A DNA stretch of 38,014 nt, from the UHGV virus genome UHGV-0042156; one strand, given 5' to 3'. This document shows, piece by piece, positions 1 through 38,014 of this stretch. Below the pieces are notes generated by a model. The model was not told the DNA's origin. It saw nothing but the letters and a program-made list of their open reading frames with translations, and did not search any database. The DNA is from a virus. A program made the translations under genes and the position numbers. Each line of letters starts with the position of its first letter. Positions within the stretch are counted from its first letter, which is position 1.

Positions 1-22
1 TTATCAATTTGTTGCAACGAAC

Positions 23-52
23 AGGTCACTATCAGTCAAAATAAAATCATTA
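23..52. promoter_or_regulatory. attP P-prime arm, three tandem Int arm-type sites (aggtcactat / cagtcaaaat / aaaatcatta)
   Basis: Direct repeats of the lambda arm-type consensus C/AAGTCACTAT immediately 3' of int stop; matches lambda attP P-prime arm as recalled. Core would lie left of the window. Confidence 0.5.
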
Positions 53-1120
53 TTTGATTTCAATTTTGTCCCACTCCCTGCCTCTGTCATCACGATACTG
101 TGATGCCATGGTGTCCGACTTATGCCCGAGAAGATGTTGAGCAAACTTATCGCTTATCTGCTTCTCATAGAGTCTTGCAGACAAACTGCGCAACTCGTGA
201 AAGGTAGGCGGATCCCCTTCGAAGGAAAGACCTGATGCTTTTCGTGCGCGCATAAAATACCTTGATACTGTGCCGGATGAAAGCGGTTCACGACGAGTAG
301 ATGCAATTATGGTTTCTCCGCCAAGAATCTCTTTGCATTTATCAAGTGTTTCCTTCATTGATATCCCGAGAGCATCAACATGCAATGTTGTAGGGATGGC
401 AATTTTTACGCCTGTTTTGCTTTGCTCGACATAAAGATATCCATCTACGATATCAGACCATTTCATTTCGCATAAATCCCCAACTCGCTGCCCGGTAACA
501 ACAGCCAGTTCCATTGCAAGTCTGAGCCAACATGGTGATGATTCTGCTGCTTGATAAATTTTCAGGTATTCGTCAGCCGTAAGTCTTGATCTCCTTACCT
601 CTGATTTTGCTGCGCGAGTGGCAGCGACCGGGTTTGTTGTTATATGGCCTTCAGCTATTGCCTCTCGGAATGCATCGCTCAGTGTTGATCTGATTAACTT
701 GGCTGACGCCGCTTTGCCCTCGTCTATGTATCCATTGAGCATTGCCGCAATTTCTTTTGTGGTGATGTTTTCAAGTGGAGCATCAGGCAGACCCCTCCTT
801 ATTGCTTTAATTTTGCTCATGTAATTTATGAGTGTCTTCTGCTTGATTCCTCTGCTGGCGAGGATTTTTTCGTAGCGATCAAGCCATGAATGTAACGTAA
901 CAGAATTATCACTGTTGATTCTTGCTGTCAGAGGCTTGTGTTTGTGTCCTGAAAATAACTCAATGTTTGCCTGTATTGCTTCAGTAATTGCTATCCTCCT
1001 GTCTCTGCCTAATCCGAACTCTTTACCCGTCCTTGGGTCCCTGTAGCAGTAATATCCATTGTTTCTTATATAAAGGTTAGGGGGTAAATCCCGGCGCTCA
1101 TGACTTCGCCTTCTTCCCAT
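50..1120 (-). CDS. int: Tyrosine integrase, lambda Int type
   Basis: 356-aa ORF; N-terminal arm-binding domain (MGRRRSHERRDLPPNLYIRNNGYY), C-terminal catalytic motifs (HELRSLSARLY, HLLGHKSDTMASQY); colinear with lambda Int. Confidence 0.97.
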   Translation of the reverse strand: MGRRRSHERRDLPPNLYIRNNGYYCYRDPRTGKEFGLGRDRRIAITEAIQANIELFSGHKHKPLTARINSDNSVTLHSWLDRYEKILASRGIKQKTLINYMSKIKAIRRGLPDAPLENITTKEIAAMLNGYIDEGKAASAKLIRSTLSDAFREAIAEGHITTNPVAATRAAKSEVRRSRLTADEYLKIYQAAESSPCWLRLAMELAVVTGQRVGDLCEMKWSDIVDGYLYVEQSKTGVKIAIPTTLHVDALGISMKETLDKCKEILGGETIIASTRREPLSSGTVSRYFMRARKASGLSFEGDPPTFHELRSLSARLYEKQISDKFAQHLLGHKSDTMASQYRDDRGREWDKIEIK

Positions 1121-1316
1121 TTCTGATCCTCTTCAAAAGGCTACCTGTTATTGGTCGATTTAAGTCAACCTTTACCGCTGATTCGTGGAACAGATACTCT
1201 CTTCCATCTTTAACCGGAGGAGGGAATATCCTGCACTCGCGTACCCATCGACGAACTGTTTCAAGGCTTCTTGGGCGCCGCTGGCGTGCGTTCCACTCCT
1301 GAAGTGTTAAGTACAT
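1098..1316 (-). CDS. xis: Excisionase
   Basis: 72-aa ORF MYLTLQEWNARQRRPRSLETVRRWVRE..., overlaps int start by 23 nt as in lambda. Confidence 0.9.
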   Translation of the reverse strand: MYLTLQEWNARQRRPRSLETVRRWVRECRIFPPPVKDGREYLFHESAVKVDLNRPITGSLLKRIRNGKKAKS

Positions 1317-1340
1317 CGCAAAGTCTCCGCAATTACACGC

Positions 1341-1366
1341 AATAAAAAACCGCCATCAGGCGGCTT
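1341..1366 (-). terminator. Rho-independent terminator between small ORF and xis
   Basis: Minus-strand hairpin GCCGCCTGATGGCGG followed by TTTTTTATT. Confidence 0.55.
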
Positions 1367-1523
1367 GGTGTTCTTTCAGTTCTTCAATTCGAATATTGGT
1401 TCCGTCTGCATGTGCTATCTGCGCCCATATCATCCAGTGGTCATAGCAGTCGTTGATGTTCTCTGCTTCGATAACTCTGTTGAATGGTTCTCCATTCCAT
1501 TCACCTGTGACTCGGAAGTGCAT
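1359..1523 (-). CDS. Small hypothetical protein (54 aa) adjacent to xis
   Basis: Manual translation MHFRVTGEWNGEPFNRVIEAENINDCYDHWMIWAQIAHADGTNIRIEELKEHQAA; not in ORF track (below 60 aa); bracketed by two terminators. Confidence 0.5.
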
Positions 1524-1533
1524 TTATCATCTC

Positions 1534-1561
1534 CATAAAACAAAACTCGCCGTAGCGAGTT
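1534..1561 (-). terminator. Rho-independent terminator
   Basis: Minus-strand hairpin AACTCGCTACGGCGAGTT followed by TTGTTTTAT. Confidence 0.45.
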
Positions 1562-1710
1562 CAGATAAAAGAAATCCCCGCGAGTGCGAGGATTGTTAGT
1601 TGCGCTCTGCTGCTGCCTTAGCCATTACCATATCCACCCAATTTCACCAGACATGATTCTCGCAATCACTATCATCACCAAAGTGATAATCACAACTTTA
1701 ACTGGCGGCA

Positions 1711-2535
1711 TCATTCACCATCCTGCTCCGGCGGTTCTGGCAGCGGCATCCAGTGGGGTACTTTCGATGCCGGCTCTTCCCCATCGTCAGTAACTGCCCA
1801 CCATTTGTTTCTCGACCAATCGTAATACCCTTCGAAGGTATCGCACTCAGTCCAGCCGTAAGACTTACCCCAACACCAAACATACTGTTTATCGTTCGGC
1901 ATTCGCTCACTACAGCTTATCCAACCATCCGGAGTTACCGGATAGTTGCCACCCTGAACAGTAGGCATATCCGGACCTTTGCGAATCGCCCTGGCAAGAT
2001 CGATTGGGTCGTCGTACAACCAGTCACCTGTTTGCGGATTATTTGCTTCTGCCAATTGTGCAGCCCACTCCAGGCCGTCTTTGTGTCCTTGCAGATAGTC
2101 CAGCGGTAACTCATCACTATTACTTACAGGTTCGGCCTGAAGCATGGCGGCGCGATAGGCGTTCCAGCCGACAGCTTTTCCGTGTTCAAACGCGCTGTCA
2201 AAGTCATCATCAATTTCCATCGCAGCGGGCACAGATACCGGCGCTGGCGGGGCGGTGTAGAGCGGCATTACCTCAATATTGAAGATATCCCCCTCGCTTG
2301 GACACGCCTCTGCGCTACCGTAAACCCAAGGGTGAACGACTCCGTTACGCTTGTTGATTAATCTGTGCGCCCACGCCACAGGCTCCGCTTCGAGCGATGC
2401 CAGCGCGATACGCGCATTATTAATCAGGAGGCTATCAGCAGGAGATAAAACAACATGAGCGTTACCCTCCGCATCAATTTCAGAATTCGTAATTTTTCTG
2501 AACAGCTTTGCCAGTTCTCTGGTAATAGTGCTCAT
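1711..2535 (-). CDS. Phage protein with Trp-rich C-terminal domain (DUF551-like)
   Basis: 274-aa ORF; C-terminal W/C-rich segment (WISCSERMPNDKQYVWCW...HWMPLPEPP); start overlaps upstream stop (ATGA). Confidence 0.8.
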   Translation of the reverse strand: MSTITRELAKLFRKITNSEIDAEGNAHVVLSPADSLLINNARIALASLEAEPVAWAHRLINKRNGVVHPWVYGSAEACPSEGDIFNIEVMPLYTAPPAPVSVPAAMEIDDDFDSAFEHGKAVGWNAYRAAMLQAEPVSNSDELPLDYLQGHKDGLEWAAQLAEANNPQTGDWLYDDPIDLARAIRKGPDMPTVQGGNYPVTPDGWISCSERMPNDKQYVWCWGKSYGWTECDTFEGYYDWSRNKWWAVTDDGEEPASKVPHWMPLPEPPEQDGE

Positions 2536-2810
2536 GGGCGAATCTCCGTCCTGCCACCAAGTAAGCGGATTGCCACTCGTTCCCGGAAGGTAAGCGGTCG
2601 ATGGTGTCCGCGGGCATTAACAATTTCAGGCTTTCCATTAGGCGGATAATTGACCCTGACCGATTGACCATCTAGCGCGTGAGAAGCCTCGAGTAGTGCT
2701 GACTTTAAGTGCGCAGGGCACTCTTTCTGCACCCGCTCGCCGTCTGAAATGACACCTGCAATCCCCTGAAGCATGCTGGCTAAATTGCTGAGATAATTTT
2801 TCACATTCAC
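2532..2810 (-). CDS. Hypothetical early protein
   Basis: 92-aa ORF translationally coupled to neighbours in leftward operon. Confidence 0.6.
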   Translation of the reverse strand: MNVKNYLSNLASMLQGIAGVISDGERVQKECPAHLKSALLEASHALDGQSVRVNYPPNGKPEIVNARGHHRPLTFRERVAIRLLGGRTEIRP

Positions 2811-3151
2811 TCTCCTTTACCGGTGCCATAGGCAGATAAGCACTCTTCAAATCCAGCCTGATTATCCGTTTGACCTAAACTGAAGCCATGCTGAAGACCA
2901 TGACGAAATGCGCTATCTTGCAATTTATCTGCGCTATCGAGCTTCGCTTCCAGTTCAGCGATTCGCTTCTCTGCGGTTTCCAACTCATCCAGCAGCGCCA
3001 CTGAGCGCAGAGCCAATTTCGCAAGCATGTTTGTATCCTTCAAGCTCATCAGCCAATGCCCAGGATTGCTTTTGCAATACTCCATATCAGCTAATTTATT
3101 GAGCCATTCAATTTTTTCTTGATTTAACGCCTGTTTATCGATGTTGCTCAT
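2807..3151 (-). CDS. Hypothetical early protein (coiled-coil)
   Basis: 114-aa ORF, 4-nt overlaps with both neighbours. Confidence 0.65.
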   Translation of the reverse strand: MSNIDKQALNQEKIEWLNKLADMEYCKSNPGHWLMSLKDTNMLAKLALRSVALLDELETAEKRIAELEAKLDSADKLQDSAFRHGLQHGFSLGQTDNQAGFEECLSAYGTGKGE

Positions 3152-3420
3152 TGGGCGGTTCCTTCGTAACCGATGGCTTCTGCAATTTCAGCAAGTGTCT
3201 CTGCACTTTCACCCACTGGCTCATTCATCCAGTCGAAGGAAACAAGCTTACCGCCTTCGATAACGCCGATGTTGAAATCATCACTACCTTGTGTTTTCAG
3301 ACCATGCTTGATTGCCTTATCGCGCTTATCGAAGTCAACGCCGTCTGTCGTGTATTCAACTCCATGGCCTTTCTCGTTGCACCACCAGTACTGCTGAATA
3401 ACGATGTATGATTTTCTCAT
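3148..3420 (-). CDS. Hypothetical early protein
   Basis: 90-aa ORF in operon context. Confidence 0.65.
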   Translation of the reverse strand: MRKSYIVIQQYWWCNEKGHGVEYTTDGVDFDKRDKAIKHGLKTQGSDDFNIGVIEGGKLVSFDWMNEPVGESAETLAEIAEAIGYEGTAQ

Positions 3421-4082
3421 AGCGCGGATCCTTTGCGAATTTGCTCCCTGAACAAGCGGGCTGAGACGATGATGTCTCTGATGCGTACTGATTTTTCGTC
3501 GAACTGCTCACCACCGTTTTTAATATGCGCATCCAGTTCTGCACTGTGATGCTGGATGAAAGCGTTGAGGCACTGCGCCCGCACTTCAGCCATGAAAGCG
3601 TCGGTGGCTGGGGTTTTGTTATCTGACTCCAGCCACTGGTTGTAGTAATAATCGAACATGCCAGTAGGATAACCACATCCGCTGTGCACGTGGTCTTTCA
3701 TAGCAGAACCACACATACAGTAGTCATTGTCAGTATTACTAATGATGTCGATAAGTTGCTGTGTCCGTTGCTTCAACATCGCATTCTCCGCCGCCAGCGC
3801 CGAAAACTTCTCGTGTGCCAACTTAACAGCTGCATCAGCCTGCTTAATTGACTCAGTCGCTTTCTGGTGGTCTTCGGCCAGCCCTGCTAAATCAGCCTCC
3901 AGTTCGGCTAGGCGTTCATTTAATGCATCTCGTTCATCCAGTAGAGCCAGCACAACCTGAGGTGTTACTTTCATACGAAATGCCAGCAATTTTTGAGGCG
4001 TTGCTACTGTTTCAATTGCTACTGCTGCCTCACGCAGTACCTGATAGTCAATCTTGCTCACTGGTTGCCTCCTTTGCGCCAC
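3417..4082 (-). CDS. Ead/Ea22-like coiled-coil protein
   Basis: 221-aa ORF with long coiled-coil ([20 protein letters not shown]...) and Cys/His cluster; typical of the lambdoid early-left region. Confidence 0.65.
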
Positions 4083-4225
4083 ATCGCATTCAGATATTTG
4101 TTGTCATTAACAGAACCGAAACTCTTTCTCTTAAGTAATTCCTCTCTCGATGGCATTGGCTTTACGCGTTGGCGAATAATCATTTCTGCCGGAAGAATGC
4201 CGGGATTGTATGCAAGTCCTCTCAT
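4058..4225 (-). CDS. Small hypothetical protein (start uncertain; alternatives 4243, 4258)
   Basis: In-frame ATGs; chosen start has GAGGA 9 nt upstream. Confidence 0.4.
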
Positions 4226-4235
4226 GGTAAATTCC

Positions 4236-4532
4236 TCAGTCATTACTGATAGCGCCATAGCGTGAGCGGTAATTACGCAGGCGCGGGTCGATATATTCAG
4301 GGAAGTGGGTATATGTGGCTTTGCGGAATGGTCGGATTGATGTCTGGTAAATTCGCTCGCGTTCTTCTTTCTCTGCAAGCCATATACAGTGGCGAAATTC
4401 CTTTTCCTCTTTCGTTTCCTGCGGTAGAGACATTATTCGATCGTAGTTTTTCCTGAATTTATCCAGCACCTCCGATACGGAATTGCCGGAACAGCGGCGC
4501 GCGTCATCCGCACCATACAGAGGCACTGGCAT
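4236..4532 (-). CDS. Hypothetical early protein
   Basis: 98-aa ORF. Confidence 0.6.
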
Positions 4533-4555
4533 AATTAAATCCTTATTTTTCTAAA

Positions 4556-4939
4556 TCAGAATGGGATGGAATCGTCGTATACAGGAGTGTTCTGCTGGTT
4601 ACTACTTTGCTGCTGCTGGCTGTTTCCTGAAGTTGCAAATCCAATCTTTGCATTCAGTAATTCAAGAGTGATTGATTGACCATTTTGCCCCTGATAAACA
4701 TCAACCCTGATGTTTTCTCCGGTAATTTCCACAATTCCACCTTCAACAAGAACACTACGGTAGTAATCCGCTTGCGCTCCCGGCTTGGCAAATACAACGG
4801 CGCTGTAGTTTGTCCATTCTTTCTTTTTTGTCTGGCGATCGTAATACTGAACGCCAGCACGGATGTTGAATCCGATATTTTCCCCGGCCTGAAACTCTCT
4901 TGCGGGCTTGTTTAGTCTTACAGTAATCGAATGTGCCAT
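4556..4939 (-). CDS. Single-stranded DNA-binding-like protein
   Basis: 127-aa ORF; Q/S-rich linker (SGNSQQQQSSNQQ) and C-terminal acidic tail ...YDDSIPF resembling the SSB DDDIPF tip; immediately downstream of erf. Confidence 0.7.
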   Translation of the reverse strand: MAHSITVRLNKPAREFQAGENIGFNIRAGVQYYDRQTKKKEWTNYSAVVFAKPGAQADYYRSVLVEGGIVEITGENIRVDVYQGQNGQSITLELLNAKIGFATSGNSQQQQSSNQQNTPVYDDSIPF

Positions 4940-5544
4940 TAAGCAGCCGCTCCTTCTAATTCGTCTCGTCTGATGTTGTAAACGTCCTGCGCTTTGTGCT
5001 GCTCAGGTGTGCCTTCGAGCATCTTCCACGCTTTGGCGAACGCCTGTTTAAGCTCTTCCACGGTGTTTTTCTGCATTGCTGCGTCAGTGAATGCTTTTAG
5101 AACCTGTTCAGGTGTAGGTGATGGTTTTGATTGCTTTGCTGCTGCGTTCTGCTGATGTTTATGCTCGTCTGTATCTGCATCTTTCGCATCATCAATGCCG
5201 AACAAACCATTGAGGCAATACTTGCGCGCATAAGAACTTGTAGCTCCAGTAACTTGTGCAGAATCCATTCCTTTCTTGCTTTCTTCCTCTCGTGCAAGAG
5301 CGGTTGCCGTATGACTGTTTTCGCCATCGGTAATAGTTGCCGTGGCTTTCACGTAATACCGATCACCAATCAACACAACTTCATCGCTGATTGATAAAAA
5401 CAGGCCATTCAGTAACGGCTTAACGCCTTCAAGAATGTCTTCGCAGCTTCTGTATTTATATTTGCCGAATGAGTTGTACTGATTCTTTGGCGCGTTCAGA
5501 TTCTCCTGAATAGCTGCCAGTCTTGCGTAAAATTCTTTGCTCAT
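4939..5544 (-). CDS. erf: Erf single-strand annealing recombinase (P22 Erf-like)
   Basis: Starts MSKEFYARLAAIQENLNAPKNQYNSFGKYKYRSCEDILEGVKPLL, colinear with P22 Erf as recalled; ORF-track start 5574 is an N-terminal extension. Confidence 0.85.
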   Translation of the reverse strand: MSKEFYARLAAIQENLNAPKNQYNSFGKYKYRSCEDILEGVKPLLNGLFLSISDEVVLIGDRYYVKATATITDGENSHTATALAREEESKKGMDSAQVTGATSSYARKYCLNGLFGIDDAKDADTDEHKHQQNAAAKQSKPSPTPEQVLKAFTDAAMQKNTVEELKQAFAKAWKMLEGTPEQHKAQDVYNIRRDELEGAAA

Positions 5545-5633
5545 ATGATTGTTCTCAGAATGGACATGGCCCAAGGAAATAACGCTGATTTAATACTTCA
5601 GTCTTTGCCGCATTCAAAAATACGCGAACACCT

Positions 5634-5804
5634 TCACGATCTCCCTTCTGGCGATACATTAACGCCTGCTGCGTGTACATGCGTCTCTGTAACTTGCTCT
5701 CCTTCACTGTGGTTGCAAGTGACATGAATATCTCCTTCGTTACCGATTAATTCTTTCATCTGACGAATGAATTCTTCGTCTGACCAGTTATCTGTAAAAC
5801 TCAT
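5634..5804 (-). CDS. Small hypothetical protein downstream of kil
   Basis: Start ATG overlaps kil stop (ATGA coupling). Confidence 0.4.
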   Translation of the reverse strand: MSFTDNWSDEEFIRQMKELIGNEGDIHVTCNHSEGEQVTETHVHAAGVNVSPEGRS

Positions 5805-5953
5805 TTCCTGCGATACCACGGAAGGTTGATAGCTGATTTCATCGCTTTATTTGCTTCAAGCCACATTTTGGAATCACCAATAAATCTGGCTATTACTGCT
5901 TTGTTCTGTGCAGCACGAAGCATCTGGTGATTGATGGCTATTTCATTGCGCAT
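5801..5953 (-). CDS. kil: Kil-like host cell-division inhibitor
   Basis: Manual translation MRNEIAINHQMLRAAQNKAVIARFIGDSKMWLEANKAMKSAINLPWYRRK; the IARFIGDSKMW segment resembles lambda Kil (IATFIGDEKMF) as recalled; not in ORF track. Confidence 0.55.
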   Translation of the reverse strand: MRNEIAINHQMLRAAQNKAVIARFIGDSKMWLEANKAMKSAINLPWYRRK

Positions 5954-6072
5954 AACGCCTCCAGTTGTTTCTTTGCTGCTCTGATTAATTGTTTAACTCG
6001 GCGTGATAATTCAGATTCGTGCGGGTAGAAAGCGGACATGACGCCGCTACCCGCGAGCTGAAAGTGCATCAT
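5938..6072 (-). CDS. cIII: cIII-like FtsH inhibitor
   Basis: Manual translation MMHFQLAGSGVMSAFYPHESELSRRVKQLIRAAKKQLEALCAMK; pattern matches lambda CIII (MQYAIAGWPVAGCPSESLLERITRKLR) as recalled; AAGGA 8 nt upstream; overlaps kil start. Confidence 0.5.
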   Translation of the reverse strand: MMHFQLAGSGVMSAFYPHESELSRRVKQLIRAAKKQLEALCAMK

Positions 6073-6145
6073 GGGGAAGTTCCTTAAGTTGAATGTTGTT
6101 GTCATAGCGAAAGAGACTCGAATGAATCTCTGTTGATATGCTGGT

Positions 6146-6170
6146 ATGAAAAAGCCGCACTCAGGCGGCT
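6146..6170 (-). terminator. Rho-independent terminator after orphan gene
   Basis: Minus-strand hairpin AGCCGCCTGAGTGCGGCT followed by TTTTTC; overlaps the stop codon. Confidence 0.6.
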
Positions 6171-7143
6171 ATTTGATGTCTTGCGTGTAGCCTGTACCGC
6201 CACAGCATGAGCATTGCTCTATTGGCGCGTGAATGGTATCCATAAGCGTCGTAAGGAAGTTATCAATCATTTCCTTTAGCTCCCATTCGTTATTGGCTTT
6301 GAACCCTTTAATCGCCGTATAACCTTTGTAATTTTCTTGGTCATGTGTCATTTGGAAAATTTCAATTTCCTTCACCGTGTCAGTCTTAAAGTGCAACTTT
6401 GCTCTTTGCTTCTTGGTTCTGGCAAAAATATCCTGATATGAATATGTGTGAGGCTTAAGGAGCGGTATTATTTTTTTAACGGTAAAGCAAAATGCGTAAT
6501 CACTTGTTATTCTAGCCAGTTTGTTGTCGATGTTATCTTTTACGTGCTGGCGTACAATGTCATACATTTCTTTTGATGAAATTTCACAAGGGCTGTTAGC
6601 CCGCAAAGGCTCAGGAATTATGATGCAGTCAACAAGAGAGTGTTTTACGTTTATGTTTTTTACAACGTACCTCTCCTCCCGGAACTCAACCTGCCTAATT
6701 GCAGAGTAATTAAATTCTGGTGCGTCACGAAAATTTTCAACCTCACATACTAATGTGAATTCAACGTCAACTGGAGAGGTGTAATCAGGTGCAGTATCGT
6801 ATTTGTATTCATAAAGAGAGCCTCTGATATCCTCGTCCACTGCGTCACGCTCATTGTAACTAAGTGTCAAAGGGTATTTTTTACTCTCAAGTTCAGCATC
6901 TTTAAGCTCGTAGCGAACATTAATTCTTTCACCAGAGATAATTCTCTCAACCTTTTCAGGGTAATGTTCAATTTCAAACCAGTTTTTGTGAAAGCTGGCT
7001 TTGGGTTTAACTCCGTCAAATAGGAGATCAGCAATTTTAGATTGATGGTACTGGTAGTGATAACCGTCCTTTGCTGTGCAATCAGTGATAAAACATTTAC
7101 CAGCGTCGGTTTTAATAATGCTTATTTGCAATGCGTTACTCAT
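6169..7143 (-). CDS. AT-rich orphan protein of unknown function (324 aa), candidate accessory/defence gene
   Basis: Long ORF; preferred start MSNALQ at 7143 with GGAGGAG SD (ORF-track start 7239 lacks a usable SD); visibly lower GC than flanks; C-terminal CSCCGGTGY; no motif I recognise. Confidence 0.75.
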   Translation of the reverse strand: MSNALQISIIKTDAGKCFITDCTAKDGYHYQYHQSKIADLLFDGVKPKASFHKNWFEIEHYPEKVERIISGERINVRYELKDAELESKKYPLTLSYNERDAVDEDIRGSLYEYKYDTAPDYTSPVDVEFTLVCEVENFRDAPEFNYSAIRQVEFREERYVVKNINVKHSLVDCIIIPEPLRANSPCEISSKEMYDIVRQHVKDNIDNKLARITSDYAFCFTVKKIIPLLKPHTYSYQDIFARTKKQRAKLHFKTDTVKEIEIFQMTHDQENYKGYTAIKGFKANNEWELKEMIDNFLTTLMDTIHAPIEQCSCCGGTGYTQDIK

Positions 7144-7154
7144 ATCTCCTCCAG

Positions 7155-7182
7155 GCAAAAAGAATGCCCTCACATCGGAGGG
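7155..7182 (-). terminator. Terminator-like hairpin upstream of orphan gene
   Basis: Minus-strand hairpin CCCTCCGATGTGAGGG followed by CATTCTTTTTGCC. Confidence 0.5.
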
Positions 7183-7278
7183 CAAAGAAGATTTCCAATA
7201 ATCAGAACAAGTCGGCTCCTGTTTAGTTACGAGCGACATTGCTCCGTGTATTCACTCGTTGGAATGAATACACAGTGC

Positions 7279-7491
7279 TTATTCGCGAGCTTTGAGCATG
7301 GCATCAGCAATAAAGTAGGCATCATCTGCTAATTCTTTGTATTGTGGTGAATTCTGTCCACCGCCAAAGGAATGTCCGTCCCATCTGCGCACTATTGCTG
7401 CCATAGCCTTAGCAGCGAAGTAATCACGTAATGTCGCATCACTTGCCATTTCTGGGCGTTTGATATCTGCTTCATAAAACTCGCACATCAT
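7279..7491 (-). CDS. Hypothetical early protein
   Basis: 70-aa ORF, coupled (ATGA) to upstream gene. Confidence 0.6.
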   Translation of the reverse strand: MMCEFYEADIKRPEMASDATLRDYFAAKAMAAIVRRWDGHSFGGGQNSPQYKELADDAYFIADAMLKARE

Positions 7492-7781
7492 TCACCTCCC
7501 AGAGCCTTGCTGATTGCTGCAAGACCTTTATTAACAGCTCCATACCATTCTGGATATGTTGTCGTTGTTCTATTTTTGGATTGCTTAAGTAATAACTGAA
7601 GTGCTTCGAGAAGGTCAGGAGCTGCTGCTATCAGTAGCGCATCCTCCCTTTCATTTCTTGTTGCTGCTTCAATGTATGTGTCACCAATCGTCACACCATG
7701 GAACGTAGTCATCATCTCGTTGACGTTTCTAACCGTGTACTTCCATTTACCAGGCGTACCCTTAAACTCTTTCATATCCAC
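7488..7781 (-). CDS. Hypothetical early protein
   Basis: 97-aa ORF. Confidence 0.6.
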   Translation of the reverse strand: MDMKEFKGTPGKWKYTVRNVNEMMTTFHGVTIGDTYIEAATRNEREDALLIAAAPDLLEALQLLLKQSKNRTTTTYPEWYGAVNKGLAAISKALGGE

Positions 7782-7806
7782 CTCTGTTGTTTATGCCAAA
7801 GCAAAT

Positions 7807-8049
7807 TTAACCATCAACAAACTCTTCTGGTAATTTATCAACCAGTTGATGACTTATTATCAGCCATTTGCCATCCTTCGTTTCGTATGCATATTTCTGG
7901 TCTTTTATCATCATGTGTTCAGCTACTGCCTTAACTGCCTGTTCGGTTACATCTTCTTTCTTTCCCACCCACATTCCTTTTTCAGTGTTTAATGTTCCTT
8001 GAAAAATACGACCGCTTAATGGGCTTGCGCCCATAGTTTTTACTCTCAT
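7807..8049 (-). CDS. Hypothetical early protein
   Basis: 80-aa ORF. Confidence 0.6.
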   Translation of the reverse strand: MRVKTMGASPLSGRIFQGTLNTEKGMWVGKKEDVTEQAVKAVAEHMMIKDQKYAYETKDGKWLIISHQLVDKLPEEFVDG

Positions 8050-8113
8050 GTATCAGCTCTCAAATAATTGGTTTGCTGCCAAAACAATGAACCATCCGGA
8101 AATTCCAGATAGT

Positions 8114-8341
8114 TCATAATTCACTCTTCAATACTTCCAACTTACTAATCGCCGATAGATATCCGCGCTGATAGGGCATCATCATTCCTTCGAGCTTGCC
8201 ACTTCTTAACTCCTCCCTGAGCAATTGTATTGCTTGATCAATAACCTCTGCCTTAGCGTCCTTTATGGCTTGCTTGCGGGGCTTTGCTTTCTGCTTTGGC
8301 AGATTTCTCAAGCATGATGGAATGTATGTCTGATTCATCAC
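8114..8341 (-). CDS. Hypothetical early protein
   Basis: 75-aa ORF immediately downstream of N. Confidence 0.55.
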   Translation of the reverse strand: MMNQTYIPSCLRNLPKQKAKPRKQAIKDAKAEVIDQAIQLLREELRSGKLEGMMMPYQRGYLSAISKLEVLKSEL

Positions 8342-8352
8342 TTACCTCGCTG

Positions 8353-8613
8353 TCAGTTGTTTTGATTTCCGGAGCCTGCCGCGTAAATGGCTACGTTTGG
8401 CAGGCAAATACTTCCACTGCATTCTTCTTCCTTCTTGCAGCGAAGGCTTCCGAGTGATGCTGCTTTGTCTGCTCTGACGCAACCAGAGAGCTTTAGCGCA
8501 ATTTTTCGCGCCAGTCGCTGTTCTTGCATTGCCTGCTCACGTTGAGCCTGTCTGCGTGCTCTGCGGCGATTTCTGGCGTTATCGTCAGCCAGATATGTAA
8601 TGACTACTGTCAT
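8353..8613 (-). CDS. N: N-type transcription antiterminator (P22 gp24-like)
   Basis: 86-aa ORF with N-terminal arginine-rich motif (NARNRRRARRQAQRE); MTVVITY start and LPNVAIYAAG resemble P22 gp24; first gene downstream of nutL. Confidence 0.7.
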   Translation of the reverse strand: MTVVITYLADDNARNRRRARRQAQREQAMQEQRLARKIALKLSGCVRADKAASLGSLRCKKEEECSGSICLPNVAIYAAGSGNQNN

Positions 8614-8720
8614 GTTGACCTCCGATGATTGACTTTGGCGGTGACGCGCCGGGTGCTTATCTTCCGGTTGCCGTCGTGCAGCTGCACTTCACGTCACCCC
8701 AAAGCCAACTACTCTTTGGT

Positions 8721-8762
8721 TCCCGCATTTCGGCGGGACAATCCCATCAATGTTAAAGAGCC
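8721..8762 (-). promoter_or_regulatory. nutL (boxA GGCTCTTTAACA, boxB hairpin TCCCGC-CGAAAT-GCGGGA)
   Basis: On the minus-strand transcript, boxA-like element then a 6-bp-stem hairpin identical to the nutR boxB at 10554..10571. Confidence 0.55.
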
Positions 8763-8810
8763 TGCCAATCTGTTCCGTTTGGCTACCAGCTTCCTGCTGA
8801 TGGCTTAAAG

Positions 8811-8893
8811 ATAACTTAGGTTATAGGTGTGGTCAATAACCTAATTTATATTTTGTGGTAAATAAGTTATAAGTGATGGATAACAAAGGTATT
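8811..8893. promoter_or_regulatory. OL operator cluster / pL region
   Basis: Three 14-bp sites ATAAC-N4-GTTAT: ATAACTTAGGTTAT (8811), ATAACCTAATTTAT (8836), ATAACAAAGGTATT (8880); same consensus as OR. Confidence 0.5.
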
Positions 8894-9027
8894 TTATTTT
8901 TGTAAATGTTGCTGATTGATTGGTGTTTGAGGGCTTGCGTGCGGGGTGAAGGTGTTACCTTTGGCTTGATGCTTGTCTATGATGAGGATGGTTGATTGGG
9001 TGGTGAACGGCAGGGAAAGAAAAACCC

Positions 9028-9117
9028 NNNNNNNNNNNNNNNNNNNNNNNNNNNNNNNNNNNNNNNNNNNNNNNNNNNNNNNNNNNNNNNNNNNNNNNNN
9101 NNNNNNNNNNNNNNNNN
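9028..9117. other. Run of 90 N (assembly gap or masked sequence)
   Basis: Literal n characters; flanked on both sides by ccc. Confidence 1.
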
Positions 9118-9142
9118 CCCGGCGCTGAGGCCGGGTGTTTTT
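9118..9142. terminator. Terminator hairpin (lambda tImm-like) abutting the N-run
   Basis: CCCGGC-GCTGAG-GCCGGG then TGTTTTT on plus strand; on minus strand the same hairpin follows the stop of the 9141..9437 gene, with its T-tract (aaagaaaaa at 9017..9025) on the other side of the gap. Confidence 0.5.
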
Positions 9143-9437
9143 AGTCCTTTCTATTGCTTAGCATTTCGTCGATTTCTAAGTCAATACGATATTGATCTAT
9201 TGCTTTTCTCTCGTTTGGGGTTGGTATTTTATACTGTTCAATTAGATCTGTTGTGTATTTTATTTCATCTAATGTGATTTTTATATCAGAGAGAATCTCT
9301 TTTATATCAATTAGATGCTCTTCTTCTTTTGCGCGATTAGAGCTATGTTCAATCATTTGAGATAGCTTTTTGCTAATGCTTAGCAAAACAAAAAGAATGA
9401 TGACCAAAACAACAACAAAAACTATCAGAAATTCCAT
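9141..9437 (-). CDS. Small single-pass membrane protein co-transcribed with cI (candidate exclusion/abortive-infection protein)
   Basis: 98-aa ORF, N-terminal hydrophobic helix (EFLIVFVVVLVIILFVLLSI) then charged coiled-coil; GGAGGG SD 3 nt before ATG; very AT-rich; occupies the rexAB slot. Confidence 0.7.
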   Translation of the reverse strand: MEFLIVFVVVLVIILFVLLSISKKLSQMIEHSSNRAKEEEHLIDIKEILSDIKITLDEIKYTTDLIEQYKIPTPNERKAIDQYRIDLEIDEMLSNRKD

Positions 9438-9477
9438 TATCCCTCCGCACTTCCGTAAGTCTTCTTCTGATTATCGG

Positions 9478-10185
9478 TTACCAACTATGAGACGACCAGA
9501 ATACTCTGCCAATAATCCTTACGGTTTCATGAAATTCATCTCTATCCATTACTTCATCCGGGTACTCTTCGCGATTTATTGATCTGATTATCACCGATGT
9601 AGGGGTGGCGATTAATGTTTTTACTCGTAACAAATCAGACTGGCAAATAGCGTAGGTTTTACCATCTCTGATTGTGGTATCTTGCGTGTTAACACCAACA
9701 ACATCGCCATCGTGAAGCGTTGGTTCCATGCTTTGCCCTACAACCCTAACTAGCTTGGCTGATCTTTCAGATACTCCCATCTTTTTCAGATAGTGCTTTC
9801 TGAAAACCAAAGAGAACTCCGATGATTCCTCTAGCTCGCAGCTACCGCTTCCAGCTGAAAGCGAAACGTTAAGAAGAGGCAACGCAACAAACTCGTCATC
9901 GTTTCTTTTAATGTCTTCCCATACCACAGCTTTTAAAGATGACTCACGGACATTGGATGGTTCTTCATGTGCACCATCCCTCATTTCACCAATACCAGAA
10001 CTAAGCCATTCAGGGCGCACTTTTAAAGCATTGGCTAATTCAACCATCTTGCGAGATCCGTTTGTTTTACCGGACGACATCTTCTGTATGGCTGGCTGAG
10101 ATATTCCAACCATGTCAGCAAGCTGTGATTGTGATACCCCAGCTGAGCTCATGGCTGCATTTAGTCTTTCTGCGAATGTTTTCAT
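9478..10185 (-). CDS. cI: CI-type repressor (HTH plus S24 LexA-like autopeptidase domain)
   Basis: 235-aa ORF; N-terminal HTH (SQSQLADMVGISQPAIQKM); C-terminal Ser/Lys dyad context (VGQSMEPTL ... RVK); divergent from cro across an operator region. Confidence 0.9.
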   Translation of the reverse strand: MKTFAERLNAAMSSAGVSQSQLADMVGISQPAIQKMSSGKTNGSRKMVELANALKVRPEWLSSGIGEMRDGAHEEPSNVRESSLKAVVWEDIKRNDDEFVALPLLNVSLSAGSGSCELEESSEFSLVFRKHYLKKMGVSERSAKLVRVVGQSMEPTLHDGDVVGVNTQDTTIRDGKTYAICQSDLLRVKTLIATPTSVIIRSINREEYPDEVMDRDEFHETVRIIGRVFWSSHSW

Positions 10186-10196
10186 ACCACAAATCT

Positions 10197-10272
10197 ATAA
10201 CTACGGTTATCCAAAGTAAAATAACAAAGGTTATTGCTATTTTTTATAACTTGAGTTATCTTTGGTTATAAT
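10197..10272. promoter_or_regulatory. OR operator cluster with pR -10
   Basis: Three ATAAC-N4-GTTAT sites at 10197, 10221, 10246 (24-25 bp spacing); TATAAT at 10267..10272 upstream of cro. Confidence 0.55.
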
Positions 10273-10295
10273 TAATGACCACAAGAGGTATGCTC

Positions 10296-10520
10296 ATGAA
10301 TTTAGTAATTCAACGAGCCTTGAAAATTGTCGGTAGCCAAAAGCGCCTTGCCGACAAGTGTGGTGTAACGCAGCCAGCAGTACACAAATGGCTGAAAGGC
10401 GGATTGGTCTCTCCAGAGAAAGTTACCGCCATCGTTAACGCCACTGGAGGGCAGATCAAGGCTTACGAAATTCGCCCCGATTTGCCACACCTGTTTCCAA
10501 AACCGAATCAGGCAGCATAA
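10296..10520 (+). CDS. cro: Cro-like HTH regulator
   Basis: 74-aa ORF from MNLVIQRALKIVGSQKRLADKCGVTQPAVHKW; AGAGG 7 nt upstream; ORF-track start 10275 would lie upstream of the predicted transcript start. Confidence 0.75.
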   Translation: MNLVIQRALKIVGSQKRLADKCGVTQPAVHKWLKGGLVSPEKVTAIVNATGGQIKAYEIRPDLPHLFPKPNQAA

Positions 10521-10527
10521 GTAACAC

Positions 10528-10571
10528 CGCTCTTTAACAGTCATGGTCATCATTCCCGCCGAAATGCGGGA
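10528..10571 (+). promoter_or_regulatory. nutR (boxA CGCTCTTTAACA, boxB TCCCGC-CGAAAT-GCGGGA)
   Basis: boxA consensus then hairpin identical to nutL boxB; between cro and cII. Confidence 0.55.
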
Positions 10572-10629
10572 ATACAACGCGCATAATTTGATGCGCATAA
10601 CTTCTTATTTGTTAAGGAAATACTTACAT

Positions 10630-10908
10630 ATGCAACTTACAAGTACTCGCAAGAAAGCGAATGCAATTACAAGCAACATCCTGAATAGAATTGCTGTACG
10701 TGGTCAGCGAAAGGTTGCCGACGCGTTAGGGATTAATGAATCGCAAATTTCGCGATGGAAAGACAGCTTCATCCCCAAAATGGGAATGCTTCTGGCTGTT
10801 CTTGAATGGGGTGTTGTTGATGATGAGATGGCGAGACTTGCTCAGCAGGTGGCATCGATTCTCACAAAAGAAAAACGCCCAGCTGTTGGTAGCAGTCTGG
10901 ACGCTTAA
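10630..10908 (+). CDS. cII: CII transcriptional activator
   Basis: 92 aa; ...DALGINESQISRWKDSFIPKMGMLLAVLEWGVVDDEMARLAQQVASILT is colinear with lambda CII; ORF-track start 10543 spans nutR and is rejected. Confidence 0.85.
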   Translation: MQLTSTRKKANAITSNILNRIAVRGQRKVADALGINESQISRWKDSFIPKMGMLLAVLEWGVVDDEMARLAQQVASILTKEKRPAVGSSLDA

Positions 10909-10942
10909 GCACACTGTGTTACGCCAAGTAACAGGAGTAATT

Positions 10943-11347
10943 ATGCCAGGACAAACCAAGCAAGTAAACACCGGCATAAAGGCCGGTGACAAGTTCGAAA
11001 CCGTATATCCATTTATCTTCGTATGCACAGATTATCAGTCTTATGACGGCAACGTGCATACCGATGAGCGCTGGATTGGCGGTTGTCACAAAAATTATGA
11101 GCCAGCCGATTGTGGTTATGGTGATCAGTGTTTTTACACCGCTGATGCTGAAGGAAAGAGAATTCTTGAGGTTCTGGCAGTGGTGGAAATGCCAGGCAAC
11201 TGGCAGCGCAGAATCATTTATTCGTGCCACCTCATAGAGCCTGAAGGCAAGGAGAGGAAAGGAAGGAAGGCTTACACAGTCACCGAATCAAGGTTTTTAA
11301 AAATGTCTACTGGTTACTTCGCTGATTACGAAGTAGAGGAGGCTTAA
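10943..11347 (+). CDS. Hypothetical Cys-rich protein between cII and O (134 aa)
   Basis: AGGAG SD 5 nt before ATG at 10943; ORF-track start 10736 overlaps cII out of frame and is rejected. Confidence 0.7.
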
Positions 11348-11489
11348 TGACAAAACCACTCAGTCCTTACCAGGACAAAATTCACAAACACATACTACGT
11401 GATCGCTTCCTGTCCAGCTTCAAGCAGCCTGGTCGATTCCGGGCTGAGTTGGAAAAAGTGAAGCTGATGCAGAAGGAGAAAGGTCATGA
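11347..11489 (+). CDS. Small hypothetical protein (47 aa), coupled between upstream gene and O
   Basis: Start overlaps upstream stop (TAATG), stop overlaps O start (ATGA); manual translation [48 protein letters not shown]. Confidence 0.5.
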
Positions 11490-12346
11490 GTAATCTTGCA
11501 ACCGTAACACATTTAAGGCCTTCACAACGGCCTGTGGAGCGTCGTGTGGCAGAAGTTGAAGATGGTTATACCCGTCTTGCAAATGCCCTGTATGAAGAGC
11601 TTATCGGCGCAGATTTAACGAAAAATCAGAGCAAGGTTGCCCACGCCATATGCCGTAAAACATACGGCTACGGTAAAAAGATGGATCGCATCTCTGATAG
11701 TCAGTTAGCTCAAATTACCAGGCTGCCAAGACAGAAGGTAAACAAGGCCAAGAATGAGCTTATCGCGATGAAGGTTATCCTTCGCGAAGGCCAGCAAATC
11801 GGGCCTAACAAGAACATCGAGGAATGGCAAATAGAAGGGTGTCACTACTCTGGTGATAATGTCACTGCATTGGTGACAAAAAGTGTCACCAAAACGGTGA
11901 CAGCGCTGTCACCAAAACAGGGACACACAAAAGAAACTATTACAAAAGAAAAAAGAAATAATAAAAACACTATGTCCGAAAGTGTTCGGACGGAGTGTGA
12001 AAAATCACATGACCGTCACGAAGAAACCGACAAGGCATTCGAGGAAATATTCTGGTGTGCAGGCATGCGGAAAGCCGGGAAGAAAAACGCAGCTTCGGCA
12101 TTCAGAACACAGTTCAGGGAATGGCGTAAAACTACCAGGGGTACGGCAAGCGAGTTTGCCACGATGCTGGCAGAAGACATCGCATGCAGGAATGGTAAGC
12201 AGTTCGGATTCGACAGGTTGTTACCATCGAGCTACCTGAACGGTCAGCGCTGGAACGACGAAAAGCCAGAAACCATTCAACCACAATCCAAACCATCATC
12301 CGCAATCACCGTATCGAAAACTGGCTACGTGTTTTTCGACAGGTGA
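11486..12346 (+). CDS. O: Replication initiator O (lambda O-like N-terminal domain)
   Basis: N-terminus [61 protein letters not shown] colinear with lambda O; iterons lie inside the gene. Confidence 0.85.
11841..11970. repeat. Replication origin: GTCAC/GGTGACA iteron array plus AT-rich tract
   Basis: Repeats GTCAC(11841), GGTGA(11852), GTCAC(11861), GGTGACA(11872), GTGTCACC(11883), GGTGACA(11896), TGTCACC(11907); then aaagaaactattacaaaagaaaaaagaaataataaaaac. Confidence 0.6.
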
Positions 12347-12453
12347 ACCATGAAATCAAAAATCAAATCGCTACTGGTCGCTGGTTATAACCACGGCTGG
12401 TTAAGTATTTCGTTTGTCGATTTCTGGTTTAAAAATCTCAATCTGAGGGAATC

Positions 12454-14334
12454 ATGAGGCCAAGTGAACTCAGCGACCTGCTTTGGGCGCAGGTTGACAG
12501 GGTGGCTCCGCACCTGTTGCCAAACGGCAAGAAAGATGGGCATGAGTGGGTTGCCGGTAACGTCAACGGTGACAAGGGAAACAGCCTTAAGGTCAATCTT
12601 AGCGGCAAGAAAAAATGGGCTGATTTCGCTGAGGGGGACGGCGGTGACATGCTTGATTTGTGGATGGCATGTCGTGGAATTAACCTGCATCAGGCTATGC
12701 AGGAAGCGAAAGCATTTCTCGGTATCAAGGATGACGATCACCATTTCGATGCCAAACGTGAGAAGAAATTCTCCAGACCTGATCGCAAGAAAATCGCCCG
12801 CTACGTTACCAGAACAGAATCCCATCTTGAGTACCTGCAATCGCGTGGCATATCGCCAGAAGTCGTAAAGCGCTACGAGGTTGTCAGCGGCAAGGTGTGG
12901 AATGGAGAGCGGGAACTGGATGCTCTGGTGATTCCGTACAAACGCGATGGTGAGTTGTTGCAGGTAAAGCGAATCAGCACTGAGCGCCCGGACGGGAAGA
13001 AAGTTATTATGGCAGAAGGTGATTGCGAACCTTGTCTGTTCGGATGGCAGGCTCTGGACGCTGGCGTGAGGGCGGTTGTGCTTTGCGAAGGCGAAATTGA
13101 TTGTATGAGCTATGCGCAATACGGCATCTCGGCGTTATCCGTGCCGTTTGGTGGCGGGAAAGGCGCTAAGCAACAGTGGATTGAGTTTGAGTATCACAAC
13201 CTCGACAGGTTTGAGGAAATATTCATCTCGATGGACGTTGATGATGTTGGTCGTGAAGCCGCAAGGGAAATTGCAAGCCGACTTGGTGAACATCGTTGCC
13301 GTCTTGTTACTCTGCCGTACAAAGACATCAACGAATGCCTGATGAACGGTGTTACCGAGGATGAAATCTGGCAGTACATCGGCACGGCATCCTACTTCGA
13401 TCCTGAAGAACTCTACAGCGCGCGAGAGTTTTACCAGGACACTATCAACGCTTTCTACGGCAAGCAGCAGTATCTGTTTAATCCACCGTGGGAATCTCTG
13501 GCAGATAAATTCCAGTTCCGTGAGGCAGAGTTGACGCTGGTCAATGGTGTGAACGGTCACGGAAAAACGGAGGTTGTCGGGCATATGGCACTTGAGGCAA
13601 TGCGTCATGGTGTGAAGACGTGCATCGCGTCACTTGAGCTGAAGCCTGGTATTCTCCTTAAGCGCCTTACCCGTCAGGCGACGTGCTGCAAGATGCCGCC
13701 AGTGCTGGAAATTGACTCTGCATTTAAATTTTATGACGAAAGACTTTGGGTGTTTGGTCTGACCGGAACGGCGAAAGCCGACAGGCTGATCGAAATATTC
13801 GACTACGCTCGCCGCCGATACGGGATCCAGTTATTCATCATCGACAGCCTGATGAAATGTGGCATAGGCGACGATGACTATAACGGGCAGAAGGCGTTTG
13901 TTGACTCGATTTGCGACTTCAAAAACAAAACAAACTCCCACGTCATTCTCGTTACTCACTCGCGAAAAGGAGACAGCGAAGAAAAACCAACCGGGAAAAT
14001 GGACGTAAAAGGCTCTGGAGCGATAACAGACCTGACAGACAACCTTTTCATCATCTGGCGTAACAAGGCTCGCGAGAGAGCGTTACAGAGAGTTCAGAGT
14101 GGTGAAAAGATGTCAGAGAAGGACGAACAGCTACTGGCATCTCCGGCATCTGTTTTGATGCTTGAAAAACAACGTAACGGCGAAGGTTGGGAAGGTGGCG
14201 TCCCTTTGTTCCTTGACGAGCAATCGCACCAGTTCCTGCAACTTGAATCAGGATCGCCTTATAGCTACATCGCCAATATGCCGAAATCGGAATATGACGA
14301 GGCGTGGCGACAGGAAAACGTGACGGAGTATTAA
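12454..14334 (+). CDS. Bifunctional primase-helicase (Toprim primase plus DnaB/RecA-like ATPase)
   Basis: 626-aa ORF; Toprim-like acidic cluster (VVLCEGEIDCMS, DVDDVGRE); Walker A GVNGHGKT and Walker B-like LFIIDSL; GAGGGA SD; occupies the lambda P slot. Confidence 0.8.
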   Translation: MRPSELSDLLWAQVDRVAPHLLPNGKKDGHEWVAGNVNGDKGNSLKVNLSGKKKWADFAEGDGGDMLDLWMACRGINLHQAMQEAKAFLGIKDDDHHFDAKREKKFSRPDRKKIARYVTRTESHLEYLQSRGISPEVVKRYEVVSGKVWNGERELDALVIPYKRDGELLQVKRISTERPDGKKVIMAEGDCEPCLFGWQALDAGVRAVVLCEGEIDCMSYAQYGISALSVPFGGGKGAKQQWIEFEYHNLDRFEEIFISMDVDDVGREAAREIASRLGEHRCRLVTLPYKDINECLMNGVTEDEIWQYIGTASYFDPEELYSAREFYQDTINAFYGKQQYLFNPPWESLADKFQFREAELTLVNGVNGHGKTEVVGHMALEAMRHGVKTCIASLELKPGILLKRLTRQATCCKMPPVLEIDSAFKFYDERLWVFGLTGTAKADRLIEIFDYARRRYGIQLFIIDSLMKCGIGDDDYNGQKAFVDSICDFKNKTNSHVILVTHSRKGDSEEKPTGKMDVKGSGAITDLTDNLFIIWRNKARERALQRVQSGEKMSEKDEQLLASPASVLMLEKQRNGEGWEGGVPLFLDEQSHQFLQLESGSPYSYIANMPKSEYDEAWRQENVTEY

Positions 14335-14363
14335 ATGACCATCTACATCACTGAGCTAATAAC

Positions 14364-14395
14364 AGGCCTGCTGGTAATCGCAGGCCTTTTTATTT
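14364..14395 (+). terminator. Rho-independent terminator (tR2-like) before nin region
   Basis: AGGCCTGC-TGGTAATC-GCAGGCCT followed by TTTTTATTT. Confidence 0.65.
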
Positions 14396-14411
14396 GGGGG
14401 AGAGGGAAGTC

Positions 14412-14828
14412 ATGAAAAAGCTAACCTTTGAAATTCGATCTCCAGCACATCAGCAAAACGCTATTCACGCAGTACAGCAAATCCTTCCAGACCCAACCAA
14501 GCCAATCGTAGTAACCATTCAGGAGCGCAACCGCAGCATTCGGCAAAATGCACGCCTTCACGCGATGCTATCTGAAATAAGTAAGAAGGCTACATATCAT
14601 GGAAAAGTAAGAAATATTGAGTTTTGGAAGGGGTTATTCGTTTCTGGTTGGCAGATTGCAACCAACCAGCACCCTGAGATTATATCAGGGTTAGAAGGTG
14701 AGCTAATAAACATCAGAGAGAGTACGGCGACTCTATCTGTAAAAAAAATATCCGAAATAATGGACTACATAGAAGCATATTGTGCCATGAACTCAATTCA
14801 TCTTAGCGAATGGAGGAATTATGATTGA
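14412..14828 (+). CDS. ninB: NinB recombination protein (3' part divergent)
   Basis: MKKLTFEIRSPAHQQNAIHAVQQILPDPTKPIVVTIQERNRS matches lambda NinB as recalled, then continues in AT-rich divergent sequence to a new C-terminus. Confidence 0.85.
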   Translation: MKKLTFEIRSPAHQQNAIHAVQQILPDPTKPIVVTIQERNRSIRQNARLHAMLSEISKKATYHGKVRNIEFWKGLFVSGWQIATNQHPEIISGLEGELINIRESTATLSVKKISEIMDYIEAYCAMNSIHLSEWRNYD

Positions 14829-15394
14829 GGTTTGGGTAGATATCGAAGGGATTCCATTTTATCAGGTTAGCAATAAAGGAAATTTCAGGTCTATTACGAG
14901 GGAAGTTACAGTAACATCAACCAGACAGAGGCCATATAAGAAAATAATTAATGGCACTAGCGTAAAACCATTCAAGTGCAAGTCGACAGGATATCTTCAA
15001 ATAAAGGTATACGGTAAGAAATACAGCGCCCACAGGATAGTTGCGAAAGCATTCTGTACAGGGTTCTGTGATGGCTTGGTAGTTAATCACAAAAATGGGC
15101 AAAGAGATGACAATAGGGCTGAAAACCTTGAATGGGTATCACATTCTGAAAACTCAAAGCACGGATATAAACAAAATGGAAGAATACCTATATCGCTAGG
15201 TAAATTTAGTGGTGATCATCCTGCCAGTAAAGCTGTTATTTCTACTGACATGAAAACTGGTGAGGAGGTTTATTATGAAGCAGCTATGGATGCTGTCAGA
15301 GAAGGATTTGATAGTTCGTCAATTAGTCGTTGCTGTAATGGCGAAAGCTCATATCACAAAGGAAGATTCTGGCGATTTGCAAATGAAACAATGA
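14530..15394 (+). mobile_element. Putative HNH cassette: divergent ninB 3' segment plus HNH gene
   Basis: AT-rich block beginning where ninB diverges from lambda and ending where lambda-like ninB tail codons (KARWGDRAA) resume, now fused to the HNH ORF. Confidence 0.4.
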
Positions 15395-15423
15395 AAGCGA
15401 GATGGGGAGATCGGGCTGCATGA
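14821..15423 (+). CDS. HNH endonuclease (NUMOD4 plus HNH), C-terminally fused to ninB tail codons
   Basis: GIPFYQVSNKGNFRS (NUMOD4-like), VNHKNGQRDDNRAENLEWVSHSEN (HNH); ends ...[10 protein letters not shown]. Confidence 0.8.
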   Translation: MIEVWVDIEGIPFYQVSNKGNFRSITREVTVTSTRQRPYKKIINGTSVKPFKCKSTGYLQIKVYGKKYSAHRIVAKAFCTGFCDGLVVNHKNGQRDDNRAENLEWVSHSENSKHGYKQNGRIPISLGKFSGDHPASKAVISTDMKTGEEVYYEAAMDAVREGFDSSSISRCCNGESSYHKGRFWRFANETMKARWGDRAA

Positions 15424-15947
15424 CTATCAAATCAAATACACCAGCACACGACAAGGACTGCTGGAGAACGCCGCTTTGGCTTTTTGATGCACTGGATATT
15501 GAGTTTGGATTCTGGCTGGATTCGGCAGCGAGCGACAAAAATGCTCTGTGCGCTCACTGGCTAACTGAGGCCGACGACGCACTCAATTCTGAGTGGATAA
15601 GCCGCGGTGCAATCTGGAATAACCCACCGTACAGCAATATCAGGCCGTGGGTGGAAAAAGCCGCTGAGCAGTGCATACAACAGCGCCAGACGGTAGTGAT
15701 GCTTGTGCCAGAGGATATGTCTGTCGGATGGTTCAGCAAGGCTCTGGAGAGTGTTGACGAAGTTCGCATCATCACTGATGGACGGATTAATTTTATCGAA
15801 CCATCGACAGGGCTGGAGAAGAAGGGAAACAGCAAAGGTTCCATGCTGCTGATTTGGCGACCGTTCATCAGTCCTCGACGGATGTTTACTACCGTATCCA
15901 AAGCGGCATTGATGGCGATCGGGCAGGGCGTCAGGAGGGCTGCATGA
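15420..15947 (+). CDS. Phage DNA N6-adenine methyltransferase
   Basis: NPPY motif (WNNPPYSN); 175 aa; start overlaps HNH stop (ATGA), the junction used by ninC in lambda. Confidence 0.8.
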
Positions 15948-16120
15948 GACGACAGCGACGAAGTATCACCGACATAATCTGCGAAAACTGCAAATACCTT
16001 CCAACTAAACGCTCCAGAAATAAACGCAAGCCAATCCCAAAAGAATCTGACGTAAAAACCTTCAATTACACGGCTCATCTGTGGGATATCCGGTGGCTAA
16101 GACATCGTGCGAGGAAATGA
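15944..16120 (+). CDS. ninE: NinE
   Basis: [58 protein letters not shown], colinear with lambda NinE. Confidence 0.75.
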
Positions 16121-16533
16121 CAATGGATTATTCACAGTTAAGTGATTTTGAAATTAACAGACGAGTATGTGAGGCTTTAGATATGGAGGAGCATTTCTTC
16201 ATACCTGATGACGAAGCAGACTTCGATTCTGAGATCCCCACTGACGAAAGAGGTCCTATTTGGCAGACGCAAAAAAGGGATATTAATGGCTTCCGTTCTT
16301 CAAACGGAAATTGCTTCAATCCTTGCAATAATCCTGAATATGCGTGGCCAATTATCACTGAAAACAAAATCAGCATAATGTTTGATAGTACCGATACGAG
16401 ATATGAAGGCGAATATCACGAGTGGTGTGATGCGATTTCATCTTGTCAAAAGTTCGGAATTCAGTATCAGTCTAATCCACTCCGCGCCGCCATGATTGTC
16501 TTTCTCATGATGCAGGACGCCAATAATGCTTAG
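16117..16533 (+). CDS. Nin-region hypothetical protein (NinX-like position)
   Basis: 138-aa ORF, start overlaps ninE stop; acidic N-terminal half. Confidence 0.6.
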
Positions 16534-16702
16534 CCCATCCCAATCCCTTCAATACCAGAAAGAAAGCGTCGAGCGGGCTTTAACGTGCGCTAACTGCGGT
16601 CAGAAGCTGCATGTGCTGGAAGTTCACGTGTGCTCAGATTGCTGCGCAGAACTGATGAGCGATCCGAATAGCTCAATGTACGAGGAAGAAGACGATGAAT
16701 GA
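16526..16702 (+). CDS. ninF: NinF
   Basis: Manual translation [58 protein letters not shown], near-identical to lambda NinF as recalled; below ORF-track size cutoff. Confidence 0.7.
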   Translation: MLSPSQSLQYQKESVERALTCANCGQKLHVLEVHVCSDCCAELMSDPNSSMYEEEDDE

Positions 16703-17204
16703 TGTTAAAGAAAAAGATATCCCCGGCTTTGAGGGTATATATAAAGTAAATGAAAATGGAGACATCATTTCATGCCGTAAATCAAAAAAATTATCTCATG
16801 GCATTAAACCAGGAGGATATGCATTTGTCGGTCTGTATCCAGGTGGCGGGAAAAGACCATCATATAAAATGGTTCACAGAATTGTTGCAGAAGTATTTAT
16901 TGATAACCCAGATGGCAAACCGGAAGTTAATCACAAGGATGGAAATAAACTTAATAATAAAGTTGAAAATCTTGAGTGGGTAACGCGAACAGAAAATGCG
17001 AAACATGGATTTGATTCCGGATTGCTTGTTCATGGGTTTAATCATCACTTCTGCAAACTAACGCCAGAACAAGTGAAATCAATATATAAATCAAAAGGCA
17101 AATACAGAGATATAGCCAAAGAATTTGGTGTTTGTGCGCAGACAGTGTGCAACATAAAAAACAAATCAGCGTACCGACGTTTTTTGGAGGGGATTGATGT
17201 TTAG
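16695..17204 (+). CDS. HNH endonuclease (NUMOD4 plus HNH plus C-terminal HTH)
   Basis: IPGFEGIYKVNENGDIIS, VNHKDGNKLNNKVENLEWVTRTEN, DIAKEFGVCAQTVCNIKN; overlaps ninF stop and next gene start; AT-rich. Confidence 0.8.
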   Translation: MNDVKEKDIPGFEGIYKVNENGDIISCRKSKKLSHGIKPGGYAFVGLYPGGGKRPSYKMVHRIVAEVFIDNPDGKPEVNHKDGNKLNNKVENLEWVTRTENAKHGFDSGLLVHGFNHHFCKLTPEQVKSIYKSKGKYRDIAKEFGVCAQTVCNIKNKSAYRRFLEGIDV

Positions 17205-17472
17205 AAGCAAAAAATGGCTTCAGGCAGTCAGGGATATTGAATTTTGCGTTCTTTGCGGAAGATACGGAGTTCAGGCCGCTCACAGAAATGAAGGGAAGGG
17301 GGTTGGGATTAAAGTAGATGATTGCCTTACTGCTGCGCTATGTGTTGATTGTCATTCAAGAATTGATAATGGGAGAGATATGAGCAGGGAAGAGCGAAGG
17401 GCTGAAATGGATCGGGCCATTGTGCTTACCCTTAAAAAATTGGTTAACAATGGGAGGGTGTTTGTCCAATGA
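17197..17472 (+). CDS. Cys-rich nin-region protein (DUF1364-like)
   Basis: CVLCGRYG...CVDCHSRID Cys4 pattern; precedes rusA. Confidence 0.6.
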   Translation: MFRSKKWLQAVRDIEFCVLCGRYGVQAAHRNEGKGVGIKVDDCLTAALCVDCHSRIDNGRDMSREERRAEMDRAIVLTLKKLVNNGRVFVQ

Positions 17473-17831
17473 ACGAATATCAGTTTGTGCTTCCATACCC
17501 GCCGTCGCTGAATACCTACTGGCGAAGACGGGGGAGTCAATACTACATCAGCGATAAAGGCCAGAAATACCGAAAAGACGTTCAGCAAATCATCCGCCAA
17601 CTTAAGTTAGACATTTTCACCAAATCACGACTCCGCATCAAAGTCATCGCAGACGTTCCAGACTCCCGCCGCCGCGACCTCGACAACATCCTGAAAGGTT
17701 TACTCGACTCCCTTATCCACGCCGGATTTGCGGAAGACGACGAGCAATTCGATGACATTCGCGTAATTCGTGGCGTGAAAGTACCAGGCGGAAGGCTTGG
17801 AATAAAAATCACCGAACTGGAGAGCGTATGA
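17469..17831 (+). CDS. rusA: RusA Holliday-junction resolvase
   Basis: 120-aa ORF MNEYQFVLPYPPSLNTYWRRRG...DLDNILKGLLDSL. Confidence 0.85.
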   Translation: MNEYQFVLPYPPSLNTYWRRRGSQYYISDKGQKYRKDVQQIIRQLKLDIFTKSRLRIKVIADVPDSRRRDLDNILKGLLDSLIHAGFAEDDEQFDDIRVIRGVKVPGGRLGIKITELESV

Positions 17832-18016
17832 ACGCCACAATTCAAACGATACCAGAGCTTCTTATCCAGACACGAGGCAATCAGACCGAAGTGGCAAGGA
17901 TGCTTTCCTGCGCAAGAGGAACAGTGCTCAAGTACAACCGAGACAGCAAAGGCGAGCGTCACGTAATAGTTAACGGCGTCCTGATGGTCAAACAGGGCAA
18001 GAGGGGAAGACGATGA
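17828..18016 (+). CDS. ninH: NinH
   Basis: TIPELLIQTRGNQTEVARMLSCARGTVLKYNRDSKGERHVIVNGVLMV colinear with lambda NinH. Confidence 0.7.
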   Translation: MNATIQTIPELLIQTRGNQTEVARMLSCARGTVLKYNRDSKGERHVIVNGVLMVKQGKRGRR

Positions 18017-18531
18017 GCATAAGAGAACTAAACCTCACCAAAGAACAGCACGATTGGCTGAATGGCTGGCTTGAACTGTGGGGCGCATGGGTTTATTCAG
18101 GCCGCCTGGAAAAGCGCATGAGCAGCGTAATAGCGAAGTTCATGGAGAGCGTAGAGCCGGGAAGAGTTATGACAAGGCCAATGTGTAATGATGATGATGG
18201 AATGTTGATTTCTCAGGTCGTCGATTCCGTCATGTACATTGACAAGAAAGCCTTTAGCATCCTCCTCAGCTACTACGCTCATGGTTCATCTAAGCGAGCA
18301 ATTGCATCCTACTATCACGCGACTGCAAAGCCACGCAAGATGTGTGGACGTGGTGGCGAGGGATGGAGAAAACCTTCACTGGCAACCTGTAGAAACGAAA
18401 TTGACGACATCCTGAAAGCGTCATTATTTGTTTTATACCAGCCGATGCAAAATGCTTTCAAAATGCGTAAACGTGTTGAGAAAGTTAAGCATGTTGCTGT
18501 TAAAAGCCTTGACATGCAATTAGCCATTTAG
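18013..18531 (+). CDS. Q: Late-gene antiterminator Q (non-lambda type)
   Basis: 172-aa ORF immediately upstream of late promoter/terminator and lysis genes; not colinear with lambda Q. Confidence 0.8.
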   Translation: MSIRELNLTKEQHDWLNGWLELWGAWVYSGRLEKRMSSVIAKFMESVEPGRVMTRPMCNDDDGMLISQVVDSVMYIDKKAFSILLSYYAHGSSKRAIASYYHATAKPRKMCGRGGEGWRKPSLATCRNEIDDILKASLFVLYQPMQNAFKMRKRVEKVKHVAVKSLDMQLAI

Positions 18532-18538
18532 CCATAAT
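18509..18538 (+). promoter_or_regulatory. Candidate late promoter pR-prime (TTGACA-N18-CATAAT) overlapping Q 3' end
   Basis: TTGACA at 18509..18514, CATAAT at 18533..18538, just upstream of the terminator. Confidence 0.4.
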
Positions 18539-18547
18539 TAGAAGGTA

Positions 18548-18594
18548 AGCTGCCGTTAGTGACTCTTAAGTTGCAACGGTGGCTTTTTTATTTG
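18548..18594 (+). terminator. tR-prime-like terminator
   Basis: 10-bp stem AGCTGCCGTT/AACGGTGGCT (two G-U pairs), 17-nt loop, then TTTTTTATTTG; downstream leader resumes lambda-like sequence. Confidence 0.5.
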
Positions 18595-19029
18595 CACAAC
18601 AGGTAAGAGCATTGAACCCGCAGACCTCGCGGAATTGGTGAAAGGTGCCGCGCAGTGCTCTTATCGTTGTGGTGAATGCACAGGCTGATGTGTAAGGGCA
18701 AGAATCTTTCGCTGGATTCGGTGTGGCCACGTAGCCCGCTGTAGGCAGTTGCAGCAAACCGGAGATCAGCACCGGTCGCCACAATCCAAACTGAGCCGTA
18801 GCCACTGGCTATCATGAATTCATCGGTGATAGTTACGCTGCGGACTTCTACACATGACCTTCGTGAAAGCGGGTAGCAAGAGGTTGCGCTAACAACCTCC
18901 TGCCGTTTTGCCCGTGCATATCGGTCACGAACAAATCTGATTACTAAACACAGTAGCCTGGATTTGTTCTATCAGTAATCGACCTTATTCCTAATTAAAT
19001 AGAGCAAATCCCCTTATTGGGGGTAAGAC
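18595..19029 (+). other. Untranslated late-operon leader (lambda-like)
   Basis: No credible coding frame; lambda-like sequence up to S start as recalled. Confidence 0.5.
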
Positions 19030-19353
19030 ATGAAGATGCCAGAAAAACATGACCTGTTAGCCGCCATTCTCGCGGCAAAGGAACAAGGCATCGGGGCAAT
19101 CCTTGCGTTTGCAATGGCGTACCTTCGCGGCAGATATAATGGCGGTGCGTTTACAAAAACAGTAATCGACGCAACGATGTGCGCCATTATCGCCTGGTTC
19201 ATTCGTGACCTTCTCGACTTCGCCGGACTAAGTAGCAATCTCGCTTATATAACGAGCGTGTTCATCGGCTACATCGGTACTGACTCGATTGGTTCGCTTA
19301 TCAAACGCTTCGCTGCTAAAAAAGCCGGAGTAGAAGATGGTGGAAATCAATAA
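19030..19353 (+). CDS. S: Holin S (lambda S, dual-start MKM)
   Basis: [34 protein letters not shown]... matches lambda S. Confidence 0.95.
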
Positions 19354-19813
19354 TCAACGTAAGGCGTTCCTCGATATGCTGGCGTGGTCAGAGGGAACTG
19401 ATAACGGACGTCAGAAAACCAGAAATCATGGTTATGACGTCATTGTTGGCGGAGAGCTATTCACTGATTACTCCGATCACCCTCGCAAACTTGTCACGCT
19501 AAACCCCAAACTCAAATCAACAGCCGCCGGGCGCTACCAGCTTCTTTCCCGTTGGTGGGATTCCTATCGTAAGCAGCTTGGCCTGAAAGACTTCTCCCCC
19601 AAAAGCCAGGACGCAGTGGCATTGCAGCAGATTAAAGAACGTGGCGCTTTACCGATGATTGATCGGGGTGATATTCGTCAGGCTATTGATCGTTGCAGCA
19701 ATATTTGGGCTTCATTGCCCGGTGCTGGCTACGGTCAGTATGAACACAAGATCGATAGTCTGATTGCCAAATTCAAAGAAGCTGGCGGGGTGGTTAATGA
19801 AACTTCGCTATAA
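19337..19813 (+). CDS. R: Endolysin R (lytic transglycosylase)
   Basis: [45 protein letters not shown]... matches lambda R. Confidence 0.95.
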
Positions 19814-20258
19814 GCTGGTTATTTCTGCTTTCCTCCTGACTTTATTCGGTTCTCTCGTCTGGTCAGCTAATCATTACCACAATAAAGCCATTGAATACAA
19901 AAAACAGCGCGACGAAAACGCTATGGCATTAGATTCGGCTATGGCGACGATCTCTGATATGCAGAAGCGTCAACGTGACGTAGCAGAACTCGATGCCAGA
20001 TATACAAAGGAGCTTGCTGATGCTAACGCGACTATCGAAAGTCTCCGTGCTGATGTTTCTGCTGGTCGTAAGCGCCTGCAAGTCGCCGCCACCTGTGCAA
20101 AGTCAACGACCGGAGCCAGCAGCATGGGCGATGGAGAAAGCCCAAGACTTACAGCAGATGCTGAACTCAATTATTACCGTCTCCGAAGTGGAATCGACAA
20201 GATAACCGCGCAGGTTAACTACTTGCAGGAATATATCAACACGCAGTGCCTGAAATGA
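19797..20258 (+). CDS. Rz: Spanin inner-membrane subunit Rz
   Basis: Start [22 protein letters not shown] (TM) then coiled-coil; ORF-track start 19764 is an extension. Confidence 0.85.
   Translation: MKLRYKLVISAFLLTLFGSLVWSANHYHNKAIEYKKQRDENAMALDSAMATISDMQKRQRDVAELDARYTKELADANATIESLRADVSAGRKRLQVAATCAKSTTGASSMGDGESPRLTADAELNYYRLRSGIDKITAQVNYLQEYINTQCLK
20020..20205 (+). CDS. Rz1: Spanin outer-membrane lipoprotein Rz1 (embedded in Rz, +1 frame)
   Basis: MLTRLSKVSVLMFLLVVSAC lipobox, Pro-rich mature part; AGGAG 7 nt upstream. Confidence 0.7.
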   Translation: MLTRLSKVSVLMFLLVVSACKSPPPVQSQRPEPAAWAMEKAQDLQQMLNSIITVSEVESTR

Positions 20259-20265
20259 ACAATCA

Positions 20266-20292
20266 TAGCCTCGTAATAGCGAGGCTTTTTAC
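20266..20292 (+). terminator. Rho-independent terminator after Rz
   Basis: GCCTCG-TAATA-GCGAGGC then TTTTT. Confidence 0.65.
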
Positions 20293-20308
20293 TAACCGAG
20301 GGTAAATA

Positions 20309-20497
20309 ATGTCATCTCCAATCATGAAGTATTTCGCTTATCAACACCTCCCCGCGCATCTGCAGGAAGTAAGTAAGCCAATCGGTGACCTTGCGACACT
20401 GATGGATGAATCACTGCCTGACAGTGCTGAAAAGTCAGCAGGTCTCCGCAAGCTGCTCGAAGCTAAAGATGCACTGATGCGAGCAAAGCTGGGGTAA
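20309..20497 (+). CDS. Hypothetical small protein (62 aa)
   Basis: GAGGG SD; sits between two terminators. Confidence 0.6.
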   Translation: MSSPIMKYFAYQHLPAHLQEVSKPIGDLATLMDESLPDSAEKSAGLRKLLEAKDALMRAKLG

Positions 20498-20550
20498 GTC
20501 ATTACAAAGCCTATCTACGGGTGGGCTTGATAATGGCTTATACCCTACAC

Positions 20551-20577
20551 GGGATAACTTAACTGATATCCCTTTTA
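20551..20577 (+). terminator. Terminator-like hairpin
   Basis: GGGATA-acttaactga-TATCCC then TTTT. Confidence 0.45.
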
Positions 20578-20597
20578 ACGGATAAACGGAGCCAACA

Positions 20598-20840
20598 ATG
20601 GCAGAGATTATTCCCATGACTGAAGAACAGAAATTCCAGTTAGAGATTTACAAGCTGGTCATGAACCAGAACGCAGCCGCAGAAGAAGCATTTCAATTCA
20701 TTGGCACTGACGAACTGAAGCTTGAGCTATTTAAAATTCACTTCCAGTCAGGTGGCGCTAATTCAGATATCACGACCCGAACTATCGAAGCGGTGCGTAA
20801 ATCGAGGGAAGCGTTAGACCTGTTCACCACCGGAGCATGA
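20598..20840 (+). CDS. Hypothetical small protein (80 aa)
   Basis: ACGGAG SD; stop 1 nt before next start. Confidence 0.6.
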   Translation: MAEIIPMTEEQKFQLEIYKLVMNQNAAAEEAFQFIGTDELKLELFKIHFQSGGANSDITTRTIEAVRKSREALDLFTTGA

Positions 20841-20841
20841 T

Positions 20842-21330
20842 ATGACCACTATTGCATGGGATGGAAAGACCCTGGCATCTGACACCCAGGCATCATCTGG
20901 TGATGTTGTGTGTTCGTATACAGAACAAAAGATTTACACACCGCCAGAATCTGGGTGGGAGGTTTGCGGCAGTAAAGTGGTTGCATTAGGTTGTTCTGGT
21001 GATTGCGGCGCGGAGATGGAATTGCAGGAACTGCTTAAGAACAACCTGACGTATGCATCAGAATTTCTCCCGACATTCTCTTTCACCGCGCTTGCTATCA
21101 TCGGTGCTGGTCGTGCTTACATCATCTCAAAAGAGAAAGGCGAAACGCGGGCGAGTATTTCGCGACAGGTTGAACCGTATGCCATTGGTAGTGGTTGGCT
21201 GATTGCTCGCACAGCCATGCACTGCGGCAAAAATGCGAGAGAAGCGGTACAAGTCGCAATTGATATTGACTGCTATTCCGGCGGCAGCGTTGATTCGTTC
21301 CCCGCTGGGAAGCAAACAGAAGGGAAATAA
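20842..21330 (+). CDS. HslV/proteasome-beta-like Ntn-hydrolase (stand-alone)
   Basis: 162 aa; N-terminal MTTIAWDG (Thr nucleophile position as in HslV MTTIVSV); AIGSG motif; overall colinear with E. coli HslV. Confidence 0.7.
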
Positions 21331-21335
21331 TCAAT

Positions 21336-21824
21336 ATGGCAGCACCAAAGGGCAACCGATTTTGGGAGGCCCGCAGTAGTCATGGGCGAAATCCTAAATT
21401 CGAATCGCCTGAGGCGCTGTGGGCTGCTTGTTGTGAATACTTCGAGTGGGCTGATGATAACCCACTATGGGAGGGTAAGGTATTTTCATATCAGGGAGAA
21501 ATAATTAAGGCTAATGTCCCTAAGATGCGAGCCATGACTATTTCAGGATTGTGTACCTTCCTTGATATCACCAGGCAAACGTGGGGAACCTTCCGGTCAA
21601 TGGAAGGTTTTTCTGACGTCACATCACGAGCGGAAGACATCATCTACGACCAGAAATTCTCTGGCGCAGCCGCTGACCTTCTCAACGCTAACATCATCGC
21701 CCGTGATTTGGGCCTCAAAGAGCAGTCGCAAGTTGAAGACGTGACACCTGATAAGGGAGATCGCGATAAGCGGCGCTCTCGTATCAAGGAGCTATTCAAC
21801 CGTGGAACTGGACGCGATTCTTGA
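21336..21824 (+). CDS. terS: Terminase small subunit (P22 gp3-like)
   Basis: 162-aa ORF immediately upstream of and overlapping terL. Confidence 0.85.
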
Positions 21825-23298
21825 TAACCTGAGCGACGAAGAGCAAATCGAGTTGCTCGAGCTACTCGAAGAAGAAGAGAACTACCGGAACACACACCTG
21901 CTATATGAATTTACGCCATACAGCAAACAGCGTGAGTTCATCGACGCCGGACATGACTATCCAGAGCGCTGTTTTATGGCTGGTAACCAGCTTGGTAAGT
22001 CATTTACTGGTGCTGCTGAAGTCGCGTTTCACCTTACCGGGCGTTATCCGGGCACAAAAGGCTATCCTGCTGATGGTAAATATGGCGGTGAGTGGGAAGG
22101 TAAGCGTTTCTATGAGCCTGTTGTCTTCTGGATTGGCGGCGAGACAAACGAGACGGTAACCAAAACGACTCAACGCATCCTGTGCGGTCGTATTGAAGAG
22201 AATGATGAGCCGGGCTACGGTTCAATACCGAAAGAGGACATCATTAGCTGGAAGAAGTCTCCTTTCTTTCCGAACCTTGTTGATCATCTTCTGGTTAAGC
22301 ATCACACGACTGATGGCGTTGAAGATGGCATTTCAATCTGCTACTTCAAACCATACTCGCAAGGCCGCGCTCGCTGGCAGGGTGACACAATCCACGGCGT
22401 GTGGTTTGACGAAGAGCCACCATACAGCATTTATGGCGAAGGTCTTACCCGTACCAACAAATACGGGCAATTCTCAATTCTGACGTTTACCCCGCTGATG
22501 GGGATGTCTGACGTTGTTACCAAGTTCCTGAAGAATCCCAGCAAGTCGCAGAAAGTGGTCAACATGACCATCTATGACGCTGAGCACTATACCGACGAGC
22601 AGAAAGAGCAAATCATCGCATCCTATCCTGAGCATGAGAGAGAGGCGCGTGCTCGCGGTATTCCTACGATGGGTAGTGGTCGAATCTTCCAGATACCGGA
22701 AGAGACTATTAAGTGTCAGCCGTTCGAGTGTCCTGATCACTTCTACGTCATCAATGCAATGGACTTCGGATGGGATCACCCACAGGCACACATCCAGCTT
22801 TGGTGGGATAAAGACGAGGACGTGATTTATCTTTCTCGCGTCTGGAAGGCCAAACAGAAGAAGGCGACAGAGGCATGGAGTGCTGTTAAAGCATGGAGCA
22901 AAAACACCCCTACGGCTTGGCCTCATGACGGGCATCAGCACGAAAAGGGAGGCGGCGCTCAGCTCAAGGAACAATACGCCGACGCTGGGTTCGATATGTT
23001 GCCAGATCATGCAACATGGCCTGATGGAGGTAATGCGGTCGAACCCGGGATAGCAGAGATACGCGACATGATGCTCGACGGTCGTTTCAAGGTATTTAAC
23101 ACCTGCGAGCCATTCTTTGAAGAGTTTCGCCTGTATCACCGCGATGAGAACGGGAAGATCGTCAAGCTAAATGACGACATCCTTTCTGCTGTTCGCTATG
23201 GCTACATGATGAGGCGTTTTGCAATACAGATGCGAGACATCAAAGATCCTAAAGAGATTGATTACTCAAGCTACAACATACCTTGCGGAGTTGGATGA
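21802..23298 (+). CDS. terL: Terminase large subunit (P22 gp2-like)
   Basis: 498 aa; N-terminus [37 protein letters not shown] and full-length colinearity with P22 gp2 as recalled. Confidence 0.95.
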
Positions 23299-25499
23299 TG
23301 GCTGATGATAGAAAGATGACTGACTGGCATCGCAAGGTGCTGTGCAACTTTGATAATGCCTGGTCAGCAACGCAGGATATGCGTGAGCAGATTATTGAGG
23401 CTCAACGTTTCGTCCGGGTGTCCGGCGCACAGTGGGAAGGCAGCACAAACGCTGGTTACTCATTTGATGAAGGCAGGTTCGAGCATTATCCGCGTTTTGA
23501 ATTGAATAAGATTGCCCGTGAATGTGATCGCATCATTGGCGAGTATCGACAGAATCGCATCAGCGTTAAATTCAGGCCGAAGGACGATAAGGCATCGGAA
23601 GCGTTAGCCGAAAAGATGAACGGCAAATTCCGCGCTGACTATCAGGAAACATCCGGTGGCGAAGCGTGTGATAACGCATTTGATGATGCTGTAACGGGCG
23701 GATTCGGTTGTTTCCGCATGTGTGCCGATTACGAAGATGAAATGGACCCAAGTAACGAGCAGCGACGCATCAGCCTTCTTCCTGTTTACGACCCAGCGAC
23801 ATGCGTCTTCTTCGATCAGGACAGCAAGCAATATGACCGCTCTGATGCTATGTGGGCTATGGAAATGTTCTCCATGACGCCTAAAGCGTTCGAAGCTGAA
23901 TACCCTGATTCCATCGCTGCAAGTCTTTCTCGTGATGACACTGGCACTCAATATGACTGGTCAACTCCTGATGCTATCTATGTTGGTCGCTACTATGAAG
24001 TCCGCATAGAGAAGGTGAAGCTCACGGCGTGGCGCAACCCTGTTAGCGGAGAAACGGCAATCTATGATGAAGAGCAAATCAAAGATATTGTCGACGAGCT
24101 AACCGATGGCGCATTCGAACTGATTGGTGAGCGAACTGTGAAGAAACGCCGCGTTTATTGCGGCCTTCTGTCTGGCGCTGAATGGCTGGAAGAACCGAAG
24201 CGTATTCCGGGCGAACATATTCCACTCATCCCGGTATATGGGCGTCGCTCATTTGTTGATAATCAGGAGCGAATCGAAGGCCACGCAGCAAAAGCGATGG
24301 ATGCACAGCGTCTTGAGAACCTGATGGTTTCCATGATTGCAGATAACGCTACTCAGGCTGGCGGTGATGGCATTCCTGTAGTTGATGTTGACATGATTCC
24401 TGGTCCTCTCGCCAATCATTGGGCGGAGCGCAACAAAAAGCGCCCGGCGTTCCTGCCGATGGTCAGTCTGAAAAACAAAAACGGAGATATTACTGCGCAG
24501 GCTCAGGTCAGCAGTTATACGCCTCCGACACAAATGCCGCCAGCTCTTGCCGGGCTATTGCAGTACACCGGAACGGCTATTCAGCAAATTACAGGTGCGT
24601 CGCAGCTTGAGAACATGCCGAGCAACGTCGCCACCGATACCGTTGATAGCATCTTTAACCGGATGGACACGCAGTCCTATATCTACATGGACAACATGGC
24701 TAAATCCATGCGCCGCGCTGGCGTTGTGTGGCTTTCTATGGCGCGTGAGGTCTATGGCAGCGATACGCCAATGCGCATCGTTAATGAGGACGGCAGCGAT
24801 GACGTGGCGCTGATGACTGGTGAAGTGATTGACCGTCAGACAGGGCAGGTTATCGCGCTTAACGACCTTTCGCAGGGTAACTATGAAGTGACTGTCGATG
24901 TTGGTCAGTCGTTCGCTACTCGCCGTGATGCAACGGTTAAGTCGTTACTTTCCATGCTGGCACTTATCCCACCAGGAACGCCGAAGCACGACCTTGTATC
25001 GTCGATGATTCTCGACAATATGGACGGCGAAGGGATGGACGACCTGAAAGAATACAACCGCAATCAGTTGCTTCTGTCTGGCGTTATCAAGCCGAGAACG
25101 CCAGAAGAACAGCAAATGGTTGAGCAGGCGAAACAACAACAGGCCAGTCAGCCAGATCCGGCTATGGTTGCAGCGCAAGGTCAGCTTCTTGCTGGTCAGG
25201 CTGAATTGCAGAAAGCGCAGAACGAACAGGCAGCCATTCAGGTTAAAGCATTCCAGGCACAGACTGATGCTCAGGTTGCAGCGGCAAATGTTGTGAAAAT
25301 CCTCGCATCTGCCGATAGCCAGCAGAAATCTGATATCCGCGAGGCTCTGAAACTGCTCGGACAGTTCCAGCAACAGCAAGGAGACAATGCCCGTGCTGAT
25401 GCAGAGCTTGTCCTGAAAAGTCAGGCACAGGGCCATGCGCAGCGCATGGACATCAGCAGCATCCTGCAAAAATCAACTCAGCAACAACCACAGCAGTAA
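23295..25499 (+). CDS. Portal protein (P22 gp1-like)
   Basis: About 735 aa; C-terminal PEEQQMVEQAKQQQASQPDPAMVAAQGQLLAGQAELQKAQ region resembles P22 portal barrel; start overlaps terL stop. Confidence 0.9.
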   Translation: MMADDRKMTDWHRKVLCNFDNAWSATQDMREQIIEAQRFVRVSGAQWEGSTNAGYSFDEGRFEHYPRFELNKIARECDRIIGEYRQNRISVKFRPKDDKASEALAEKMNGKFRADYQETSGGEACDNAFDDAVTGGFGCFRMCADYEDEMDPSNEQRRISLLPVYDPATCVFFDQDSKQYDRSDAMWAMEMFSMTPKAFEAEYPDSIAASLSRDDTGTQYDWSTPDAIYVGRYYEVRIEKVKLTAWRNPVSGETAIYDEEQIKDIVDELTDGAFELIGERTVKKRRVYCGLLSGAEWLEEPKRIPGEHIPLIPVYGRRSFVDNQERIEGHAAKAMDAQRLENLMVSMIADNATQAGGDGIPVVDVDMIPGPLANHWAERNKKRPAFLPMVSLKNKNGDITAQAQVSSYTPPTQMPPALAGLLQYTGTAIQQITGASQLENMPSNVATDTVDSIFNRMDTQSYIYMDNMAKSMRRAGVVWLSMAREVYGSDTPMRIVNEDGSDDVALMTGEVIDRQTGQVIALNDLSQGNYEVTVDVGQSFATRRDATVKSLLSMLALIPPGTPKHDLVSSMILDNMDGEGMDDLKEYNRNQLLLSGVIKPRTPEEQQMVEQAKQQQASQPDPAMVAAQGQLLAGQAELQKAQNEQAAIQVKAFQAQTDAQVAAANVVKILASADSQQKSDIREALKLLGQFQQQQGDNARADAELVLKSQAQGHAQRMDISSILQKSTQQQPQQ

Positions 25500-25589
25500 T
25501 TAACCCATAACGTGCAATGGCTGTCTTTATGAGGCCTGGCACCCTATTGCCTTCCGATGGGCTGAACATCGAGTAAACAGGGGTAACAA

Positions 25590-26483
25590 ATGGACCAGAT
25601 GGCAGAAAACACACCAGAAGTTGAAATCGAACCCGACGCGTCAGAGCAGATTCCTGATGATGTCGAACTGGCTGAAGAAGTCGAAAAAGCAGATGGCAGT
25701 GAGTCCTCAGGAAATGATGCAGAGGAAGCTACTGACACTGATGACGACGAATCAGAACAGGAATTCTACTTTGGTGACGAAAAGCTGGATTCGCCAACCA
25801 GCGAAGATGGCGCAGAGCATGGACTGGTAAAACACCTGCGCAAGACGATTAAAGAGAAAGACCGCGAGCTGAAAGAGCTGATGCGTCAGTCTCAGAAACC
25901 CGTCGAGCAGCAGCCGGTAATCACTCAACCACCGCGAATGCCAAAACTGGATGATGAGGACATCGGTTTCGATGAAGAAATCTACCAGCAACGCATGGCT
26001 AAGTGGGCAGAGGATAACGGCAAGTACCAGCAACAGGAGATGGCTCGCAAGCAGAAGGAGCAGGAGCTTCAGGCTGCCTATCAAGAGCGATTATCCAAAT
26101 ATCAGCAACGTGTTAAGGCTCTCAAAGTTCCTGGCTATCAGGAAGCTGAGCAGGCCGTACTCGAGGAAATCCCCATCGAGACACAAAACGCGATCCTGTT
26201 TGAGTCAGAGAAGCCGGAAATCGTTGTTCTGGCACTCGGTCGCAACGCTGAACTGCGCAAGCAACTGGCAGAAGCTACCAACCCCGTAGCAATTGGTCGT
26301 CTGCTGGAACGTATCGAATCGAAGGCCAGAATCATGCCAAAAGCAAAAACCACGGCAGCCACAACCCCGACAGTTAAGGGGAGCAACGGCGCAGTAATCA
26401 ACAACCTCGACAAATTGAAAGCCAAGGCGCTGGAAACTGGTGACTGGACGCCGTATTTCGCCGCTAAAAAGGCAAAAAAATAA
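25590..26483 (+). CDS. Scaffolding protein (gp8-like)
   Basis: 297 aa, acidic N-terminus, coiled-coil, basic C-terminus; between portal and coat. Confidence 0.7.
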   Translation: MDQMAENTPEVEIEPDASEQIPDDVELAEEVEKADGSESSGNDAEEATDTDDDESEQEFYFGDEKLDSPTSEDGAEHGLVKHLRKTIKEKDRELKELMRQSQKPVEQQPVITQPPRMPKLDDEDIGFDEEIYQQRMAKWAEDNGKYQQQEMARKQKEQELQAAYQERLSKYQQRVKALKVPGYQEAEQAVLEEIPIETQNAILFESEKPEIVVLALGRNAELRKQLAEATNPVAIGRLLERIESKARIMPKAKTTAATTPTVKGSNGAVINNLDKLKAKALETGDWTPYFAAKKAKK

Positions 26484-26501
26484 CCTATCGGAGCATTAAG
26501 C

Positions 26502-27755
26502 ATGCCTAACCAATTAGCAAAAGACCTTGAAATCATGTTCGAAAACTACGTTGAAGGCTTTGAGGCCGCCTGCGTAGTTTCCCGTAACGCTAAAAAATTC
26601 CGTCCCGGTGATACAGCAATGCAGCGAGCAGGTGATGTTCTGTATCGTCCGCAGCATTACCACATGAACATTGAGGAAGGCCTCGACCTCAGCAGCAAAA
26701 CGCCAACAGCACTGGTTCAGCGCCTTGTTCCTTCTGTGTTCAAGGAGCCGAAAAACATTCTGTACACTCTGGATGCGCGTGAAATGCGTGACCCGGAACA
26801 TAAAACTGAAGCTGGTCGCGCCGCAGGTATGCGCCTTGCTGCACAGATTGACTCTGACCTGATTTCCATGGTCACGCAGCGTGCTACTAACGTGATCACA
26901 ATGGCTGACTCAACCACTGGTTCACAGGGCCGTGATTTGTGGAACTGTGCGGCAGGTATTGATGCCACCATGACGGCGATTGGTGTACCACAGGGTATCA
27001 ACCGCCGCTCTTTCTGGAACCCCTTCAACTACAAAGACCTTGCTGGCGAGCTTGGTCACCGTGCCTATGCTCAGGGCGCAACCCTGACAGCATACGAAAA
27101 AGCGCAGATCCCTCCGGTTGCGTCCTTCGATAGCTACAAGACCGATATTTCTGGTCGTGTTCCGAAGGGTACAGCAACTTCCCTGACGCTGGCGGCTAAA
27201 CCTGCGCACAAGGTTGAAGCGAAAGATGCCAACGATATGCCAGTGGATAACCGACAGGGGACCATTACGGTATCTGCATCTGGTTTGCAGGTTGGCGATG
27301 CGTTCACCATTGCTGGCGTGAATTCCGTACACCAGATCACCAAAGATACCACCGGGCAGCCGCAGGTATTCCGCGTTCTGGCAGTAAGCGGAACGATAGT
27401 AACTATCTCCCCGAAAATTCTGCCGCCTGACAACGCAGATGTCGCCAGCCGTCCATATGCAAACGTTGATGCTAACGCGGCAAATGGTGCAGCAATTACC
27501 ATTCTCAACAAGAATGCCGCACCGGCTAACCTGTTCTGGGCTGATGGTTCTGTTGAACTGATGTACGGCAAACTGGCGTTCCCGACTGGTCAGGGTCCAC
27601 AGGTAATGACAGCAACCACCGAGCAGGGCGCTACGCTGATCATGTCTTATGCCTTCGACCACATCAAAGGCGTAACCACTGCTCGTTTCACCACTCTGTA
27701 CGGTTGCTCTGTACTTGTTCCTGAATATACGGGCATCGTTATTGCCGGGCAGTAA
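26502..27755 (+). CDS. Major coat protein (P22 gp5-like)
   Basis: 417 aa; position and size as P22 coat; NLFWADGS motif similar to P22 NVFWADDA. Confidence 0.85.
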   Translation: MPNQLAKDLEIMFENYVEGFEAACVVSRNAKKFRPGDTAMQRAGDVLYRPQHYHMNIEEGLDLSSKTPTALVQRLVPSVFKEPKNILYTLDAREMRDPEHKTEAGRAAGMRLAAQIDSDLISMVTQRATNVITMADSTTGSQGRDLWNCAAGIDATMTAIGVPQGINRRSFWNPFNYKDLAGELGHRAYAQGATLTAYEKAQIPPVASFDSYKTDISGRVPKGTATSLTLAAKPAHKVEAKDANDMPVDNRQGTITVSASGLQVGDAFTIAGVNSVHQITKDTTGQPQVFRVLAVSGTIVTISPKILPPDNADVASRPYANVDANAANGAAITILNKNAAPANLFWADGSVELMYGKLAFPTGQGPQVMTATTEQGATLIMSYAFDHIKGVTTARFTTLYGCSVLVPEYTGIVIAGQ

Positions 27756-27761
27756 TTTTGG

Positions 27762-27786
27762 TGGGGCTTCGGCCCCATTTTTATTG
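27762..27786 (+). terminator. Rho-independent terminator after coat gene
   Basis: GGGGC-TTCG-GCCCC then ATTTTTATT. Confidence 0.7.
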
Positions 27787-27796
27787 GGAGAAGACA

Positions 27797-27985
27797 ATGG
27801 CACGAACAATGCTCTATAAGCCGGGCAACATGATCACCTGTGGTCAGTTTGCTGTCGATTACATCATTGTTGATGACGAAGAAGTTAAATCTCACCTGAA
27901 AAAAGGCTGGGTAAAAACTCCTGAAGAAACCGCAACGAAGCATAAAGTGGCTAAGGCGGAAGAAGATGGCGAAAACGAAGGGTGA
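27797..27985 (+). CDS. Small hypothetical protein between coat and gp4 (62 aa)
   Basis: GGGAGAAG SD; ORF-track start 27758 lies in the terminator and is rejected. Confidence 0.5.
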   Translation: MARTMLYKPGNMITCGQFAVDYIIVDDEEVKSHLKKGWVKTPEETATKHKVAKAEEDGENEG

Positions 27986-28427
27986 TCTCGTTCTAAAGGC
28001 TTTACGAAAAGCCGGGCTGTATTCCAATGCCACGTTGACAGATGCTGACCCTCAGGCAATTGAAGATGCCATTAATGACCTCGAAGACATGATGGCAGCA
28101 TGGCAGGCTAAAGGTATCGAGCTTGGGTATCAGTTTGCTGATACAGAAAACGGCATCATGCCGTTACCGGACGATGATTCAGGTATCCCTGCATGGGCAA
28201 ATGATGGCGTCGCTTTGAAACTCGCTGTGCAAGTGTGCATGGATAACGTCATTCAGCCGTCAGACGCTCTCCTTACCGCTGCTGACAGTGCATATCAGAC
28301 AATCTGCATCGCTTTAACCAAAATACCACCACTTGAGCGGCGAAATGACATGCCTCGCGGTAGTGGTAACAAAAGCGCGTTTACGTGGAATCGGTTTTAC
28401 ATCGAGAAAGATGATCCGAGTACGTGA
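27966..28427 (+). CDS. Head completion protein (P22 gp4-like)
   Basis: 153 aa; KTKGDLV...ATLTD...DLE.MMA resemble P22 gp4. Confidence 0.8.
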   Translation: MAKTKGDLVLKALRKAGLYSNATLTDADPQAIEDAINDLEDMMAAWQAKGIELGYQFADTENGIMPLPDDDSGIPAWANDGVALKLAVQVCMDNVIQPSDALLTAADSAYQTICIALTKIPPLERRNDMPRGSGNKSAFTWNRFYIEKDDPST

Positions 28428-28436
28428 GGTGAATAA

Positions 28437-28541
28437 ATGCCGATTCAGCAACTTCCGCTTATGAAAGGTGTCGGCAAAGACTTTCGAAACGCCGACTATA
28501 TCGACTATCTGCCAGTGAATATGTTGGCAATTTTGATATAA
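28437..28541 (+). pseudogene. Truncated original 5' end of gene 10 (31 native codons, then stop)
   Basis: [31 protein letters not shown] matches P22 gp10 N-terminus, then runs into ILI-stop at the insertion point. Confidence 0.65.
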
Positions 28542-29202
28542 TAAGTACATGAAAAATCGAAACTTTAAGGAGTAGATATGCTTTCTGAGAATGCTAAAGA
28601 TATACCTGGATTTGAAGGTGTTTATGCCGTAACAGAAGATGGCAGGGTGCATTCTCACTCACGTGTTGTTAAGGCTGCGCATGGCAGCACGCAACTCAGA
28701 AAGGGGCGCTGGTTAAAGCCTAAAATAAATCAGGGAAGGGTGCTTTATAATATCGGAGCAAAATGGACTTTTGCCCATCGAATCGTTGCAATGACATTCC
28801 TGCCAAATCCTGAAAACAAGCCTCAGGTAAATCATATTGATGGCAATCCACTCAATAATAACGTCAATAATCTTGAGTGGTGCACTCAAAGCGAAAACAT
28901 CAAACATGCATACGCCACAGGATTAAAGAAACCAATCAAGTTTTTCGGAACCAAGCACCCAAAACACAAGTTGAGTGATGACGATGTTCTTGCAATCAAG
29001 TCATCAAAAGAAAGCTTGTCAGTAATTGCGGCTAAGTACGGGATATCTAAGACCTGGGCAAGTAGGCTAAAGCGTGATGCTAACTGGGTTCATATAAAGG
29101 TTGATTCCAATGGCAATACAACAACTACCACTAATGAAGGGATTAGGGAAAAGTGCGGTTAATGCTGATTATATAGACCAACTTCCAGTCAATCTTTTAG
29201 CT
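28530..29202 (+). mobile_element. HNH endonuclease cassette inserted in gene 10, carrying a divergent copy of gene-10 codons 1-31
   Basis: 93-bp segment 29110..29202 encodes the same 31 residues as 28437..28529 with different, AT-rich codons; HNH gene lies between the two copies. Confidence 0.55.
28578..29162 (+). CDS. HNH endonuclease (NUMOD4 plus HNH plus C-terminal HTH)
   Basis: IPGFEGVYAVTEDGRVHS, VNHIDGNPLNNNVNNLEWCTQSEN, VIAAKYGISKTWASRLKR; 3' end overlaps restored gene-10 start. Confidence 0.8.
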   Translation: MLSENAKDIPGFEGVYAVTEDGRVHSHSRVVKAAHGSTQLRKGRWLKPKINQGRVLYNIGAKWTFAHRIVAMTFLPNPENKPQVNHIDGNPLNNNVNNLEWCTQSENIKHAYATGLKKPIKFFGTKHPKHKLSDDDVLAIKSSKESLSVIAAKYGISKTWASRLKRDANWVHIKVDSNGNTTTTTNEGIREKCG

Positions 29203-30528
29203 ACGCCCAAGGAGGTGTTGAATTCATCGGGATATCTTCGCTCATTTCCGGGCATTGCCAAACGCTCTGATGTGAACGGCGTATCTCGCGGAGTCGAGTA
29301 CAACATGGCGCAGAATGCTGTTTATCGCGTGTGTGGTGGCAAACTGTACAAAGGAGAAAGTGAAGTCGGTGACGTCGCCGGAAGTGGTCGCGTATCAATG
29401 GCGCATGGTCGGACATCTCAGGCTGTAGGCGTTAATGGTCAACTGGTCGAGTATCGCTATGATGGCACGGTTAAAACCGTCTCAAACTGGCCTACAGACA
29501 GCGGATTCACGCAGTATGAGTTAGGTTCGGTTCGTGACATTACTCGCTTACGTGGGCGTTATGCGTGGTCAAAAGACGGTACTGATTCATGGTTCATCAC
29601 TGACCCTGAAGACGAATCGCATCCTGACCGCTACAGTGCACAATATCGTGCAGAATCGCAGCCGGACGGCATCATCGGCATCGGAACATGGCGAGACTTC
29701 ATCGTCTGCTTTGGTTCATCGACGATTGAATATTTCTCCCTGACTGGTGCAACCACCGTTGGTGCTGCTTTGTATGTCGCACAGCCATCGTTGATGGTGC
29801 AGAAAGGCATTGCAGGAACCTACTGCAAAACGCAGTTTTCTGATTCGTATGCGTTCATCAGCAATCCGGCAACAGGTGCGCCGTCTGTTTACATCATCGG
29901 ATCCGGTCAGGTGTCACCAATCGCCAGCGCGAGCATTGAGAAAATCCTCCGCTCCTACACCGCGGATGAACTGGCTGATGGCGTGATGGAGTCTCTGCGA
30001 TTTGATGCGCATGAACTGCTGATTATCCATCTTCCGCGCCATGTCCTCGTGTACGACGCATCTTCAAGCGCCAATGGTCCGCAATGGTGCGTACTGAAAA
30101 CAGGACTGTATGACGATGTGTACCGCGCTATCGACTTCATTTACGAAGGCAATCAGATAACGTGCGGCGATAAGCTGGAATCCGTGACCGGGAAATTGCA
30201 GTTCGATATCAGCAGCCAGTACGACAAGCAGCAGGAACACCTGCTGTTTACTCCGTTGTTCAAAGCGGATAACGCCAGAGTGTTCGACCTTGAGGTTGAG
30301 TCGTCAACTGGCGTTGCGCAGTATGCTGACCGCCTGTTCCTCTCTGCAACCACTGACGGCATCAATTACGGACGTGAGCAGATGATTGAGCAGAATGAAC
30401 CGTTCGTTTACGACAAACGCGTTTTGTGGAAGCGAGTCGGGCGCATCAGGAAAAATGTCGGCTTCAAATTGCGCGTTATCACGAAGTCACCTGTCACTCT
30501 TTCTGGCTGCCAGATAAGGATTGAGTAA
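29110..30528 (+). CDS. Tail hub protein (P22 gp10-like), restored full-length copy
   Basis: [49 protein letters not shown]... colinear with P22 gp10 (ORF-track start 29101). Confidence 0.85.
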
Positions 30529-31229
30529 TGGCGGATTCATCACTGAATAATCCTGTCGCGGTTCAGGCTACGCGCCTTGATGCTTCAATTTTGCCACGCA
30601 ATATCTTCTCGCAGTCGTATCTGCTGTACGTTCTCGCGCAAGGTACTGATGTTGGTAACGTGGCGAACAAGGCCAATGAAGCAGGGCAGGGCGCTTATGA
30701 TGCACAGGTCAGGAACGATGAGCAGGATGTGATTCTGGTCGATCACGAAGAAAGAATTCGTCAGCTCCGCATTGAAGTAGATGACCATGAAATCCGTATT
30801 GCTGCGAATACTGCGGCAATTGCAGCGCTGGATGTCAGACTAACCACGGCTGAAGGAGAAATAGTCACTTTACAGGCTGACGTCAGCGCTCTTGATGGCC
30901 GGGTTACGACTGCTGAGAGCAACATTTCTGCATTACAGGACGACTATGTATCGAAAACAGCCACTGCAACACAATCGCTGGCATCTCCCCTCAATGTAAC
31001 AACATCCTATTCGGTCGGCGGCACCAAGGTTATTGGTGCTCGTCAGACAGGGTGGACAGCGGCTACAGGTACGGCTCTTCGCGGCTCATTCAACGCTAAC
31101 CAGACATACACGGTAAGTGCCACATACACACGGTCTGAGGTGTCGGCTATGGCTACAGGATTGCAGCAGGCGCGGCAGCGTATCAAAGCTCTGGAAGATG
31201 CATTACGGACTCATGGGTTGATTGACTGA
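30528..31229 (+). CDS. Tail needle (P22 gp26-like)
   Basis: 233 aa; [25 protein letters not shown]... colinear with P22 gp26. Confidence 0.85.
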
Positions 31230-31684
31230 TGATTACATTCAAACCAACGCGAAACATCGACCTGATAGAAGCAGTAGGAAATCACCCTGACATTATCGCC
31301 GGGAGCAACAACGGTGATGGATACGACTACAAACCTGATTGCCGTTACTTTGAGGTGAACGTGCACGGGCAGTTCGGCGGCATTGTTTACTATCAGGAGA
31401 TTCAGCCGCTGACATTCGATTGCCACGCCATGTACCTGCCAGAGGTTCGTGGCTTCAGCAAGGAAATCGGGCTGGCGTTCTGGCGATACATTCTGACTAA
31501 CACCACCGTTCAGTGCGTCACATCGTTCGCCGCACGCAAATTCCGCCACGGGCAGATTTACTGCGCAATGATTGGCCTTAAGCGTGTCGGAACCATCAAG
31601 AAATACTTTAAAGGCGTGGATGACGTGACTTTTTACAGCGCCACACGCGAAGAACTAATCGACTTCCTGAATCACGGGAGATAG
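31229..31684 (+). CDS. Tail accessory protein (P22 gp14-like)
   Basis: 151 aa [25 protein letters not shown]...; order as in P22. Confidence 0.8.
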   Translation: MITFKPTRNIDLIEAVGNHPDIIAGSNNGDGYDYKPDCRYFEVNVHGQFGGIVYYQEIQPLTFDCHAMYLPEVRGFSKEIGLAFWRYILTNTTVQCVTSFAARKFRHGQIYCAMIGLKRVGTIKKYFKGVDDVTFYSATREELIDFLNHGR

Positions 31685-31686
31685 CC

Positions 31687-32379
31687 ATGTTATATGCATT
31701 TAAGCTGGGCAGAAAACTGCGCGGCGAGGAACCTTATTGCCCTGAAAAAGGCGGGAAAGGTGGCAGTTCTGATAAAAGCGCAAAGTATGCAGCAGAAGCC
31801 CAGAAGTATGCCGCAGACCTGCAAAATCAGCAGTGGCAGACGATCATGAAAAACCTTGCTCCGTTCACGCCGCTTGCGGAGCAGTATGTTAACCAGCTTC
31901 AGAATCTTTCCAGTTTAGAAGGTCAGGGGCAGGCACTTAATCAGTATTACAATTCTCAGCAGTATAAAGACCTTGCAGGTCAGGCTCGTTACCAGAGTCT
32001 TGCTGCTGCGGAGGCGACTGGCGGACTTGGTTCGACAGCTACAAGCAATCAACTGGCTACGATCGCGCCGACTCTCGGTCAGTCGTGGTTATCAAACCAG
32101 ATGAGCAATTACAACAATCTGGCAAACGTTGGGCTTGGTGCGCTGCAAGGTCAGGCAAACGCTGGGCAGACATACGCCAACAACATGAGCAGCATTGCAC
32201 AGCAAAGTGCAGCACTTGCCGCTGCTAATGCCAATAAACCATCAAGTCTTCAGACTGCAATTAGCGGTGGCACGTCTGGTGCGATTGCCGGTGCAGGTCT
32301 TGCCAGTCTTTTGGGAACATCAACGCCTTGGGGCGCTGGCATTGGTGCTGGTATCGGATTGCTTGGCTCGTTGTTTTAA
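31687..32379 (+). CDS. Ejection protein (P22 gp7-like)
   Basis: 230 aa, Q/A/G-rich low-complexity, C-terminal glycine-zipper membrane segment. Confidence 0.8.
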   Translation: MLYAFKLGRKLRGEEPYCPEKGGKGGSSDKSAKYAAEAQKYAADLQNQQWQTIMKNLAPFTPLAEQYVNQLQNLSSLEGQGQALNQYYNSQQYKDLAGQARYQSLAAAEATGGLGSTATSNQLATIAPTLGQSWLSNQMSNYNNLANVGLGALQGQANAGQTYANNMSSIAQQSAALAAANANKPSSLQTAISGGTSGAIAGAGLASLLGTSTPWGAGIGAGIGLLGSLF

Positions 32380-32388
32380 GGGGTAATC

Positions 32389-33777
32389 ATGGCTACTTGG
32401 CAAGGAACAAACGGCGGATTGTTGGCTGGTATCGGCGGCGTCAACTCAAACGCTCCGAGCGTAAATGACATCGGCAATACGCTTCAGCTTATCAGGCAGA
32501 ACAATGATATTGAGCGTTCAGGCGCTAACAATGTTGGGCTGACTGCTTTGCAAGGCCTTTCAGGTATTGCAGGGGTGTTTCAGCAGGAAAAGCAGGCTCA
32601 GCGGCAGAAAGAATTTCAGCAGGCGTACGCTAATGCTTATGCGTCTGGTGATCGCGGCGCTTTGCGTCAGTTGGCTACTCAATATCCAGACCAGATTGAA
32701 TCCGTTCGTAAAGGCATGGGATTCATTGATGAAGACCAGCGTAATTCTATCGGCACCTTAGCGGCTGGCGCACGCCTTGCGTCATCGTCTCCAGAAGCAA
32801 TGCAATCATGGCTGCAAAACAACACCAAGGAACTGACTCGCGTCGGTGTTGACCCTAACAGCGTTGCTCAGATGTATCAGCAGAACCCTTCAGGATTTGG
32901 TGAGTTTGTTGATCACCTTGGAATGGCTGCTCTTGGTCCGATTGATTACTTCAATGTTCAGGACAAGATGGCTGGTCGTGAAATTGACCGAGGCAGGCTG
33001 GCAGAGACAATCCGCAGCAATCAGGCTGGCGAGGCGCTAACAGCACGAGGTCAGAACATCACGATGCGCGGTCAGGATTTATCTGCTTCTACTGCGCGAC
33101 GCGGGCAGGATTTGGCAATGCAGCGAGCGTCAACAAGAGGAACCGCTGGGAATGATGAGCGTACAGTTCAGTTATCAGATGGCAGAACTGTAACGGTAGG
33201 CGGGAAACTTCACGGCGCTGGGGCTAATGCGTTCTACGAAGGTATCGACAACGAGGGGAATATGGTTCGCGTCCCTGCTGGCTCTATTGCCGCTCCGGCT
33301 ACATCGGCAGCAAGCGCGCAGAATTACGCAATGAAGAAAGATCTTGATGCAATTTCTGGTGCATCAATTGACGATCTTGGCTTCATGACTGGCATTACAG
33401 GCTCTTCAGGTTCTCCTGCTCTTGGTGCAGATATTCGTAGCCGTGCATCTGGTGGTGATCAGAGGAAACTATACAACGCTGCACAGCGAATCCAAGGAAA
33501 GATGCAGAATCAGGGCATTGCAGCAGCCAGAGACATGGGGGCATCCGGTATCAACACCGTTGCAGAAGCAAAGCTGTATTTTCAAGGTATGCCACAGGTT
33601 GATTTCTCAAGCCCTGAAGCACTGCAACAATCAATGCGCGACATTCAGCAATATACCGACAATTACAACCAGCAATATAACGTTAATGTTGGTAAATCTC
33701 AGCGGCAGCAATCTCAACCTACACAGGTATCACAGCCAGCAGCCAGCAGTAATTTTTCTTCACTATGGGGTGATTAA
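32389..33777 (+). CDS. Ejection protein (P22 gp20-like)
   Basis: 462 aa; position and composition. Confidence 0.8.
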
Positions 33778-35774
33778 TGGCTAAAGCATGGAAAGATGTT
33801 ATCGCCTCTCCACAGTATCAGGCGTTAGCACCAGAACAAAAAGCGCAGGCTCAGGAGCAATACTTCAATGAAGTCGTGGCCCCGCAAGCCGGAGAAAATG
33901 CAGAGCAGGCTAAGCAAGCTTTCTATGCTGCCTATCCATTGCCATCTGCGCAGCCAGTTGATACACAGCAACCAGTAGCACAGCAACAACCACAGCAAAG
34001 TGGATTTATGTCTGATCTTGGCGAAGCAGTAAAAGAGACTGGTCGCGGACTGGTACAGGCTGGCGTGAACGTGGCAAACATACCTGCATCAGTTGCCGAT
34101 GCTGTAACAAGCGCGGCGGCATGGGCTGGCGGTAAACTCGGTATTGGTGATGGTACATATCAACCAGCGCCACGAGTAACAACGCAGGGATTAGAGCAGG
34201 ACTTTGGCCTTCAGCAAGGCGCGCTGACTCCACAAACTACAGAGGGAAGGGTATTTGCTGAGGCATTGCCTTACCTCACTCCTGCTGGCATTGAGAGAGC
34301 GGCAACACAGGCACCAACACTCGCTGGTAGAATTGCTCAGGGTGCAACTCGCCTTCTCGCTGAAAACGCAGTCGGGTCACTTGCTGCAAATAGTGCGAAA
34401 GATGATGCGGAAGCCCTCGCCACCGATTTAGGCGTTGGTGTGCTGGCTGGCGGTGCTATTAACGCTGCCGGACGTGGATTAGGTGCTGCTTATCGTGGCG
34501 TTCGTGGTGCTATTGCGCCAGAAGCGCAGCAGGCTATCAGATTTGCAGAGCGTGAAGGAGTTCCTCTGCACACCACAGACCTGTTACAGCCTACTTCCCG
34601 CGTCGGAAAAATGGCGCAGACGACAGCGGAAAATATCCCCCTGGCTGGCACAAGCGGAATGAGAGCAACGCAACAGGAAGCGAGAAGCCAGTTGGTGCAG
34701 AGATTTGCTGATAAATTCGGTGAGTATGATCCAGCAGTTGTTATTGACAGCCTTAAAGCGAAAACATCAGGAATTCGTCGTGCCGCCGGGAACCGTCTTG
34801 AGCAGGTTCAGAATGCAATGGCGGGAGTCAATATCCAGCCTGCGCGAGCAATTCAGCAGATTGATACAGAAATATCTAACCTGCAGAAGCTTGGTAAGGT
34901 CGCCGATAACGAGACTATTTCAAAACTTCAGTCCTATCGTGATGAGCTTGTTCGCAATGCTGGCCCTGATGGTCCGGTAAATCTGGACTTGAAGCAATTA
35001 AGCGATCTGCGCAGCCAGTTCAGAATGGACGTGAAGGGTGAGCGACCAGTGTTACCAAACCGTTCCGATGCCGCCATTCAGCGCGTTTACAAGGCGATGA
35101 CCGACGATATCAATGGTGCCATTGGTCAGAATCTTGGCAACGATACTCTCCGTAAATATCAGCAGGCCAATGCCGTCTACGCTGACGAAGCGGCGAAACT
35201 CAAGAATACCAGGCTGAAGAATGTTCTCATGAAAGGCGATCTGACGCCGGAAGTTGTCAATAACATGCTATTCAGCAAGAACAAATCTGAAATTAAGACA
35301 CTGTATAACTCAGTTGGTCGTGTTGGCAGGGCGCAAATGCGCAATGGCATCATTGGAAAGGCGATGGAGAAATCAGGTGGATCCCCTGACCAGTTTCTGA
35401 GGCAGGTTAATTTGATGTCTAACCAGACGGGAATTGCGTTCAAAGGGCGTGATGCTGCGTATCTGAAAGGGATGAAGAACTACCTAGAGTCGACCAAGAG
35501 AGCAGGGCAGGCCAGAGTCACAACGCCAACTGGTCAGCAGGCTATACCGTTCATTATGGGTATAGGCTCTGTAGTAAATCCTAAAGTAGCTGCAATTGGT
35601 GGTGGCTACGGACTTCTTGCAAGAATGTATGAAAGCGAACCTGCACGCAATGCAATGCTTCGCCTGGCTAATACACCGAGAGGCTCAACCGCATTTGAGA
35701 AAGCGTTATCTGATGTCGAACGTGTTGTTAACTCATTCGCTCAGGGTGCTAAATCAGAAGCTTTAAGCGAATAA
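33777..35774 (+). CDS. Ejection protein (P22 gp16-like)
   Basis: 665 aa; position and composition. Confidence 0.8.
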   Translation: MAKAWKDVIASPQYQALAPEQKAQAQEQYFNEVVAPQAGENAEQAKQAFYAAYPLPSAQPVDTQQPVAQQQPQQSGFMSDLGEAVKETGRGLVQAGVNVANIPASVADAVTSAAAWAGGKLGIGDGTYQPAPRVTTQGLEQDFGLQQGALTPQTTEGRVFAEALPYLTPAGIERAATQAPTLAGRIAQGATRLLAENAVGSLAANSAKDDAEALATDLGVGVLAGGAINAAGRGLGAAYRGVRGAIAPEAQQAIRFAEREGVPLHTTDLLQPTSRVGKMAQTTAENIPLAGTSGMRATQQEARSQLVQRFADKFGEYDPAVVIDSLKAKTSGIRRAAGNRLEQVQNAMAGVNIQPARAIQQIDTEISNLQKLGKVADNETISKLQSYRDELVRNAGPDGPVNLDLKQLSDLRSQFRMDVKGERPVLPNRSDAAIQRVYKAMTDDINGAIGQNLGNDTLRKYQQANAVYADEAAKLKNTRLKNVLMKGDLTPEVVNNMLFSKNKSEIKTLYNSVGRVGRAQMRNGIIGKAMEKSGGSPDQFLRQVNLMSNQTGIAFKGRDAAYLKGMKNYLESTKRAGQARVTTPTGQQAIPFIMGIGSVVNPKVAAIGGGYGLLARMYESEPARNAMLRLANTPRGSTAFEKALSDVERVVNSFAQGAKSEALSE

Positions 35775-36059
35775 AAGCTTTCCTACAACAAGTCCGAACA
35801 TTAAGAACGCAAAGTTCAATAAATCTCTGTCCATAAATCCTCCTGTTTACCAAAACTATATCAAACTTTAACGCAATGCTGCGCAACTTAAGTGACTTTC
35901 AGGTTGATAACAGACACTCTTTTTTGCATGATTCCTTTAGACCATCACAATTGATGAAGAATCATGAAAAGAAGAACTCTTCTAAAGTCTTTGCTCGGCC
36001 TGACGTCACTCTTACCAGTTAAGTTTGCAGCATCTCAAAACCTGCAAGGTAAAAGTATA

Positions 36060-37964
36060 ATGTCAGACATTACACCCAATGTTGTAGTGAGTATGCCTTC
36101 GCAACTCTTCACTATGGCTCGTTCTTTTAAAGCCGTAGCTAATGGTAAAATTTATATCGGTAAAATTGACACTGACCCGGTAAATCCTGAAAACCAGATT
36201 CAGGTTTATGTGGAAAATGAAGACGGTTCTCACGTTCCTGTTTCGCAACCAATCATCATTAACGCTGCTGGATATCCGGTATATAACGGACAGATTGCCA
36301 AGTTCGTTACTGTGCAAGGCCATTCCATGGCTGTTTATGATGCGTATGGGGCGCAACAATTCTATTTTCCAAACGTATTGAAGTATGATCCAGATCAATT
36401 AGAAAGCAGGTTGTCGGAAACTAATAGTACAGTAATGATATCTGGAGTAACCGCATCAAAAATAGCAAGTAATGTTATTGCAACAGAATATCTTGAGTCG
36501 CCAAATGTATATGATGTGTTTGTTACGTATGGGCAGTCAAATAGCGCAGGTGAGGCTATTTTATCTGGCGATACGTCAGGCTTTCCTGCCGCTCTGCCGA
36601 AATCACTAATGTATGATTTTAGTGATGGAGCAATAAAGCCAATTATACAGAATGTGGTTAGTTCTTCTGGCGTTGCATCATCTGGACATGCATGGGGGGA
36701 ATTCGAGAATGAATGGTATCGCCTTAGCGGGCGCGGTTCAGTGGAGGTACACTGCGGCCGTGGCGCAACTACCATTGCACAGCTATCAAAAGGGACCACA
36801 TACTACACGCTGTTGGTAAATGCCGTGGCGTCAGCTAAACAGGCAATGATTGCCGCTGGTTTGCCTGTCGGTAAAACGTACGTGATGTACCACCAGGGTG
36901 AGTCGGATATGACGGCAGGGACAACATACAATGCTTATAGAGACAGCTTTATAGCCTTGATAGATGATCTGAAAACCGATATTAATTTTGATTTATTTTG
37001 TAATTTTACCGTTGGTTGCCCGGGGAACCGAACGGAAGAATCATGGGCTGCTATTCAAAATGCGCAAAGGTGGGTTTGTAATAGCAAGACTAACGCTGTG
37101 ACAGTATTTGACGGTTGCCCTTCATTTTTAAAAGGCGATGGCAATATTGGCACTACTGATGGAGGCGTTCACTATACGCAACGCGGTTACAATACAATGG
37201 GGCGAGAAGGTGCCAGAGGATTATGGTCATTAGTTAAAGGTGGGGCAAGCAATAAAACCTCAACCGATTTAGCACAATATTCAAATTTTGCCCCACCGTG
37301 GACAAGGGCGAAATTAGTCGCCGGTACTATTAAATACAGCAATGATAACGCTAAATGGGTTCTTTTATCTAAAGAAGTAAACAGTGAATGGAAAGTTTCC
37401 AATGCCCATAAATTAGTTGTTTCTGCTGATGGGGAATATTTTTCTGTAGAAATTGCAGACAATGCCGAAAACTGGTTTTATGCCGCCGCGGGCGTCGACC
37501 GCGCTACAGCTATAACAGGTGTCAGGTCCTACGCAGAACCTCTTCGTGTGGGAAATGCATTCACATTAAAAATTACTATGTATGCCGACGTTTCTTTCCT
37601 TGTTAATACAAAAACAGGAGTCATTCGTTATGGAAGACCGCCTTCAGGCTCTGGTGTCCCAGAGTGGATTAGAAATAATATCTCTGTTTCTGTGGTGAGT
37701 GCTGGCATCGTGGAAATAACGCATGGCCGCACTGCAACAATGCCATCAGCAACATATTACGCCACTAGTGACGGAACATTATCTGCGGCAAATGTATCTG
37801 TATATGCCGGGTCAACCACAACGACAAGAGTTTATTGTGATAAAGCAAACACTGATAATCCATGGGTGGTTGTTACACTTAGAGATTTACTAATTACTCC
37901 TGCCAACATGCAACATTACGATATTTCAATTAACTTTAACGGAATTTATGCGCCATCCGCATGA
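36060..37964 (+). CDS. Tailspike: P22-type head-binding domain fused to SASA/SGNH-like carbohydrate esterase domain
   Basis: [46 protein letters not shown] matches P22 gp9 head-binding domain; central [14 protein letters not shown] and DGGVHYT motifs resemble sialate-O-acetylesterase-type esterases; ORF-track start 35964 rejected. Confidence 0.85.
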
Positions 37965-38014
37965 TATTTCGATGGTTATGTAATTAATATATTCTGTAGA
38001 ATAACCCCACATTA

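What the first reader, a model, noticed from the sequence alone, without database searches (positions are those of the whole stretch)
1..38014. Lambda/P22 mosaic whose module breakpoints coincide with terminators
int-xis, the late leader and S-R-Rz read as lambda; erf, N and all morphogenesis genes are P22-like; Q is non-lambda. Three visible junctions sit at intrinsic terminators: the tImm-like hairpin at 9118..9142, the tR-prime T-tract at about 18585..18595, and the hairpins flanking 6169..7143. This suggests terminator hairpins act as recombination linkers here.
Basis: partly seen in the sequence, partly recalled or inferred. Interest (0 to 1): 0.4.

Follow-up and report, generated by a model that had tools for sequence, protein, structure and literature searches.

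The report
Ordinary mosaic prophage; some junctions at terminators

Summary
The window is the P22-like prophage of E. coli MS 115-1, sitting at the lambda attachment site. I compared it by BLAST with lambda, P22 and 15 other lambdoid phages. This gave 153 breakpoint clusters, 43 of them seen in at least 4 phages.

Only 5 of those 43 lie within 5 bp of a predicted terminator. Another 19 lie at ordinary gene boundaries and 15 lie inside genes (ninB, R, Rz, gp10, needle, tailspike).

Five of 12 predicted terminators are nevertheless sharp multi-way junctions:
- 1347-1366
- 1573-1594
- 7165-7184
- tR2, 14364-14387
- tR', with its T tract at 18584-18593

- tR' holds.
- The right flank of 6169-7143 holds. 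The left flank holds only against P22, at 77% identity.
- The "tImm" junction is a 90-N scaffold gap; related prophages run straight through it.

The terminator-bearing islands match blocks already annotated as "bsq; boundary sequence" in the Sf6 and CUS-3 GenBank records (Clark 2001 concept). Small conserved genes act as the same kind of island. The enrichment at terminators is real but modest: about 9-fold against a uniform null, about 2.5-fold against an intergenic null.

Verdict: observation partly confirmed, interpretation plausible but already known, low interest.

The parts
1..1598 (-). Lambda-type int, xis and orf55 block, up to the 5' base of hairpin T3
   Evidence: 97.5% identical to lambda 27763-29360. 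int is 98.9% and xis 97.2% identical in amino acids. The prophage lies between ybhC and ybhB-bioA.
1338..1366 (-). Terminator T1: hairpin 1347-1366 plus U tract 1338-1346, between orf55 and xis. Multi-way junction.
   Evidence: Folds at -14.8 kcal/mol. 12 phages begin matching at 1339-1344, with 5 different left flanks. HK97, HK022, mEp506 and 720R6 end at 1347-1353. Corresponds to the P22 annotated aI terminator 23398-23418.
1534..1594 (-). Tandem terminators T2 (1543-1562) and T3 (1573-1594). The junction is at the 5' base of T3.
   Evidence: Folds at -26.3 kcal/mol. 10 phages end at 1593-1598, with about 6 different right flanks. Many Stx phages share only 1560-1598 or 1543-1598.
6169..7143 (-). 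Gad1 (Gabija anti-defence 1) homologue. This is the cargo gene between hairpins T5 (upstream) and T4 (downstream).
   Evidence: Pfam PF25705, E=6.5e-68, full length. PDB 8u7i, E=1.2e-43. No megablast-level match in 50,697 phage records.
6144..6170 (-). Hairpin T4, overlapping the stop codon of the Gad1-like gene
   Evidence: Folds at -10.4 kcal/mol. Only the 77% P22 block 6068-6170 ends here. High-identity blocks end at 6075 or 5955.
7156..7184 (-). Terminator T5, called 'tL2A' by homology in the Sf6 and HK620 records
   Evidence: Folds at -12.3 kcal/mol. 12 of 17 phages begin matching at 7166, with at least 4 different left flanks.
7166..7278 (-). Conserved 113-bp intergenic island, equal to Sf6 'bsq4; boundary sequence'
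   Evidence: Maps to Sf6 24157-24268, where bsq4 is annotated at 24156-24268. 325 phage records match the query window 5900-7400. About 80% of an evenly spaced sample share only 7158-7279.
8810..10519 (.). Immunity module: OL/pL, a 98-aa ORF, cI, OR and cro. Its edges are not at terminators.
   Evidence: No HSP in any of the 17 genomes. Block ends at 8805-8809, 8901-8911, 9476 (cI stop) and 10520-10529 (cro stop).
9028..9117 (.). Run of 90 N, a scaffold gap and not real sequence. CCC is repeated on both sides.
   Evidence: The complete genome reads GAAAAACCCGGCGCTGAGGCCGGGTGTTTTT.
9118..9142 (.). tImm-like bidirectional terminator hairpin. The minus-strand U tract lies at 9016-9024, left of the gap. 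Not a mosaic junction.
   Evidence: Colinear in Stx1a_10051 and 97 E. coli genomes, with no block ends at it.
10969..10988 (-). oop-type terminator. No junction.
14335..14410 (+). ninA/tR2 island: hairpin 14364-14387 and T tract 14388-14397. Equal to Sf6 'bsq6'.
   Evidence: 98-99% identical to lambda 40567- and Sf6 30316-30391. Left ends at 14333-14335 in 9 phages, right after the stop codon of the replication gene. Ends at 14400-14410 in 9 phages. 417 phage records match.
14537..14537 (+). Recurrent junction inside the ninB coding sequence
   Evidence: 13 of 17 phages end here, 125 bp into ninB.
18532..18595 (+). pR'-qut-tR' island: hairpin at about 18547-18585 and T tract 18584-18593. Equal to CUS-3 'bsq4'.
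   Evidence: Maps to CUS-3 25879-25816. Folds at -20.3 kcal/mol. Junctions at 18584, 18589 and 18594.
18780..19788 (+). Late leader plus S and R, lambda-like (95%). The block ends inside R.
   Evidence: 14 phages end at 19782-19788 and 12 restart at 19954, inside Rz.
20267..20295 (+). Terminator T11 after Rz. It lies in a segment with no match in the 17 genomes, and junctions fall 11-16 bp upstream at the Rz stop.
27760..27788 (+). Terminator after the coat gene. No junction.
   Evidence: Six phages are colinear from 23312 (E212 from 21310, JEP4 from 21640) to 28528.
28529..29229 (+). HNH-NUMOD4 endonuclease insertion with a replaced gp10 5' end. Both junctions are inside or at coding sequence.
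   Evidence: 10 phages end at 28528 and 11 restart at 29230. Pfam domains. The duplicated gp10 5' ends are about 70% identical.
36369..36397 (+). Junction inside the tailspike gene, at the end of the head-binding domain
   Evidence: 9 phages end at 36369-36397. P22 matches only the first 113 amino acids.

Best explanation
The window is an ordinary mosaic lambdoid prophage of the P22-like (CUS-3-type) podovirus kind, carrying a lambda-type integrase.

I propose its modules were assembled in two ways.
1. Homologous exchange between co-resident lambdoid phages and prophages, using host RecA or the phage's own Erf-type annealase. The exchange happens within short islands of near-identical sequence that are shared across the whole phage group.
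2. Occasional non-homologous insertions and replacements: cargo genes, homing endonuclease genes, tRNA cassettes. These survive only when they fall at the edge of a functional unit.

Some shared islands are intergenic regulatory blocks that contain an intrinsic terminator:
- 1339-1401
- 1543-1598
- 7166-7278
- ninA/tR2, 14335-14410
- pR'-qut-tR', 18532-18595

Other shared islands are small conserved genes: ninE, ninF, rusA-ninH, S-R and orf80.

Terminators end up at junctions because they are the 3' end of a transcription unit. In four of the five cases the variable DNA starts right after the U tract. That is a spot where new DNA breaks no gene and stays expressed by N/Q read-through.

SHOWN: the positions of the junctions, the islands, how widespread the islands are, and their identity with published boundary sequences.

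INFERRED: the recombination mechanism and the selective filter.
For: - Source and relatives: 100% match to E. coli MS 115-1. Nearest phages are E. coli P22-like phages, not lambda or P22.
- Breakpoint map against 17 genomes. Of 43 recurrent clusters, 19 are at gene boundaries, 15 inside CDS, 5 at terminators and 4 in other intergenic sequence.
- Base-level views show 3-7 different flank contexts joined within 5 bp at T1, T3, T5, tR2 and tR'.
- The islands equal the GenBank 'bsq' features of Sf6 and CUS-3 and annotated terminators of HK620, HK97 and P22.
- Islands of 9 or more of 17 phages include coding ones with no terminator.
- Population level: 325, 417, 89 and 347 phage records match around these islands, many sharing the island alone.
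- Cargo after terminators: the Gad1 gene after T5. tRNA genes follow tR' in Sf6, 720R6, Kapi1 and mEp506 but are absent here. Extra genes follow tR2 in Sf6, 720R6 and Kapi1.
- The phage encodes Erf.
- Literature: boundary sequences versus illegitimate recombination (PMC3029335).
Against: - No experiment here shows that crossovers occur in these islands.
- Hairpin-level enrichment over an intergenic null is only marginal (p about 0.04, post hoc).
- The terminator list is predicted, not measured.
- Only 17 comparison genomes were mapped base by base, and shared ancestry among them inflates the 'number of phages' per breakpoint.
- At T3 the conserved block starts with the hairpin rather than ending with it, so the 'cargo after the U tract' rule is not universal.
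Confidence: 0.75

Rival explanations
1. The terminator hairpins and T tracts are themselves mechanical recombination hot spots. Candidate routes are hairpin or cruciform extrusion, polymerase stalling or template switching, and microhomology between the T tracts of unrelated terminators. Junctions would then form there more often than elsewhere, independent of selection.
For: - Junctions are precise to within 5 bp at five terminators, each with 3-7 flank contexts.
- At tR', lambda and the window have unrelated hairpins but share the T tract, and Sf6 diverges right after it, so the only common point is TTTTTTAT.T.
- Some Stx phages share only the 37-39 bp terminator 1560-1598.
- 8 of 10 terminator-bearing junctions are recurrent breakpoints, against 3 of 16 other long gaps.
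Against: - Five to seven of 12 terminators (oop, coat, tImm, 6153-6170, 8087-8117, and strictly the one after Rz) are not junctions.
- 38 of 43 recurrent junctions are elsewhere, many at overlapping start/stop codons with no hairpin.
- The same pattern is expected from selection alone, because terminators delimit functional units.
- Nothing here measures event rates.
Confidence: 0.12
2. The coincidence is only the general gene-boundary effect. Junctions survive in intergenic DNA, terminators are intergenic, and the overlap carries no further meaning.
For: Redistributing intergenic breakpoints over all 3,206 intergenic bases gives 4.5 expected against 7 observed for all clusters (p=0.17). For recurrent clusters it gives 2.0 against 5 (p=0.04). 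The terminator list and tolerances were set during the analysis.
Against: - Terminator-bearing junctions are recurrent breakpoints about 3-4 times more often than other gaps over 20 bp (8/10 against 3/16, p=0.003). Breakpoint density is 13 against 4 in similar total lengths (p=0.025).
- The junctions sit at the very ends of the hairpin or U tract rather than anywhere in the gap.
- Terminator-only islands exist in many phages.
Confidence: 0.15
3. The element is a simple two-parent hybrid of lambda and P22, as the title suggests, with a few crossovers.
For: Lambda-type int-xis and S-R (95-97.5% nt), and a P22-type gene order with several P22-like genes.
Against: Lambda plus P22 cover only 15% of the window at 90% identity or more, and 23% at 79% or more. 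The 17 phages together cover 80%. The closest relatives are CUS-3, 720R6, Sf101, E212, JEP4 and mEp043. Portal, scaffold and coat have no nucleotide match to P22. There are 153 breakpoint clusters.
Confidence: 0.02

Closest known systems
Boundary sequences ('bsq') of lambdoid phages: Clark et al. 2001, J Mol Biol 311:657 (HK620). Annotated in the Sf6 (NC_005344) and CUS-3 (CP000711) GenBank records. Descends from the linker idea of Susskind & Botstein 1978.
   Same: These are short, highly conserved segments flanked by unrelated or mosaically related DNA, proposed as sites of homologous exchange. Window 7166-7278 corresponds to Sf6 bsq4, which overlaps the annotated terminator 'tL2A'. Window 14335-14410 corresponds to Sf6 bsq6, which overlaps tR2. 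Window 18532-18595 corresponds to CUS-3 bsq4, running from the Q stop to the end of the tR' T tract.
   Different: Nothing substantive. The islands at 1339-1401 and 1543-1598 are not annotated as bsq in the records I read.
Illegitimate recombination plus selection, and 'morons' (Hendrix et al. 1999; Juhala et al. 2000, HK97/HK022)
   Same: Most junctions here lie at gene boundaries with no shared linker, as that model predicts. The Gad1 gene with its own downstream hairpin sits in a slot that is empty in HK97 and HK620, where the terminator is followed directly by cIII. That layout is moron-like.
   Different: A moron is defined with its own promoter, and none was established for the Gad1 cassette. 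15 recurrent junctions lie inside genes.
PeSL cassettes (promoter-early stem-loops) of T4-type phages: Arbiol et al. 2010, PMC2839356; Comeau et al. 2014, PMC4122927
   Same: These are conserved regulatory cassettes containing a functional terminator stem-loop that flank variable genes. Recombination between them was shown to shuffle modules. This is the clearest published case of terminator cassettes acting as recombination linkers.
   Different: It is a different phage group. PeSLs are one repeated motif present many times within a genome, and they include a promoter. Here the terminator islands are unrelated to one another and are shared between genomes, not within one.
P22-like phages (Lederbergvirus), CUS-3 procapsid type
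   Same: Gene order runs from TerS to tailspike. There is 97-98% nucleotide identity to CUS-3, 720R6, Sf101 and Kapi1 (23312-28528) and to E212 and JEP4 (from 21310 and 21640 to 28528), plus a P22-type head-binding domain on the tailspike.
   Different: This prophage has a lambda-type integrase and attachment site, a primase-helicase replication module shared with mEp043, Sf101 and 720R6, an immunity region shared with Stx1a_10051, and three HNH endonuclease genes.

Membership tests
P22-like lambdoid prophage | P22-type late gene order (TerS, TerL, portal, scaffold, coat, gp4, gp10, gp26, gp14, gp7, gp20, gp16, tailspike) with homologous proteins | tested here: met
   tblastn against P22 finds homologues for all except scaffold (28-92% aa). 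Nucleotide identity to CUS-3-type phages is 97-98%. RefSeq annotation.
P22-like lambdoid prophage | Lambdoid early region: int-xis, early-left recombination genes, N, cI-cro-cII, O/P-type replication, nin region, Q, S-R-Rz | tested here: met
   (Q matches Pfam Phage_antitermQ).
Boundary sequence (Clark 2001 sense) | A short segment highly conserved between phages whose adjacent sequences on one or both sides are unrelated | tested here: met
   1339-1401, 1543-1598, 7166-7278, 14335-14410 and 18532-18595, at 95-100% identity with differing flanks.
Boundary sequence (Clark 2001 sense) | Positional identity with segments already annotated as bsq | tested here: met
   Sf6 bsq4 and bsq6, and CUS-3 bsq3, bsq4 and bsq5, map onto the window islands.
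Boundary sequence (Clark 2001 sense) | Actually used as a crossover site | not testable with these tools
   Needs phage crosses. The islands are too short and too similar for informative-site analysis.
Intrinsic (Rho-independent) terminator | GC-rich stem-loop followed by a U tract on the transcribed strand, outside or at the end of a gene | tested here: met
   12 candidates at -10 to -26 kcal/mol, most with z about -2 to -5. Several are annotated as terminators in homologous positions of HK97, HK620, Sf6, P22 and HK106.
Intrinsic (Rho-independent) terminator | Termination activity in vivo or in vitro | not testable with these tools
   Needs Term-seq, RNA-seq or reporter assays.
Moron (Juhala 2000) | An extra gene inserted between two genes that are adjacent in related phages | tested here: met
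   The Gad1-like gene lies between T5 and cIII. In HK97 and HK620 the homologous terminator is followed directly by cIII.
Moron (Juhala 2000) | Own promoter upstream and terminator downstream | tested here: inconclusive
   The downstream hairpin 6153-6170 is present. Only weak 9/12 promoter-like matches were found nearby, no more than in shuffled sequence.
Recombination hot spot intrinsic to hairpins | Junction frequency at hairpins exceeds that of matched non-hairpin intergenic DNA | tested here: inconclusive
   5 observed against 2.0 expected at hairpin level (p about 0.04). 8/10 against 3/16 at gap level (p about 0.003). Five to seven terminators have no junction.
Gad1 anti-Gabija protein (gene 6169-7143) | Full-length sequence match to the family profile and to the solved structure | tested here: met
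   PF25705, E=6.5e-68, profile positions 2-292 of 293. PDB 8u7i, E=1.2e-43. Anti-Gabija activity was not tested.

The most novel reading that the evidence does not exclude
Intrinsic terminators, through their hairpin plus the T tract common to all of them, may be preferred physical sites of microhomology-mediated or structure-induced exchange in lambdoid phages. Under this reading, unrelated terminators can recombine with one another and create new module joints exactly at the U tract. The lambda, phage-21-type and Sf6 arrangements at tR' hint at this. It would be a mechanism beyond homologous exchange in long boundary sequences and beyond selection.
Probability: 0.12. Interest if true: 0.5.

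Novelty: already known. Interest (0 to 1): 0.15.

Why it matters
If terminators really were recombination linkers, they would help explain how temperate phages swap immunity, lysis, integration and anti-defence modules without breaking regulation. They would also point to predictable cargo slots, such as the one that holds a Gad1 anti-Gabija gene here and the one after tR'. But the pattern is the published boundary-sequence picture of lambdoid mosaicism (Clark 2001; Sf6 and CUS-3 annotations). The data here add only a modest quantitative check. The practical lesson is methodological: one 'visible junction' was a run of N in a draft assembly.

Tried and rejected
1. N run as masked or inserted real sequence: rejected. 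The complete MS 115-1 chromosome joins the flanks with a 3-bp overlap, and 97 E. coli genomes are colinear.
2. tImm hairpin as a junction: rejected after searching the phage and E. coli collections. The immunity-module edges are at 8805-8809, 8901-8911, 9476 and 10520-10529.
3. Default blastn scoring blurred block ends, for example 7144 against 7166. I replaced it with +1/-3 scoring and ungapped projections.
4. A uniform null alone overstated the effect (9-fold), so I added an intergenic-only null (2.5-fold) and a gene-junction comparison.
5. oop, coat-gene and post-Rz terminators as junctions: none at the hairpin.
6. A literature search on 'novel joints', terminators and illegitimate recombination gave nothing specific to terminators. 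Clark 2001, Casjens 2004 and King 2007 are not in the searchable library. I relied on their GenBank annotations and on a secondary citation.
7. Naming T5 as lambda tL1 or tL2a from memory: not settled. I use the label given in the Sf6 and HK620 records.


Full report
WHAT THE WINDOW IS

Bases 1-9027 and 9118-38014 match the chromosome of E. coli MS 115-1 (NZ_CP146665.1) with one mismatch each. The region is a complete prophage lying between ybhC and ybhB-bioA, which is the lambda attachment site.

Gene order and RefSeq names show a P22-like podovirus late region, from TerS to tailspike, joined to a lambdoid early region.

The nearest phage records are E. coli P22-like phages and a few siphoviruses: vB_EcoP-720R6, mEp043, Sf101, CUS-3, E212 and JEP4. 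No record covers 80% of either half of the window.

blastn against lambda and P22 gave these lambda matches:
- 1-1598 (int, xis, orf55), 97.5%
- 7166-7278, 98%
- 14335-14537, 98%
- ninE and ninF, 94-96%
- 18584-18615
- 18780-19788 (late leader, S, R), 95%

P22 matches 19 scattered blocks. It has no nucleotide match across portal, scaffold and coat.

Lambda and P22 together cover 15% of the window at 90% identity or more, and 23% at 79% or more. Seventeen lambdoid genomes together cover 80%. So 'lambda/P22 mosaic' is a loose label.

At protein level:
- int, xis, S and R are lambda-type at 94-99%.
- Rz is P22-like (80%, against 49% for lambda).
- Erf is 75% identical to P22.
- The N-like protein is only 32% identical to P22 gp24, but 98% identical in nucleotides to HK620 N.
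- Q has no lambda or P22 hit and is the phage-21 type carried by Sf6.

THE ASSEMBLY GAP

Positions 9028-9117 are 90 N. In the complete genome the two flanks overlap by CCC, giving GAAAAACCCGGCGCTGAGGCCGGGTGTTTTT. This is a good bidirectional terminator for the leftward cI transcript (-13.7 kcal/mol).

It is not a mosaic junction. Stx1a_10051 is 98-99% identical straight across it, and so are 97 E. coli genomes.

The immunity module is bounded instead at four places:
- 8805-8809 (the pL start)
- 8901-8911
- 9476 (the cI stop, in SH2026Stx1-type phages)
- 10520-10529 (the cro stop)

SYSTEMATIC BREAKPOINT MAP

I repaired the gap and ran blastn with +1/-3 scoring against 17 genomes. I discarded ends caused by record termini and clustered the remaining 502 HSP ends into 153 breakpoint clusters.

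I used 12 predicted terminators. Ten came from rule-based filtering of the scan output. The other two were tR', identified by homology to the Sf6 annotation, and oop.

| Class | All clusters (153) | Recurrent, at least 4 phages (43) |
|---|---|---|
| Inside CDS | 86 | 15 |
| Within 15 bp of a gene boundary | 49 | 19 |
| Other intergenic | 11 | 4 |
| Within 5 bp of a terminator | 7 | 5 |

Recurrent junctions inside genes include:
- 14537 in ninB (13 phages)
- 19782-19788 in R (14 phages)
- 19954 in Rz (12 phages)
- 29230 in gp10 (11 phages)
- 30727-30736 in the needle gene
- 20679 in orf80
- 36369-36397 in the tailspike

WHAT DOES HOLD

Five terminators are sharp multi-way junctions.
- T1 (1347-1366, minus strand). 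Twelve phages with five different left flanks start matching at 1339-1344, the far end of the U tract.
- T3 (1573-1594). Ten phages with about six different right flanks stop at 1593-1598.
- T5 (7165-7184). Twelve phages start matching at 7166.
- tR2 (14364-14387). Nine phages start at 14333-14335, right after the stop codon of the replication gene. Nine end or start at 14400-14410, just past the T tract.
- tR'. Ends fall at 18584, 18589 and 18594, inside the T tract at 18584-18593.

An alignment shows lambda and the window have unrelated tR' hairpins but share the T tract and the next 22 bases. Sf6 shares the hairpin and diverges right after the T tract, where it carries tRNA genes. The window has no tRNA genes.

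In the whole phage collection, 325, 417, 89 and 347 records match around these sites. From evenly spaced samples of the rankings:
- About 80% share only 7158-7279.
- About 40% share only the ninA/tR2 block.
- About a third share only 1543-1598 or 1560-1598, which is the terminators themselves.

IS THIS MORE THAN CHANCE?

- Against a uniform null, recurrent breakpoints at terminators are about 9-fold enriched: 5 observed against 0.56 expected, p about 0.0005.
- Against a null that redistributes intergenic breakpoints over intergenic bases, the result is 5 against 2.0, p about 0.04.
- At the level of gene junctions, 8 of 10 junctions with a terminator carry a recurrent breakpoint. Junctions without one do so in 14 of 49 cases, or 3 of 16 when only gaps over 20 bp are counted (Fisher p about 0.004). 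Breakpoint density is 13 against 4 in similar total lengths (p=0.025).

These tests are post hoc, and the phages are not independent. The effect looks real but modest.

Five terminators have no junction: oop, coat, tImm, 6153-6170 and 8087-8117. The one after Rz has junctions 11-16 bp upstream, at the stop codon.

tR' is confirmed.

For the gene 6169-7143, the right-hand hairpin is confirmed. For the left-hand hairpin, only a 77% P22 block (6068-6170) ends there. High-identity blocks end at the cIII start (6075, five phages) or at 5955 (six phages).

The gene itself is a full-length Gad1 (Gabija anti-defence 1) homologue: Pfam E=6.5e-68, PDB 8u7i E=1.2e-43. It has no close nucleotide relative among 50,697 phage records. 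Its slot is empty in HK97 and HK620, and holds ea10 in lambda and gene 33 in Sf6.

COMPARISON WITH WHAT IS KNOWN

The islands are already annotated elsewhere.
- Window 7166-7278 is Sf6 'bsq4; boundary sequence' (24156-24268), which overlaps that record's terminator 'tL2A'.
- Window 14335-14410 is Sf6 'bsq6', which overlaps tR2.
- Window 18532-18595 is CUS-3 'bsq4', running from the Q stop to the end of the tR' T tract.
- Window 18760-19029 is CUS-3 'bsq3'.
- Window 8628-8809 lies in CUS-3 'bsq5'.
- P22 annotates the T1 hairpin as the aI terminator.

The concept is Clark et al. 2001 (HK620), after Susskind and Botstein 1978. [quoted passage not shown] My counts agree with that statement.

In T4-type phages, conserved promoter-terminator cassettes (PeSLs) have been shown to mediate module shuffling (PMC2839356).

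MOST LIKELY MECHANISM

I think modules are exchanged by homologous recombination within any island of near-identity. Terminator-bearing regulatory blocks are one class of island. Small conserved genes (ninE, ninF, rusA-ninH, S-R, orf80) are another.

New joints arise by non-homologous insertion or replacement and persist at the edges of functional units. A terminator is the 3' edge of a unit. In four of the five cases the variable DNA begins right after the U tract.

The junction positions and the islands are shown. The recombination route and the selective filter are inferred. The phage's own Erf and the 37-113 bp island lengths make homologous exchange plausible, on the general knowledge that phage annealases work with a few tens of bases.

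A structure-driven hot spot at hairpins is not excluded, but nothing here requires it.

VERDICT

This is an ordinary mosaic lambdoid prophage, and interest is low.

Noticed in passing
window 9028-9117: A run of 90 N with CCC repeated on both sides. The complete genome of the same strain has no extra bases there, so this is a scaffold gap in a draft assembly, placed exactly inside a terminator.
   Followed up: yes
window 6169-7143 (minus strand): A 324-aa full-length homologue of Gad1, the phage inhibitor of the Gabija defence system (Pfam PF25705 E=6.5e-68; PDB 8u7i E=1.2e-43). It sits between two hairpins in the early-left operon. It has no megablast-level relative in the phage collection, though divergent alleles occupy the same slot in Sf6 (gene 33), mEp043, Sf101 and HF4s.
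   Followed up: partly
window 28437-29229: An HNH+NUMOD4 endonuclease gene (28578-29162) is inserted between gp4 and gp10. It leaves a dead ancestral gp10 5' fragment (28437-28529, 96-99% identical to other phages). It brings a replacement gp10 5' end (29110-29229) only about 70% identical to the fragment. This looks like homing with co-conversion.
   Followed up: partly
window 14821-15423 and 16695-17204: Two more NUMOD4+HNH_3 endonuclease-like genes lie in the nin region. Next to the first, the 3' two-thirds of ninB is replaced: 14538-15392 has no match in the 17 genomes, and 13 phages break at 14537 inside ninB.
   Followed up: partly
window 8342-8613 (minus strand): The N-like gene has a 1-bp deletion relative to HK620 N that changes the last 10 or so residues, giving an 86-aa ORF at 8353-8613. 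RefSeq marks it as frameshifted. CUS-3 N shares only the N-terminal half, with a break at 8422 inside the gene.
   Followed up: partly
window 18594-18790: There are no tRNA genes anywhere in the window. Sf6, HF4s, 720R6, Kapi1 and mEp506 carry tRNA-Asn and tRNA-Thr immediately after the same or equivalent tR'.
   Followed up: yes
window 9141-9437 (minus strand): A 98-aa ORF lies downstream of cI, in the position of lambda rexAB. It has a hydrophobic N-terminus and no significant Pfam match. It is shared with Stx1a_10051 and about 97 E. coli genomes but replaced by other DNA in SH2026Stx1-type phages. It could be a prophage-expressed exclusion gene.
   Followed up: no
window 20257-20526: A segment with no match in the 17 genomes holds the post-Rz hairpin (20267-20286) and a 62-aa ORF (20309-20497). 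It lies between two very recurrent junctions, at 20251-20256 and 20527-20536.
   Followed up: no
window 36398-38014: The tailspike receptor-binding part has no nucleotide match in any of the 17 genomes. Only the N-terminal head-binding domain (36059-36397) is shared.
   Followed up: no

Follow-up and report, generated by a model that had tools for sequence, protein, structure and literature searches.

Probable identity of a low-GC gene in the pL operon of a lambdoid Escherichia coli prophage as gad1, a Gabija counter-defence gene

The gene gad1 was discovered in phage phi3T by Yirmiya et al. (bioRxiv 10.1101/2023.05.01.538930; Nature 2024), who found 94 Gad1 homologues and tested five of them. 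Four of the tested homologues, that of E. coli included, showed no toxicity, and all four "efficiently inhibited Gabija defense", whereas phi3T Gad1 was toxic in combination with Gabija (bioRxiv 10.1101/2023.05.01.538930). The E. coli homologue appears in Supplementary Table 8 of that preprint as IMG 648535034, "Escherichia coli MS 115-1", 324 aa, "Experimentally verified: yes". When this exact protein was co-expressed with the Gabija system of Bacillus cereus VD045, protection against phage was abolished; the assay was a heterologous one, combining B. cereus Gabija, a B. subtilis host and phage SPbeta (bioRxiv 10.1101/2023.05.01.538930). A second inhibitor, Gad2 of SPbetaL7, likewise acts on Gabija and is likewise encoded in a swappable anti-Gabija locus, but it is a nucleotidyltransferase-like protein, predicted to be an enzyme, with no sequence similarity to Gad1, which implies a different mechanism.

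The structure of GajAB in complex with phi3T Gad1 was solved by Antine et al., who found eight Gad1 molecules arranged around a 4:4 assembly of GajA and GajB (PMC10781630). The C-terminal "shoulder" domains form one tetramer on each face, secured by hydrogen bonds and by disulfides among C282, C284 and C285, and the N-terminal "arm" and "fist" connect partners across the faces, with Y103 at the fist-fist contact. Y190 and F192 pack on the dimerisation helix of GajA, which is also touched by a basic loop of Gad1, and the substitution F192R abolishes both binding and function. Both halves of the protein are required, binding needs GajA and GajB together, and the length of the arm varies among homologues (PMC10781630). 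According to a 2026 review, the mechanism by which Gad1 binding inactivates Gabija is not fully settled. As for the target, GajA is an OLD-family nuclease (PMC10822852), and recent work summarised in PMC12904381 indicates that Gabija targets DNA free of RecBCD activity and that both OLD and Gabija are licensed by RecBCD inhibition.

Here we analysed a 38,014-nt stretch of viral DNA (UHGV-0042156; hereafter the window) and, within it, a 324-codon open reading frame (ORF) on the minus strand at 6169..7143. An earlier note, made from the letters of the sequence, had presented this ORF as an orphan with an undescribed accessory or defence function. We conclude, with a probability of about 0.95, that it is gad1, a phage counter-defence gene that would be expressed early from pL with the help of N-mediated antitermination and whose product would cage GajAB. 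The only Pfam match of the protein is to PF25705, "Gabija anti-defence 1" (E 6.5e-68, 229.9 bits against a cut-off of 27), and it extends over nearly the whole length of both partners (residues 6-321 against profile positions 2-292 of 293). A phmmer search of the PDB gave 8U7I chain I, "Gabija Anti-Defense 1", as the sole real match (E 1.2e-43, residues 14-319 against 8-290 of 295). In a tblastn search of phage genomes, the matches included the genes annotated "Gad1" in phi3T and SPbetaL, at 30% identity over 98% of the length, together with genes of a Clostridioides phage (44%), a Vibrio phage and Shewanella phage 1/4.

The protein is moreover identical to one that has already been tested. 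All 324 of its 324 residues are the same as those of IMG 648535034 of E. coli MS 115-1, with no differences, and the DNA is identical as well across the 399 nt compared; the segment 5900..7500 of the window is 100% identical to the MS 115-1 chromosome. Because of this 324/324 identity, the sequence is the very one tested and not a mere relative of a known protein, and its inhibition of Gabija has been demonstrated by others, in a heterologous host only. The Gad1 of this prophage is thus already known rather than new, and the gene can be dropped as a candidate: the protein has a name, the structure of a homologue has been solved and the exact sequence has been tested. The searches detected no homology to structural or replication proteins, the kind that the earlier note had set against its own reading, but they did turn up clear homology to a characterised protein of another kind.

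The ORF itself was read correctly from the start: it opens with an ATG at 7143, ends with a TAG at 6169 and encodes 324 aa plus the stop, as supported by the ORF reading and by the Pfam, PDB and IMG matches. An alternative start at the upstream ATG 7239 would carry the reading across a hairpin and lacks a Shine-Dalgarno sequence, and the RefSeq gene call is also for the 324-aa form. The Shine-Dalgarno sequence GGAGGAG, read from the sequence at 7146..7152 (minus strand), is kept in two other copies of the gene, that of Enterobacter and that of an MGV E. coli sequence. It had been described as lying 4 nt from the ATG, a spacing that is right for the GGAGG core alone and becomes 2 nt for the full motif. 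The low GC content that had been seen by eye was also borne out by computation, the ORF having a value of 0.392 against 0.474 for the window and 0.42-0.51 for the flanking pL genes, so that composition is not uniform here; just 0.7% of 975-nt windows have a GC content as low.

We then compared the protein with phi3T Gad1 (295 aa, 8U7I), to which it is 33% identical, in a four-sequence alignment that also included the Shewanella and Enterobacter proteins. The likeness to phi3T Gad1 covers the full length, fist, arm and shoulder regions alike, and extends to the SDY-x-FC motif that contacts GajA, the triad of cysteines, the tyrosine of the fist and the basic loop. Y216 and F218 correspond to phi3T Y190 and F192 and lie inside an invariant TSDY-x-FC block, while C311, C313 and C314 fall on C282, C284 and C285 column for column. 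Y111 is the counterpart of Y103, in a L110-Y111 pair that is invariant in the four sequences, and the basic loop of phi3T, MYKRRKPKLEKR, aligns with RTKKQRAKLHFK in the window protein. All of these functional positions are conserved in the alignment. The C-terminal cluster CSCCGGTGY (residues 311-319), which had been noticed without being placed, is present in the translation and, as the conserved Gad1 cysteine triad, is functionally relevant; by the same comparison it is the hallmark of the family.

On the basis of homology to the phi3T and Shewanella proteins, eight Gad1 molecules would bind the assembled GajA4-GajB4 complex. Four shoulder domains would interlock on each GajA face, secured by the cysteine triad, and the arm and fist of each molecule would reach round to meet partners of the opposite face. 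The resulting octameric cage would then block DNA recognition and cleavage by Gabija. This architecture is predicted for the window protein from a solved homologue with one third of its residues in common; a single-sequence AlphaFold2 model of the protein (mean pLDDT 32, pTM 0.20) was too poor for a fold comparison.

A reading in which the protein belongs to the Gad1 family but has a native E. coli target other than Gabija, or a broader specificity, was considered in the light of these data. The target could be an OLD nuclease, for example the P2 Old protein that excludes lambdoid phages. Such a role would be in keeping with the placing of GajA among the OLD-family nucleases (PMC10822852), with the licensing of both systems by RecBCD inhibition in an operon that encodes the anti-RecBCD protein Abc2, and with the use of heterologous Gabija only in the published assay. 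However, inhibition of a Gabija system has been shown for the identical protein, its GajA-contact residues are conserved, and Gad1 binding requires GajA together with GajB, whereas a single-protein OLD has no GajB. We therefore regard a non-Gabija target as very unlikely and retain the identification of the gene as an inhibitor of Gabija.

In E. coli MS 115-1, gad1 is part of a P22-like lambdoid prophage next to ybhC. As the earlier note had placed it, it is found between cIII/kil and N, and Pfam matches to the neighbours confirm this position. It is directly promoter-proximal to cIII (5938..6105, minus strand; PF08134, E 4e-30), which follows it on the pL transcript, and kil (PF06301). On its other side, four small ORFs separate it from an N-like antiterminator gene (8342..8613, minus strand; PF25694, E 9.8e-11). 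The same operon encodes the anti-RecBCD protein Abc2 (4236..4532, minus strand; PF11043, E 1.7e-60), which RefSeq also calls "phage anti-RecBCD protein".

Terminator-like hairpins lie on both sides of gad1, as had been proposed, and each is supported by a terminator scan, by folding and by conservation. The upstream one (7157..7184, minus strand) has a G+C-rich stem of 7 bp (7184..7165) and, at 7164..7157, the T-tail TTCTTTTT. The downstream one (6147..6170, minus strand) has a 6-bp stem, with the stem at 6170..6153, which shares bases with the TAG stop of gad1 and is followed by the tail TTTTTC. The scan found 12 sites in 5000..10500, both hairpins among them, against 5.2 +/- 2.0 in shuffled sequences. 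Folding energies were modest, at -12.3 kcal/mol (z -1.9) for the upstream and -10.4 kcal/mol (z -2.3) for the downstream hairpin, and the reality of the two structures rests more on their recurrence in lambda and other lambdoid phages than on these energies.

The upstream hairpin is near-identical in lambda, H-19B, mEp234, the E. coli prophage FJ_Ec_21 and the prophage SC407, whose slot is empty, and it is annotated as a rho-independent terminator in the mEp234 record. In the Enterobacter prophage, a hairpin with a different stem sequence but an unchanged T-tail occupies this position, which speaks for the importance of the structure itself. The downstream hairpin aligns with those that follow ea10 in lambda, gp17 in H-19B and ea10 in FJ_Ec_21; the Enterobacter prophage likewise has it 3' of gad1, but the empty slot of SC407 lacks it. 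Since the upstream hairpin is present even in the empty slot, it is a terminator of the phage backbone, and the downstream hairpin, being missing there, bounds the cargo.

Beyond the upstream hairpin, the homology to lambda continues. Together with some 110 nt on its far side, as far as about 7285, the hairpin is near-identical to the lambda DNA between ral and ea10, and the non-coding backbone segment at 7185..7285 (minus strand), which matches this lambda DNA, is invariant across five lambdoid sequences, as seen in a flank alignment of lambda, H-19B, mEp234 and the two E. coli prophages FJ_Ec_21 and SC407. The resemblance to the hairpins of lambda ea10, which the earlier note had suggested, is therefore one of homology in both hairpins and in this adjoining DNA. 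By this alignment, gad1 occupies exactly the slot of lambda ea10, with the same hairpin on either flank. What lies between the two hairpins differs from phage to phage: Ea10 (DUF2528, 122 aa) in lambda and FJ_Ec_21, the P22-type gp17 (PF17420) in H-19B, a 322-aa protein of the mEp234_033 family in mEp234, of unknown function and distinct from Gad1, nothing in SC407, and gad1 in the window. Lambda Ea10 and the gp17 of P22 and H-19B (103 aa) share the pL slot and hairpins with gad1, but they are unrelated to Gad1 in sequence and differ from it in size. Ea10 and gp17 from other phages match their own Pfam families (DUF2528/PF10800 and PF17420), and in the Pfam search the window protein matched neither of these.

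A survey of the slot in related phages was among the checks that the earlier note had called for, and its outcome supports the idea of an exchangeable cassette, an accessory gene of lower GC content standing where other phages have different cargo or none. The cassette boundaries delineate a counter-defence gene swapped into the ea10 position between conserved hairpins. The picture of an autonomous, insulated unit did not hold, the upstream hairpin belonging to the backbone and persisting in the empty slot, and the space for a promoter being lacking. The upstream T-tail ends just 4 nt before the Shine-Dalgarno sequence, too close for gad1 to have its own promoter in between, and a promoter scan gave nothing above chance. 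Without its own promoter, gad1 would rely on transcription that continues past the upstream terminator.

This anatomy suggests how the gene would be expressed. Transcription from pL, once antiterminated by N, would read through the hairpins, and Gad1 would be made early after infection or induction, a timing that would suit an inhibitor needed before Gabija acts. The presence of an anti-RecBCD gene and an anti-Gabija gene in one operon fits the licensing of Gabija by RecBCD inhibition. Because Gabija acts where RecBCD activity is lacking, we infer that a phage that disables RecBCD would particularly need Gad1.

The MS 115-1 locus differs from that of phi3T in its surroundings, gad1 lying here in a lambdoid pL operon of a phage with a Gram-negative host, unlike that of phi3T, where the gene belongs to the SPbeta anti-Gabija locus. 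It resembles that of Enterobacter roggenkampii, whose verified Gad1 is of equal length (324 aa) and 78% identical, and lies in the same slot with the same downstream hairpin; the two loci differ in the stem sequence of the upstream hairpin and in the upstream neighbours. The Enterobacter gene is also in the early operon, in the order N...gad1-cIII-kil. More distant copies likewise lie in early operons, one of them in a Photorhabdus prophage and another in an AT-rich phage, where it adjoins recT.

Within E. coli, gad1 is rare, being found in 3 of 5426 complete genomes, and its flanks match in more than 2000 E. coli genomes. Two further E. coli genomes and the 40-kb genome of a gut virus have near-identical copies. 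In IMG/VR there are 14 gad1 loci, including MS 115-1 and Enterobacter contigs and the 40-kb E. coli gut virus. A megablast search of phage genomes left gad1 itself unmatched and recovered the conserved upstream flank only, in 325 phage records. The tblastn search identified 19 phage records with Gad1 relatives, none of them lambdoid, and the cultured lambdoid phages in the collection were without gad1.

The alternative that survives best concerns the present state of the prophage. Relative to the near-identical phage L018, the N gene has lost 1 nt close to its 3' end, and PGAP labels it "frameshifted" and a pseudogene, so that read-through expression in this prophage may be impaired. Together with the rarity of gad1, this could mean that the gene, though intact, is silent, carried along in a prophage undergoing decay without any further use to the phage. 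However, the deletion alters just the last ~10 codons of N, the rest of the MS 115-1 prophage looks complete from the integrase to the capsid genes, gad1 retains a full ORF with an active product, and near-identical copies occur in the two other E. coli genomes and the gut virus genome. We consider a silent passenger improbable, and this alternative bears on whether gad1 is expressed at present, not on its identity. Our preferred reading is still that of a gene that would be expressed early from pL and serve the phage.

A defence gene was also considered and dropped, as no PADLOC-DB defence-protein model matched the window protein at E <= 1 and NCBIfam gave nothing beyond a meaningless 12-bit match; the function is one of counter-defence rather than the defence proposed earlier. 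The related proposal of the earlier note, that the lysogen expresses the gene for defence or superinfection exclusion, might draw on the gp17 found in this slot elsewhere (Pfam name "superinfection exclusion gene product 17"), on the low GC content and on the terminators on either flank, but it has next to no chance of being correct given the missing PADLOC match, the lack of space for its own promoter, the position in a repressor-controlled early lytic operon, and the positive identification as an anti-defence protein with published experimental evidence.

With gad1 identified as a counter-defence gene, the other occupants of the ea10 slot become reasonable anti-defence candidates, and they are the sole lead left by this analysis. 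One could imagine, as a tentative idea that we hold to be doubtful, that the slot is a dedicated counter-defence site, that Ea10/DUF2528, gp17 and the mEp234_033 family are so far uncharacterised inhibitors of further immune systems of hosts or prophages, and that gad1 is kept since Abc2 otherwise licenses attack by Gabija.

Public annotation lags behind these findings. The product of gad1 is labelled hypothetical protein WP_000063561.1 in RefSeq, and the PHROGs family that the window protein strongly matches, phrog_20113, is annotated "unknown function". Because of this lag, similar "orphans" merit a check against current Pfam and lists of anti-defence genes.

The window protein is 29 residues longer than phi3T Gad1, chiefly through an arm insertion at residues ~139-156, and its arm region as a whole is about 29 residues longer than that of the solved protein.

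Besides the anti-Gabija gene gad1, the pL operon of the window encodes Abc2, the P22 anti-RecBCD protein 2 (4236..4532, minus strand). Recent work summarised in PMC12904381 reported that RecBCD inhibition licenses Gabija. Because of this, and because both genes lie in one operon, Abc2 and gad1 may be functionally linked. In phage mEp234, the slot that gad1 takes in the window is occupied by mEp234_033 (L005 1038..2006, minus strand), whose product, a 322-aa protein of unknown function, is about equal in size to Gad1 but unrelated to it. A Pfam search with this protein returned no match, and in PHROGs it matched phrog_1376; we regard it as a candidate for another counter-defence cargo. A near-identical Gad1 is found in the E. 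coli gut virus MGV-GENOME-0294891 (also L018) and is listed in the supplementary table of 10.1101/2023.05.01.538930. The motif reads CSCCCGTG in this protein versus CSCCGGTG in the window, which adds a fourth cysteine, and three further substitutions are present.

Between gad1 and the N-like antiterminator gene, four small minus-strand ORFs of 70, 97, 80, and 75 aa (7279..8341) were each assigned to a PHROG family without known function, the 80-aa product being a DUF7446 protein. Directly 3′ of the 75-aa ORF, which comes after N, lies a strong minus-strand hairpin of 14 bp with a T-tail (8087..8117; −20.3 kcal/mol, z −5.9). Its counterpart is kept in the gad1-carrying Enterobacter prophage (L008 3519..3543). 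In the pL operon, this hairpin is probably the first terminator. The N-like gene itself (8342..8613, minus strand) lacks 1 nt close to the 3′ end, at about 8372/8373, when compared with the near-identical gut phage L018. The last ~10 codons are thereby replaced, and the gene is labelled “frameshifted” by PGAP. In this prophage, pL antitermination may be impaired by the deletion.

In lambda, rexAB is located between the pL/N region and the repressor. At the corresponding place in the window, with the pL/N region on one side and the cI-like repressor on the other, is a 98-aa ORF with a hydrophobic N-terminal segment (9141..9437, minus strand), which shares the strand of the repressor. This ORF is within the lowest-GC stretch of the window (0.28–0.35) and matches phrog_18389, a family labelled “unknown function”. 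As a lysogen-expressed exclusion gene, it is a better candidate than gad1.

Finally, positions 9028..9117 of the window are a run of 90 N, an insertion when set against the complete chromosome of MS 115-1, in which the flanks of the run abut with a 3-nt overlap (CCC). The run has the appearance of a gap or mask in the assembly and not of missing biology. A plus-strand terminator-like hairpin, CCCGGCGCTGAGGCCGGG (9118..9135), has the run at its foot, and beyond the run the window coordinates exceed those of the RefSeq record by 93 nt.

Follow-up and report, generated by a model that had tools for sequence, protein, structure and literature searches.

A 90-N run in the immunity region of an Escherichia coli P22-like prophage is very probably an empty scaffold gap within a predicted tImm-type terminator

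Genes and features of the immunity region

The DNA analysed here, referred to as the window, is a stretch of 38,014 bases (UHGV virus genome UHGV-0042156) which carries a prophage of P22-like/lambdoid character, possessing a tailspike, gp10, gp4, a P22-type capsid, Erf, Kil, cI/cro/cII and Q. Across its immunity region, the features follow one another in the order N-like gene, oL/pL, putative terminator, orf98, cI, oR, cro and cII.

The leftward pL operon opens with the N-like gene. It is located on the minus strand (8353-8613) and its predicted product is an antiterminator with an arginine-rich motif, showing a match to Pfam N_peptide (42.5 bits, with a cut-off of 27.9) and to phrog_271. When compared to homologs of 90 amino acids, the gene (8342-8613, minus strand) has a 1-bp deletion after codon 80, as a result of which the last 10 residues (YRKSKQLTAR) are exchanged for SGNQNN. 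This deletion is common to the draft and to the closed genome described below, and is flagged as a frameshift by PGAP. It is worth mentioning that in a related prophage of E. coli 19AR0253 the region of the N-like gene, to the left of the terminator, is replaced by an IS21-family element (IstB and rve transposase; locus positions 4432-6297).

The oL/pL region (8807-8892, minus strand) has operator-like palindromes of the form ATAAC-N-GTTAT, which are also found in the intergenic region between cI and cro. A promoter scan predicted a leftward sigma-70-like promoter (TTGACC-17-TATCTT) on the minus strand at 8836-8808, overlapping these palindromes. The cI-cro interval has oR-like operators (10196-10270), which share a repeat family with those at oL; the repeat families D1-D3, I1-I3, and I6 link positions 3408-3493 of the closed-genome locus with positions 4698-4778 (for the oR-like operators, addition of 5492 converts locus coordinates to those of the window).

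The cI-like repressor (9478-10185, minus strand) possesses HTH_3 and Peptidase_S24 domains and is annotated as an XRE family regulator. It is followed by the last gene of the immunity operon, orf98 (9141-9437, minus strand), an ORF coding for a protein of 98 amino acids with a hydrophobic stretch at its N-terminus, which was assigned to phrog_18389 (unknown function). This gene occupies the slot which is held by rexA-rexB in phage lambda, between cI and tImm. A PADLOC search gave no hit for orf98, and in Pfam there was just a sub-threshold match to DUF5385. An identical orf98 protein is present in 572 blocks of the contig collection.

The prophage and its strain of origin

In the closed chromosome of E. 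coli MS 115-1 (NZ_CP146665.1), the stretch on the reverse strand from 3,256,103 to 3,218,183 is colinear with the window. A base-by-base comparison, for which 39.3 kb of NZ_CP146665.1 was used, gave 2 mismatches in the 37,924 non-N bases of the window. A search of 5,426 complete E. coli genomes found at least 80% of the window from 9118 to 34000 (24.9 kb) in MS 115-1 alone, while the second-best genome covers 74% of it with 95% identity. This near-identity, together with the sole coverage of at least 80%, indicates that the window is the MS 115-1 prophage, taken from a gapped assembly.

The two mismatches between the draft and the closed genome lie at window positions 1758 (G vs. T) and 22096 (G vs. 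A) and there are no others. Both extend a G run in the draft, which suggests that bases were miscalled in one assembly or the other.

In MS 115-1 the prophage sits between ybhC and ybhB, in what we take to be the lambda attB neighborhood, even though it has P22-like virion genes. The window has been trimmed so that about 50 bp remain outside the integrase gene on one side and outside the tailspike gene on the opposite side. Within the early left operon there is a gene for a protein of 324 amino acids (6169-7143, minus strand) matching Pfam PF25705, Gad1 (Gabija anti-defence 1), with an E-value of 6.5e-68 and 229.9 bits (cut-off 27). Its annotation in the closed genome is that of a hypothetical protein, and PADLOC gave no hit for it. 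An HNH endonuclease gene was also identified (closed genome 3227035-3227760, at about 28526-29251 in the window). This adjoins a partial pseudogene for a packaged DNA stabilization protein and overlaps the start of gp10, suggesting a homing-endonuclease insertion in the head-completion module.

The N run and its flanks

Positions 9028-9117 of the window consist of 90 N, the sole N run that it contains. To the left the sequence reads ...ggcagggaaagaaaaaccc (9010-9027) and to the right cccggcgctgaggccgggtgttttt (9118-9142), so that the two contigs end with ...AAAAACCC and begin with CCCGGCGC..., respectively. The run is bordered on each side by ccc, the left contig ending with these bases at 9025-9027 and the right contig starting with the same three at 9118-9120, with the result that they occur twice in the scaffold. 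These letters and coordinates are exactly those given in the initial annotation, which had read the repeated ccc as a sign of two overlapping contig ends, with perhaps little or no sequence missing between them. The chance of finding identical ccc on both sides of an N run is 1 in 64, and taken alone this is weak evidence.

The closed genome of the same strain serves here as a spanning read, although as a separate and later assembly NZ_CP146665.1 is not strict proof of the DNA content of the culture from which the draft was made. Both flanks of the N run match it at 100%, the left flank stopping at 3,247,077 and the right flank beginning at 3,247,079. When 3,000 exact bases from each side were placed, they were found to overlap by 3 bp, these being the ccc shared by both flanks; in coordinates of the closed-genome locus the left flank covers 3429-3628 and the right flank 3626-3825. 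The closed sequence across the join reads ...GGGAAAGAAAAACCCGGCGCTGAGGCCGGGTGTTTTTAG..., in which ccc occurs once. With the flanks overlapping by 3 bp, it follows that ccc has been doubled in the scaffold and that the true size of the gap is -3 bp, bearing out both earlier claims.

This arrangement extends beyond the one strain. The joined junction (397 bp) is present in one piece, without interruption, in 99 complete E. coli genomes. In addition, the hairpin described below runs directly into TTTT(T)CTTT in the closed genome and in all 10 of the further assemblies inspected, these being contigs which encode an identical orf98; the spacing from the orf98 stop codon to the hairpin is likewise the same in these 10.

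The N run is almost certainly an empty scaffold gap in the draft of MS 115-1 or of a near-identical strain. A scaffolder would have placed the 90 N as a placeholder between two contigs sharing three end bases (ccc).

The terminator rebuilt by the join

The joined sequence has a terminator-like site on both strands, with a stem of 7 pairs (6 of these being G-C), a loop of 6 nt and a T-rich tail. Fold and alignment place the tImm-type hairpin at 9118-9136 on the minus strand, with the stem (A)CCCGGC / GCCGGG(T) and the loop GCTGAG; with the gap removed, A9024 forms a pair with T9136. This hairpin is the centroid fold of the joined sequence, and the fold z-score for the minus-strand 56-mer is a modest -1.81. 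On the minus strand the tail of the joined sequence is TTTTCTTTCC. Its T-tract (TTTTTCTTT on the minus strand) lies at 9016-9024 and in the draft it is split from the hairpin by the gap. A second tail, TGTTTTT (9136-9142), belongs to the terminator-like site of the plus strand. No Rfam family reached the gathering score in a scan of either the window or the closed region.

A scan of the window as deposited, without joining, detects the plus-strand terminator only, whereas the scan of the joined sequence detects both; the minus-strand site is missed in the window because the N run separates its hairpin from its T-tract. The description of the N run as splitting an intrinsic terminator thus applies to the minus strand, where the hairpin is indeed cut from the T-tract.

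The minus strand can be considered as the relevant one from the gene order, with cI and orf98 encoded on it and oL/pL and the N-like gene lying beyond. The hairpin is situated 5 nt beyond the orf98 stop codon and approximately 190 bp from oL/pL. No gene was evident on the plus strand upstream of the TGTTTTT tail. The terminator looks to be bidirectional in the MS 115-1 prophage, judging from the sites predicted on both strands.

The length of the T-tract varies, with T5 or T4 found among prophages which are otherwise near-identical, while T4 is found in lambda.

Comparison with tImm of lambda and its relatives

T_IMM is the intrinsic terminator of the lambda immunity region and is located immediately 3' of rexB (bioRxiv 10.1101/2021.04.19.439022). 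In the lambda genome, the sequence AAAGAAAACCCGGCGCTGAGGCCGGG is contiguous at 35799-35824 and abuts the rexB stop codon; the initial annotation had given this string as the uninterrupted tImm, and the string is present in lambda exactly as given.

A core of 23 nt, AAAACCCGGCGCTGAGGCCGGGT, was examined in an alignment of seven lambdoid phages/prophages, consisting of the window, lambda, SfI, HK542, H-19B, HK225, and Stx1a_10051. The core is invariant in lambda, SfI, HK542, H-19B, and Stx1a_10051, while in HK225 two loop bases differ and nothing else. To the right of the core, the cargo downstream of cI diverges immediately in the alignment. The record of HK542 has an annotation at this site, reading 'Timm; similar to putative transcriptional terminator of transcripts initiated at pRM, pRE, and pLit in lambda phage'.

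The element of the window resembles lambda tImm, the intrinsic terminator for transcripts from pRM, pRE and pLit, in a number of respects. The hairpin CCCGGC-GCTGAG-GCCGGG is identical, with the T-run on the minus strand, and it has the same orientation relative to cI. In both cases it follows directly on the stop codon with which the cI operon ends, at 130-190 bp from oL/pL. The gene order of lambda, namely N, nutL, pL/oL, tImm, (rexB rexA), cI, oR, and cro, is also matched by the window. There are differences, however. The T-tract is T4CT3 in lambda and T5CT3 in the window (A4 vs. A5), and the upstream gene is rexB in lambda but the 98-amino-acid ORF in the window. In addition, the stop codon abuts the stem in lambda while it is 5 nt away in the window, and the plus-strand sequence after the hairpin is TTATTCTTG in lambda instead of TGTTTTT.

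The Timm elements of HK542 (EF120458) and HK244 (EF120457) share with that of the window their core sequence and their position, each being a conserved stretch that borders on variable cargo of the immunity region. They differ in the genes found between cI and the terminator and in immunity specificity.

The lambda-identical core, the 'Timm' annotation of HK542 and the same position in the immunity region support the identification of the joined element as a lambda tImm-type intrinsic terminator of a lambdoid (P22-like) prophage, as had been proposed for it at the outset. Such a terminator is not new; it has already been described, and roughly one hundred complete E. coli genomes carry it without change.

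Origin of the gap

The gap resembles other draft scaffold gaps with overlapping contig ends in that the N run is of a non-standard length, the sequence on both sides is unique, and the overlap is shorter than an assembler needs for merging. It differs from them in that the break lies at the foot of a GC-rich hairpin between A5 and T5 runs.

The break had initially been attributed, as probable, to a repeat boundary shared with another prophage. On this reading a flank or the terminator itself would also occur in another prophage of the same genome, and the assembler would have been unable to resolve it. Many lambdoid phages share the short and conserved tImm core, and in other E. coli genomes the 65-bp junction region does occur in 2 to 5 copies (for example, five in Z1323CEC0006 and three in strain 2313), both of which speak for such a boundary. 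In the closed genome of MS 115-1, however, there is one place each for the left flank (628 bp) and the right flank (633 bp), and one place for the 397-bp junction (megablast, E<=10). The same was found for the 65-bp junction with a search (blastn word 11, E<=10) estimated to catch exact repeats of about 20 bp or more. Both contig ends are therefore unique right up to their overlap, and with no second copy of the junction in MS 115-1 the attribution fails for this strain, leaving a repeat boundary as a very unlikely cause.

Illumina sequencing is reported to make sequence-specific errors that are triggered by inverted repeats and by GGC motifs (PMC3141275). Our guess is that the break came from a local loss of usable reads at the stable GC hairpin, with its GGC motifs and A5/T5 flanks. 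The left contig stops 3 bases into the stem, a position which is poorly predicted by Illumina errors triggered by the hairpin or GGC. A collision of inverted-repeat k-mers in a de Bruijn graph was also considered and rejected by reasoning only, as the arms of 7 bp are too short for the usual k.

A different account of the same flanks is that the culture behind the draft carried an insertion, for instance a multi-copy insertion sequence with a 3-bp CCC target duplication; the assembler would have collapsed this insertion, and the stock used for the closed genome would lack it. Members of the IS3 family in E. coli duplicate 3 bp of their target, and identical 3-bp repeats on both sides without foreign bases would fit a target-site duplication; no foreign bases were found at the contig ends in the window. 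Were this account true, a mobile element would lie between the hairpin and the U-tract and would uncouple termination of the immunity operon. No base stands between the repeats in the closed genome, in the 99 complete genomes or in the 10 further assemblies, however, and 90 N is a poor indication of an element of more than 1 kb. An insertion polymorphism at this exact base is also far less likely a priori than a draft contig break of the usual kind, and we consider an insertion to be highly improbable. Some of the sequence collections used are described as having N-masked stretches, but a deliberate database or pipeline mask over 90 real bases would be expected to replace them one for one, whereas the 3-bp overlap of the flanks in the closed genome leaves no 90 bases to hide, and the 34-mer of the left flank is absent, by exact match, from the viral and genome contig collections, which reduces the likelihood of a mask to a negligible one.

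Implications for the immunity operon

With the N run read as an empty scaffold gap, the gap can be closed by removing 93 characters, namely the 90 N together with one copy of ccc. There is no hidden gene to seek in the N run, an artefact of the usual kind which falls on a known element.

From its homology to lambda tImm and its anatomy, we infer that the element terminates transcription in the MS 115-1 prophage. On the minus strand, a GC-rich hairpin of 6-7 bp followed by UUUUUCUUU would end the immunity transcript of cI and orf98, with termination predicted at 5 nt past the orf98 stop codon, ahead of oL/pL. Joining the two contigs would thus restore to the prophage a known terminator, one which annotation tools miss in the draft on the strand that is biologically relevant.

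Follow-up and report, generated by a model that had tools for sequence, protein, structure and literature searches.

A small membrane-anchored protein encoded behind the cI repressor of a lambdoid prophage as a candidate lysogen-expressed exclusion factor

We analyzed a 98-codon gene, orf98, located directly behind the cI-type repressor gene in a 38,014-nucleotide viral sequence (UHGV-0042156, hereafter the window), and its sequence, position and conservation point with high confidence to a real, lysogen-expressed accessory ("moron") gene of the immunity operon. From structure models and the charge pattern around its single hydrophobic helix we strongly infer a bitopic inner-membrane protein whose constrained part is directed towards the cytoplasm. 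As to its role, an exclusion or defence factor is the best single guess, to which we would assign a probability of about 45%. Genes that occupy the cI-N interval are expressed in all lysogenic cells, and time and again they have proved to be phage-exclusion or lysogeny-stability factors. If orf98 encodes such an exclusion factor, it would extend the short list of inner-membrane exclusion mechanisms by a new protein family and, probably, by a new binding target; if not, it would be one more hypothetical moron. Databases already list the gene as a hypothetical protein and place it in a PHROG of unknown function, and cargo in the cI-N hotspot is of a well-known kind; new, as judged from sequence comparison, are the recognition of a coherent family and of its conserved placement behind six immunity types.

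The genomic context of orf98 in the window comprises the following features, ordered outward from the gene.

9141..9437, minus strand: orf98, with ATG start and TAA stop, 98 aa, member of phrog_18389, RefSeq WP_000394869.1
9438..9477, minus strand: spacer of 40 bp between cI and orf98, carrying the SD GGAGGG at 9441-9446
9478..10185, minus strand: cI-type repressor gene, 235 aa (HTH_3, 7.8e-07; Peptidase_S24, 1.4e-17; phrog_4 transcriptional repressor, 4.5e-53)
10196..10260, no strand assigned: oR, three ATAACnnnnGGTTAT-type operator palindromes 24-25 bp apart, overlapping the pR candidate and the inferred pRM
10243-10272, plus strand: pR candidate TTTATA-18-TATAAT, consensus score 10/12
10296..10520, plus strand: cro-like repressor gene, divergent from cI (phrog_35, 4.6e-27; PGAP start from L005)
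9118..9135, no strand assigned: tImm-like bidirectional intrinsic terminator with a GC-rich stem, 5 nt past the orf98 stop, also a site of the plus-strand scan
9028..9117, no strand assigned: run of 90 N, between the terminator stem and its T tract
8808..8892, minus strand: oL operators at 8810-8825, 8836-8851 and about 8866-8892, copies related to the oR palindromes
8836..8808, minus strand: pL candidate TTGACC-17-TATCTT, from the promoter scan
8353..8613, minus strand: N-like antiterminator gene with the arginine-rich motif DNARNRRRARRQ (phrog_271, 3.2e-30; alignment)

Read along the minus strand, the order is oR/pRM, cI, orf98, terminator, oL/pL and N. The two operator regions have the repeat families D1/D2 and the inverted repeats I1, I3 and I4 in common; the N-like gene constitutes the left border of the cI-N hotspot, and to the right of cI lie the cro-like, cII-like, O-like and primase-helicase genes. 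An earlier note on this DNA had reported the open reading frame on the cI strand, 40 bp behind the end of cI and preceded by a GGAGGG SD, all of which is correct, and this strong SD stands 3 nt before the ATG. The same note called the two genes translationally coupled, a description that we would not retain: a gap of 40 bp that contains a separate SD points to co-transcription, and it is two distant homologues that have a 1-nt gap. Its comparison of the layout with the rexAB lysogen operon agrees with our observations, orf98 being located between oL and oR on the cI strand with no terminator-like site detected between cI and orf98 in the scan of the window. From this arrangement the co-oriented orf98 is very probably co-transcribed with cI. 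No pRM was recovered by the consensus scan of the window, and this promoter is placed from the layout; promoters of this type are typically weak and activator-dependent, so that such a miss is not strong evidence against it. A sigma-70-like site with a 9/12 match lies inside the 3' end of cI (9512..9484), in a scan in which promoter-like sites numbered 4 against 4.6 expected by chance. The Rfam and tRNA scans of the window came back empty, and the inverted repeat I13 across the cI/orf98 junction gave an RNA fold no better than that of shuffled sequence (z = +0.51).

The presence of a tImm-like terminator at the end of the gene, also proposed in the earlier note, is borne out by the hairpin 5 nt past the stop, although in the window this stem is separated from its U tract (minus strand), which resumes at 9020-9027, past the run of N. 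The E. coli MS 115-1 chromosome, 100% identical over both flanks, is continuous at this position and reads through the stop, 5 nt, CCCGGCC-loop-GCCGGG and UUUUUCUUU; MS 115-1 and other genomes present a hairpin of -13.7 kcal/mol and then the same tract. An insertion hidden by the 90 N was rejected on the length of the MS 115-1 locus (658 bp, compared with 661 non-N bases in the window, where "ccc" alone is duplicated) and on the IMG/VR contig L007, which bears the same sequence and ends 3 nt past the orf98 stop. As these comparisons suggest, the run most likely marks a gap left in a draft assembly at the hairpin, and the orf98 terminator is real.

The base composition of orf98 is extreme, as the earlier note had remarked, with 30.6% GC (GC3 28%) against 43.5% in cI and 47.4% in the window. 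In DNA so rich in A and T a spurious or non-functional open reading frame within the spacer region has to be considered, especially as the sole annotation is "hypothetical protein" and the family is small. By our own calculation, however, a 98-codon open frame would arise by chance at this composition with a probability of about 3e-4, and the comparison with the Citrobacter allele yields an overall dN/dS of 0.17, with regional values of 0.26 (membrane anchor), 0.38 (linker) and 0.066 (C-terminal hairpin). Homologues with a common motif are also kept down to 30% identity, and an SD is present before every one of those examined. On these sequence grounds the spurious-frame reading is effectively refuted, and orf98 is a genuine protein-coding gene under strong purifying selection; the low value in the hairpin indicates that selection acts mainly on this cytoplasmic part.

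Two segments of the encoded protein could be delimited.

9372..9434, minus strand: membrane anchor, codons 2-22 (EFLIVFVVVLVIILFVLLSIS), from hydropathy and an AF2 helix of pLDDT 87-92
9144..9308, minus strand: acidic helical hairpin, codons 44-98, from alignments, the dN/dS of this region and the AF2 helices 45-68 and 74-96

The N-terminal TM helix and the charged helical domain that the earlier note described were both recovered. Residues 2-22 reach a 19-residue Kyte-Doolittle mean of 3.4, and the core of this anchor is devoid of charged residues and nearly devoid of polar ones. Beyond it the protein is helical, with heptad-like hydrophobic spacing in the hairpin helices and a net acidic soluble part (18 D/E vs 11 K/R). 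Two AlphaFold models concur (pLDDT 81-82) in an anchor helix running on into a stalk and then the hairpin, the segment at about 37-44 being variable and weakly predicted. The hairpin carries the family motif I[KR]Y[TV]TDxIExYK[LI]PxxxERxxIDxxxxDxEI, with YKIPT (69-73) as its turn. Topology prediction, which the earlier note had suggested as a check, places the N-terminus outside and the C-terminus inside by the positive-inside rule, because the anchor is flanked by ME before and KK after; the acidic N-tail and basic C-flank recur in every family member.

This architecture bears directly on a membrane-permeabilising role, in which orf98 would be a RexB-, holin- or type I-toxin-like effector forming a coiled-coil oligomer that depolarises the infected cell. 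A single TM followed by a heptad-patterned helical domain could drive oligomerisation, and such a function would suit both the architectural argument of the earlier note and the analogy with RexB at the same site. Nevertheless, the TM lacks charged residues, and has hardly any polar ones, that could line a pore, and its hydrophobic residues interchange freely across the family alignments; these features make a RexB-like channel or a holin-like pore unlikely, and selection is concentrated in the cytoplasmic hairpin and not in the TM. The gene lies outside the lysis cassette, holin and lysis genes being found elsewhere in the prophage, and Pfam and PHROGs gave no holin or toxin match. Furthermore, 98 aa with a structured domain are unlike type I toxins, no Rfam RNA was found in the window, and constitutive expression from pRM would need a partner, none of which is conserved. 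We therefore consider permeabilisation improbable.

Database searches defined a small family to which only an unassigned profile corresponds. The orf98 protein matches phrog_18389, to which no function is assigned, over its full length (E = 5e-62, 207 bits, residues 1-98 on profile positions 1-98 of 98), and so do all 17 aligned relatives. A word-indexed search of 5.8 billion proteins returned only 11 clusters, from E. coli and Citrobacter wherever a source is named, and comparing the family profile exhaustively with 1.84 billion representatives added 14 proteins of 94-126 aa, all with an N-terminal TM helix. In the alignment of 17 sequences (the window protein, two close homologues and 14 representatives at 50% identity) the architecture is common to all, and the motif is found in most and is degenerate in the most divergent. 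The absence of a recognised family, as stated in the earlier note, was confirmed by Pfam, NCBIfam and PADLOC scans, which produced sub-threshold matches only; those to DUF4446, DUF948 and DUF3784, which combine an N-terminal TM with a coiled coil, and to MscL were set aside as compositional. A match to the ZorB/MotB TM region (PADLOC-DB 2.0), at best 2.4e-4 in two of the 17 members and 0.0089 for the window protein, was judged to reflect hydrophobic-helix bias. The PHROGs scan of orf98 and 17 relatives hit families of unknown function exclusively, none annotated as superinfection exclusion, holin or toxin. No relative of solved structure was found in the PDB, fold searches return nothing or generic long helices, and our literature search found nothing on this family or class of protein. 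Two pattern-based scans of 185,579 GTDB species representative genomes and an IMG/VR search with P0014 revealed no further homologous loci, and the additional loci from a metagenome scan were all nearly identical and from E. coli; one candidate from that scan (L053) was a false positive, a 222-aa tail-like protein sharing the motif DIRYTTDLI.

The strongest pattern emerged when the positions of the homologues were compared, a survey of the region downstream of cI that the earlier note had also proposed. Homologues 35-76% identical to orf98 lie 1-40 bp behind repressors with HTH and S24 domains in six immunity types, the window included, with the following gaps between cI and the homologue.

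Window: 40 bp
Citrobacter freundii L040: 15 bp
L037: 12 bp
L038: 14 bp
L044 / L045: 1 bp
L046: 20 bp

In all six loci that are long enough, again counting the window, an N-like gene comes next (L044 was left out of this count, its contig stopping about 260 bp past the gene). A hairpin with a T-run terminator follows within about 50 nt of the stop in six of seven loci, and the alleles are richer in A and T than their own cI in seven of seven. The repressors themselves are only 6-40% identical to the window cI, and their DNA-binding domains 4-41%. Between the window and Citrobacter the small protein retains 76% identity against 22% for cI, and between the window and L046 these values are 43% and 6%. 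A position kept repeatedly behind unrelated repressors argues for selection for expression together with the repressor, and likewise against a function tied to a particular repressor sequence.

At finer scale, the gene behaves as a mobile unit within otherwise related immunity regions. Of 5426 complete E. coli genomes, 99 (about 2%) carry orf98, always in the chromosome and adjoining the repressor, while the window cI allele (at least 95% identity) occurs in 106 genomes and the oL segment in about 900. In SH2026Stx1 (cI 93% identical in nucleotides) and PA28 (79%) orf98 is lacking, and similarity with the window ends precisely at the cI stop codon; in SH2026Stx1 the position is occupied by other cargo, including a DUF3024 protein. 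By sequence, orf98 and its terminator together behave as a self-contained, AT-rich cassette inside a hotspot already known to be mosaic, and the cassette displays the usual marks of a moron, namely absence from close relatives, a deviant base composition and its own terminator.

The close attachment to cI leaves room for a different reading, in which orf98 would modulate lysogeny or induction, the membrane-tethered hairpin acting, like Hex, to adjust the stability of the repressor or the signal for induction, or, in a variant, coupling the state of the envelope to the lysis-lysogeny switch. All lambdoid members are obligately linked to cI-type, S24-cleavable repressors, and the E. coli counts of orf98 and of its cI allele nearly coincide (99 vs 106). 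A precedent exists in the pRM-cI-hex operon of phage 434, from which Hex is made with the repressor; Hex excludes a heterologous phage, inhibits RecA-stimulated repressor cleavage and also stabilises lysogeny (PMC3564112). The operon positions of hex and orf98 are analogous, yet Hex has 158 aa, its open reading frame apparently overlaps cI and membrane association is not mentioned (PMC3564112), so that size and, apparently, architecture differ, the two proteins being compared here in these two respects. Moreover, close cI alleles function without orf98, and the protein is much better conserved than the repressor in both comparisons given above; conservation reaching far beyond the partner cI speaks against a repressor-specific interaction. 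We regard the modulator and its envelope-coupling variant, taken together, as unlikely.

The most distant relatives, with 30-34% identity, from Pelagicoccus (L042) and an uncultured contig (L043), have no adjoining repressor, and their neighbours proved uninformative. Such occurrences away from repressors indicate that the domain is not intrinsically a phage-immunity function, and they are among the points in favor of a lysogenic-conversion factor without relation to phages. In this reading orf98 would be a small bitopic regulator that, like many small membrane proteins, binds and modulates a protein of the host inner membrane, for instance a transporter, a sensor kinase, a protease or part of a stress system. 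Small membrane regulators typically combine an N-out/C-in anchor with helices in the cytoplasm, and the weak sub-threshold Pfam matches to DUFs all share the N-terminal TM and coiled coil. Against this, the enteric members are strictly kept in the site best known for anti-phage genes, and the rarity of the gene (99 of 5426 E. coli genomes, no hit from the two pattern-based scans of 185,579 species representatives) fits arms-race cargo and not a general fitness factor. A role in host physiology is accordingly a doubtful alternative, which we hold well below an exclusion function in likelihood.

The proposal of an exclusion function draws on the known occupants of the site, since the cI-N interval is a mosaic hotspot documented for lysogen-expressed defence genes, among them rexAB and bstA (PMC8585504). 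Similarly to lambda rexA-rexB (pRM-cI-rexA-rexB-tImm), orf98 occupies the interval from cI to oL/pL, shares the strand of cI and is followed by a terminator, and in both cases the unit includes a membrane component. Unlike rexAB, it is a single gene, whose product combines a lone TM with a cytoplasmic hairpin; RexB, in contrast, has four TMs and acts with the soluble sensor RexA. No sequence similarity to RexA or RexB appeared in the Pfam, PHROG and PADLOC scans. The analogy with rex put forward in the earlier note is consequently sound for position and expression logic and less so for the channel and depolarisation component, given that the hydrophobic anchor makes a RexB-like channel less likely. 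BstA, a soluble protein of roughly 300 aa, differs from the membrane-anchored 98-aa product of orf98, and homology between them was not found. The resemblance lies in the arrangement, since bstA in the Salmonella prophage BTP1 is also a single accessory gene behind diverse repressors with its own Rho-independent terminator (PMC8585504). In lysogens BstA is expressed at a high level; it localises to the sites where phage DNA is replicated, and it is accompanied by aba, a DNA element for self-immunity (PMC8585504). Because rexAB, bstA and hex are all lysogen-expressed from this slot and each excludes heterologous phages, protection is the best guess for orf98 as well.

Regarding the mode of action, T4 Imm, HK97 gp15, P22 SieA and lactococcal Sie2009 are small inner-membrane exclusion proteins thought to block DNA entry, and their genes sit elsewhere in the respective genomes, not in the cI-N slot. 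By analogy, orf98 most plausibly works like these proteins, from which it differs in that its conserved domain is predicted to be cytoplasmic. For SieA the assignment as an inner-membrane superinfection-exclusion protein is documented (PMC10883804). No profile similarity to the SieA, SieB, Imm, gp15, Cor, Llp or Sim families was detected in PHROGs for orf98 and 17 relatives, and no sequence or fold similarity to known exclusion or defence proteins was found for orf98 in Pfam, PHROGs, PADLOC or the fold searches.

Taking these elements together into a putative mechanism, orf98 would be transcribed leftward with cI from pRM, and also from pRE during establishment, the transcript halting at the hairpin terminator just past the gene, and its protein would be made continuously in lysogens. 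The featureless hydrophobic helix would anchor it with one or two residues outside, and a stalk of variable length would hold the acidic hairpin, with its tip YK[LI]P...ER..ID, at the cytoplasmic face of the membrane. There it may act through protein-protein binding, the target being either a host inner-membrane component or a component of the incoming phage. Interference with DNA entry or with an early membrane-associated step of the superinfecting phage seems the most likely action, and sensing of such a step followed by abortive infection a less likely one; the predicted cytoplasmic location of the conserved domain makes masking of a periplasmic receptor unlikely. More speculatively, orf98 may found an unrecognised class of single-gene defences linked to the repressor operon, in which the hairpin captures the machinery for ejection or DNA entry of an incoming phage, or else an early phage protein associated with the membrane. 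Such a capture device would be neither a receptor mask nor a pore, and, equally tentatively, would be a module portable across at least six lambdoid immunity types.

The family offers a clean, strongly selected single-gene candidate, and one of its carriers, MS 115-1, is a defence-model strain. The hosts of orf98 comprise P22-like prophages (in MS 115-1 and H19), a lambda-like Red/Gam prophage and an Stx1a-converting phage, and O26 and O111 STEC strains are among the carriers. An assignment of the gene to the Stx1 phage H-19B was considered and rejected: the copy in strain H19 belongs to another prophage, which is P22-like and degraded.

Homologues of orf98, the 98-codon gene lying behind cI on the minus strand, were also identified at two loci far removed from this setting, as follows (30-34% is the identity range for the two together):

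L042 5001-5351, Pelagicoccus sp. (Verrucomicrobiota): orf98 relative, 30-34% identity
L043 1229-1570: orf98 relative, 30-34% identity

Both relatives exhibit the architecture of orf98, in which a TM segment is combined with the YKLP...ER hairpin, and both are located outside lambdoid immunity regions; one adjoins an acetyltransferase and unknown genes, while the other comes after a SHOCT-domain protein, with an IS200-like transposase gene two genes further downstream. This placement outside lambdoid immunity regions indicates that the domain is older and broader than its use by prophages. A 75-aa variant (P0010, hit H49) from E. coli strain 3CM (NZ_CM137008.1) keeps the hairpin domain and carries a different, non-hydrophobic N-terminus (MITGVWKYRGKST...), so that the allele has either been truncated or rearranged or else encodes a form that naturally lacks the tether. 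The metagenome scan also returned the following protein, which was rejected as a family member, its DIRYTTDLIQNWERAFGIP being a chance match to the family search pattern:

L053 72-740: 222-aa phage protein containing DIRYTTDLIQNWERAFGIP, followed by tail-fibre-like ORFs

Two further genes, both matching families of unknown function, were detected:

L040 5324-5530 (Citrobacter freundii CP057863), opposite strand: 68-aa ORF, phrog_3975 (8.9e-36)
Window 6169-7239, minus strand: 356-aa ORF, phrog_20113

The 68-aa ORF, flanked by the orf98 homologue on one side and a lambda-type N gene on the other, is additional cargo of the same cI-N hotspot. The 356-aa ORF, situated within the early-left (pL) operon and bearing a cysteine-rich C-terminus (...QCSCCGGTGY...), is another uncharacterised accessory gene of the window prophage.

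Downstream of orf98, three features of the window deserve description:

9028-9117: run of 90 N, between the terminator stem and the U tract
8840-9027: interval of about 190 bp, from the terminator to the operator cluster oL
8353-8613, minus strand: N-like antiterminator gene, 1-nt deletion at about 8365

Comparison with identical complete genomes revealed no extra sequence at the site of the N run, a 'ccc' duplication being the sole difference, and an IMG/VR contig with the same sequence ends 3 nt past the ORF stop; the N run probably marks a place where draft assembly broke off at the GC hairpin. The adjacent 8840-9027 interval contains no ORF and is common to about 900 E. coli genomes, with or without orf98. 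Its minus strand, that of the presumed pRM transcript, is strongly C-rich and G-poor (plus-strand GC skew +0.54 to +0.58), and by this composition it resembles a Rho-utilisation region that would reinforce the intrinsic terminator. The deletion in the N-like gene, seen in alignment against three related prophages, gives the protein the C-terminal end ...AAGSGNQNN in place of ...AAGYRKSKQLTAR, and the identical copy in the E. coli MS 115-1 chromosome is frameshifted according to PGAP; the prophage may therefore be defective in antitermination.

Follow-up and report, generated by a model that had tools for sequence, protein, structure and literature searches.

A T7 gp4-like primase-helicase in the lambda P slot of a lambdoid phage

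In phages lambda and P22 the slot just after the O-type initiator is filled by P and gp12, respectively. The virus genome UHGV-0042156, whose full 38,014 nt we refer to as the window, raises the question of what fills this slot in a lambdoid phage without P, and of how far such a phage would still depend on the replication proteins of its host. A preliminary description, made from the sequence alone, had proposed that a 626-aa protein combining a Toprim-type primase core with a DnaB/RecA-like ATPase stands in place of lambda P. We found that the ORF is exactly as described, with an ATG start and 626 codons for amino acids, and that both domains are present with intact catalytic residues. The features of the locus are collected in Table 1. 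A 244-aa antisense ORF (12385..13119) was rejected as a gene because it is wholly contained in the conserved primase-helicase coding sequence.

Table 1. Features of the replication region, with coordinates in the window and residue numbers in the 626-aa protein
Feature	Coordinates	Strand	Basis
O-type initiator, 286 aa	11486..12346	+	Phage_rep_O E 1e-37; TIGR01610 E 2e-30
Four ~19-20-bp iterons, TGTCAC-N7-GTGACA type, within O; predicted origin	11840..11925	.	repeat search
A+T-rich stretch beside iterons	11927..11975	.	direct sequence reading
35-aa ORF (MKSKIKSLLVAGYNHGWLSISFVDFWFKNLNLRES)	12350..12457	+	sequence; ES18 gp60 equivalent; phrog_21848
Primase-helicase gene	12454..14334	+	ORF; PHROG 239; T7 gp4/Twinkle family by sequence and fold
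Diverged CHC2 (DnaG-type) zinc-ribbon domain without zinc ligands, residues 26-92	12529..12729	+	Pfam, TIGR01391, AF2 model
Primase RNA-polymerase domain, residues ~100-296 (N-terminal subdomain and TOPRIM)	12751..13341	+	Toprim_2, T7 1nui, Aquifex DnaG 2au3
TOPRIM, residues 209-296	13078-13341	+	Pfam Toprim_2
SF4 (DnaB/RecA-like) helicase domain, residues 355-594	13516..14235	+	AAA_25, DnaB_C, motif conservation
Walker A GHGKT	13558-13572	+	helicase domain sequence
Terminator-like hairpin and T-run at the boundary of replication genes and nin region	14364..14387	+	consensus scan

The family of the protein is apparent over nearly its whole length, as PHROG 239 ('DNA primase/helicase') covers residues 4-622 with an E value of 2e-171. 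Its closest solved relatives, by sequence and by fold alike, are T7 gp4 and Twinkle. T7 gp4 is matched at E 4e-23 when the sequence is used alone and at 4e-52 with the family profile, at about 21% identity, and Twinkle, a member of the same family, is matched by profile at E 1e-46 and is a top Foldseek match. With a shallow alignment (25 sequences of 69% identity or more) AF2 gave a poor model, at a pLDDT of 64.6, which was replaced by a model from an alignment of 125 diverse representatives that reached 93.9. Foldseek aligned this model with T7 gp4 5ikn_J at a target-normalised TM of 0.75 (rmsd 4.3 over 501 columns, E 3e-27) and with 1q57 at a TM of 0.68. Primase and helicase thus form one polypeptide with a gp4-like overall fold, the primase being N-terminal and a linker lying between the two, and the order of domains is that of T7 gp4 (ribbon, RNA-polymerase/TOPRIM, linker, SF4 helicase), with TOPRIM and helicase motifs H1-H4 aligning one to one. 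The Pfam search that the preliminary description had suggested as a check returned both activities rather than only one: Toprim_2 (E 3e-12) and AAA_25 (residues 357-507; 27.4 bits against a cut-off of 27) scored above threshold, and DnaB_C, at 23.7 bits, fell slightly under its cut-off of 27.

Conservation within each half is consistent with two working active sites. In the primase half, residues ~100-208 make up the N-terminal subdomain of the RNA-polymerase domain, and the T7 primase fragment 1nui matches positions 101-301 of the family profile (E 5e-29). The TOPRIM metal-binding residues E212, D216, D261, D263 and D291 align with T7 E157, D161, D207, D209 and D237, and between 118 and 124 of the 125 relatives, which reach down to 34% identity, retain each of them. 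In the helicase half, motifs H1 (Walker A, K371/T372), H1a (E395), H2 (Walker B, D464), H3 (H502) and H4 are invariant or nearly so, with K371, E395, D464, H502 and K505 found in 125/125 relatives, and the motif residues align with T7 K318, E343, D424, H465 and R522. The last of these is the T7 arginine finger, which is replaced here by K519; in the family this position holds lysine in 78 and arginine in 36 of the 125 relatives, and the SF4 motif set, with an Arg/Lys finger, is complete. The catalytic residues of both halves are therefore kept across 125 relatives spanning 34-94% identity. The protein is not an orthologue of DnaB: Pfam finds no DnaB N-terminal domain in it, its N-terminal half is primase, and DnaB structures match only its ATPase domain in Foldseek. 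Judged by sequence and predicted fold, the product is a bifunctional DnaG-type primase and SF4 hexameric helicase of the T7 gp4/Twinkle family.

The N-terminus required closer attention, as its first ~150 residues had been described as free of any recognisable motif and as possibly a zinc-binding or O-interaction region. Pfam gave no match for residues 1-200 at E values up to 1, while a 109-residue N-terminal fragment gave a weak CHC2 match, and a profile of these 109 residues found nothing meaningful among PDB sequences, with no solved zinc-binding domain and only a pseudouridine synthase at E ~0.5. Since this profile was uninformative, the assignment is built on four other observations. TIGR01391 dnaG (NCBIfam) matches residues 26-143 at E 1e-9. 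Pfam Zn_ribbon_DnaG aligns residues 26-92 colinearly with positions 26-92 of its 98 (E 0.1, sub-threshold) and is the only Pfam family matched recurrently by the N-terminus, in 8 of 30 relatives with a best E of 3e-4. The full-length family profile matches Aquifex DnaG 2au3 (E 6.5e-9) from profile position 57 onwards, and the AF2 model places five short strands ahead of two helices. These observations identify the N-terminus, by sequence and model, as a divergent CHC2 zinc ribbon of the DnaG type in which none of the four zinc ligands survives anywhere in the family. The equivalent positions are G35, N38, D57 and E60, and the sole cysteine of residues 1-110 is C73, as it is across the 125 relatives; a ribbon-like fold homologous to that of DnaG is thus combined with the absence of a Cys/His4 site. 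The region is accordingly neither unrecognisable, consisting of this ribbon and the primase subdomain, nor zinc-binding other than by descent, and its sequence indicates that canonical zinc binding is not possible.

The loss of the metal site sets the protein apart from T7 gp4, whose zinc-binding domain is required for template-directed primer synthesis. The ribbon here has no Cys4 site, is nearer to the bacterial DnaG CHC2 than to that of T7, and leaves the T7 zinc-binding domain unaligned by sequence. Metazoan Twinkle, which is not a primase, likewise has a ribbon without zinc ligands, its cysteines being absent, and because it demonstrates that the family tolerates this loss, membership in the T7 gp4/Twinkle family stands, as a zinc-less subgroup. 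The same comparison raises the alternative that the protein is only a helicase: with its metal site lost, what is left of the primase half could serve, as in metazoan Twinkle, for structure or DNA binding, and host DnaG would prime, as it does for P22 gp12. The non-ligands at all four CHC2 positions throughout the family would fit this alternative, as would the failure of the N-terminal domain alone to match any solved zinc-binding domain by sequence. We nevertheless consider it unlikely. Metazoan Twinkle lost its TOPRIM catalytic residues, and its primase activity, together with the cysteines, whereas the TOPRIM residues here are conserved as expected for an active site rather than for a relic. 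The ribbon itself is also under strong constraint, with seven near-invariant residues (G35, G39, G42, S44, D57, G64 and D65). Loss of the zinc ligands across the family beside a fully conserved TOPRIM would imply either an enzyme that primes independently of zinc or a ribbon put to a new use. We tentatively raise the possibility, which we hold to be doubtful, that the protein is such a zinc-independent primase-helicase, or that its ribbon has become a docking site for the C-terminal domain of O, with the 35-aa phrog_21848 microprotein as a possible loading or coupling cofactor, the whole forming a portable origin-to-fork cassette.

We found that the surroundings of the gene are those of a lambdoid replication region. 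The preliminary description was right that the protein takes the place of lambda P: the slot is occupied, BLASTP against lambda P found nothing better than E 0.81 over 11 residues, that is, no similarity, and neither Pfam nor PHROG matched it to P-like families. Between cII and NinB (14394..14828, downstream of the primase-helicase), ORFs, Pfam and PHROG revealed no P-, DnaC- or DnaB-type gene and no further replication gene. The preliminary description was mistaken in having the gene follow O directly, as the 107-nt spacer holds a conserved 35-aa ORF whose stop overlaps the ATG of the primase-helicase in the sequence ATGA. This small ORF matches phrog_21848 (E 4e-26), and its length and core motif are unchanged in relatives down to 60% primase-helicase identity. 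Downstream, the hairpin has an 8-bp stem, 6 of whose pairs are GC, ahead of TTTTATTT; it is a putative terminator whose position resembles that of lambda tR2. Prophage early regions do carry cargo such as defence or anti-defence ATPases, and the gene might have been a moron of this kind with no part in replication, an idea for which we found nothing specific. Its position between O and the nin region, which is the lambdoid replication slot, the translational coupling of its start to the ORF before it, its homology to replicative primase-helicases along the full length and the lack of any other helicase or loader gene in the phage all argue against it, and we regard it as effectively refuted by homology and context.

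The initiator upstream has the marks of a lambdoid O with an intragenic origin: a Phage_rep_O domain, four iterons agreeing in position and number with those of lambda ori, and an adjacent AT-rich tract that is the likely unwinding region. At the equivalent place the GenBank annotation of phage ES18, from which we took all ES18 gene labels, carries the note 'similar to lambda ori'. The origin-binding N-terminal domain of O spans residues 20-114 and the C-terminal domain, which belongs to phrog_33384 / phrog_270, residues ~155-286. In ES18, epsilon34, Sf101 and mEp043 the order of genes is the same as here (O, 35-aa ORF, primase-helicase, nin). The O of ES18, gp59, has a lambda-like N-terminal half, a different type from that found here, joined to a C-terminal half near-identical to that of the present O (68% identity overall), while the primase-helicase shows no such difference and the rest of the region is ES18-like. 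In Stx2 phages the C-terminal domain, small ORF and primase-helicase are the same but stand behind an unrelated HTH N-terminal domain, and megablast matches there run from mid-O to the end of the primase-helicase. By these sequence comparisons, the O C-terminal domain, the 35-aa ORF and the primase-helicase appear to be one travelling module behind differing origin-binding N-terminal domains.

A scan of viral contigs with the O C-terminal domain found it together with the 35-aa ORF and a full primase-helicase in 74 of the 74 contigs with enough downstream DNA, a close-range result, as the scan covered the closest 80 loci at 98-100% identity. The wider claim of co-inheritance is instead based on 34 more distant loci, in 20 of which an upstream initiator has a related C-terminal domain and often overlaps the start of the primase-helicase. 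Such co-inheritance is compatible with O recruiting the primase-helicase as lambda O recruits P-DnaB, and it is solely from co-inheritance that we infer a contact between the two proteins. The C-terminal domain of O does belong to a broad initiator family (phrog_270, and phrog_9327 'primosomal protein'), which could suggest that it loads host DnaB, possibly with the 35-aa peptide as a minimal loader, and that the primase-helicase is accessory or redundant. We consider this very improbable, given that the helicase motifs are invariant, that the 74/74 linkage points to the phage enzyme as the partner of this type of C-terminal domain, and that nothing resembling P, DnaC or DnaT turned up among the proteins of the module.

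Together, these findings favour, with a probability of roughly 0.75, the reading that the protein serves an 'ES18-type' lambdoid module as its replicative helicase and primase, that it is recruited by O, and that it frees the phage from a P-like loader, from DnaB/DnaC and from DnaG. The N-terminal domain of O would bind the four intragenic iterons and open the adjacent A+T-rich DNA, and its C-terminal domain would then bring the primase-helicase to the open origin. There the ring may assemble or open on single-stranded DNA without a separate loader, like T7 gp4 and Twinkle, and would move 5'-3' on the lagging-strand template, making its own RNA primers, presumably without zinc. Synthesis would fall to host DNA polymerase III, because the phage encodes no polymerase (the whole window has no unexplained ORF of polymerase size), with SSB from the host or of the phage's own. 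From its gene content the phage can reasonably be inferred not to depend on host DnaB and DnaG, an idea that is not new. Weighing against this reading are the missing zinc ligands, the sub-threshold DnaB_C score and the lysine at the place of the T7 arginine finger, where K and R alternate in the family.

T7 gp4 works with its own T7 polymerase at a transcription-activated origin, whereas the origin here is of the O/iteron type in a phage without a polymerase gene. Lambda P only hijacks host DnaB, and P22 gp12 is a DnaB-like helicase without a primase domain, unlike the enzyme here; what their modules share with the present one is an initiator C-terminal domain matched to its downstream partner. 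The mechanistic analogues are replicons with their own initiator, helicase and primase, such as RSF1010 (RepC/RepA/RepB') and P4 (alpha), which need no host DnaA, DnaB, DnaC or DnaG and still use host Pol III. Unlike the single polypeptide here, RSF1010 spreads these functions over three separate proteins and its primase is not of the TOPRIM type, while P4 alpha joins a DnaG-like primase to an SF3 rather than SF4 helicase and, unlike the enzyme here, binds the origin itself.

A T7-like primase-helicase in the lambda P slot is real, already known and a frequent feature of E. coli and Salmonella prophages. At the DNA level the gene shares 98.5% identity with those of Sf101 and mEp043, a copy at 100% identity is carried by E. 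coli MS 115-1, the protein is 94% identical to ES18 gp61 over all 626 residues, epsilon34 gp52 is a further orthologue, and we found the gene in 296 of 5,426 complete E. coli genomes (~5%). ES18 gp61 was labelled 'putative primase/helicase; similar to T7 gene 4' in GenBank in 2005, and the arrangement in P22-like phages was described in a 2023 paper. The finding is therefore correct but ordinary, and it carries little weight as a discovery, as GenBank has shown the family, its lambdoid position and its likely role since 2005, and publications have followed. We found no experiment in the literature on this primase-helicase or its close relatives, and apparently there is no biochemistry for the zinc-less subgroup. 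The same cassette of O, 35-aa ORF and primase-helicase occurs in Stx2 phages from outbreak strains, where it constitutes the uncharacterised 'Eru5' replication unit, and replication of such 'Eru' types in Stx phages has been stated to be unstudied (PMC8951638). How the enzyme primes and is loaded, and what the 35-aa ORF does, bear to some extent on medicine, since some Stx2 phages replicate, and thereby set their toxin gene dosage, through the same module. If the reading as a portable cassette is true, the three genes would make a lambdoid phage independent of host DnaB, DnaC and DnaG. In practice the gene is useful as a reminder that 'lambdoid' does not equal lambda-style dependence on these proteins. 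Labels still vary: the Sf101 and mEp043 proteins are called 'toprim domain-containing protein' or 'DNA primase/helicase', and primase-helicases of this kind are still mislabelled 'P' (Min27, 24B) or given merely as 'toprim domain-containing protein'.

The open reading frame that occupies the slot where lambda has P was found exactly at the coordinates and length given in the preliminary description, and a domain search bore out its reading as a Toprim primase and a DnaB/RecA-like ATPase in one protein. Pfam placed Toprim_2 at residues 209–296 (E 3e-12), AAA_25 at residues 357–507 (27.4 bits against a cut-off of 27) and DnaB_C at residues 355–594 (23.7 bits, slightly below the cut-off of 27), and residues 4–622 match PHROG 239, 'DNA primase/helicase' (E 2e-171). 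The sole inexact point was that the gene follows O 'directly', as a 107-nt spacer containing a small ORF, orf35, lies between them. NinB is the next gene downstream (Pfam/NCBIfam), and the early genes run in the order cI-like repressor, cro, cII, DUF2740 ORF, O and then the nin region; the order around the primase-helicase is that of a standard lambdoid early-right operon. Thirty nt past the primase-helicase stop is a GC-rich hairpin with a T-run (14364–14387, +), a consensus match only, at the position equivalent to that of tR2 in lambda. Between cII and O lie a 203-aa ORF (10736–11347, +) matching phrog_30464 from residue 70 and the gene for the 48-aa DUF2740 protein (11347–11493, +); the PHROGs label of the latter, 'tail protein', is implausible given its location. 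Just left of the repressor gene, 90 consecutive N (9028–9117) stand for masked or unresolved sequence. Within the nin region, two paralogous HNH endonuclease genes (14821–15423 and 16695–17204, both +; phrog_59, E 3e-39 and 2e-50) flank, one per side, a Dam-like methyltransferase and a phrog_444 ORF, and look like homing-endonuclease cargo.

Features of the replication module and primase-helicase residues with their T7 gp4 equivalents
Feature	Position	Strand	Detail
O homologue	11486..12346	+	Phage_rep_O E 1e-37; TIGR01610 E 2e-30
Four iterons	11840-11925		~19-20-bp inverted repeats, inside O
A+T-rich tract	11927-11975		directly after iterons
orf35	12350..12457	+	35 aa, MKSKIKSLLVAGYNHGWLSISFVDFWFKNLNLRES; in O/primase-helicase spacer
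Primase-helicase gene	12454..14334	+	ATG start, 626 aa
TOPRIM	E212		T7 gp4 E157
TOPRIM	D216		T7 gp4 D161
TOPRIM	D261		T7 gp4 D207
TOPRIM	D263		T7 gp4 D209
TOPRIM	D291		T7 gp4 D237
Walker A	K371/T372		T7 gp4 K318/S319
H1a	E395		T7 gp4 E343
Walker B	D464		T7 gp4 D424
H3	H502		T7 gp4 H465
Arg finger	K519		T7 gp4 R522

By sequence, the closest solved relatives of the primase-helicase are T7 gp4 structures (5ikn, 6n7i, 1q57; E about 1e-23), and Twinkle (8e2l) also matches (E 3e-13). With a profile of 125 relatives, T7 gp4 rose to E 4e-52 and Twinkle to 1e-46, and the same profile matched the T7 primase fragment 1nui (E 5e-29), the T7 helicase fragment (E 4e-17), Aquifex DnaG 2au3 (E 6.5e-9) and DnaB helicases. 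An AlphaFold2 model on this alignment (pLDDT 93.9, pTM 0.76) had T7 gp4 chains as its top structural matches (Foldseek E 3e-27, target-normalised TM 0.75, rmsd 4.3, 501 columns), followed by Twinkle and next by DnaB and DnaG; a first model on a shallow alignment was of poor quality, yet indicated the same proteins. Residue equivalences with T7 gp4 were taken from the HMMER alignment. Each TOPRIM residue is retained in 118–124 of the 125 relatives (34–94% identity), K371, E395, D464, H502 and K505 are retained in all 125, and at position 519, 78 of them have K and 36 have R. Because the catalytic residues are conserved across these relatives, the primase and helicase halves both look like functional active sites.

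The N-terminal ~150 residues had been described as lacking a recognisable motif and as a possible zinc-binding region; the former did not hold, since they are homologous to the dnaG/CHC2 ribbon, and the latter survives by descent, with the ligands gone. The NCBIfam dnaG model aligns residues 26–143 with model positions 27–155 (E 1e-9), and Pfam Zn_ribbon_DnaG (CHC2), the only family recurring among relatives' N-termini (8/30, best E 3e-4), aligns residues 26–92 colinearly with positions 26–92 of 98 at a sub-threshold E of 0.1. The AlphaFold2 model has five short strands and then two helices at its N-terminus; full-length gp4 chains align with the model over 590 columns and Aquifex DnaG (zinc-binding and RNA-polymerase domains) over 386. 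From a manual alignment anchored on DnaG 'CFGCGxxGDxIxF' versus 'D57-F-A-E60-G-D-G-G-D65-M-L-D-L-W', we infer that the four zinc-ligand-equivalent positions are G35, N38, D57 and E60. In the family these columns are G (120/125), variable, D (119/125) and variable, and C73 is the single Cys within residues 1–110. Since the ligand positions are non-ligand family-wide and only one Cys is present, the N-terminal domain appears to be a zinc ribbon by descent with no canonical zinc binding, clade-wide. The assignment has good support, though some doubt is left, since a sequence profile restricted to the N-terminal 109 residues retrieved no solved relative. Residues ~100–208 correspond, judging from the 1nui match, to the N-terminal subdomain of the primase RNA-polymerase domain. 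The main rival reading is that a zinc-less primase is inactive and that host DnaG is still required, and the conserved TOPRIM centre counts against it. Independence from host DnaB and DnaG is plausible, judging from gene content.

No P-, DnaC- or DnaB-type gene was found in the window's replication slot, and no polymerase gene in the window; its large ORFs encode the structural proteins of a virion resembling that of P22, and the ORFs checked in the early-left region are Erf, SSB and unknowns. Read most simply, the phage would bring its own initiator, helicase and primase and borrow Pol III, an arrangement also used by RSF1010 and P4. In the literature we found no experiment on the O–orf35–primase-helicase module. 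Under the name 'Eru5', with reference phage Stx2a_F403, the same unit appears in a survey of Stx phages from 2022, which states that replication of Eru phages is wholly unknown (PMC8951638); Stx2a_F403 is among the megablast DNA matches to the primase-helicase region. The SSB gene (4556–4939, −; 127 aa, phrog_44), adjoined by an Erf-like annealing protein gene (4939–5574, −), ends in ...YDDSIPF, the same tip type as the E. coli SSB C-terminus, and the phage SSB could serve the phage replisome while still docking host SSB partners. Residues ~595–626 of the primase-helicase (14236–14331, +) form an acidic, aromatic tail (…YIANMPKSEYDEAWRQENVTEY) whose conservation extends to relatives of at least 69% identity and does not reach distant relatives. 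T7 gp4 holds its polymerase with an acidic C-terminal tail, and by analogy a partner-binding role is conceivable here.

The iterons and A+T-rich tract in O have the same layout as the lambda ori. The C-terminal half of O is unlike that of lambda O. ES18 gp59 combines a lambda-like N-terminal half with a C-terminal half nearly identical to that of the window's O, and an equivalent make-up is stated for epsilon34 gp50 (PMC2629481). Stx2 phages have an unrelated helix-turn-helix N-terminal domain on the same C-terminal domain (97% identity across residues 165–286), accompanied by the small ORF and the primase-helicase, and megablast matches in ES18, epsilon34 and Stx2 phages start at ~nt 430–480 of O and extend to the primase-helicase end. 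Of 80 viral contigs carrying the O C-terminal domain, 74 have sufficient downstream DNA, and every one of these encodes both the small ORF and the entire primase-helicase. At 20 of 34 viral loci with more distant primase-helicases, the initiator upstream clusters by similarity with the window's O in its C-terminal 140 residues; these initiators have several unrelated N-terminal domains, and their stop often overlaps the primase-helicase start. For lambda O and P it has long been known that O recognises the origin through its N-terminal domain and that its C-terminal domain is fitted to the partner encoded next, P. That co-inheritance of the C-terminal domain matches this pattern is the main argument for O recruiting the primase-helicase, from which we infer physical contact.

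The TGA of orf35 overlaps the primase-helicase ATG (ATGA). This ORF is ES18 gp60 and belongs to PHROG 21848 (phrog_21848); its length and core 'LL[VI]AGYNHG' are retained down to 60% primase-helicase identity amid many synonymous and flanking changes, and it is absent from relatives at 35–43%. It may act as a cofactor, or do no more than couple translation. Some related records, e.g. mEp043 PV340537, leave it unannotated.

The primase-helicase finding is correct and already known. The gene shares 98.5% DNA identity with those of Sf101 and mEp043, 91% with SEN22 and 88% with ES18 and epsilon34, and the ES18 entry from 2005 annotates it as 'putative primase/helicase; similar to phage T7 gene 4'. 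Other records use 'DNA primase/helicase', 'bifunctional DNA primase/helicase' or 'toprim domain-containing protein', and some wrongly 'P'. Clustering at 90% identity places the protein among 5,632 members, and at E up to 1e-3 it matches 8,345 cluster representatives. Of 5,426 complete E. coli genomes, 296 have the gene, and E. coli strain MS 115-1 holds an identical (100%) copy. No intein interrupts the window's gene. In Stx2-phage orthologues a 342-aa intein lies within the Walker A loop (GHGK|T), at 3608–4633 in the phage Min27 locus (L003, EU311208), and it is likewise present in a 968-aa relative (P0012) and in 3 of the 74 loci with the O C-terminal domain. It matches Hint and LAGLIDADG homing-endonuclease families and carries the class 3 intein signature, with Ala first, H-x-W in block B, Cys in block F and a T-H-N end followed by Thr. 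In the Min27 record (1609–2381, 4993–5403) the primase-helicase goes under the name 'P' and is divided between P (860 aa) and ORF31. The 'O' CDS of that record departs from the frame coding the conserved C-terminal domain of O, and tblastn locates this domain in another frame at 2016–2381; these frame breaks are probably sequencing frameshifts or mis-annotation.

Follow-up and report, generated by a model that had tools for sequence, protein, structure and literature searches.

A divergent ninB segment and an I-HmuI-like HNH gene form a candidate homing cassette in the nin region of lambdoid phages

We analyzed a 38,014-nucleotide stretch of viral DNA (UHGV virus genome UHGV-0042156; this whole stretch is referred to as the window) and focused on its nin region, where an HNH gene sits between ninB and dam and not beside terminase or cos. 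The features of the locus are as follows; all lie on the plus strand.

14334 to 14537, plus strand: left homology arm of lambda type, comprising the tR2-like terminator and ninB codons 1 to 42 (98 to 98.5% identity to lambda, Louie, and 434)
14364 to 14395, plus strand: tR2-like intrinsic terminator (hairpin AGGCCTGC...GCAGGCCT and a T-run)
14412 to 14828, plus strand: hybrid ninB (orf), 138 amino acids (Pfam NinB, E = 1.6e-40)
14538 to 15392, plus strand: foreign cassette, consisting of the ninB′ 3′ part and the HNH gene minus its last nine codons (from the Louie and 434 breakpoints)
14812 to 14816, plus strand: GGAGG Shine-Dalgarno sequence for the HNH gene, within the last ninB′ codons (read from the sequence)
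14821 to 15423, plus strand: free-standing, I-HmuI-like HNH endonuclease gene, 200 amino acids (Pfam, phmmer, AF2, and Foldseek)
15393 to 15423, plus strand: resident ninB 3′ remnant, K138 to A146 in lambda numbering plus the stop codon (identity to Louie and lambda)
15420 to 15947, plus strand: Dam-family N6-adenine methyltransferase gene, outside the cassette, defining the right-hand context (Pfam Dam, E = 8e-65)

Comparison with two cassette-free phages, Louie and 434, gave the exact borders of the foreign DNA. Homology with both ends between 14537 and 14538, in ninB codon 42, and returns between 15392 and 15393, and 855 AT-rich nt stand in place of 284 nt of lambda-type ninB. The flanks are shared with these phages at 97 to 98.5% identity, and in both of them ninB is joined directly to the same dam gene as in the window. 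Cassette-plus and cassette-minus alleles are thereby seen at one locus, in near-isogenic flanks. From the tR2 terminator, where phage 434 carries an annotated terminator at the same place, through codon 42, identity to lambda, Louie, and 434 is ∼98%; it stops at 14537 and is followed by sharp divergence. An earlier reading made from the DNA letters alone (the sequence-only reading) had recognized this divergence and had called for breakpoint alignment and a search for HNH-less relatives, which Louie and 434 supplied. It had placed the divergent region from 14529, which proved 9 nt early, and had estimated a lambda match of about 40 codons, where the pattern holds and the number is 42. The AT richness that it described was borne out by a GC content of 0.34 to 0.43 over 14550 to 15400 versus 0.45 to 0.56 in the flanks. 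Between the window and SEN22, dS was 0.2 in the left arm (14334 to 14537) and >2.6 immediately downstream.

The ninB gene of the window is thus a hybrid, in which alignment to lambda NinB, encoded at lambda 40644 to 41084, assigns codons 1 to 42 to the lambda type and codons 43 to 138 (NinB′) to a separate NinB lineage that has the motif FWKGLFVSGWQIAT...PEIxxGLEGExINIRESTA. A protein search with NinB′ amino acids 43 to 138 returned 110 matches. The protein falls within PF05772, and the NinB channel residues R41, Q45, N46, and H50, as well as the W of ..SEW.., are all present; roles of R41, Q45, N46, W/H50, and the C-terminal-helix Trp in NinB/Orf have been described (PMC4118853). In the comparison with SEN22, the dN/dS of ninB′ was ∼0.03. 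We also considered an insertion of the HNH gene within ninB′, between ..EW and K.., that truncated NinB′. This was rejected, since ..SEWRNYD, though short, is the native C-terminus of the lineage, and similar ends are seen in relatives without an HNH gene (..SAASWERDQ in P0021 and ..AAEWEDYSF in P0020).

As the sequence-only reading had noted, the new ninB stop lies at 14828 and the HNH gene starts 8 nt before it: ninB′ ends with TGA at 14826 to 14828, and the HNH ATG is at 14821, 5 nt after GGAGG, giving an 8-nt overlap (ATGATTGA). The junction ...GGAGGAATTATGAnTGA, which spans the HNH Shine-Dalgarno/start region, is kept in SEN22, L007, and L098. The HNH gene is therefore a separate open reading frame (ORF) with its own translation signals, outside any intron or intein. 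Pfam matches to NUMOD4 (1.5e-13), HNH_3 (8.2e-12), and I-HmuI_NUMOD-like (8e-4) correspond to a NUMOD4 sheet at the N-terminus, the HNH_3 catalytic core, and a NUMOD-like helix-turn-helix at the C-terminus. In a phmmer search of the PDB, the protein matched 1U3E over amino acids 55 to 186 (E = 4e-14), and Foldseek with the AF2 model (mean pLDDT of 93.4; 61 for the last 10 amino acids) returned 1U3E, the I-HmuI structure, as the sole significant match (E = 1e-12). The HNH motif aligns to the ..VVDHKDGNKDNN..NLRWV.. region of I-HmuI; H90, N98, N102, and N111 do not vary among 58 relatives, and the catalytic beta-beta-alpha-metal motif is intact. The metal-binding Asp74 of I-HmuI is replaced by Asn89 in the window HNH and family-wide and, since it is family-wide, this change is probably not inactivating. 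Relative to SEN22, dN of the HNH gene was 0.14, with dS saturated. No Pfam match to DUF968 was obtained with the HNH protein, and ninB′ and HNH occupy two ORFs that differ in frame; elsewhere in the window, at 17194 to 17472, lies another ORF with weak DUF968/YbcO-like similarity.

The native HNH protein ends around ...HKGRFWRF(ANETM), and the last residues in the window have another origin. HNH residues 192 to 200, read in frame, are the last nine residues of lambda NinB, in agreement with the sequence-only reading. At the nucleotide level, 31 of 31 positions at 15393 to 15423 are identical to the Louie ninB tail and 29 of 31 to that of lambda (local BLAST, E = 2e-9). The similarity of the tail to NinB C-termini reached z values of 6 to 8, attained by 0 of 60 to 100 shuffles. 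Identity to Louie runs past the tail into the downstream gene (97.7% from 15393 on), which here is not ninC but the Dam methyltransferase gene, whose start overlaps the HNH/ninB-tail stop (ATGA); ninC does follow the cassette in APC_JM3.2. Within the remnant lie the Shine-Dalgarno-like GGGGAG of the next gene and the ATGA at which the start of that gene overlaps the stop; we propose that the remnant is the right homology arm. The same dam gene directly follows cassette-free ninB in 61 phage records. In other cassette carriers, the tail single-nucleotide polymorphisms (SNPs) are those of cassette-free ninB tails with the same downstream gene, as would be expected if the tail were a recipient-derived flank. 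An exact search for a cassette-free ninB-ninE junction with the tail of L098 gave zero matches; with a degenerate pattern for this junction, 39 loci were identified, and the tails of some are identical to those of cassette carriers. Two types of HNH end were seen, that of the window and the ..ERM-AA end of SEN22 and an Enterobacter phage.

We then surveyed the distribution of the cassette. The ninB′ 3′ part and the HNH gene occurred together in each of 65 phage records and at each of 80 prophage sites, found in 77 of 5,426 E. coli genomes, and never apart in either set. The sequence-only reading had named the same divergent ninB in an HNH-less phage as an observation that would speak against co-conversion; no such allele was found in these records and sites, and the model was therefore not refuted on this point. 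The lambda-type ninB 3′ part is present in 1,307 of the 5,426 genomes (∼1,490 sites), making the cassette a minority allele. In E. coli MS 115-1, the prophage copy of the cassette is 100% identical to that of the window. Copies of the cassette differ by 1 to 12 mismatches per 855 nt (0.1 to 1.4%; ≥98.6% identity) across unrelated phage backgrounds, which include at least four downstream genes and three ninB 5′ types (lambda-type, Stx-type, and that of L098, with 82 of 126 positions mismatched). The downstream genes encode Dam, NinC (in APC_JM3.2), NinE (in other contigs), another methyltransferase, and, in SEN22, NinD. Carriers belong to the genera Traversvirus and Lederbergvirus, and many Stx2a and Stx1a phages of enterohemorrhagic E. 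coli (EHEC), O157:H7 included, have the cassette.

Such a distribution could arise by ordinary lambdoid mosaicism, if ninB′ and HNH were joined once illegitimately and then shuffled passively, the HNH gene being a passenger that is inactive on ninB or aimed elsewhere. All surrounding nin genes are mosaic, and a homeologous crossover is plausible at the left junction, which falls within ..VTIQERNRS.., the best-conserved motif of NinB. At the right end, the linker GGGCTGCATGA also closes dam at 15937 to 15947, that is, two copies in the window versus 0.03 expected. The strict linkage of ninB′ and HNH is likewise forced by the lack of homology between ninB′ and lambda-type 3′ halves, whatever drives the exchange. 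Selection to keep the HNH ORF and the downstream coupling could by itself favor the survival of some illegitimate right-hand junctions over others. Passive shuffling nevertheless leaves unexplained the low diversity of the cassette (at most 1.4%) compared to the lambda-type ninB 3′ part, which diverges by up to 10%. Neither does it account for three findings detailed below: right junctions placed repeatedly in the last ∼10 to 30 ninB codons, in at least four NinB types and several bacterial classes; the long retention of an I-HmuI-type enzyme with intact DNA-binding modules and dN/dS well below 1; and the replacement of the first HNH type by a second in the same slot. We consider this explanation unlikely, though it deserves to be taken seriously.

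Beyond the near-identical copies, ∼12 older lineages (SEN22, L007, L008, L011, L013, L153, L154, and others) keep ninB′-HNH with the 8-nt overlap. Across these deeper lineages, HNH dN tracks NinB′ dN, with dS saturated, and the substitution rates indicate that both genes are under strong purifying selection. Such co-divergence (dS saturated, dN/dS ∼0.03) could also result from plain modular inheritance or from a functional partnership. In the latter case, a domesticated HNH and its cognate NinB′ would form a recombination module that nicks DNA and then loads the mediator, equivalent to a split NinB-HNH (DUF968) protein. NinB-HNH fusions and the idea of NinB-HNH collaboration have been published (PMC2034487, PMC4118853), and the strict adjacency, the overlap with its own Shine-Dalgarno sequence, the co-divergence, and the selection on both genes all agree with it, as does the finding that most HNH family members follow a NinB-family gene. 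However, the HNH protein is not DUF968-like and has the three-domain architecture of sequence-specific homing enzymes. The slot can also be occupied by an unrelated type: L009, L010, and L102, which are nested within the clade, carry a second HNH type with HNH_3 and an AP2-like C-terminal region (AP2 was read from the sequence and is not a Pfam match). Broken HNH genes lie beside intact ninB′ in some prophages (L015 and L087; frameshifted in P0114-6). Swaps of HNH type and decay of HNH genes are what would be expected as selfish nucleases turn over. Outside the HNH-linked clade, the same broad subfamily includes HNH-less NinBs (P0021/L155, L104, and L109 to L112); precise-loss alleles of the HNH gene were not found. 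A partnership, moreover, gives no reason for resident-ninB tails to be left downstream of the HNH gene, and close HNH relatives follow DUF1367 or unknown genes. We therefore judge it rather improbable.

The HNH family extends further than the NinB′ clade. Confinement of the HNH gene to that clade, an apparent restriction that arose from sampling by NinB′ similarity, was rejected when an HNH-seeded search showed the family after many NinB subfamilies. A NinB-family gene lies directly upstream in ∼30 of 43 distinct HNH relatives. Remnants of NinB C-termini, of at least four NinB types, form the ends of at least 16 HNH protein clusters (z > 5, 0 of 60 shuffles). For one of these family-wide remnants, that of L276, the origin was confirmed at the DNA level: over its final 67 nt, the HNH gene shows 89.6% identity to the corresponding 67 nt at the 3′ end of a Mesorhizobium phage ninB. 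In L198 and L278, the NinB encoded upstream is complete, and the HNH protein bears a second, diverged copy of the C-terminus of that NinB. Tails of the second HNH type gave z = 3.8 (L010) and z = 1.6 (L009) against NinB, which is suggestive of a NinB origin. The long tail of L013 showed no NinB similarity (z = −0.2), and short tails, such as ..ERMAA and similar, are uninformative in this comparison. Four contexts with a DUF1367 gene upstream remain exceptions because a profile comparison of DUF1367 with NinB was not significant (Prob 0.5%). In this connection, the identification of E. coli YbcN as DUF1367 proved wrong; YbcN gives only a weak NinB match.

We suggest that the locus is a free-standing homing endonuclease cassette in ninB that targets ninB and co-converts an immune allele, which, from comparison of the alleles, we hold to be the probable explanation with modest confidence. 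The mobile unit would consist of the foreign 3′ two-thirds of ninB, which would keep NinB functional and presumably uncut, and of the I-HmuI-type HNH gene, linked to it by translational coupling. Once a phage or prophage with the cassette encountered a lambdoid genome that has ordinary ninB, the HNH protein would nick or cut that ninB within the last ∼30 codons, with lambda codons ∼117 to 138 as the predicted region, and the break would be repaired from the cassette-bearing copy. As the two alleles can be aligned only in the first 42 codons, the whole divergent ninB 3′ part would be co-converted with the HNH gene. To the right, sequence sharing would be confined to the final 31 nt of ninB, which would survive downstream of the HNH gene as an in-frame fusion. 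With the ninB tail fused in this way, we propose, HNH translation stops at the old ATGA, and the ribosome site of the following nin gene is preserved. We infer an active HNH protein, a target in naive ninB, immunity of ninB′, and a spread that is nuclease-driven and not passive. All comparative evidence collected fits the co-conversion envisaged by the sequence-only reading, which we regard as partly supported: the divergent half is not a one-off replacement but belongs to an old, co-diverged NinB lineage, and HNH-less NinBs of its broad subfamily exist. Several observations count against homing: Asn89 at the position of the metal-binding Asp74, though probably not inactivating; the long and stable co-divergence of ninB′ and HNH under purifying selection, which fits a domesticated or cooperating nuclease too; the minority status of the cassette in E. 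coli prophages; and the close HNH relatives that follow DUF1367 genes with no detected NinB link.

A related possibility is that the nuclease serves mainly to damage co-infecting or superinfecting lambdoid phages with ordinary ninB, and that transfer of the cassette is a by-product. Since ninB is non-essential in lambda, a rival would be harmed by a cut in ninB only through the break itself. Prophage location (the 80 E. coli sites) would allow action on incoming relatives, and a phage intron endonuclease has been shown to take part in interference competition when phages co-infect (PMC11620839). The data do not separate a weapon from homing because the same cut does both; as the main role of the nuclease, we regard it as very improbable.

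Several known systems resemble the proposed homing cassette in part. I-HmuI of Bacillus phage SPO1 is a nicking enzyme encoded inside a group I intron of the DNA polymerase gene. Its structure (PDB 1U3E) was the sole significant PDB match by sequence and by fold (194 aligned columns in Foldseek, 29% identity), and both proteins have an N-terminal DNA-binding sheet, an HNH core, and a C-terminal helix-turn-helix ending ...HKGxxF/WRY/F. Unlike I-HmuI, the window HNH is free-standing at the 3′ end of ninB, has Asn for Asp74, and bears a 9-residue appendage derived from the host gene. T4-like phages carry free-standing homing endonucleases, SegF and SegG among them. For SegB and MobE, intronless homing and localized marker exclusion with co-conversion are reported (PMC2330249, PMC2790892). 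The T4 Seg/Mob systems share with the window a separate endonuclease ORF between or abutting conserved genes, endonuclease-plus and -minus alleles, and adjacent sequence that is carried along. They are experimentally proven in virulent phages, whereas the hosts of the window type are temperate lambdoid and Stx phages and prophages. In contrast to Seg/Mob, the block that would be co-converted in the window is an entire diverged segment of a gene, the ends of which are fixed by the limits of homology, and the endonuclease ORF continues in frame through what is left of the putative target gene. No description of such an in-frame remnant on a homing endonuclease gene was found in the literature on homing and on NinB with HNH.

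In the survey of Barth et al. (2023), nuclease genes border recombined segments and different types of homing endonuclease genes share one slot (PMC10448857). That survey covers ICP1, T4-like, and other lytic phages and the T5orf172 and IPA-HNH families, and the words "lambda" and "temperate" are absent from its text. The NinB(Orf)-HNH DUF968 fusions of Gram-positive phages also pair a NinB-like DNA-binding module with an HNH domain (PMC2034487, PMC4118853), but they are single polypeptides with a small zinc-finger HNH, whereas the window has two ORFs with NUMOD4/HNH_3. HK97 gp74-type proteins are HNH proteins of lambdoid phages as well and assist terminase (PMC10448857); their genes adjoin terminase and cos, while the window HNH adjoins recombination and methylase genes. 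The arrangement of ninB with HNH was not found described in the literature on NinB-HNH, lambdoid homing, and the Stx nin region, a weak negative given that subscription journals are thinly covered. While the Seg/Mob-like kind is already known, the specialization on ninB and the tail capture appear to be undescribed.

Lambdoid phages are the textbook example of mosaic genomes, yet for few of their joints is the cause established. The locus offers ends defined to the base pair, a candidate enzyme, cassette-free partners, and a tractable lambda orf/ninB, so that a role of homing in temperate mosaicism can be tested by lambda crosses. Given its frequency in the Stx phages of EHEC, the cassette is a marker of, and a possible motor for, Shiga-toxin prophage exchange. 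The recurrent in-frame capture of a target tail is a simple signature that could reveal other endonuclease-target pairs in databases. We tentatively extend the proposal, while thinking it may well prove too broad, to an I-HmuI-like lineage specialized on ninB across Proteobacteria, in which an immune allele and a nuclease would form a cassette and the remnant, renewed with each recipient, would act as homology arm and coupler. If this is true, conversion driven by the nuclease would contribute measurably to the mosaic joints of lambdoid and Shiga-toxin phages, and past invasions would have left a datable record in the fused remnants.

The phage is lambdoid (P22-like), and the cassette is located in its nin region, where the following features were identified:

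12454-14334, + strand: primase/helicase gene, 626 aa, a single ORF with Toprim and DnaB-like parts
14364-14395: lambda tR2-type terminator
14412-14828, + strand: ninB, 138 aa (Pfam NinB, E=1.6e-40)
14821-15423, + strand: HNH gene, 200 aa (NUMOD4, HNH_3 and an I-HmuI NUMOD-like part)
15420-15947, + strand: Dam-family methyltransferase gene (dam)

The sequence-only reading, which proposed co-conversion by a homing endonuclease, advised aligning the locus to define its breakpoints and finding relatives without the HNH gene. Alignment to lambda and to phages Louie and 434, in both of which an ordinary ninB runs straight into the same dam gene, fixed the breakpoints at 14537 and 15393. On the left, the sequences are 98-98.5% identical from a point upstream of tR2 as far as 14537, where ninB codon 42 ends; identity then collapses within the most conserved NinB motif (..IQERNRS..). 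On the right, homology to the cassette-free phages returns at 15393 and continues at ∼97-98% into dam; apart from one shared G, this junction has no homology. Compared with Louie, 434, and lambda, the lambda-type ninB has lost 284 nt and gained 855 nt in exchange, and the GC content of the replacing segment is 0.34-0.43 versus 0.45-0.56 in the flanks. The new ninB stop (14826-14828) overlaps the HNH gene by 8 nt, with GGAGG ahead of the HNH ATG at 14821. The last nine HNH codons and stop (15394-15423) are the ninB tail KARWGDRAA*, and the 31-nt tail matches Louie at 31/31 and lambda at 29/31 positions. The AT-rich ninB 3′ part, the 8-nt overlap, and the NinB tail on HNH were thus as first read; the lambda-type 5′ part also stood, with its length corrected from about 40 to 42 codons. 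The HNH end had been placed at the junction where ninC normally begins; here the gene starting there is dam, at an ATGA overlap, and ninC follows the cassette in APC_JM3.2. The 11-mer GGGCTGCATGA occurs at 15413-15423 and 15937-15947 (two copies in the window versus 0.03 expected), ending both the ninB tail (HNH stop/dam start) and dam (dam stop/ninE start). Cassette-free ninB-ninE junctions have GGGCGGCATGAG at the equivalent place, and dam itself looks like an insert between duplicated gene-boundary linkers.

The only solved-structure match of the HNH protein was I-HmuI, found by sequence (E=4e-14) and again by Foldseek on the predicted fold (E=1e-12). The structure model has a pLDDT of 93.4, and confidence is low only over the final ten residues, where the ninB-derived tail lies; the conserved HNH domain stops at ..HKGRFWRF. 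A second free-standing HNH gene (16695-17204, +; 169 aa; HNH_3 6e-11, NUMOD4 1e-5) is AT-rich (GC 0.30-0.41), only ∼35% identical to the first, and located between a ninF-like ORF (16526-16702) and a 92-aa ORF. Since it occupies the same place in cassette-free Louie and is unmatched in 434, where homology ends after the ninF-like ORF and ninF is followed directly by ninG, it looks like an independent mobile endonuclease. The 92-aa Cys-rich ORF (17194-17472, +), directly before RusA (17469-17831), is labelled "HNH endonuclease" in the Louie annotation and has weak, sub-threshold matches to DUF968 (E=1e-3) and YbcO nuclease (E=1.6e-3).

An E. coli MS 115-1 prophage and one IMG/VR contig carry the identical cassette (100%). 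Its divergent ninB part was found in 65 GenBank phage records, all of which also have HNH. Stx2a/Stx1a-converting phages make up most of these records, alongside P27, phage 86, APC_JM3.2, and Salmonella phage SEN22. Among 5426 complete E. coli genomes, 77 carry the cassette at 80 sites, a count that held both for the complete cassette as query and for a low-stringency search using only its ninB part; at none of these sites did the latter detect divergent ninB without HNH. In the same set, 1307 genomes have lambda-type ninB 3′ halves, which are far more diverse (identity down to 90%). Carriers are phages of different genera, and the 855-nt core varies among them by only 1-12 bases while its surroundings vary: ninB starts with a lambda-type or Stx-type 5′ part, or with an unrelated one (82/126 mismatches in contig L098), and the cassette is followed by dam, ninC, ninE, or another methylase gene, or by ninD in SEN22. 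SNPs in the 31-nt tail track the downstream gene and match cassette-free ninB tails of the same context. The replication module is the 626-aa Toprim and DnaB-like primase/helicase in the window, SEN22, and APC_JM3.2, and lambda O/P plus ren instead in Stx phages with the same cassette, so the cassette has crossed widely between backbones. Passive modular exchange is one rival to the homing account.

Sequence comparison indicates that the pair of HNH and ninB′ (the divergent lineage downstream of codon 42) is old. SEN22 has the same arrangement and left boundary, with nucleotide identities of 80% (ninB′) and 74% (HNH); dS between it and the window is 0.2 over codons 1-42, rising to saturation (>2.6) directly after, with dN/dS of ∼0.03 for ninB′ and dN of 0.14 for HNH. 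NinB′ residues 43-138 as protein query retrieved a large NinB subfamily. In one clade of ∼12 lineages, reaching down to ∼54% identity and found in Salmonella, Yersinia, Pantoea, Mixta, and metagenomes, the HNH gene starts ∼8 nt before the ninB′ stop in every member, and HNH divergence follows that of NinB′. More distant NinBs, some with the same core motif, had no adjoining HNH gene at the ninB stop in the contexts inspected. Truncation of NinB′ by HNH was ruled out because the C terminus ..SEWRNYD is native to this lineage. In L153 and L154 (2501-2941), the usual ninB′ stop is gone, NinB′ is 8 codons longer (..GRGMERGRY), and the overlap is 32 nt, with the HNH start unchanged. A cooperating NinB′-HNH pair is a second rival, suggested by the NinB-HNH fusions noted previously (PMC2034487, PMC4118853); those fusion proteins belong to DUF968.

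The HNH query retrieved 278 relatives. Among ∼43 distinct HNH proteins with inspectable loci, the gene directly upstream encodes a NinB-family protein in ∼30 and DUF1367 in 4; the rest are unknown or cut off. Many relatives carry NinB C termini as extensions beyond the conserved ..HKGxxWRF, for example:

P0125: ..SDASRLEIEWATRWGKS
P0212: ..GTEHGVKWADEAKAA
P0181: ..AFGTQRGVEWSPTSLGRAA
P0208: ..CDAHGVQLTETIKGGFHDPRARAA

When scored against 177 NinB C termini with shuffled controls, at least 16 HNH clusters reached z>5 (0/60 shuffles as good), and the NinB sequences involved are of four or more types. At DNA level, the L276 HNH gene and a Mesorhizobium-phage ninB share 89.6% identity over their final 67 nt, and L198 and L278 have a complete upstream NinB plus a diverged copy of its C-terminal segment on HNH. 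Because such extensions occur family-wide, the window tail reads as one case of a recurrent event, in which, judging from these alignments, an incoming block of ninB 3′ part and HNH takes the place of most of the resident ninB, whose extreme 3′ end stays, always in frame. DUF1367 rather than ninB directly precedes HNH in L004 (Enterobacter phage vB_Ecl_MII_001, 1792-2833), L306, L314, and L318; these HNHs are close relatives of the window protein, with 68% aa identity for the L004 copy, and occupy the corresponding part of the nin region. When the DUF1367 and NinB profiles were compared, no significant match resulted, and the sole aligned stretch placed RN..FHR opposite QN..LHA, the NinB channel motif.

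In three lineages in or beside the NinB′ clade, the slot after ninB′ is filled by an HNH endonuclease of another type, 152-183 aa long, which combines HNH_3 with an AP2-like C-terminal region and in which phmmer detected no similarity to the window HNH (L009, L010, and L102):

L009, 2910-3458: alternative endonuclease after ninB′
L010/L100, 2910-3461: alternative endonuclease after ninB′
L102, 2913-3371: alternative endonuclease after ninB′

The ends in L009 (..AIDWARRFGETKRAA) and L010 (..AIEWASRFGDKQRAAA) resemble the lambda NinB end (z=1.6 and 3.8), a likeness that is suggestive only. Decayed HNH genes lie beside intact ninB′ in L015, L087, and the loci of P0114-P0116. The latter, E. coli copies of 190-191 aa, shift into the +1 frame (window 15260-15394), end in ..KEDSGDLQMKQ, and are probably inactive. 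An insert of ∼1.2 kb interrupts HNH in L087/L304, and in L097 and L099 it is ninB′ that is frameshifted.

The simplest account, which we favor with some reservation, is that the cassette is a free-standing homing endonuclease targeting ninB; a mainly competitive role for the nuclease is a further rival. Under the homing account, the left junction motif would be the last spot for donor-recipient pairing, and right junctions within the resident gene's last 10-30 codons in independent lineages would fit one-sided repair of a break there. Once formed, the retained tail would provide homology on the right side with any ordinary ninB, irrespective of the next gene, and would preserve that gene's ribosome site and ATGA coupling. 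Co-conversion by free-standing phage endonucleases is well documented, as with SegB and MobE (PMC2330249, PMC2790892; surveyed in PMC10448857). The two genes are usually annotated as "NinB" and "HNH endonuclease", and no published description of the ninB-HNH cassette, of the strict linkage within it, or of ninB-tail capture was found in an incomplete coverage of the literature. The kind of element is therefore already known, and what is unusual and useful is its structural signature, the capture of the ninB tail.

Follow-up and report, generated by a model that had tools for sequence, protein, structure and literature searches.

The 38,014-nucleotide stretch of DNA analysed here (the window) comes from E. 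coli MS 115-1, in which it is a prophage. Its early region, with integrase, excisionase, cI/cII-like genes, a nin region and Q, is lambdoid, and its virion genes, terminase included, are P22-like; a preliminary description had presented the sequence as a temperate lambdoid genome, and temperate it is. Three open reading frames for NUMOD4-HNH endonucleases, here called HNH-1, HNH-2 and HNH-3, begin on the plus strand at positions 14821, 16695 and 28578, just where that description had placed them. Two lie in the nin region, as had been said; the third, assigned to the tail gene cluster, more precisely sits inside the 5' end of gp10. The density of such genes had been judged unusual, and it is, as phage records bearing the family average ~1.3 copies. 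Among the records listed with 3-5 copies, most are Bacillus and Staphylococcus phages of 140-157 kb, together with one Bacillus phage of 49 kb. Among 5,426 complete E. coli genomes, only that of MS 115-1 has all three genes together.

Against Pfam gathering cut-offs of 23.4 bits for NUMOD4 (PF07463) and 24.8 bits for HNH_3 (PF13392), all three proteins match both domains, with respective scores of 51.2 and 45.0 bits for HNH-1, 26.1 and 42.2 bits for HNH-2, and 34.1 and 41.7 bits for HNH-3, and each possesses the N-terminal NUMOD4 domain and the beta-beta-alpha core of HNH_3. Pairwise alignment by BLASTP, the check proposed along with the original observation, found the proteins significantly related (E = 9e-14, 1e-27 and 7e-10), with 31-39% identity across the alignment. 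The motif VNHxxG...NLEW...EN is present in all three, but the IPGFEG motif by which the genes had also been recognised is absent in its literal form from HNH-1, which has DIEGIPFYQV instead. In I-HmuI, according to the account of its structure, the catalytic His reportedly acts as general base and the distal Asn as a metal-binding residue. The corresponding residues of the present proteins (H90/N111 in HNH-1, H80/N101 in HNH-2 and H86/N107 in HNH-3) align with H75/N96 of I-HmuI (PDB 1U3E) and are invariant in 50 homologues. Membership of a single protein family with intact catalytic residues, as first claimed, is thereby borne out.

I-HmuI, from Bacillus phage SPO1, is the sole significant PDB match of all three proteins (E = 4.3e-14 for HNH-1, 9.4e-19 for HNH-2 and 5e-08 for HNH-3), with the HNH-1 alignment extending to I-HmuI residue 170. 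It is likewise the sole significant match in the PDB to the AlphaFold model of HNH-3 (pLDDT 88.9; E = 4.4e-07, 190 columns, full length), which has three C-terminal helices at residues 134-165. The common domain order is a NUMOD4 beta-domain, an HNH_3 core and C-terminal helices or HTH, the last being less clear in HNH-2, where matches to HTH_23 and CENP-B_N are sub-threshold only. Sequence identity to I-HmuI is only ~25-35%, and the residue preceding the catalytic His is Asp in I-HmuI and Asn in the present three, Asn being the norm for the subfamily (84 of 90 motif variants). The I-HmuI gene resides in a group I intron that interrupts a DNA polymerase gene, whereas the three prophage genes are free standing. 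In a search for a group I intron, the whole window gave no match to any Rfam family at or above its gathering score; within 28200-29500 the best match was unrelated (E = 0.69), and the non-coding DNA around HNH-3 amounts to 49 nt upstream and none downstream.

HNH-1 (14821..15423, + strand), a 200-aa NUMOD4-HNH_3 endonuclease by Pfam and I-HmuI alignment, is inserted between ninB and dam. The ninB gene at this site (14412..14828, +; Pfam NinB E = 1.6e-40, the match covering almost the whole profile) is a hybrid allele, in which BLAST comparison with E212, Louie and P27 places a breakpoint at 14537, separating a lambda/E212-type 5' part (14412-14537, +) from a diverged, P27-type 3' part (14538-14828, +). 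The latter moves with HNH-1, the two co-occurring in 61 of 63 phage records. HNH-1 shares its first 8 nt with the end of ninB, and the stop of the nuclease gene overlaps the dam ATG (ATGA). The final 31 nt of HNH-1 (15393..15423, +), which encode its C-terminus in frame (KARWGDRAA + stop), are the end of a lambda-type ninB: the ninB genes of E212 and Louie finish with the same 31 nt, in the same frame and with the same stop codon. This segment is retained in HNH-1 loci with or without dam downstream. The likely target of HNH-1 would be lambda-type ninB, with the cassette bringing in the P27-type 3' part.

The second site lies between ninF (16526..16702, +), the left flank of the cassette, and a small Cys-rich YbcO/DUF1364-like gene (17197..17472, +; Pfam matches to YbcO and DUF968 sub-threshold only). 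HNH-2 itself (16695..17204, +) encodes a 169-aa NUMOD4-HNH_3 endonuclease, assigned by Pfam and the match to I-HmuI, and its start, ATGAATGA, is common to roi in phages that have roi at that position. The boundaries of the insertion are gene borders and carry no gene-fragment scar. The YbcO-like allele is 99-100% conserved and follows HNH-2 in 22 of 22 occupied loci examined; it is also found without HNH-2 in three E. coli genomes. The likely target of HNH-2 would be the junction of ninF and the YbcO-like gene, but the clean gene borders and these three genomes make that assignment tentative.

The third site is bounded on the left by gp4, the P22 tail accessory factor (27966..28427, +; Pfam P22_Tail-4 E = 7e-41), and what follows is a native gp10 5' stub (28437..28529, +), annotated by PGAP as a pseudogene, of which 92 nt are identical to CUS-3. 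The stub encodes 31 residues before reading into stop codons, and its 17-18 sequence variants across loci differ mostly by synonymous changes (18 synonymous vs 5 non-synonymous). Next comes the cassette leader (28530..28577, +), which contains an extended -10 element, TGATATAAT, at 28534-28542 and the Shine-Dalgarno sequence AAGGAG at 28567-28572. Seven lineages, with nucleases that are only 68-99% identical to one another, all have the motif TGnTATAAT unchanged, and only two motifs of this type exist in the whole window; this match to consensus, backed by conservation, suggests that the leader may function as a promoter. HNH-3 (28578..29162, +) is a 194-aa NUMOD4-HNH_3-HTH endonuclease by Pfam, I-HmuI alignment and the AlphaFold model, and the last 53 nt of its gene overlap the beginning of gp10, so that the start and first 17 codons of gp10 are inside the nuclease ORF.

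That gp10 (29110..30528, +), a head-completion/tail-accessory gene, is intact (Pfam Phage_stabilise E = 3.9e-297, profile positions 1-469 of 469), and consists of a foreign block, nt 1-120 (29110..29229, +), joined to a lineage-specific remainder. The foreign block is 65% identical to native gp10 over nt 1-92, has an identical right edge in all occupied loci, an edge that would fit variable as well as uniform conversion tracts, and is seen only with HNH-3, in 28 of 28 viral contigs and, among deposited phages, in UPF_BP1 alone; no donor lineage for it was found among viral contigs or deposited phages. Nucleotide diversity across 29 loci is 0.006 in the cassette, as against 0.049 in the stub and 0.062 in gp10 nt 121-400, or about ten-fold lower. 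The same architecture surrounds nucleases of 68-83% identity, in phages whose gp10 genes are ~67% identical in the full-gene cases. We suggest that the target of HNH-3 is gp10 near codon 31. The cassette comprises the promoter-like leader, the nuclease gene and foreign gp10 nt 1-120, the old nt 1-92 being left behind as the stub. Such a cassette would be hard to lose, because the nuclease ORF contains the start of an essential gene, gp10, and because the old and the new 5' ends of gp10 have only 65% identity.

The three genes had been called paralogous. Common domain architecture and motifs are what duplication within the phage lineage would produce, but the mutual identity of only 31-39% and the distribution of the genes refute it, leaving that origin virtually no probability. 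Copies 97-100% identical to each are found in separate, non-overlapping sets of phages that lack the other two: Stx phages for HNH-1, Louie and Dewey for HNH-2, and Salmonella phage UPF_BP1 for HNH-3. Furthermore, each nuclease is closer to same-site genes of other phages than to its neighbours in the present genome. Because of this low mutual identity and these near-identical copies in different phage sets, three independent acquisitions are indicated. The GC content of the three genes is 0.36-0.42 (0.396 for HNH-1, 0.363 for HNH-2), compared with 0.473 for the genome.

The suggestion of homing activity accords with the comparative data, in which the insertion sites are fixed, relatives differ in whether they carry the cassettes, the cassette varies far less than the DNA around it, and some copies have decayed. 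Insertion offsets are identical in all occupied loci examined (28 at site 1, 22 at site 2 and 29 at site 3), and empty sites are seen in CUS-3, Louie, RM8082 and E212, the last of which is empty at all three. The cassettes of sites 1 and 2 have cores conserved at 99-100% amid mosaic flanks. HNH-3 is frameshifted in strain ES5, and HNH-2 has in-frame internal deletions in AH19B041 and L113. Related phages have other NUMOD4-HNH genes at additional fixed junctions, gp10/gp26 (two different genes) and Q/holin. We consider it probable, at roughly three chances in four, that the three genes are independently acquired, free-standing, I-HmuI-like homing-endonuclease cassettes in a mosaic P22-like/lambdoid prophage, and that they spread by homing, a process to which these signatures point.

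The same cassettes could be passive cargo, that is, inert or no longer active nuclease genes moved by ordinary lambdoid homologous recombination with no advantage from cutting. Lambdoid and P22-like genomes are highly mosaic, and recombination at their mosaic junctions could move cassettes without cutting; the boundaries at site 2 fall exactly at gene borders, decayed copies are present, and occupancy is low, with HNH-3 in 18 of the 920 E. coli genomes having the region (~2%) and HNH-2 in 33 of 5,426 (<1%), values that strong, unopposed drive would not be expected to yield. However, HNH-3 is intact in 29 of 30 loci and its catalytic residues do not vary. Its cassette is also much less diverse than the DNA on either side and lies at an identical position in phages with strongly diverged gp10, and low diversity together with constancy of position therefore argues for recent, repeated, site-specific spread rather than hitch-hiking. 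Passive carriage is for these reasons improbable. Slightly less credit still is due to domestication, which had been raised at the outset and which could take the form of exclusion nucleases made by the prophage and acting against competing P22-like phages, stimulators of recombination in the nin region, or packaging helpers of the HK97 type. The conserved extended -10 element could permit expression of HNH-3 outside the late operon, HNH-1 and HNH-2 have the recombination genes ninB and rusA in their neighbourhood, and T4 homing endonucleases do cause marker exclusion (PMC2988022). Exclusion, though, would follow from the cutting activity already proposed and would need no mechanism of its own. 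Most relatives, moreover, lack each gene (~98% of related prophages have no HNH-3, and >99% of E. coli genomes no HNH-2), so that none of the three is needed for growth. A packaging factor of the HK97 gp74 type, which adjoins the terminase genes of a cos-type phage, was rejected: TerS and TerL are at 21336-23298, and the nuclease genes, none of which adjoins terminase, lie either ~4-6 kb upstream of them or 5 kb downstream. The nucleases belong to Pfam family HNH_3 rather than to the gp74 type, and the virion genes, terminase included, are P22-like. P22 being a headful packager, a helper of cos cleavage is not expected.

If the cassettes do spread by homing, the event would take place during co-infection or upon superinfection of a lysogen. 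The enzyme would nick or cut a conserved gene in a cassette-free related phage, and recombinational repair would introduce the cassette and, with it, a divergent form of the gene segment under attack, a form that is presumably resistant to cutting. A more far-reaching proposal for HNH-3, possible but in our view doubtful, is that it is a self-contained 'gene-patch' homing element in an essential virion gene, with neither intron nor intein. Its own extended -10 promoter would lie beside the retained left half of the target site, expression could occur from the prophage, and I-TevI-style autorepression is possible by analogy. P22-like phages that reach a lysogen without the cassette would have their gp10 nicked, which would exclude them and convert the survivors. 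An element of this kind would be nearly undeletable, given the gp10 start inside the nuclease ORF and 5' copies of 65% identity.

Cassettes of comparable form are known. The free-standing Seg and Mob nucleases of T4-like phages also lie between or within conserved genes, are variably present among relatives, and are mostly promoter-less and translationally embedded, like HNH-1 and HNH-2 (PMC2988022). Embedded signals for essential downstream genes favour their retention (PMC2988022); the counterpart here is the gp10 start with 17 codons within HNH-3. Those phages are large and virulent, whereas the present host is a temperate P22-like prophage of 38 kb. The Seg enzymes, moreover, are GIY-YIG, and site 3 duplicates and replaces coding sequence of the target gene, not a promoter alone. 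P22-like temperate phages with HNH homing-endonuclease genes include epsilon34 (gene 31; PMC2629481) and SEN22 (PMC5261728), where the insertion sites are other ones and, as far as the available text of the two accounts goes, no junction analysis, gene-patch structure or population comparison is given. The combination of an endonuclease ORF with a partial duplicate of the adjacent gene, leaving a pseudogene fragment, resembles free-standing homing endonuclease genes of fungal mitochondria (PMC7487136). Those are organellar and encode LAGLIDADG or GIY-YIG enzymes, in contrast to HNH-3, which is an HNH gene set in a phage virion gene, overlaps that gene's reading frame and has a promoter-like leader of its own. 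The three cassettes of the MS 115-1 prophage are a clear but ordinary example of a type of mobile DNA already known.

Homing endonucleases have been studied chiefly in large virulent phages. The same selfish elements have spread through temperate P22-like and lambdoid enteric phages, at a few fixed junctions (ninB/dam, ninF/YbcO-like, Q/holin, gp4/gp10 and gp10/gp26). The practical consequence is modest and mainly concerns the annotation of gp10, ninB and a 93-nt pseudogene, and, in Stx and P22-like phages, the way breakpoints of recombination are interpreted. The genome of MS 115-1 is sequenced, and its gp10 cassette, with a cleanly delimited natural target predicted at native gp10 nt ~80-130, would be a convenient temperate-phage system in which to test homing, exclusion and retention, provided that the prophage can be induced. 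An earlier account saw the virion gene cluster as lacking inserted genes, the ant moron excepted (PMC2629481). Provided that the enzymes are active, cutting by them would be among the causes of the mosaic boundaries in these genomes, including boundaries inside the virion gene cluster.

The window is a complete prophage: its bases 1-38,014 match a segment of the E. coli MS 115-1 chromosome (NZ_CP146665.1) at 100% identity. It lies there between ybhB and ybhC with bioA adjoining, a neighborhood that we take to be the region of the lambda attachment site. Lambdoid genes make up the early region (integrase, excisionase, repressor and cII-like genes, primase-helicase, nin region and Q), and the virion is encoded by P22-like ones (terminase, portal, scaffold, coat, gp4, gp10, gp26, ejection proteins and tailspike). 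No deposited phage covers at least 80% of bases 12000-32000, the nearest relative being E. coli phage E212. In the early-left region, a 356-aa ORF on the minus strand (6169-7239, a region labelled hypothetical protein by PGAP) matches the Pfam family Gad1 (Gabija anti-defence 1) with E = 9.1e-68, and the prophage thus has an anti-Gabija gene there. The lowest GC content of the window is found at 8500-10000 (0.365-0.385), in the part of the immunity region that surrounds the repressor gene. A 162-aa ORF (20842-21330) that immediately precedes the small terminase gene has no Pfam match and is conserved in the prophage of E. coli ET729 under the label hypothetical protein; its N-terminus, MTTIAWDG, may resemble that of N-terminal-nucleophile hydrolases.

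The preliminary description of three ORFs with NUMOD4 and HNH motifs agrees with Pfam, BLASTP and structural matches. HNH-1 (14821-15423, 200 aa), HNH-2 (16695-17204, 169 aa) and HNH-3 (28578-29162, 194 aa) each score above the Pfam gathering thresholds for both NUMOD4 and HNH_3, and RefSeq already labels all three as HNH or NUMOD4 proteins. An IPGFEG-type motif had been ascribed to all of them; membership of the NUMOD4 family holds for each, but HNH-1 lacks the literal IPGFEG string. The best and sole significant PDB match of each protein is I-HmuI (1U3E), with E values of 4.3e-14 (HNH-1), 9.4e-19 (HNH-2) and 4.6e-08 (HNH-3), and the residues aligned with His75 and Asn96 of I-HmuI are H90 and N111, H80 and N101, and H86 and N107, respectively. 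The residue preceding the catalytic His is Asn in all three nucleases, as opposed to Asp in I-HmuI. This substitution was considered as a mark of inactivity and rejected, because Asn is the norm of the subfamily: of 90 distinct motif variants from the homologues retrieved, 84 have it. An AlphaFold model of HNH-3, built from an input alignment of 50 sequences (mean pLDDT 88.9), has an N-terminal beta-domain, a beta-beta-alpha core and three C-terminal helices, and it too finds I-HmuI as its sole significant PDB match, over 190 columns. The last ~25 residues, including the 17 codons that overlap gp10, form a low-confidence tail of the model, which would fit an overlap that is tolerated and has no function for the nuclease.

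The three proteins align significantly with one another (pairwise BLASTP E = 9e-14, 1e-27 and 7e-10) and keep the catalytic His and Asn. The proposal that they are paralogs arisen by duplication did not hold up, and recent duplication within this genome was rejected, on an identity of 31-39% and on the presence of near-identical copies in separate sets of phages. In a three-way alignment identity to HNH-1 is ~30%, and HNH-2 and HNH-3 share 39%, values that point to old relatives and not to recent paralogs. Near-identical copies of HNH-1 occur in ~60 Stx-converting phages and in phage APC_JM3.2; among deposited phages, those of HNH-2 are confined to Louie and Dewey and those of HNH-3 to Salmonella phage UPF_BP1. 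All three are absent from E212. A search of 5,426 complete E. coli genomes found HNH-2 in 33, and HNH-3 in 18 of the 920 with a gp4-gp10 region, with HNH-2 and HNH-3 together only in MS 115-1 and ET729; ET729 lacks HNH-1, so MS 115-1 is the only complete E. coli genome with all three. The ET729 prophage (NZ_CP100927.1, 1470500-1491500) looks defective, with a frameshifted helicase gene, a frameshifted YbcO-like gene and a truncated small terminase gene. One viral contig also has all three nucleases, 100% identical at each locus, and probably represents a draft of MS 115-1 itself. The family as a whole occurs at 2,636 places in 2,069 deposited phage records; among the records listed, 3-5 copies occur chiefly in Bacillus and Staphylococcus phages of 140-157 kb, along with one 49 kb Bacillus phage. 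Three copies within 38 kb is, as first remarked, unusually dense.

HNH-3 lies inside gp10. In the empty state, found in phages CUS-3 and E212, gp4 is followed after ~10 nt by gp10. In the window, gp4 is followed by a stub (28437-28528) consisting of the first 92 nt of native gp10, identical to CUS-3, whose reading frame ends in stop codons past nt 92 and which PGAP and RefSeq label a pseudogene. The stub is succeeded by a 48-nt leader (28530-28577), by HNH-3, and by a second gp10 start at 29110, inside the final 53 nt of HNH-3. This replacement 5' end agrees with the native sequence at only 60 of 92 nt, with 15 synonymous and 7 non-synonymous differences over 31 codons, and makes gp10 full-length again (Pfam profile positions 1-469 of 469). 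Diagnostic bases delimit this foreign block to gp10 nt 1 to ~120, with one and the same right edge in 31 of 31 occupied loci; variable ends of co-conversion tracts were not seen at this site. Neither phage BLASTN nor an exact-pattern scan of viral contigs found the block apart from HNH-3. No donor lineage emerged, as phage BLASTN with 216-nt and 120-nt queries returned UPF_BP1 only, the scan of viral contigs returned carriers of the cassette only, and species-representative genomes held nothing nearer than 49% protein identity. Because native nt 1-92 survive in carriers and native nt 93-120 do not, the HNH-3 target should include gp10 nt 93-120 or span the break.

Comparison of 29 close loci shows the leader, HNH-3 and foreign block behaving as a unit, at the same offset and 99-100% identical in flanks that are much more varied: gp4 belongs to allele groups unrelated to one another, the stub comes in 17-18 variants, and identity in the remainder of gp10 is 88-100%. 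Nucleotide diversity is 0.0058 in the leader plus HNH-3, 0.0066 in the foreign block, 0.0485 in the stub and 0.0619 in gp10 nt 121-400. Stub variants comprise 18 synonymous and 5 non-synonymous changes, an excess which argues that most of this variation arose in a working gene, before insertion into each background. In UPF_BP1 the stub is of a Salmonella type, 84-86% identical to that of the window, and the cassette beside it is 97-100% identical. Of 30 loci, 29 have an intact HNH-3; the exception is a frameshifted copy in strain ES5. More distant relatives of HNH-3 (68-83% identity) occupy the same place in all six loci, with a gp10 only ~67% identical to that of the window where the full gene is present; the stub ends after '...VNML' in five of the six and is partly eroded in L310, and every locus has a leader and a replacement gp10 5' end beneath the 3' end of the nuclease. 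These relatives, drawn from a large protein database, are thus already in the stub-plus-patch state and do not provide the ancestral one.

The leader likely carries a promoter belonging to the HNH-3 cassette. An extended -10 element, TGnTATAAT, was spotted by eye and then tested by alignment, where it proved invariant in the leaders of 7 of 7 aligned lineages; motifs of this type number two in the whole window, and a Shine-Dalgarno sequence and its spacing are conserved in the six lineages with a complete leader. A sigma-70 scan, which demands a -35 match, returned no promoter at this site. Exactly at the junction of stub and cassette there is a weak terminator-like hairpin (28510-28529, plus strand) and, behind it, ATTTTGATAT; three of the hairpin's 8 pairs are G-C, the first base of the insert completes its 3' arm, and the whole may be due to chance.

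HNH-1 is likewise joined to a diverged piece of its neighbor. Homology to E212 and Louie breaks inside ninB at 14537 and returns at 15393, and between these points lie a strongly diverged, P27-type 3' part of ninB and then HNH-1. Over its final 31 nt, HNH-1 reproduces the end of lambda-type ninB (KARWGDRAA) without a mismatch, in the same frame and with the same stop codon, so that the HNH-1 ORF closes with a remnant of the displaced gene. The P27-type part and HNH-1 occur together in 61 of 63 phage records. Flanks at this site and at that of HNH-2 were compared by local-alignment identities, ungapped diversity being set aside as inflated by indels: in 28 other loci both segments are ~99% identical to the window, as against a mean of 89% for the 5' part of ninB, and dam lies downstream in only 19 of the 28.

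At HNH-2 the boundaries are gene borders. The start of HNH-2, ATGAATGA, overlaps the ninF stop and is common to roi in E212, and homology returns at the start of rusA. In every case the gene that comes next after HNH-2 is a small Cys-rich, YbcO/DUF1364-like one, in a single allele (99-100%); in three E. coli genomes that allele stands immediately behind a different ninF and HNH-2 is absent. The Cys-rich gene (17197-17472) has sub-threshold Pfam matches only, to YbcO and DUF968 (E about 1e-3), is variously labelled 'HNH endonuclease', 'DUF1364' or 'YbcO' across phage records, and has an unrelated-looking allele at its position in E212. An in-frame internal deletion reduces HNH-2 to a 59-aa stub at two loci, in one E. 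coli genome and one viral contig. With no gene-fragment scar at this site, the target of HNH-2 is harder to place than those of HNH-1 and HNH-3. Related P22-like and lambdoid phages have further, different NUMOD4-HNH genes at other fixed junctions: two distinct ones separate gp10 from the needle gene gp26 (loci L036-L047 and L056-L060) and share 54% and 42% identity with HNH-3, and another, 47% identical, lies between Q and holin (L048-L053), with one more locus at L007 3178-3723.

We conclude that HNH-1, HNH-2 and HNH-3 represent three independent homing-endonuclease cassettes. Each occupies a fixed site that is empty in some relatives, is well conserved between diverged flanks and has its catalytic residues intact; decayed copies turn up now and then, and HNH-1 and HNH-3 are also linked to a diverged piece of a neighboring gene. 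We also infer nuclease activity, targets, repair-driven spread and a promoter. The GC contents of HNH-1 (0.396), HNH-2 (0.363) and HNH-3 (0.421) compare with 0.473 for the window. An intron-encoded HNH-3 was rejected, since no Rfam family, group I introns included, matches and there is too little non-coding DNA, and a role as packaging-helper HNH was rejected on position and dispensability. Of the two readings in the preliminary description, homing fits the comparative signatures, and domestication found no support.

The same pattern of signatures has been described for the free-standing homing endonucleases of T-even phages (PMC2988022). As in T4, where a nuclease ORF can contain signals for an essential downstream gene that favor retention of the nuclease (PMC2988022), the cassette in gp10 is embedded in its neighbor, with the difference that here the start of the essential gene itself falls within the nuclease ORF. 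The two gp10 5' copies (65% identical) appear too diverged for easy deletion by repeat recombination. A partial duplicate of the neighboring gene likewise comes along with free-standing endonuclease genes of fungal mitochondria (PMC7487136). Homing endonuclease genes have been noted before in P22-like phages, as epsilon34 gene 31 (PMC2629481) and among four mobile-element insertions in SEN22 (PMC5261728); the 2008 epsilon34 paper gives the ant moron as the only inserted gene then known in the P22-like morphogenetic cluster (PMC2629481). Nuclease genes as marks of exchange boundaries between phages have been published for virulent phages, with no lambdoid or temperate examples (PMC10448857). 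A limited literature search found no description of the stub-plus-patch cassette in gp10 or of the ninB tail fusion. We regard the cassettes as a new instance, with clear boundaries, of a type of element already known.

Follow-up and report, generated by a model that had tools for sequence, protein, structure and literature searches.

The window, by which we mean the whole 38,014-nucleotide stretch of viral DNA analyzed here (UHGV virus genome UHGV-0042156), carries three HNH genes, which begin at positions 14821, 16695, and 28578. The gene considered here, an ATG-initiated open reading frame of 169 aa at 16695..17204, had been described in the initial annotation as a second HNH endonuclease; it is the second along the window, although it is not the second of two. 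It lies on the + strand, as do its neighbors, between ninF (16526..16702; Pfam NinF, 51.6 bits) and a gene for a 91-aa Cys4 protein (17197..17472), after which comes rusA (17469..17831; Pfam RusA). ninG is absent from the window locus, and since rusA follows instead, the ninF-ninG junctions that the initial annotation wished to compare have no counterpart here. A P22-like prophage of Escherichia coli MS 115-1, located beside ybhC, matches the region at 100% identity, and PGAP there names the product a “NUMOD4 motif-containing HNH endonuclease” (WP_001000607.1). Taken alone, the HNH is an already annotated, uncharacterized endonuclease. Its gene is foreign in composition: the GC content is 36.3%, that of the window is 47.3%, and those of ninF and rusA are about 50%.

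The gene overlaps its neighbors on both sides, as had been noted from the start. Its ATG lies within ATGAATGATG, and the ninF stop codon (TGA, 16700-16702) completes an 8-nt overlap, with HNH start and ninF stop together forming ATGAATGA. At the other end, the HNH TAG (17202-17204) overlaps the ATG of the Cys4 gene at 17197 in ATGTTTAG, a second overlap of 8 nt. A Shine-Dalgarno sequence, GGAGG, stands at 17186-17190, inside the 3′ coding end of the HNH gene and 7 nt 5′ of the Cys4 start, and both the ribosome-binding site and the start codon of the Cys4 gene (17186..17199) are thus provided by the HNH 3′ end.

The initial annotation took this tight packing to be typical of free-standing homing endonucleases. 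As PGAP annotates the identical prophage, overlaps of 4 or 8 nt occur at 10 of 10 successive junctions between ninB and Q, so the packing is a property of the operon and is not specific to the HNH gene. Furthermore, ATGAATGA also begins roi in HK97, and ATGAGTGA begins an 89-aa open reading frame in mEp235, vB_EcoP-611R6, and phiv205-1, both with the same ATGARTGA overlap with ninF. Given that every junction in this region overlaps and that other occupants of the position start alike, we rejected start/stop overlaps as a diagnostic of homing. The description of the gene as free-standing, however, holds: a search of 14000-19500 against Rfam (E up to 0.1) returned no match and the open reading frames are contiguous and overlapping, and we therefore conclude that neither an intron nor an intein is involved. 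A promoter and terminator scan of 16000-18100 found sites no more often than in shuffled sequence and no terminator, and so gave no sign of a separate transcription unit for the HNH.

Family, predicted structure, and selection of the HNH protein

Two Pfam families match the protein above their cut-offs. NUMOD4 (PF07463; 26.1 bits, cut-off 23.4) covers residues 7-48, the N-terminal DNA-binding region at 16713..16838, which is formed of beta strands in the AlphaFold model, and HNH_3 (PF13392; 42.2 bits, cut-off 24.8) covers residues 58-102, the beta-beta-alpha-metal catalytic core at 16866..17000. The protein also matches phrog_59 in PHROGs (E 2e-50), and by sequence its only solved relative is I-HmuI (PDB 1u3e; E 9.4e-19, residues 6-121).

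The AlphaFold model, a predicted structure built on 46 homologues, has a mean pLDDT of 91.8 and ends in three helices at residues 124-132, 137-144, and 148-155 (17064..17159), a region that includes the conserved GVCAQTVCNIK. When the model was compared with the PDB by Foldseek, I-HmuI was the sole significant match (E 3.9e-10, 165 columns, TM 0.58), with the next at E 0.055; the C-terminal helices gave weak matches to sigma-4/resolvase helix-turn-helix (HTH) domains. The three modeled helices, together with the full-length match to the I-HmuI fold, support the C-terminal HTH that the initial annotation had proposed. As to the likeness to the HNH at 28578, the two proteins are 42% identical, C-terminal part included, and identity to the HNH at 14821 is 31%.

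Five residues (N79, H80, N92, N101, and H104) are invariant across the 46 homologues, and the DH and N positions of I-HmuI have H80 and N101 as their counterparts. Throughout the HNH clade, Asn79 stands opposite Asp74, a residue whose role is described in the I-HmuI literature, and since the protein has Asn79 where I-HmuI has Asp74, metal binding by the HNH is an assumption. Taken together, the profile matches, the alignment, and the predicted fold indicate that the gene encodes an HNH endonuclease of the I-HmuI family with a C-terminal HTH, in keeping with its first identification. The protein is under purifying selection: between HNH classes pN is about 0.2 and pS about 0.8, the latter saturated, and dN/dS between the window and the QML copy is 0.05.

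The variable block, its alleles, and its distribution

We refer to the 91-aa Cys4 protein encoded 3′ of the HNH as type 2. It has weak Pfam matches to DUF968 and YbcO, and we describe it as DUF968-like, within the YbcO/DUF1364-DUF968 assemblage of His-Me finger proteins (group 7), in which DUF1364 and DUF968 form one group with rusA, Q, and antirepressor genes as known neighbors (PMC5714182). Type 1 is represented by HK97 gp66, a YbcO/DUF1364 protein that matches 3g27 at E 2.9e-38; a search of the PDB by sequence returned nothing meaningful for the type 2 protein. NCBIfam had no match for either Cys4 type, for the HNH, or for the other two HNH proteins of the window. The window type 2 protein and HK97 gp66 are 29% identical over 55 aa, and type 1 and type 2 are probably variants that fulfill a single function.

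When the window is aligned with HK97, mEp235, and 611R6, homology through ninF stops at 16702/16703 and restarts exactly at the rusA ATG (17469), so the variable block consists of the HNH and the Cys4 gene together. The left junction (16695..16703, ATGAATGAT), as placed by aligning the window, Louie, and Dewey against mEp235, 611R6, phiv205-1, and HK97, is common to the start of the 89-aa open reading frame or roi in HNH-less phages. Given where homology ends, the first two to three HNH codons derive from the displaced gene, and given where it restarts, rusA would be the right homology arm. The last ~55 nt of ninF are invariant in HNH-bearing and HNH-less phages, and this stretch probably serves the window-type cassette as its left homology arm. 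The identical left junction is found next to at least three ninF haplotypes, which are also seen in HNH-less phages.

A pure insertion of the HNH between two resident genes was rejected, because the break in homology spans both the HNH and the Cys4 gene. Thus the earlier picture of an endonuclease wedged between ninF and a Cys4 gene is right as to position, but the Cys4 gene is not a resident one; it is a divergent allele that always accompanies the HNH. On these alignments, the inherited unit is a two-gene cassette composed of the HNH and the divergent type 2 gene. In this slot, where the window has the cassette, most lambdoid phages have a type 1 gene, either by itself or accompanied by roi or the 89-aa open reading frame.

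A filled and an empty version of such a slot could be compared directly in loci L226 (DUF1367-HNH-type 2-Q) and L140 (DUF1367-type 1-Q). Their DUF1367 proteins are 98.5% identical and their flanking DNA differs by scattered mismatches only; they part about 8 nt into the type 1 gene and rejoin at the Q ATG. As aligned, the HNH and type 2 genes are exchanged as a unit for type 1. For a copy of the window type, we found no allele in which both flanks are identical and the HNH makes the sole difference; the nearest HNH-less alleles have either another Cys4 gene (HK97 type) or another ninF (NCTC9104 type). The longer, 178-aa HNH class does not occur in the complete E. coli genomes searched, so no filled/empty pair of that class can be found there.

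Among 15 independent window-type loci in IMG/VR, the HNH and type 2 genes are 99.1-99.9% identical in each 100-nt bin. Where rusA begins, identity among HNH-bearing loci drops from 99.8% to 95%, and it remains within 95-98% as far as ninH; to the left of the cassette only the last 100-200 nt can be aligned in all 15 loci, the left flanks being mosaic. These are signs of a young element in older flanks, which may have spread recently, and at the population level the pattern fits what biased inheritance with co-conversion of flanks would leave.

Type 2 genes also occur by themselves. Three E. coli genomes (NCTC9104, RM8082, and DETEC-S565) carry an HNH-free type 2-rusA segment with ~98% nucleotide identity to the window. 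There, the gene that type 2 overlaps is a different ninF′ allele, and the segment matches the window from ~17206 on, just past the HNH stop. The combination of ninF′ and type 2 without an HNH is the common arrangement, found at 18 of 20 IMG/VR loci (type 2 at 77-81% identity) and also in Salmonella phage SEN22, and a further setting, next to Q, accounts for 23 loci with type 2 and no HNH. HNH-free alleles, such as that of NCTC9104, have two extra N-terminal codons: the HNH-free proteins begin M-x-[IT]-[YF]-R-S-x-K-W and the HNH-linked ones M-[FY]-R-S-K-K-W, which implies that the HNH 3′ end replaces the first codons of type 2. In a tree built from type 2 proteins, HNH-linked alleles are mixed with HNH-free ones. 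The two genes of the cassette have diverged to a similar extent (72-75% for the HNH versus 78-81% for type 2), which would also fit a long-term functional linkage.

The HNH is rare. Only 2 of the ~409 phage records that share flanking DNA (the ninX-rusA stretch) carry it, namely, Louie and Dewey (98.8% at the amino acid level), and the next best phage match is 42% identical. It is apparently absent from Huey, for which the search of phage records gave no HNH match; the genome announcement of Huey, Dewey, and Louie does not mention HNH genes. Although 1,808 of 5,426 complete E. coli genomes match part of ninF-rusA, the HNH is present in 34. Type 2 lies directly 3′ of it in all 33 full-length copies, of which 32 follow ninF and 1 (QML220601) follows roi. 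In the remaining genome, AH19B041, an internal deletion of 330 bp has reduced the HNH to a 59-aa stub; the deletion stops just before GGAGGGGATTGATG, so that the Shine-Dalgarno sequence and ATG of type 2 are kept, and an HNH stub of the same size occurs at IMG/VR locus L045. HNH-less alleles are therefore the large majority at this position, so that the observation named in the initial annotation as refuting its reading, presence of the gene in all related phages, does not apply. We conclude that the HNH is an accessory gene that is shared horizontally.

Among public proteins, the HNH clade extends at 57-76% identity to E. coli, Salmonella, Klebsiella aerogenes, Citrobacter koseri, and Superficieibacter. 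For homologues with ≥60% identity, each of the 10 contexts has a 91-aa type 2 gene directly 3′ with an overlap of 8-14 nt. The surroundings of this pair vary on both sides: the gene 5′ of the HNH may be ninF′, an 81-aa or a 100-aa open reading frame, a 658-aa DNA methylase, or DUF1367, and the gene past type 2 is either a diverged rusA allele or a DUF1133 Q-like gene. The 81-aa open reading frame, which lies upstream of the HNH in L014, has no relatives in IMG/VR. Farther out, the gene after the HNH of a 58% relative (L041) encodes another, Ref-like Cys4 protein, distant relatives in Neisseria and Haemophilus adjoin Cys4 or rusA genes in other arrangements, and HNH_3 proteins of IMG/VR below ~55% identity stand in unrelated contexts. 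A single scan of genome contigs yielded only four loci.

Most relatives of the HNH are ~178 aa long and start with MANLRKEARGRECQV or a variant of it, which corresponds to codons 1-15 of HK97 gp66. The DNA of this N-terminal tag in L014 and L120 is identical to HK97 gp66 at 41 of 45 nt, and since the HNH bodies are synonymously saturated, the tags look newer than the divergence of the HNH genes or have been homogenized against the local type 1 gene. In Salmonella, the tag (MKKVDLHKQVRG..QV) matches the type 1 allele of the same genomic context, MRKVDLRKSARGRECQV. Tag length also varies, from ~3 codons in L226 through 12-15 in most loci and 17 in several to ~25 in L224, and left junctions fall at nt ~8, 28, ~37-45, ~51, and ~75 of type 1 genes. 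The junction at nt 28 belongs to QML220601, L035, and L036, in which the first 28 nt of gp66 come after roi and lead into ~13 nt from the 3′ tail of ninF and then a 169-aa HNH; by this arrangement, a window-type cassette was joined, ninF tail included, illegitimately within the 5′ end of a type 1 gene, in an event of its own. Alternatively, a single old insertion with later trimming, and not repeated cutting, could have given rise to the tags.

Proposed homing and its alternatives

The best reading of these observations, and one that we hold with some confidence, is that the cassette is an intronless-homing element with its target in the ybcO-type gene. The HNH would be expressed from the delayed-early PR operon during lytic growth and would bind DNA through its NUMOD4 and HTH modules, and in a phage or prophage that shares the cell but has no HNH, it would nick or cut the ybcO-type gene in or around its first ~75 nt. 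Repair from the donor would then copy the HNH along with the linked type 2 gene, using the ninF 3′ end or a type 1 5′ stub as the left homology arm and rusA or Q as the right, and occasional illegitimate joins on the left would generate new in-frame fusions. The target is placed by the positions of the junctions, and it may be type 1, the HNH-free type 2 gene, or both; the linked type 2 gene would stay uncut in this scheme because of its sequence divergence.

The other two HNH genes of the window are arranged in a similar way. Ahead of the HNH at 28578 stands a remnant of gp10, 31 codons long (28437-28529), which matches the start of Louie gp10 at 89 of 93 nt, and a complete gp10, with its ATG at 29110, overlaps the 3′ end of this HNH. 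Codons 1-31 of the complete gene are a largely synonymous recoding (61 of 93 nt identical to Louie), and the next 300 nt are 90% identical. The HNH at 14821 is preceded by a complete, divergent ninB, and its final ~9 codons (KARWGDRAA), like its overlap with dam, are those of a ninB of the HK97/Louie type; Louie, which does not have this HNH, has its ninB directly adjoining dam. Thus, each of the three HNH genes has a complete substitute gene (or gene end) on one side and, on the other, a stub left over from the displaced version.

The cassette might instead be a passive mosaic module, moved by Red/RecT/Erf recombination between conserved flanks and subject to drift, with a nuclease that plays no part in its spread and may even be inactive on phage DNA. 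Recombination of the Red/RecT type in lambdoid phages is able to move modules between conserved flanks without further help, it could by itself yield the polyphyly of HNH-bearing alleles on the type 2 tree, and the slot elsewhere holds roi, the 89-aa open reading frame, type 1, or type 2, with every junction at or close to a gene boundary, the usual pattern for lambdoid mosaics. We nevertheless regard this explanation as unlikely, since the HNH is under strong purifying selection with its catalytic core intact, the island of 99.1-99.9% identity stops at the cassette edges, type 1 5′ remnants recur and include the independent join at gp66 nt 28, and one prophage holds three HNH genes of like layout. 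It is also conceivable that the NUMOD4-HNH protein and the Cys4 His-Me finger protein form a two-protein nuclease that acts jointly in phage recombination, replication, or competition. Such a partnership would account for their constant adjacency with overlapping stop and start codons in the 10 contexts and for their similar divergence; distant relatives, too, adjoin Cys4 or rusA genes, and the neighborhood is one of recombination genes (NinB, RusA). However, type 2 is often found without the HNH (at the 18 IMG/VR loci, the 23 Q-context loci, and the three E. coli genomes with 98% nucleotide identity), the deletion that removed the nuclease left type 2 intact, and the other two HNH genes adjoin unrelated genes, ninB and gp10, in the same layout, so that we see little chance of this explanation being correct. 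Because type 2 is so frequent without the HNH, the stub retains type 2, and the layout is shared by all three genes, both the passive-module and the joint-function explanations fit less well than homing.

P22-like phages, of which this is one, package their DNA by a headful mechanism. A packaging-associated HNH of the HK97 gp74 type, which assists terminase, shares with our protein the HNH superfamily and nothing more. The gene for our protein lies in the nin region, and in the identical prophage the DNA-packaging protein gene and the large terminase gene begin ~4.1 kb and ~4.6 kb past its stop; its NUMOD4-HNH_3-HTH architecture is that of I-HmuI, and it is missing from almost all relatives. 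We consider a packaging role extremely improbable and rejected it on the grounds of position and distribution.

Beyond homing at this one locus, we tentatively suggest a broader possibility, about which we remain more doubtful than convinced: that I-HmuI-like endonucleases in lambdoid and P22-like phages may act as allele-replacement drives that carry a substitute for the gene they disrupt, and that nuclease breaks repaired by one homologous and one illegitimate join may be a regular source of the lambdoid “novel joints at gene boundaries.” The substitutes would be a whole diverged ybcO analogue for the HNH at 16695, the recoded 31-codon 5′ segment of gp10 for that at 28578, and a complete alternative ninB for that at 14821. 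The locus offers a natural allele series (type 1 or type 2 by itself, the HNH with type 2, a deletion stub, and illegitimate reinsertions) that predicts where the HNH is expected to cut. Since Louie and Dewey are cultivable carriers of the cassette, a possible role of homing endonucleases in driving the replacement of modules in temperate phages becomes directly testable.

Several known systems share features with the cassette. The YbcO/DUF1364 and DUF968 prophage proteins (His-Me finger group 7; 3g27), whose function is predicted, are the families of the partner and target genes and not of the HNH itself. The closest structural counterpart of the HNH is I-HmuI, from a group I intron of Bacillus phage SPO1, which likewise combines an N-terminal beta-strand DNA-binding region, an HNH core, and a C-terminal HTH within ~170 aa; the HNH differs from it in being free-standing rather than intron encoded, in sharing 29% identity in the structural alignment, and in having Asn opposite Asp74. 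Homing endonucleases with NUMOD and HTH modules make up His-Me finger group 2 (PMC5714182).

Gene 31 of the P22-like phage epsilon34, in which an eaE-like N-terminus is fused in frame to a putative HNH homing endonuclease, resembles the HNH in borrowing the start and first codons of a resident gene (PMC2629481), although it lies in the early left operon, belongs to another HNH lineage, and is described with no linked substitute gene. With SegF, SegG, SegB, and MobE of phage T4, as described for these enzymes (PMC2790892, PMC2330249, and PMC2988022), the HNH has in common that it is free-standing, sits beside its presumed target, is sporadic, and has flanking markers that are co-inherited. Unlike these, however, it resides in a temperate lambdoid/P22-like phage, and its relatives have an open reading frame fused in frame to a stub of the displaced gene. 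Moreover, whereas the linked flank in T4 intronless homing is a near-identical allele, the flank that accompanies this HNH is a whole, strongly diverged substitute gene.

The matching prophage and the two other HNH genes

We matched the window to a P22-like prophage of E. coli MS 115-1 (NZ_CP146665.1) that is inserted next to ybhC. The two are 100% identical in the region examined, and the window reaches from the prophage's integrase side as far as its tailspike.

The first of the window's three HNH genes (14821-15423) lies in a region, 14394-15423, in which it is preceded by a complete, divergent ninB. Its 3' end consists of the last ~9 codons (KARWGDRAA) of a ninB of the HK97/Louie type, together with that gene's overlap with dam, and homology to these two related phages picks up again within the region at ~15393. 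Louie lacks this HNH gene, and its ninB directly abuts dam. The third HNH gene (28578-29162), in the region 28437-29202, sits at codon 31/32 of gp10. Upstream of it lies a 31-codon gp10 remnant (28437-28529), which the PGAP annotation of MS 115-1 flags as an incomplete gene, and at its 3' end the HNH gene overlaps a complete gp10 with its ATG at 29110. The remnant is identical to the start of Louie gp10 at 89 of 93 nt, while the first 31 codons of the complete gene are recoded, matching Louie at 61 of 93 nt with the amino acids mostly unchanged.

Deleted and HNH-free forms of the second HNH locus

At two loci, L010 (E. coli AH19B041, 2136-2315) and L045 (an IMG/VR prophage, 1540-1719), an internal deletion of 330 bp has left a 59-aa NUMOD4 stub of the second HNH gene, which in the window separates ninF from the Cys4 gene. 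This deletion spares the Cys4 gene's GGAGG and ATG, ending directly in front of them, as would be expected if selection now acts only on expression of that downstream gene.

The loci of NCTC9104 and RM8082 (L008 and L009, 2329-2767) are HNH-free and look like recombinants. Their ninF allele, which differs from the window's, encodes a protein 98% identical to its counterpart in IMG/VR loci that lack the HNH gene (L123, for example), and from about window position 17206 onward they match the window's type 2 Cys4 gene and rusA at about 98% of nucleotides. The crossover falls no more than ~25 nt into the type 2 gene.

Neighboring insertions and distant relatives

Just upstream of the second HNH gene's position, ninF is interrupted in two IMG/VR prophages (L033, ~2299-3008; L045, ~838-1547) by a different HNH gene, whose product has an HNH_3 domain and, after it, an AP2-like region. 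The insertion breaks ninF in two, leaving a 5' part, which has gained a new tail, and a 3' stub. L129 and L131 carry, at 2773-3270, a ~165-aa ORF between an HNH-free type 2 gene and rusA; weakly similar to the second HNH protein (35% over 69 aa in L131), it is a further endonuclease-like insertion in the same neighborhood.

Relatives of the second HNH gene at 46-54% identity occur in Neisseria sicca (L221) and Haemophilus paraphrohaemolyticus (L222), where they adjoin Cys4 His-Me finger genes and rusA, and the association with this locus therefore reaches beyond Enterobacterales. Unlike the order in the window, the HNH relative in both species lies downstream of the Cys4 gene.
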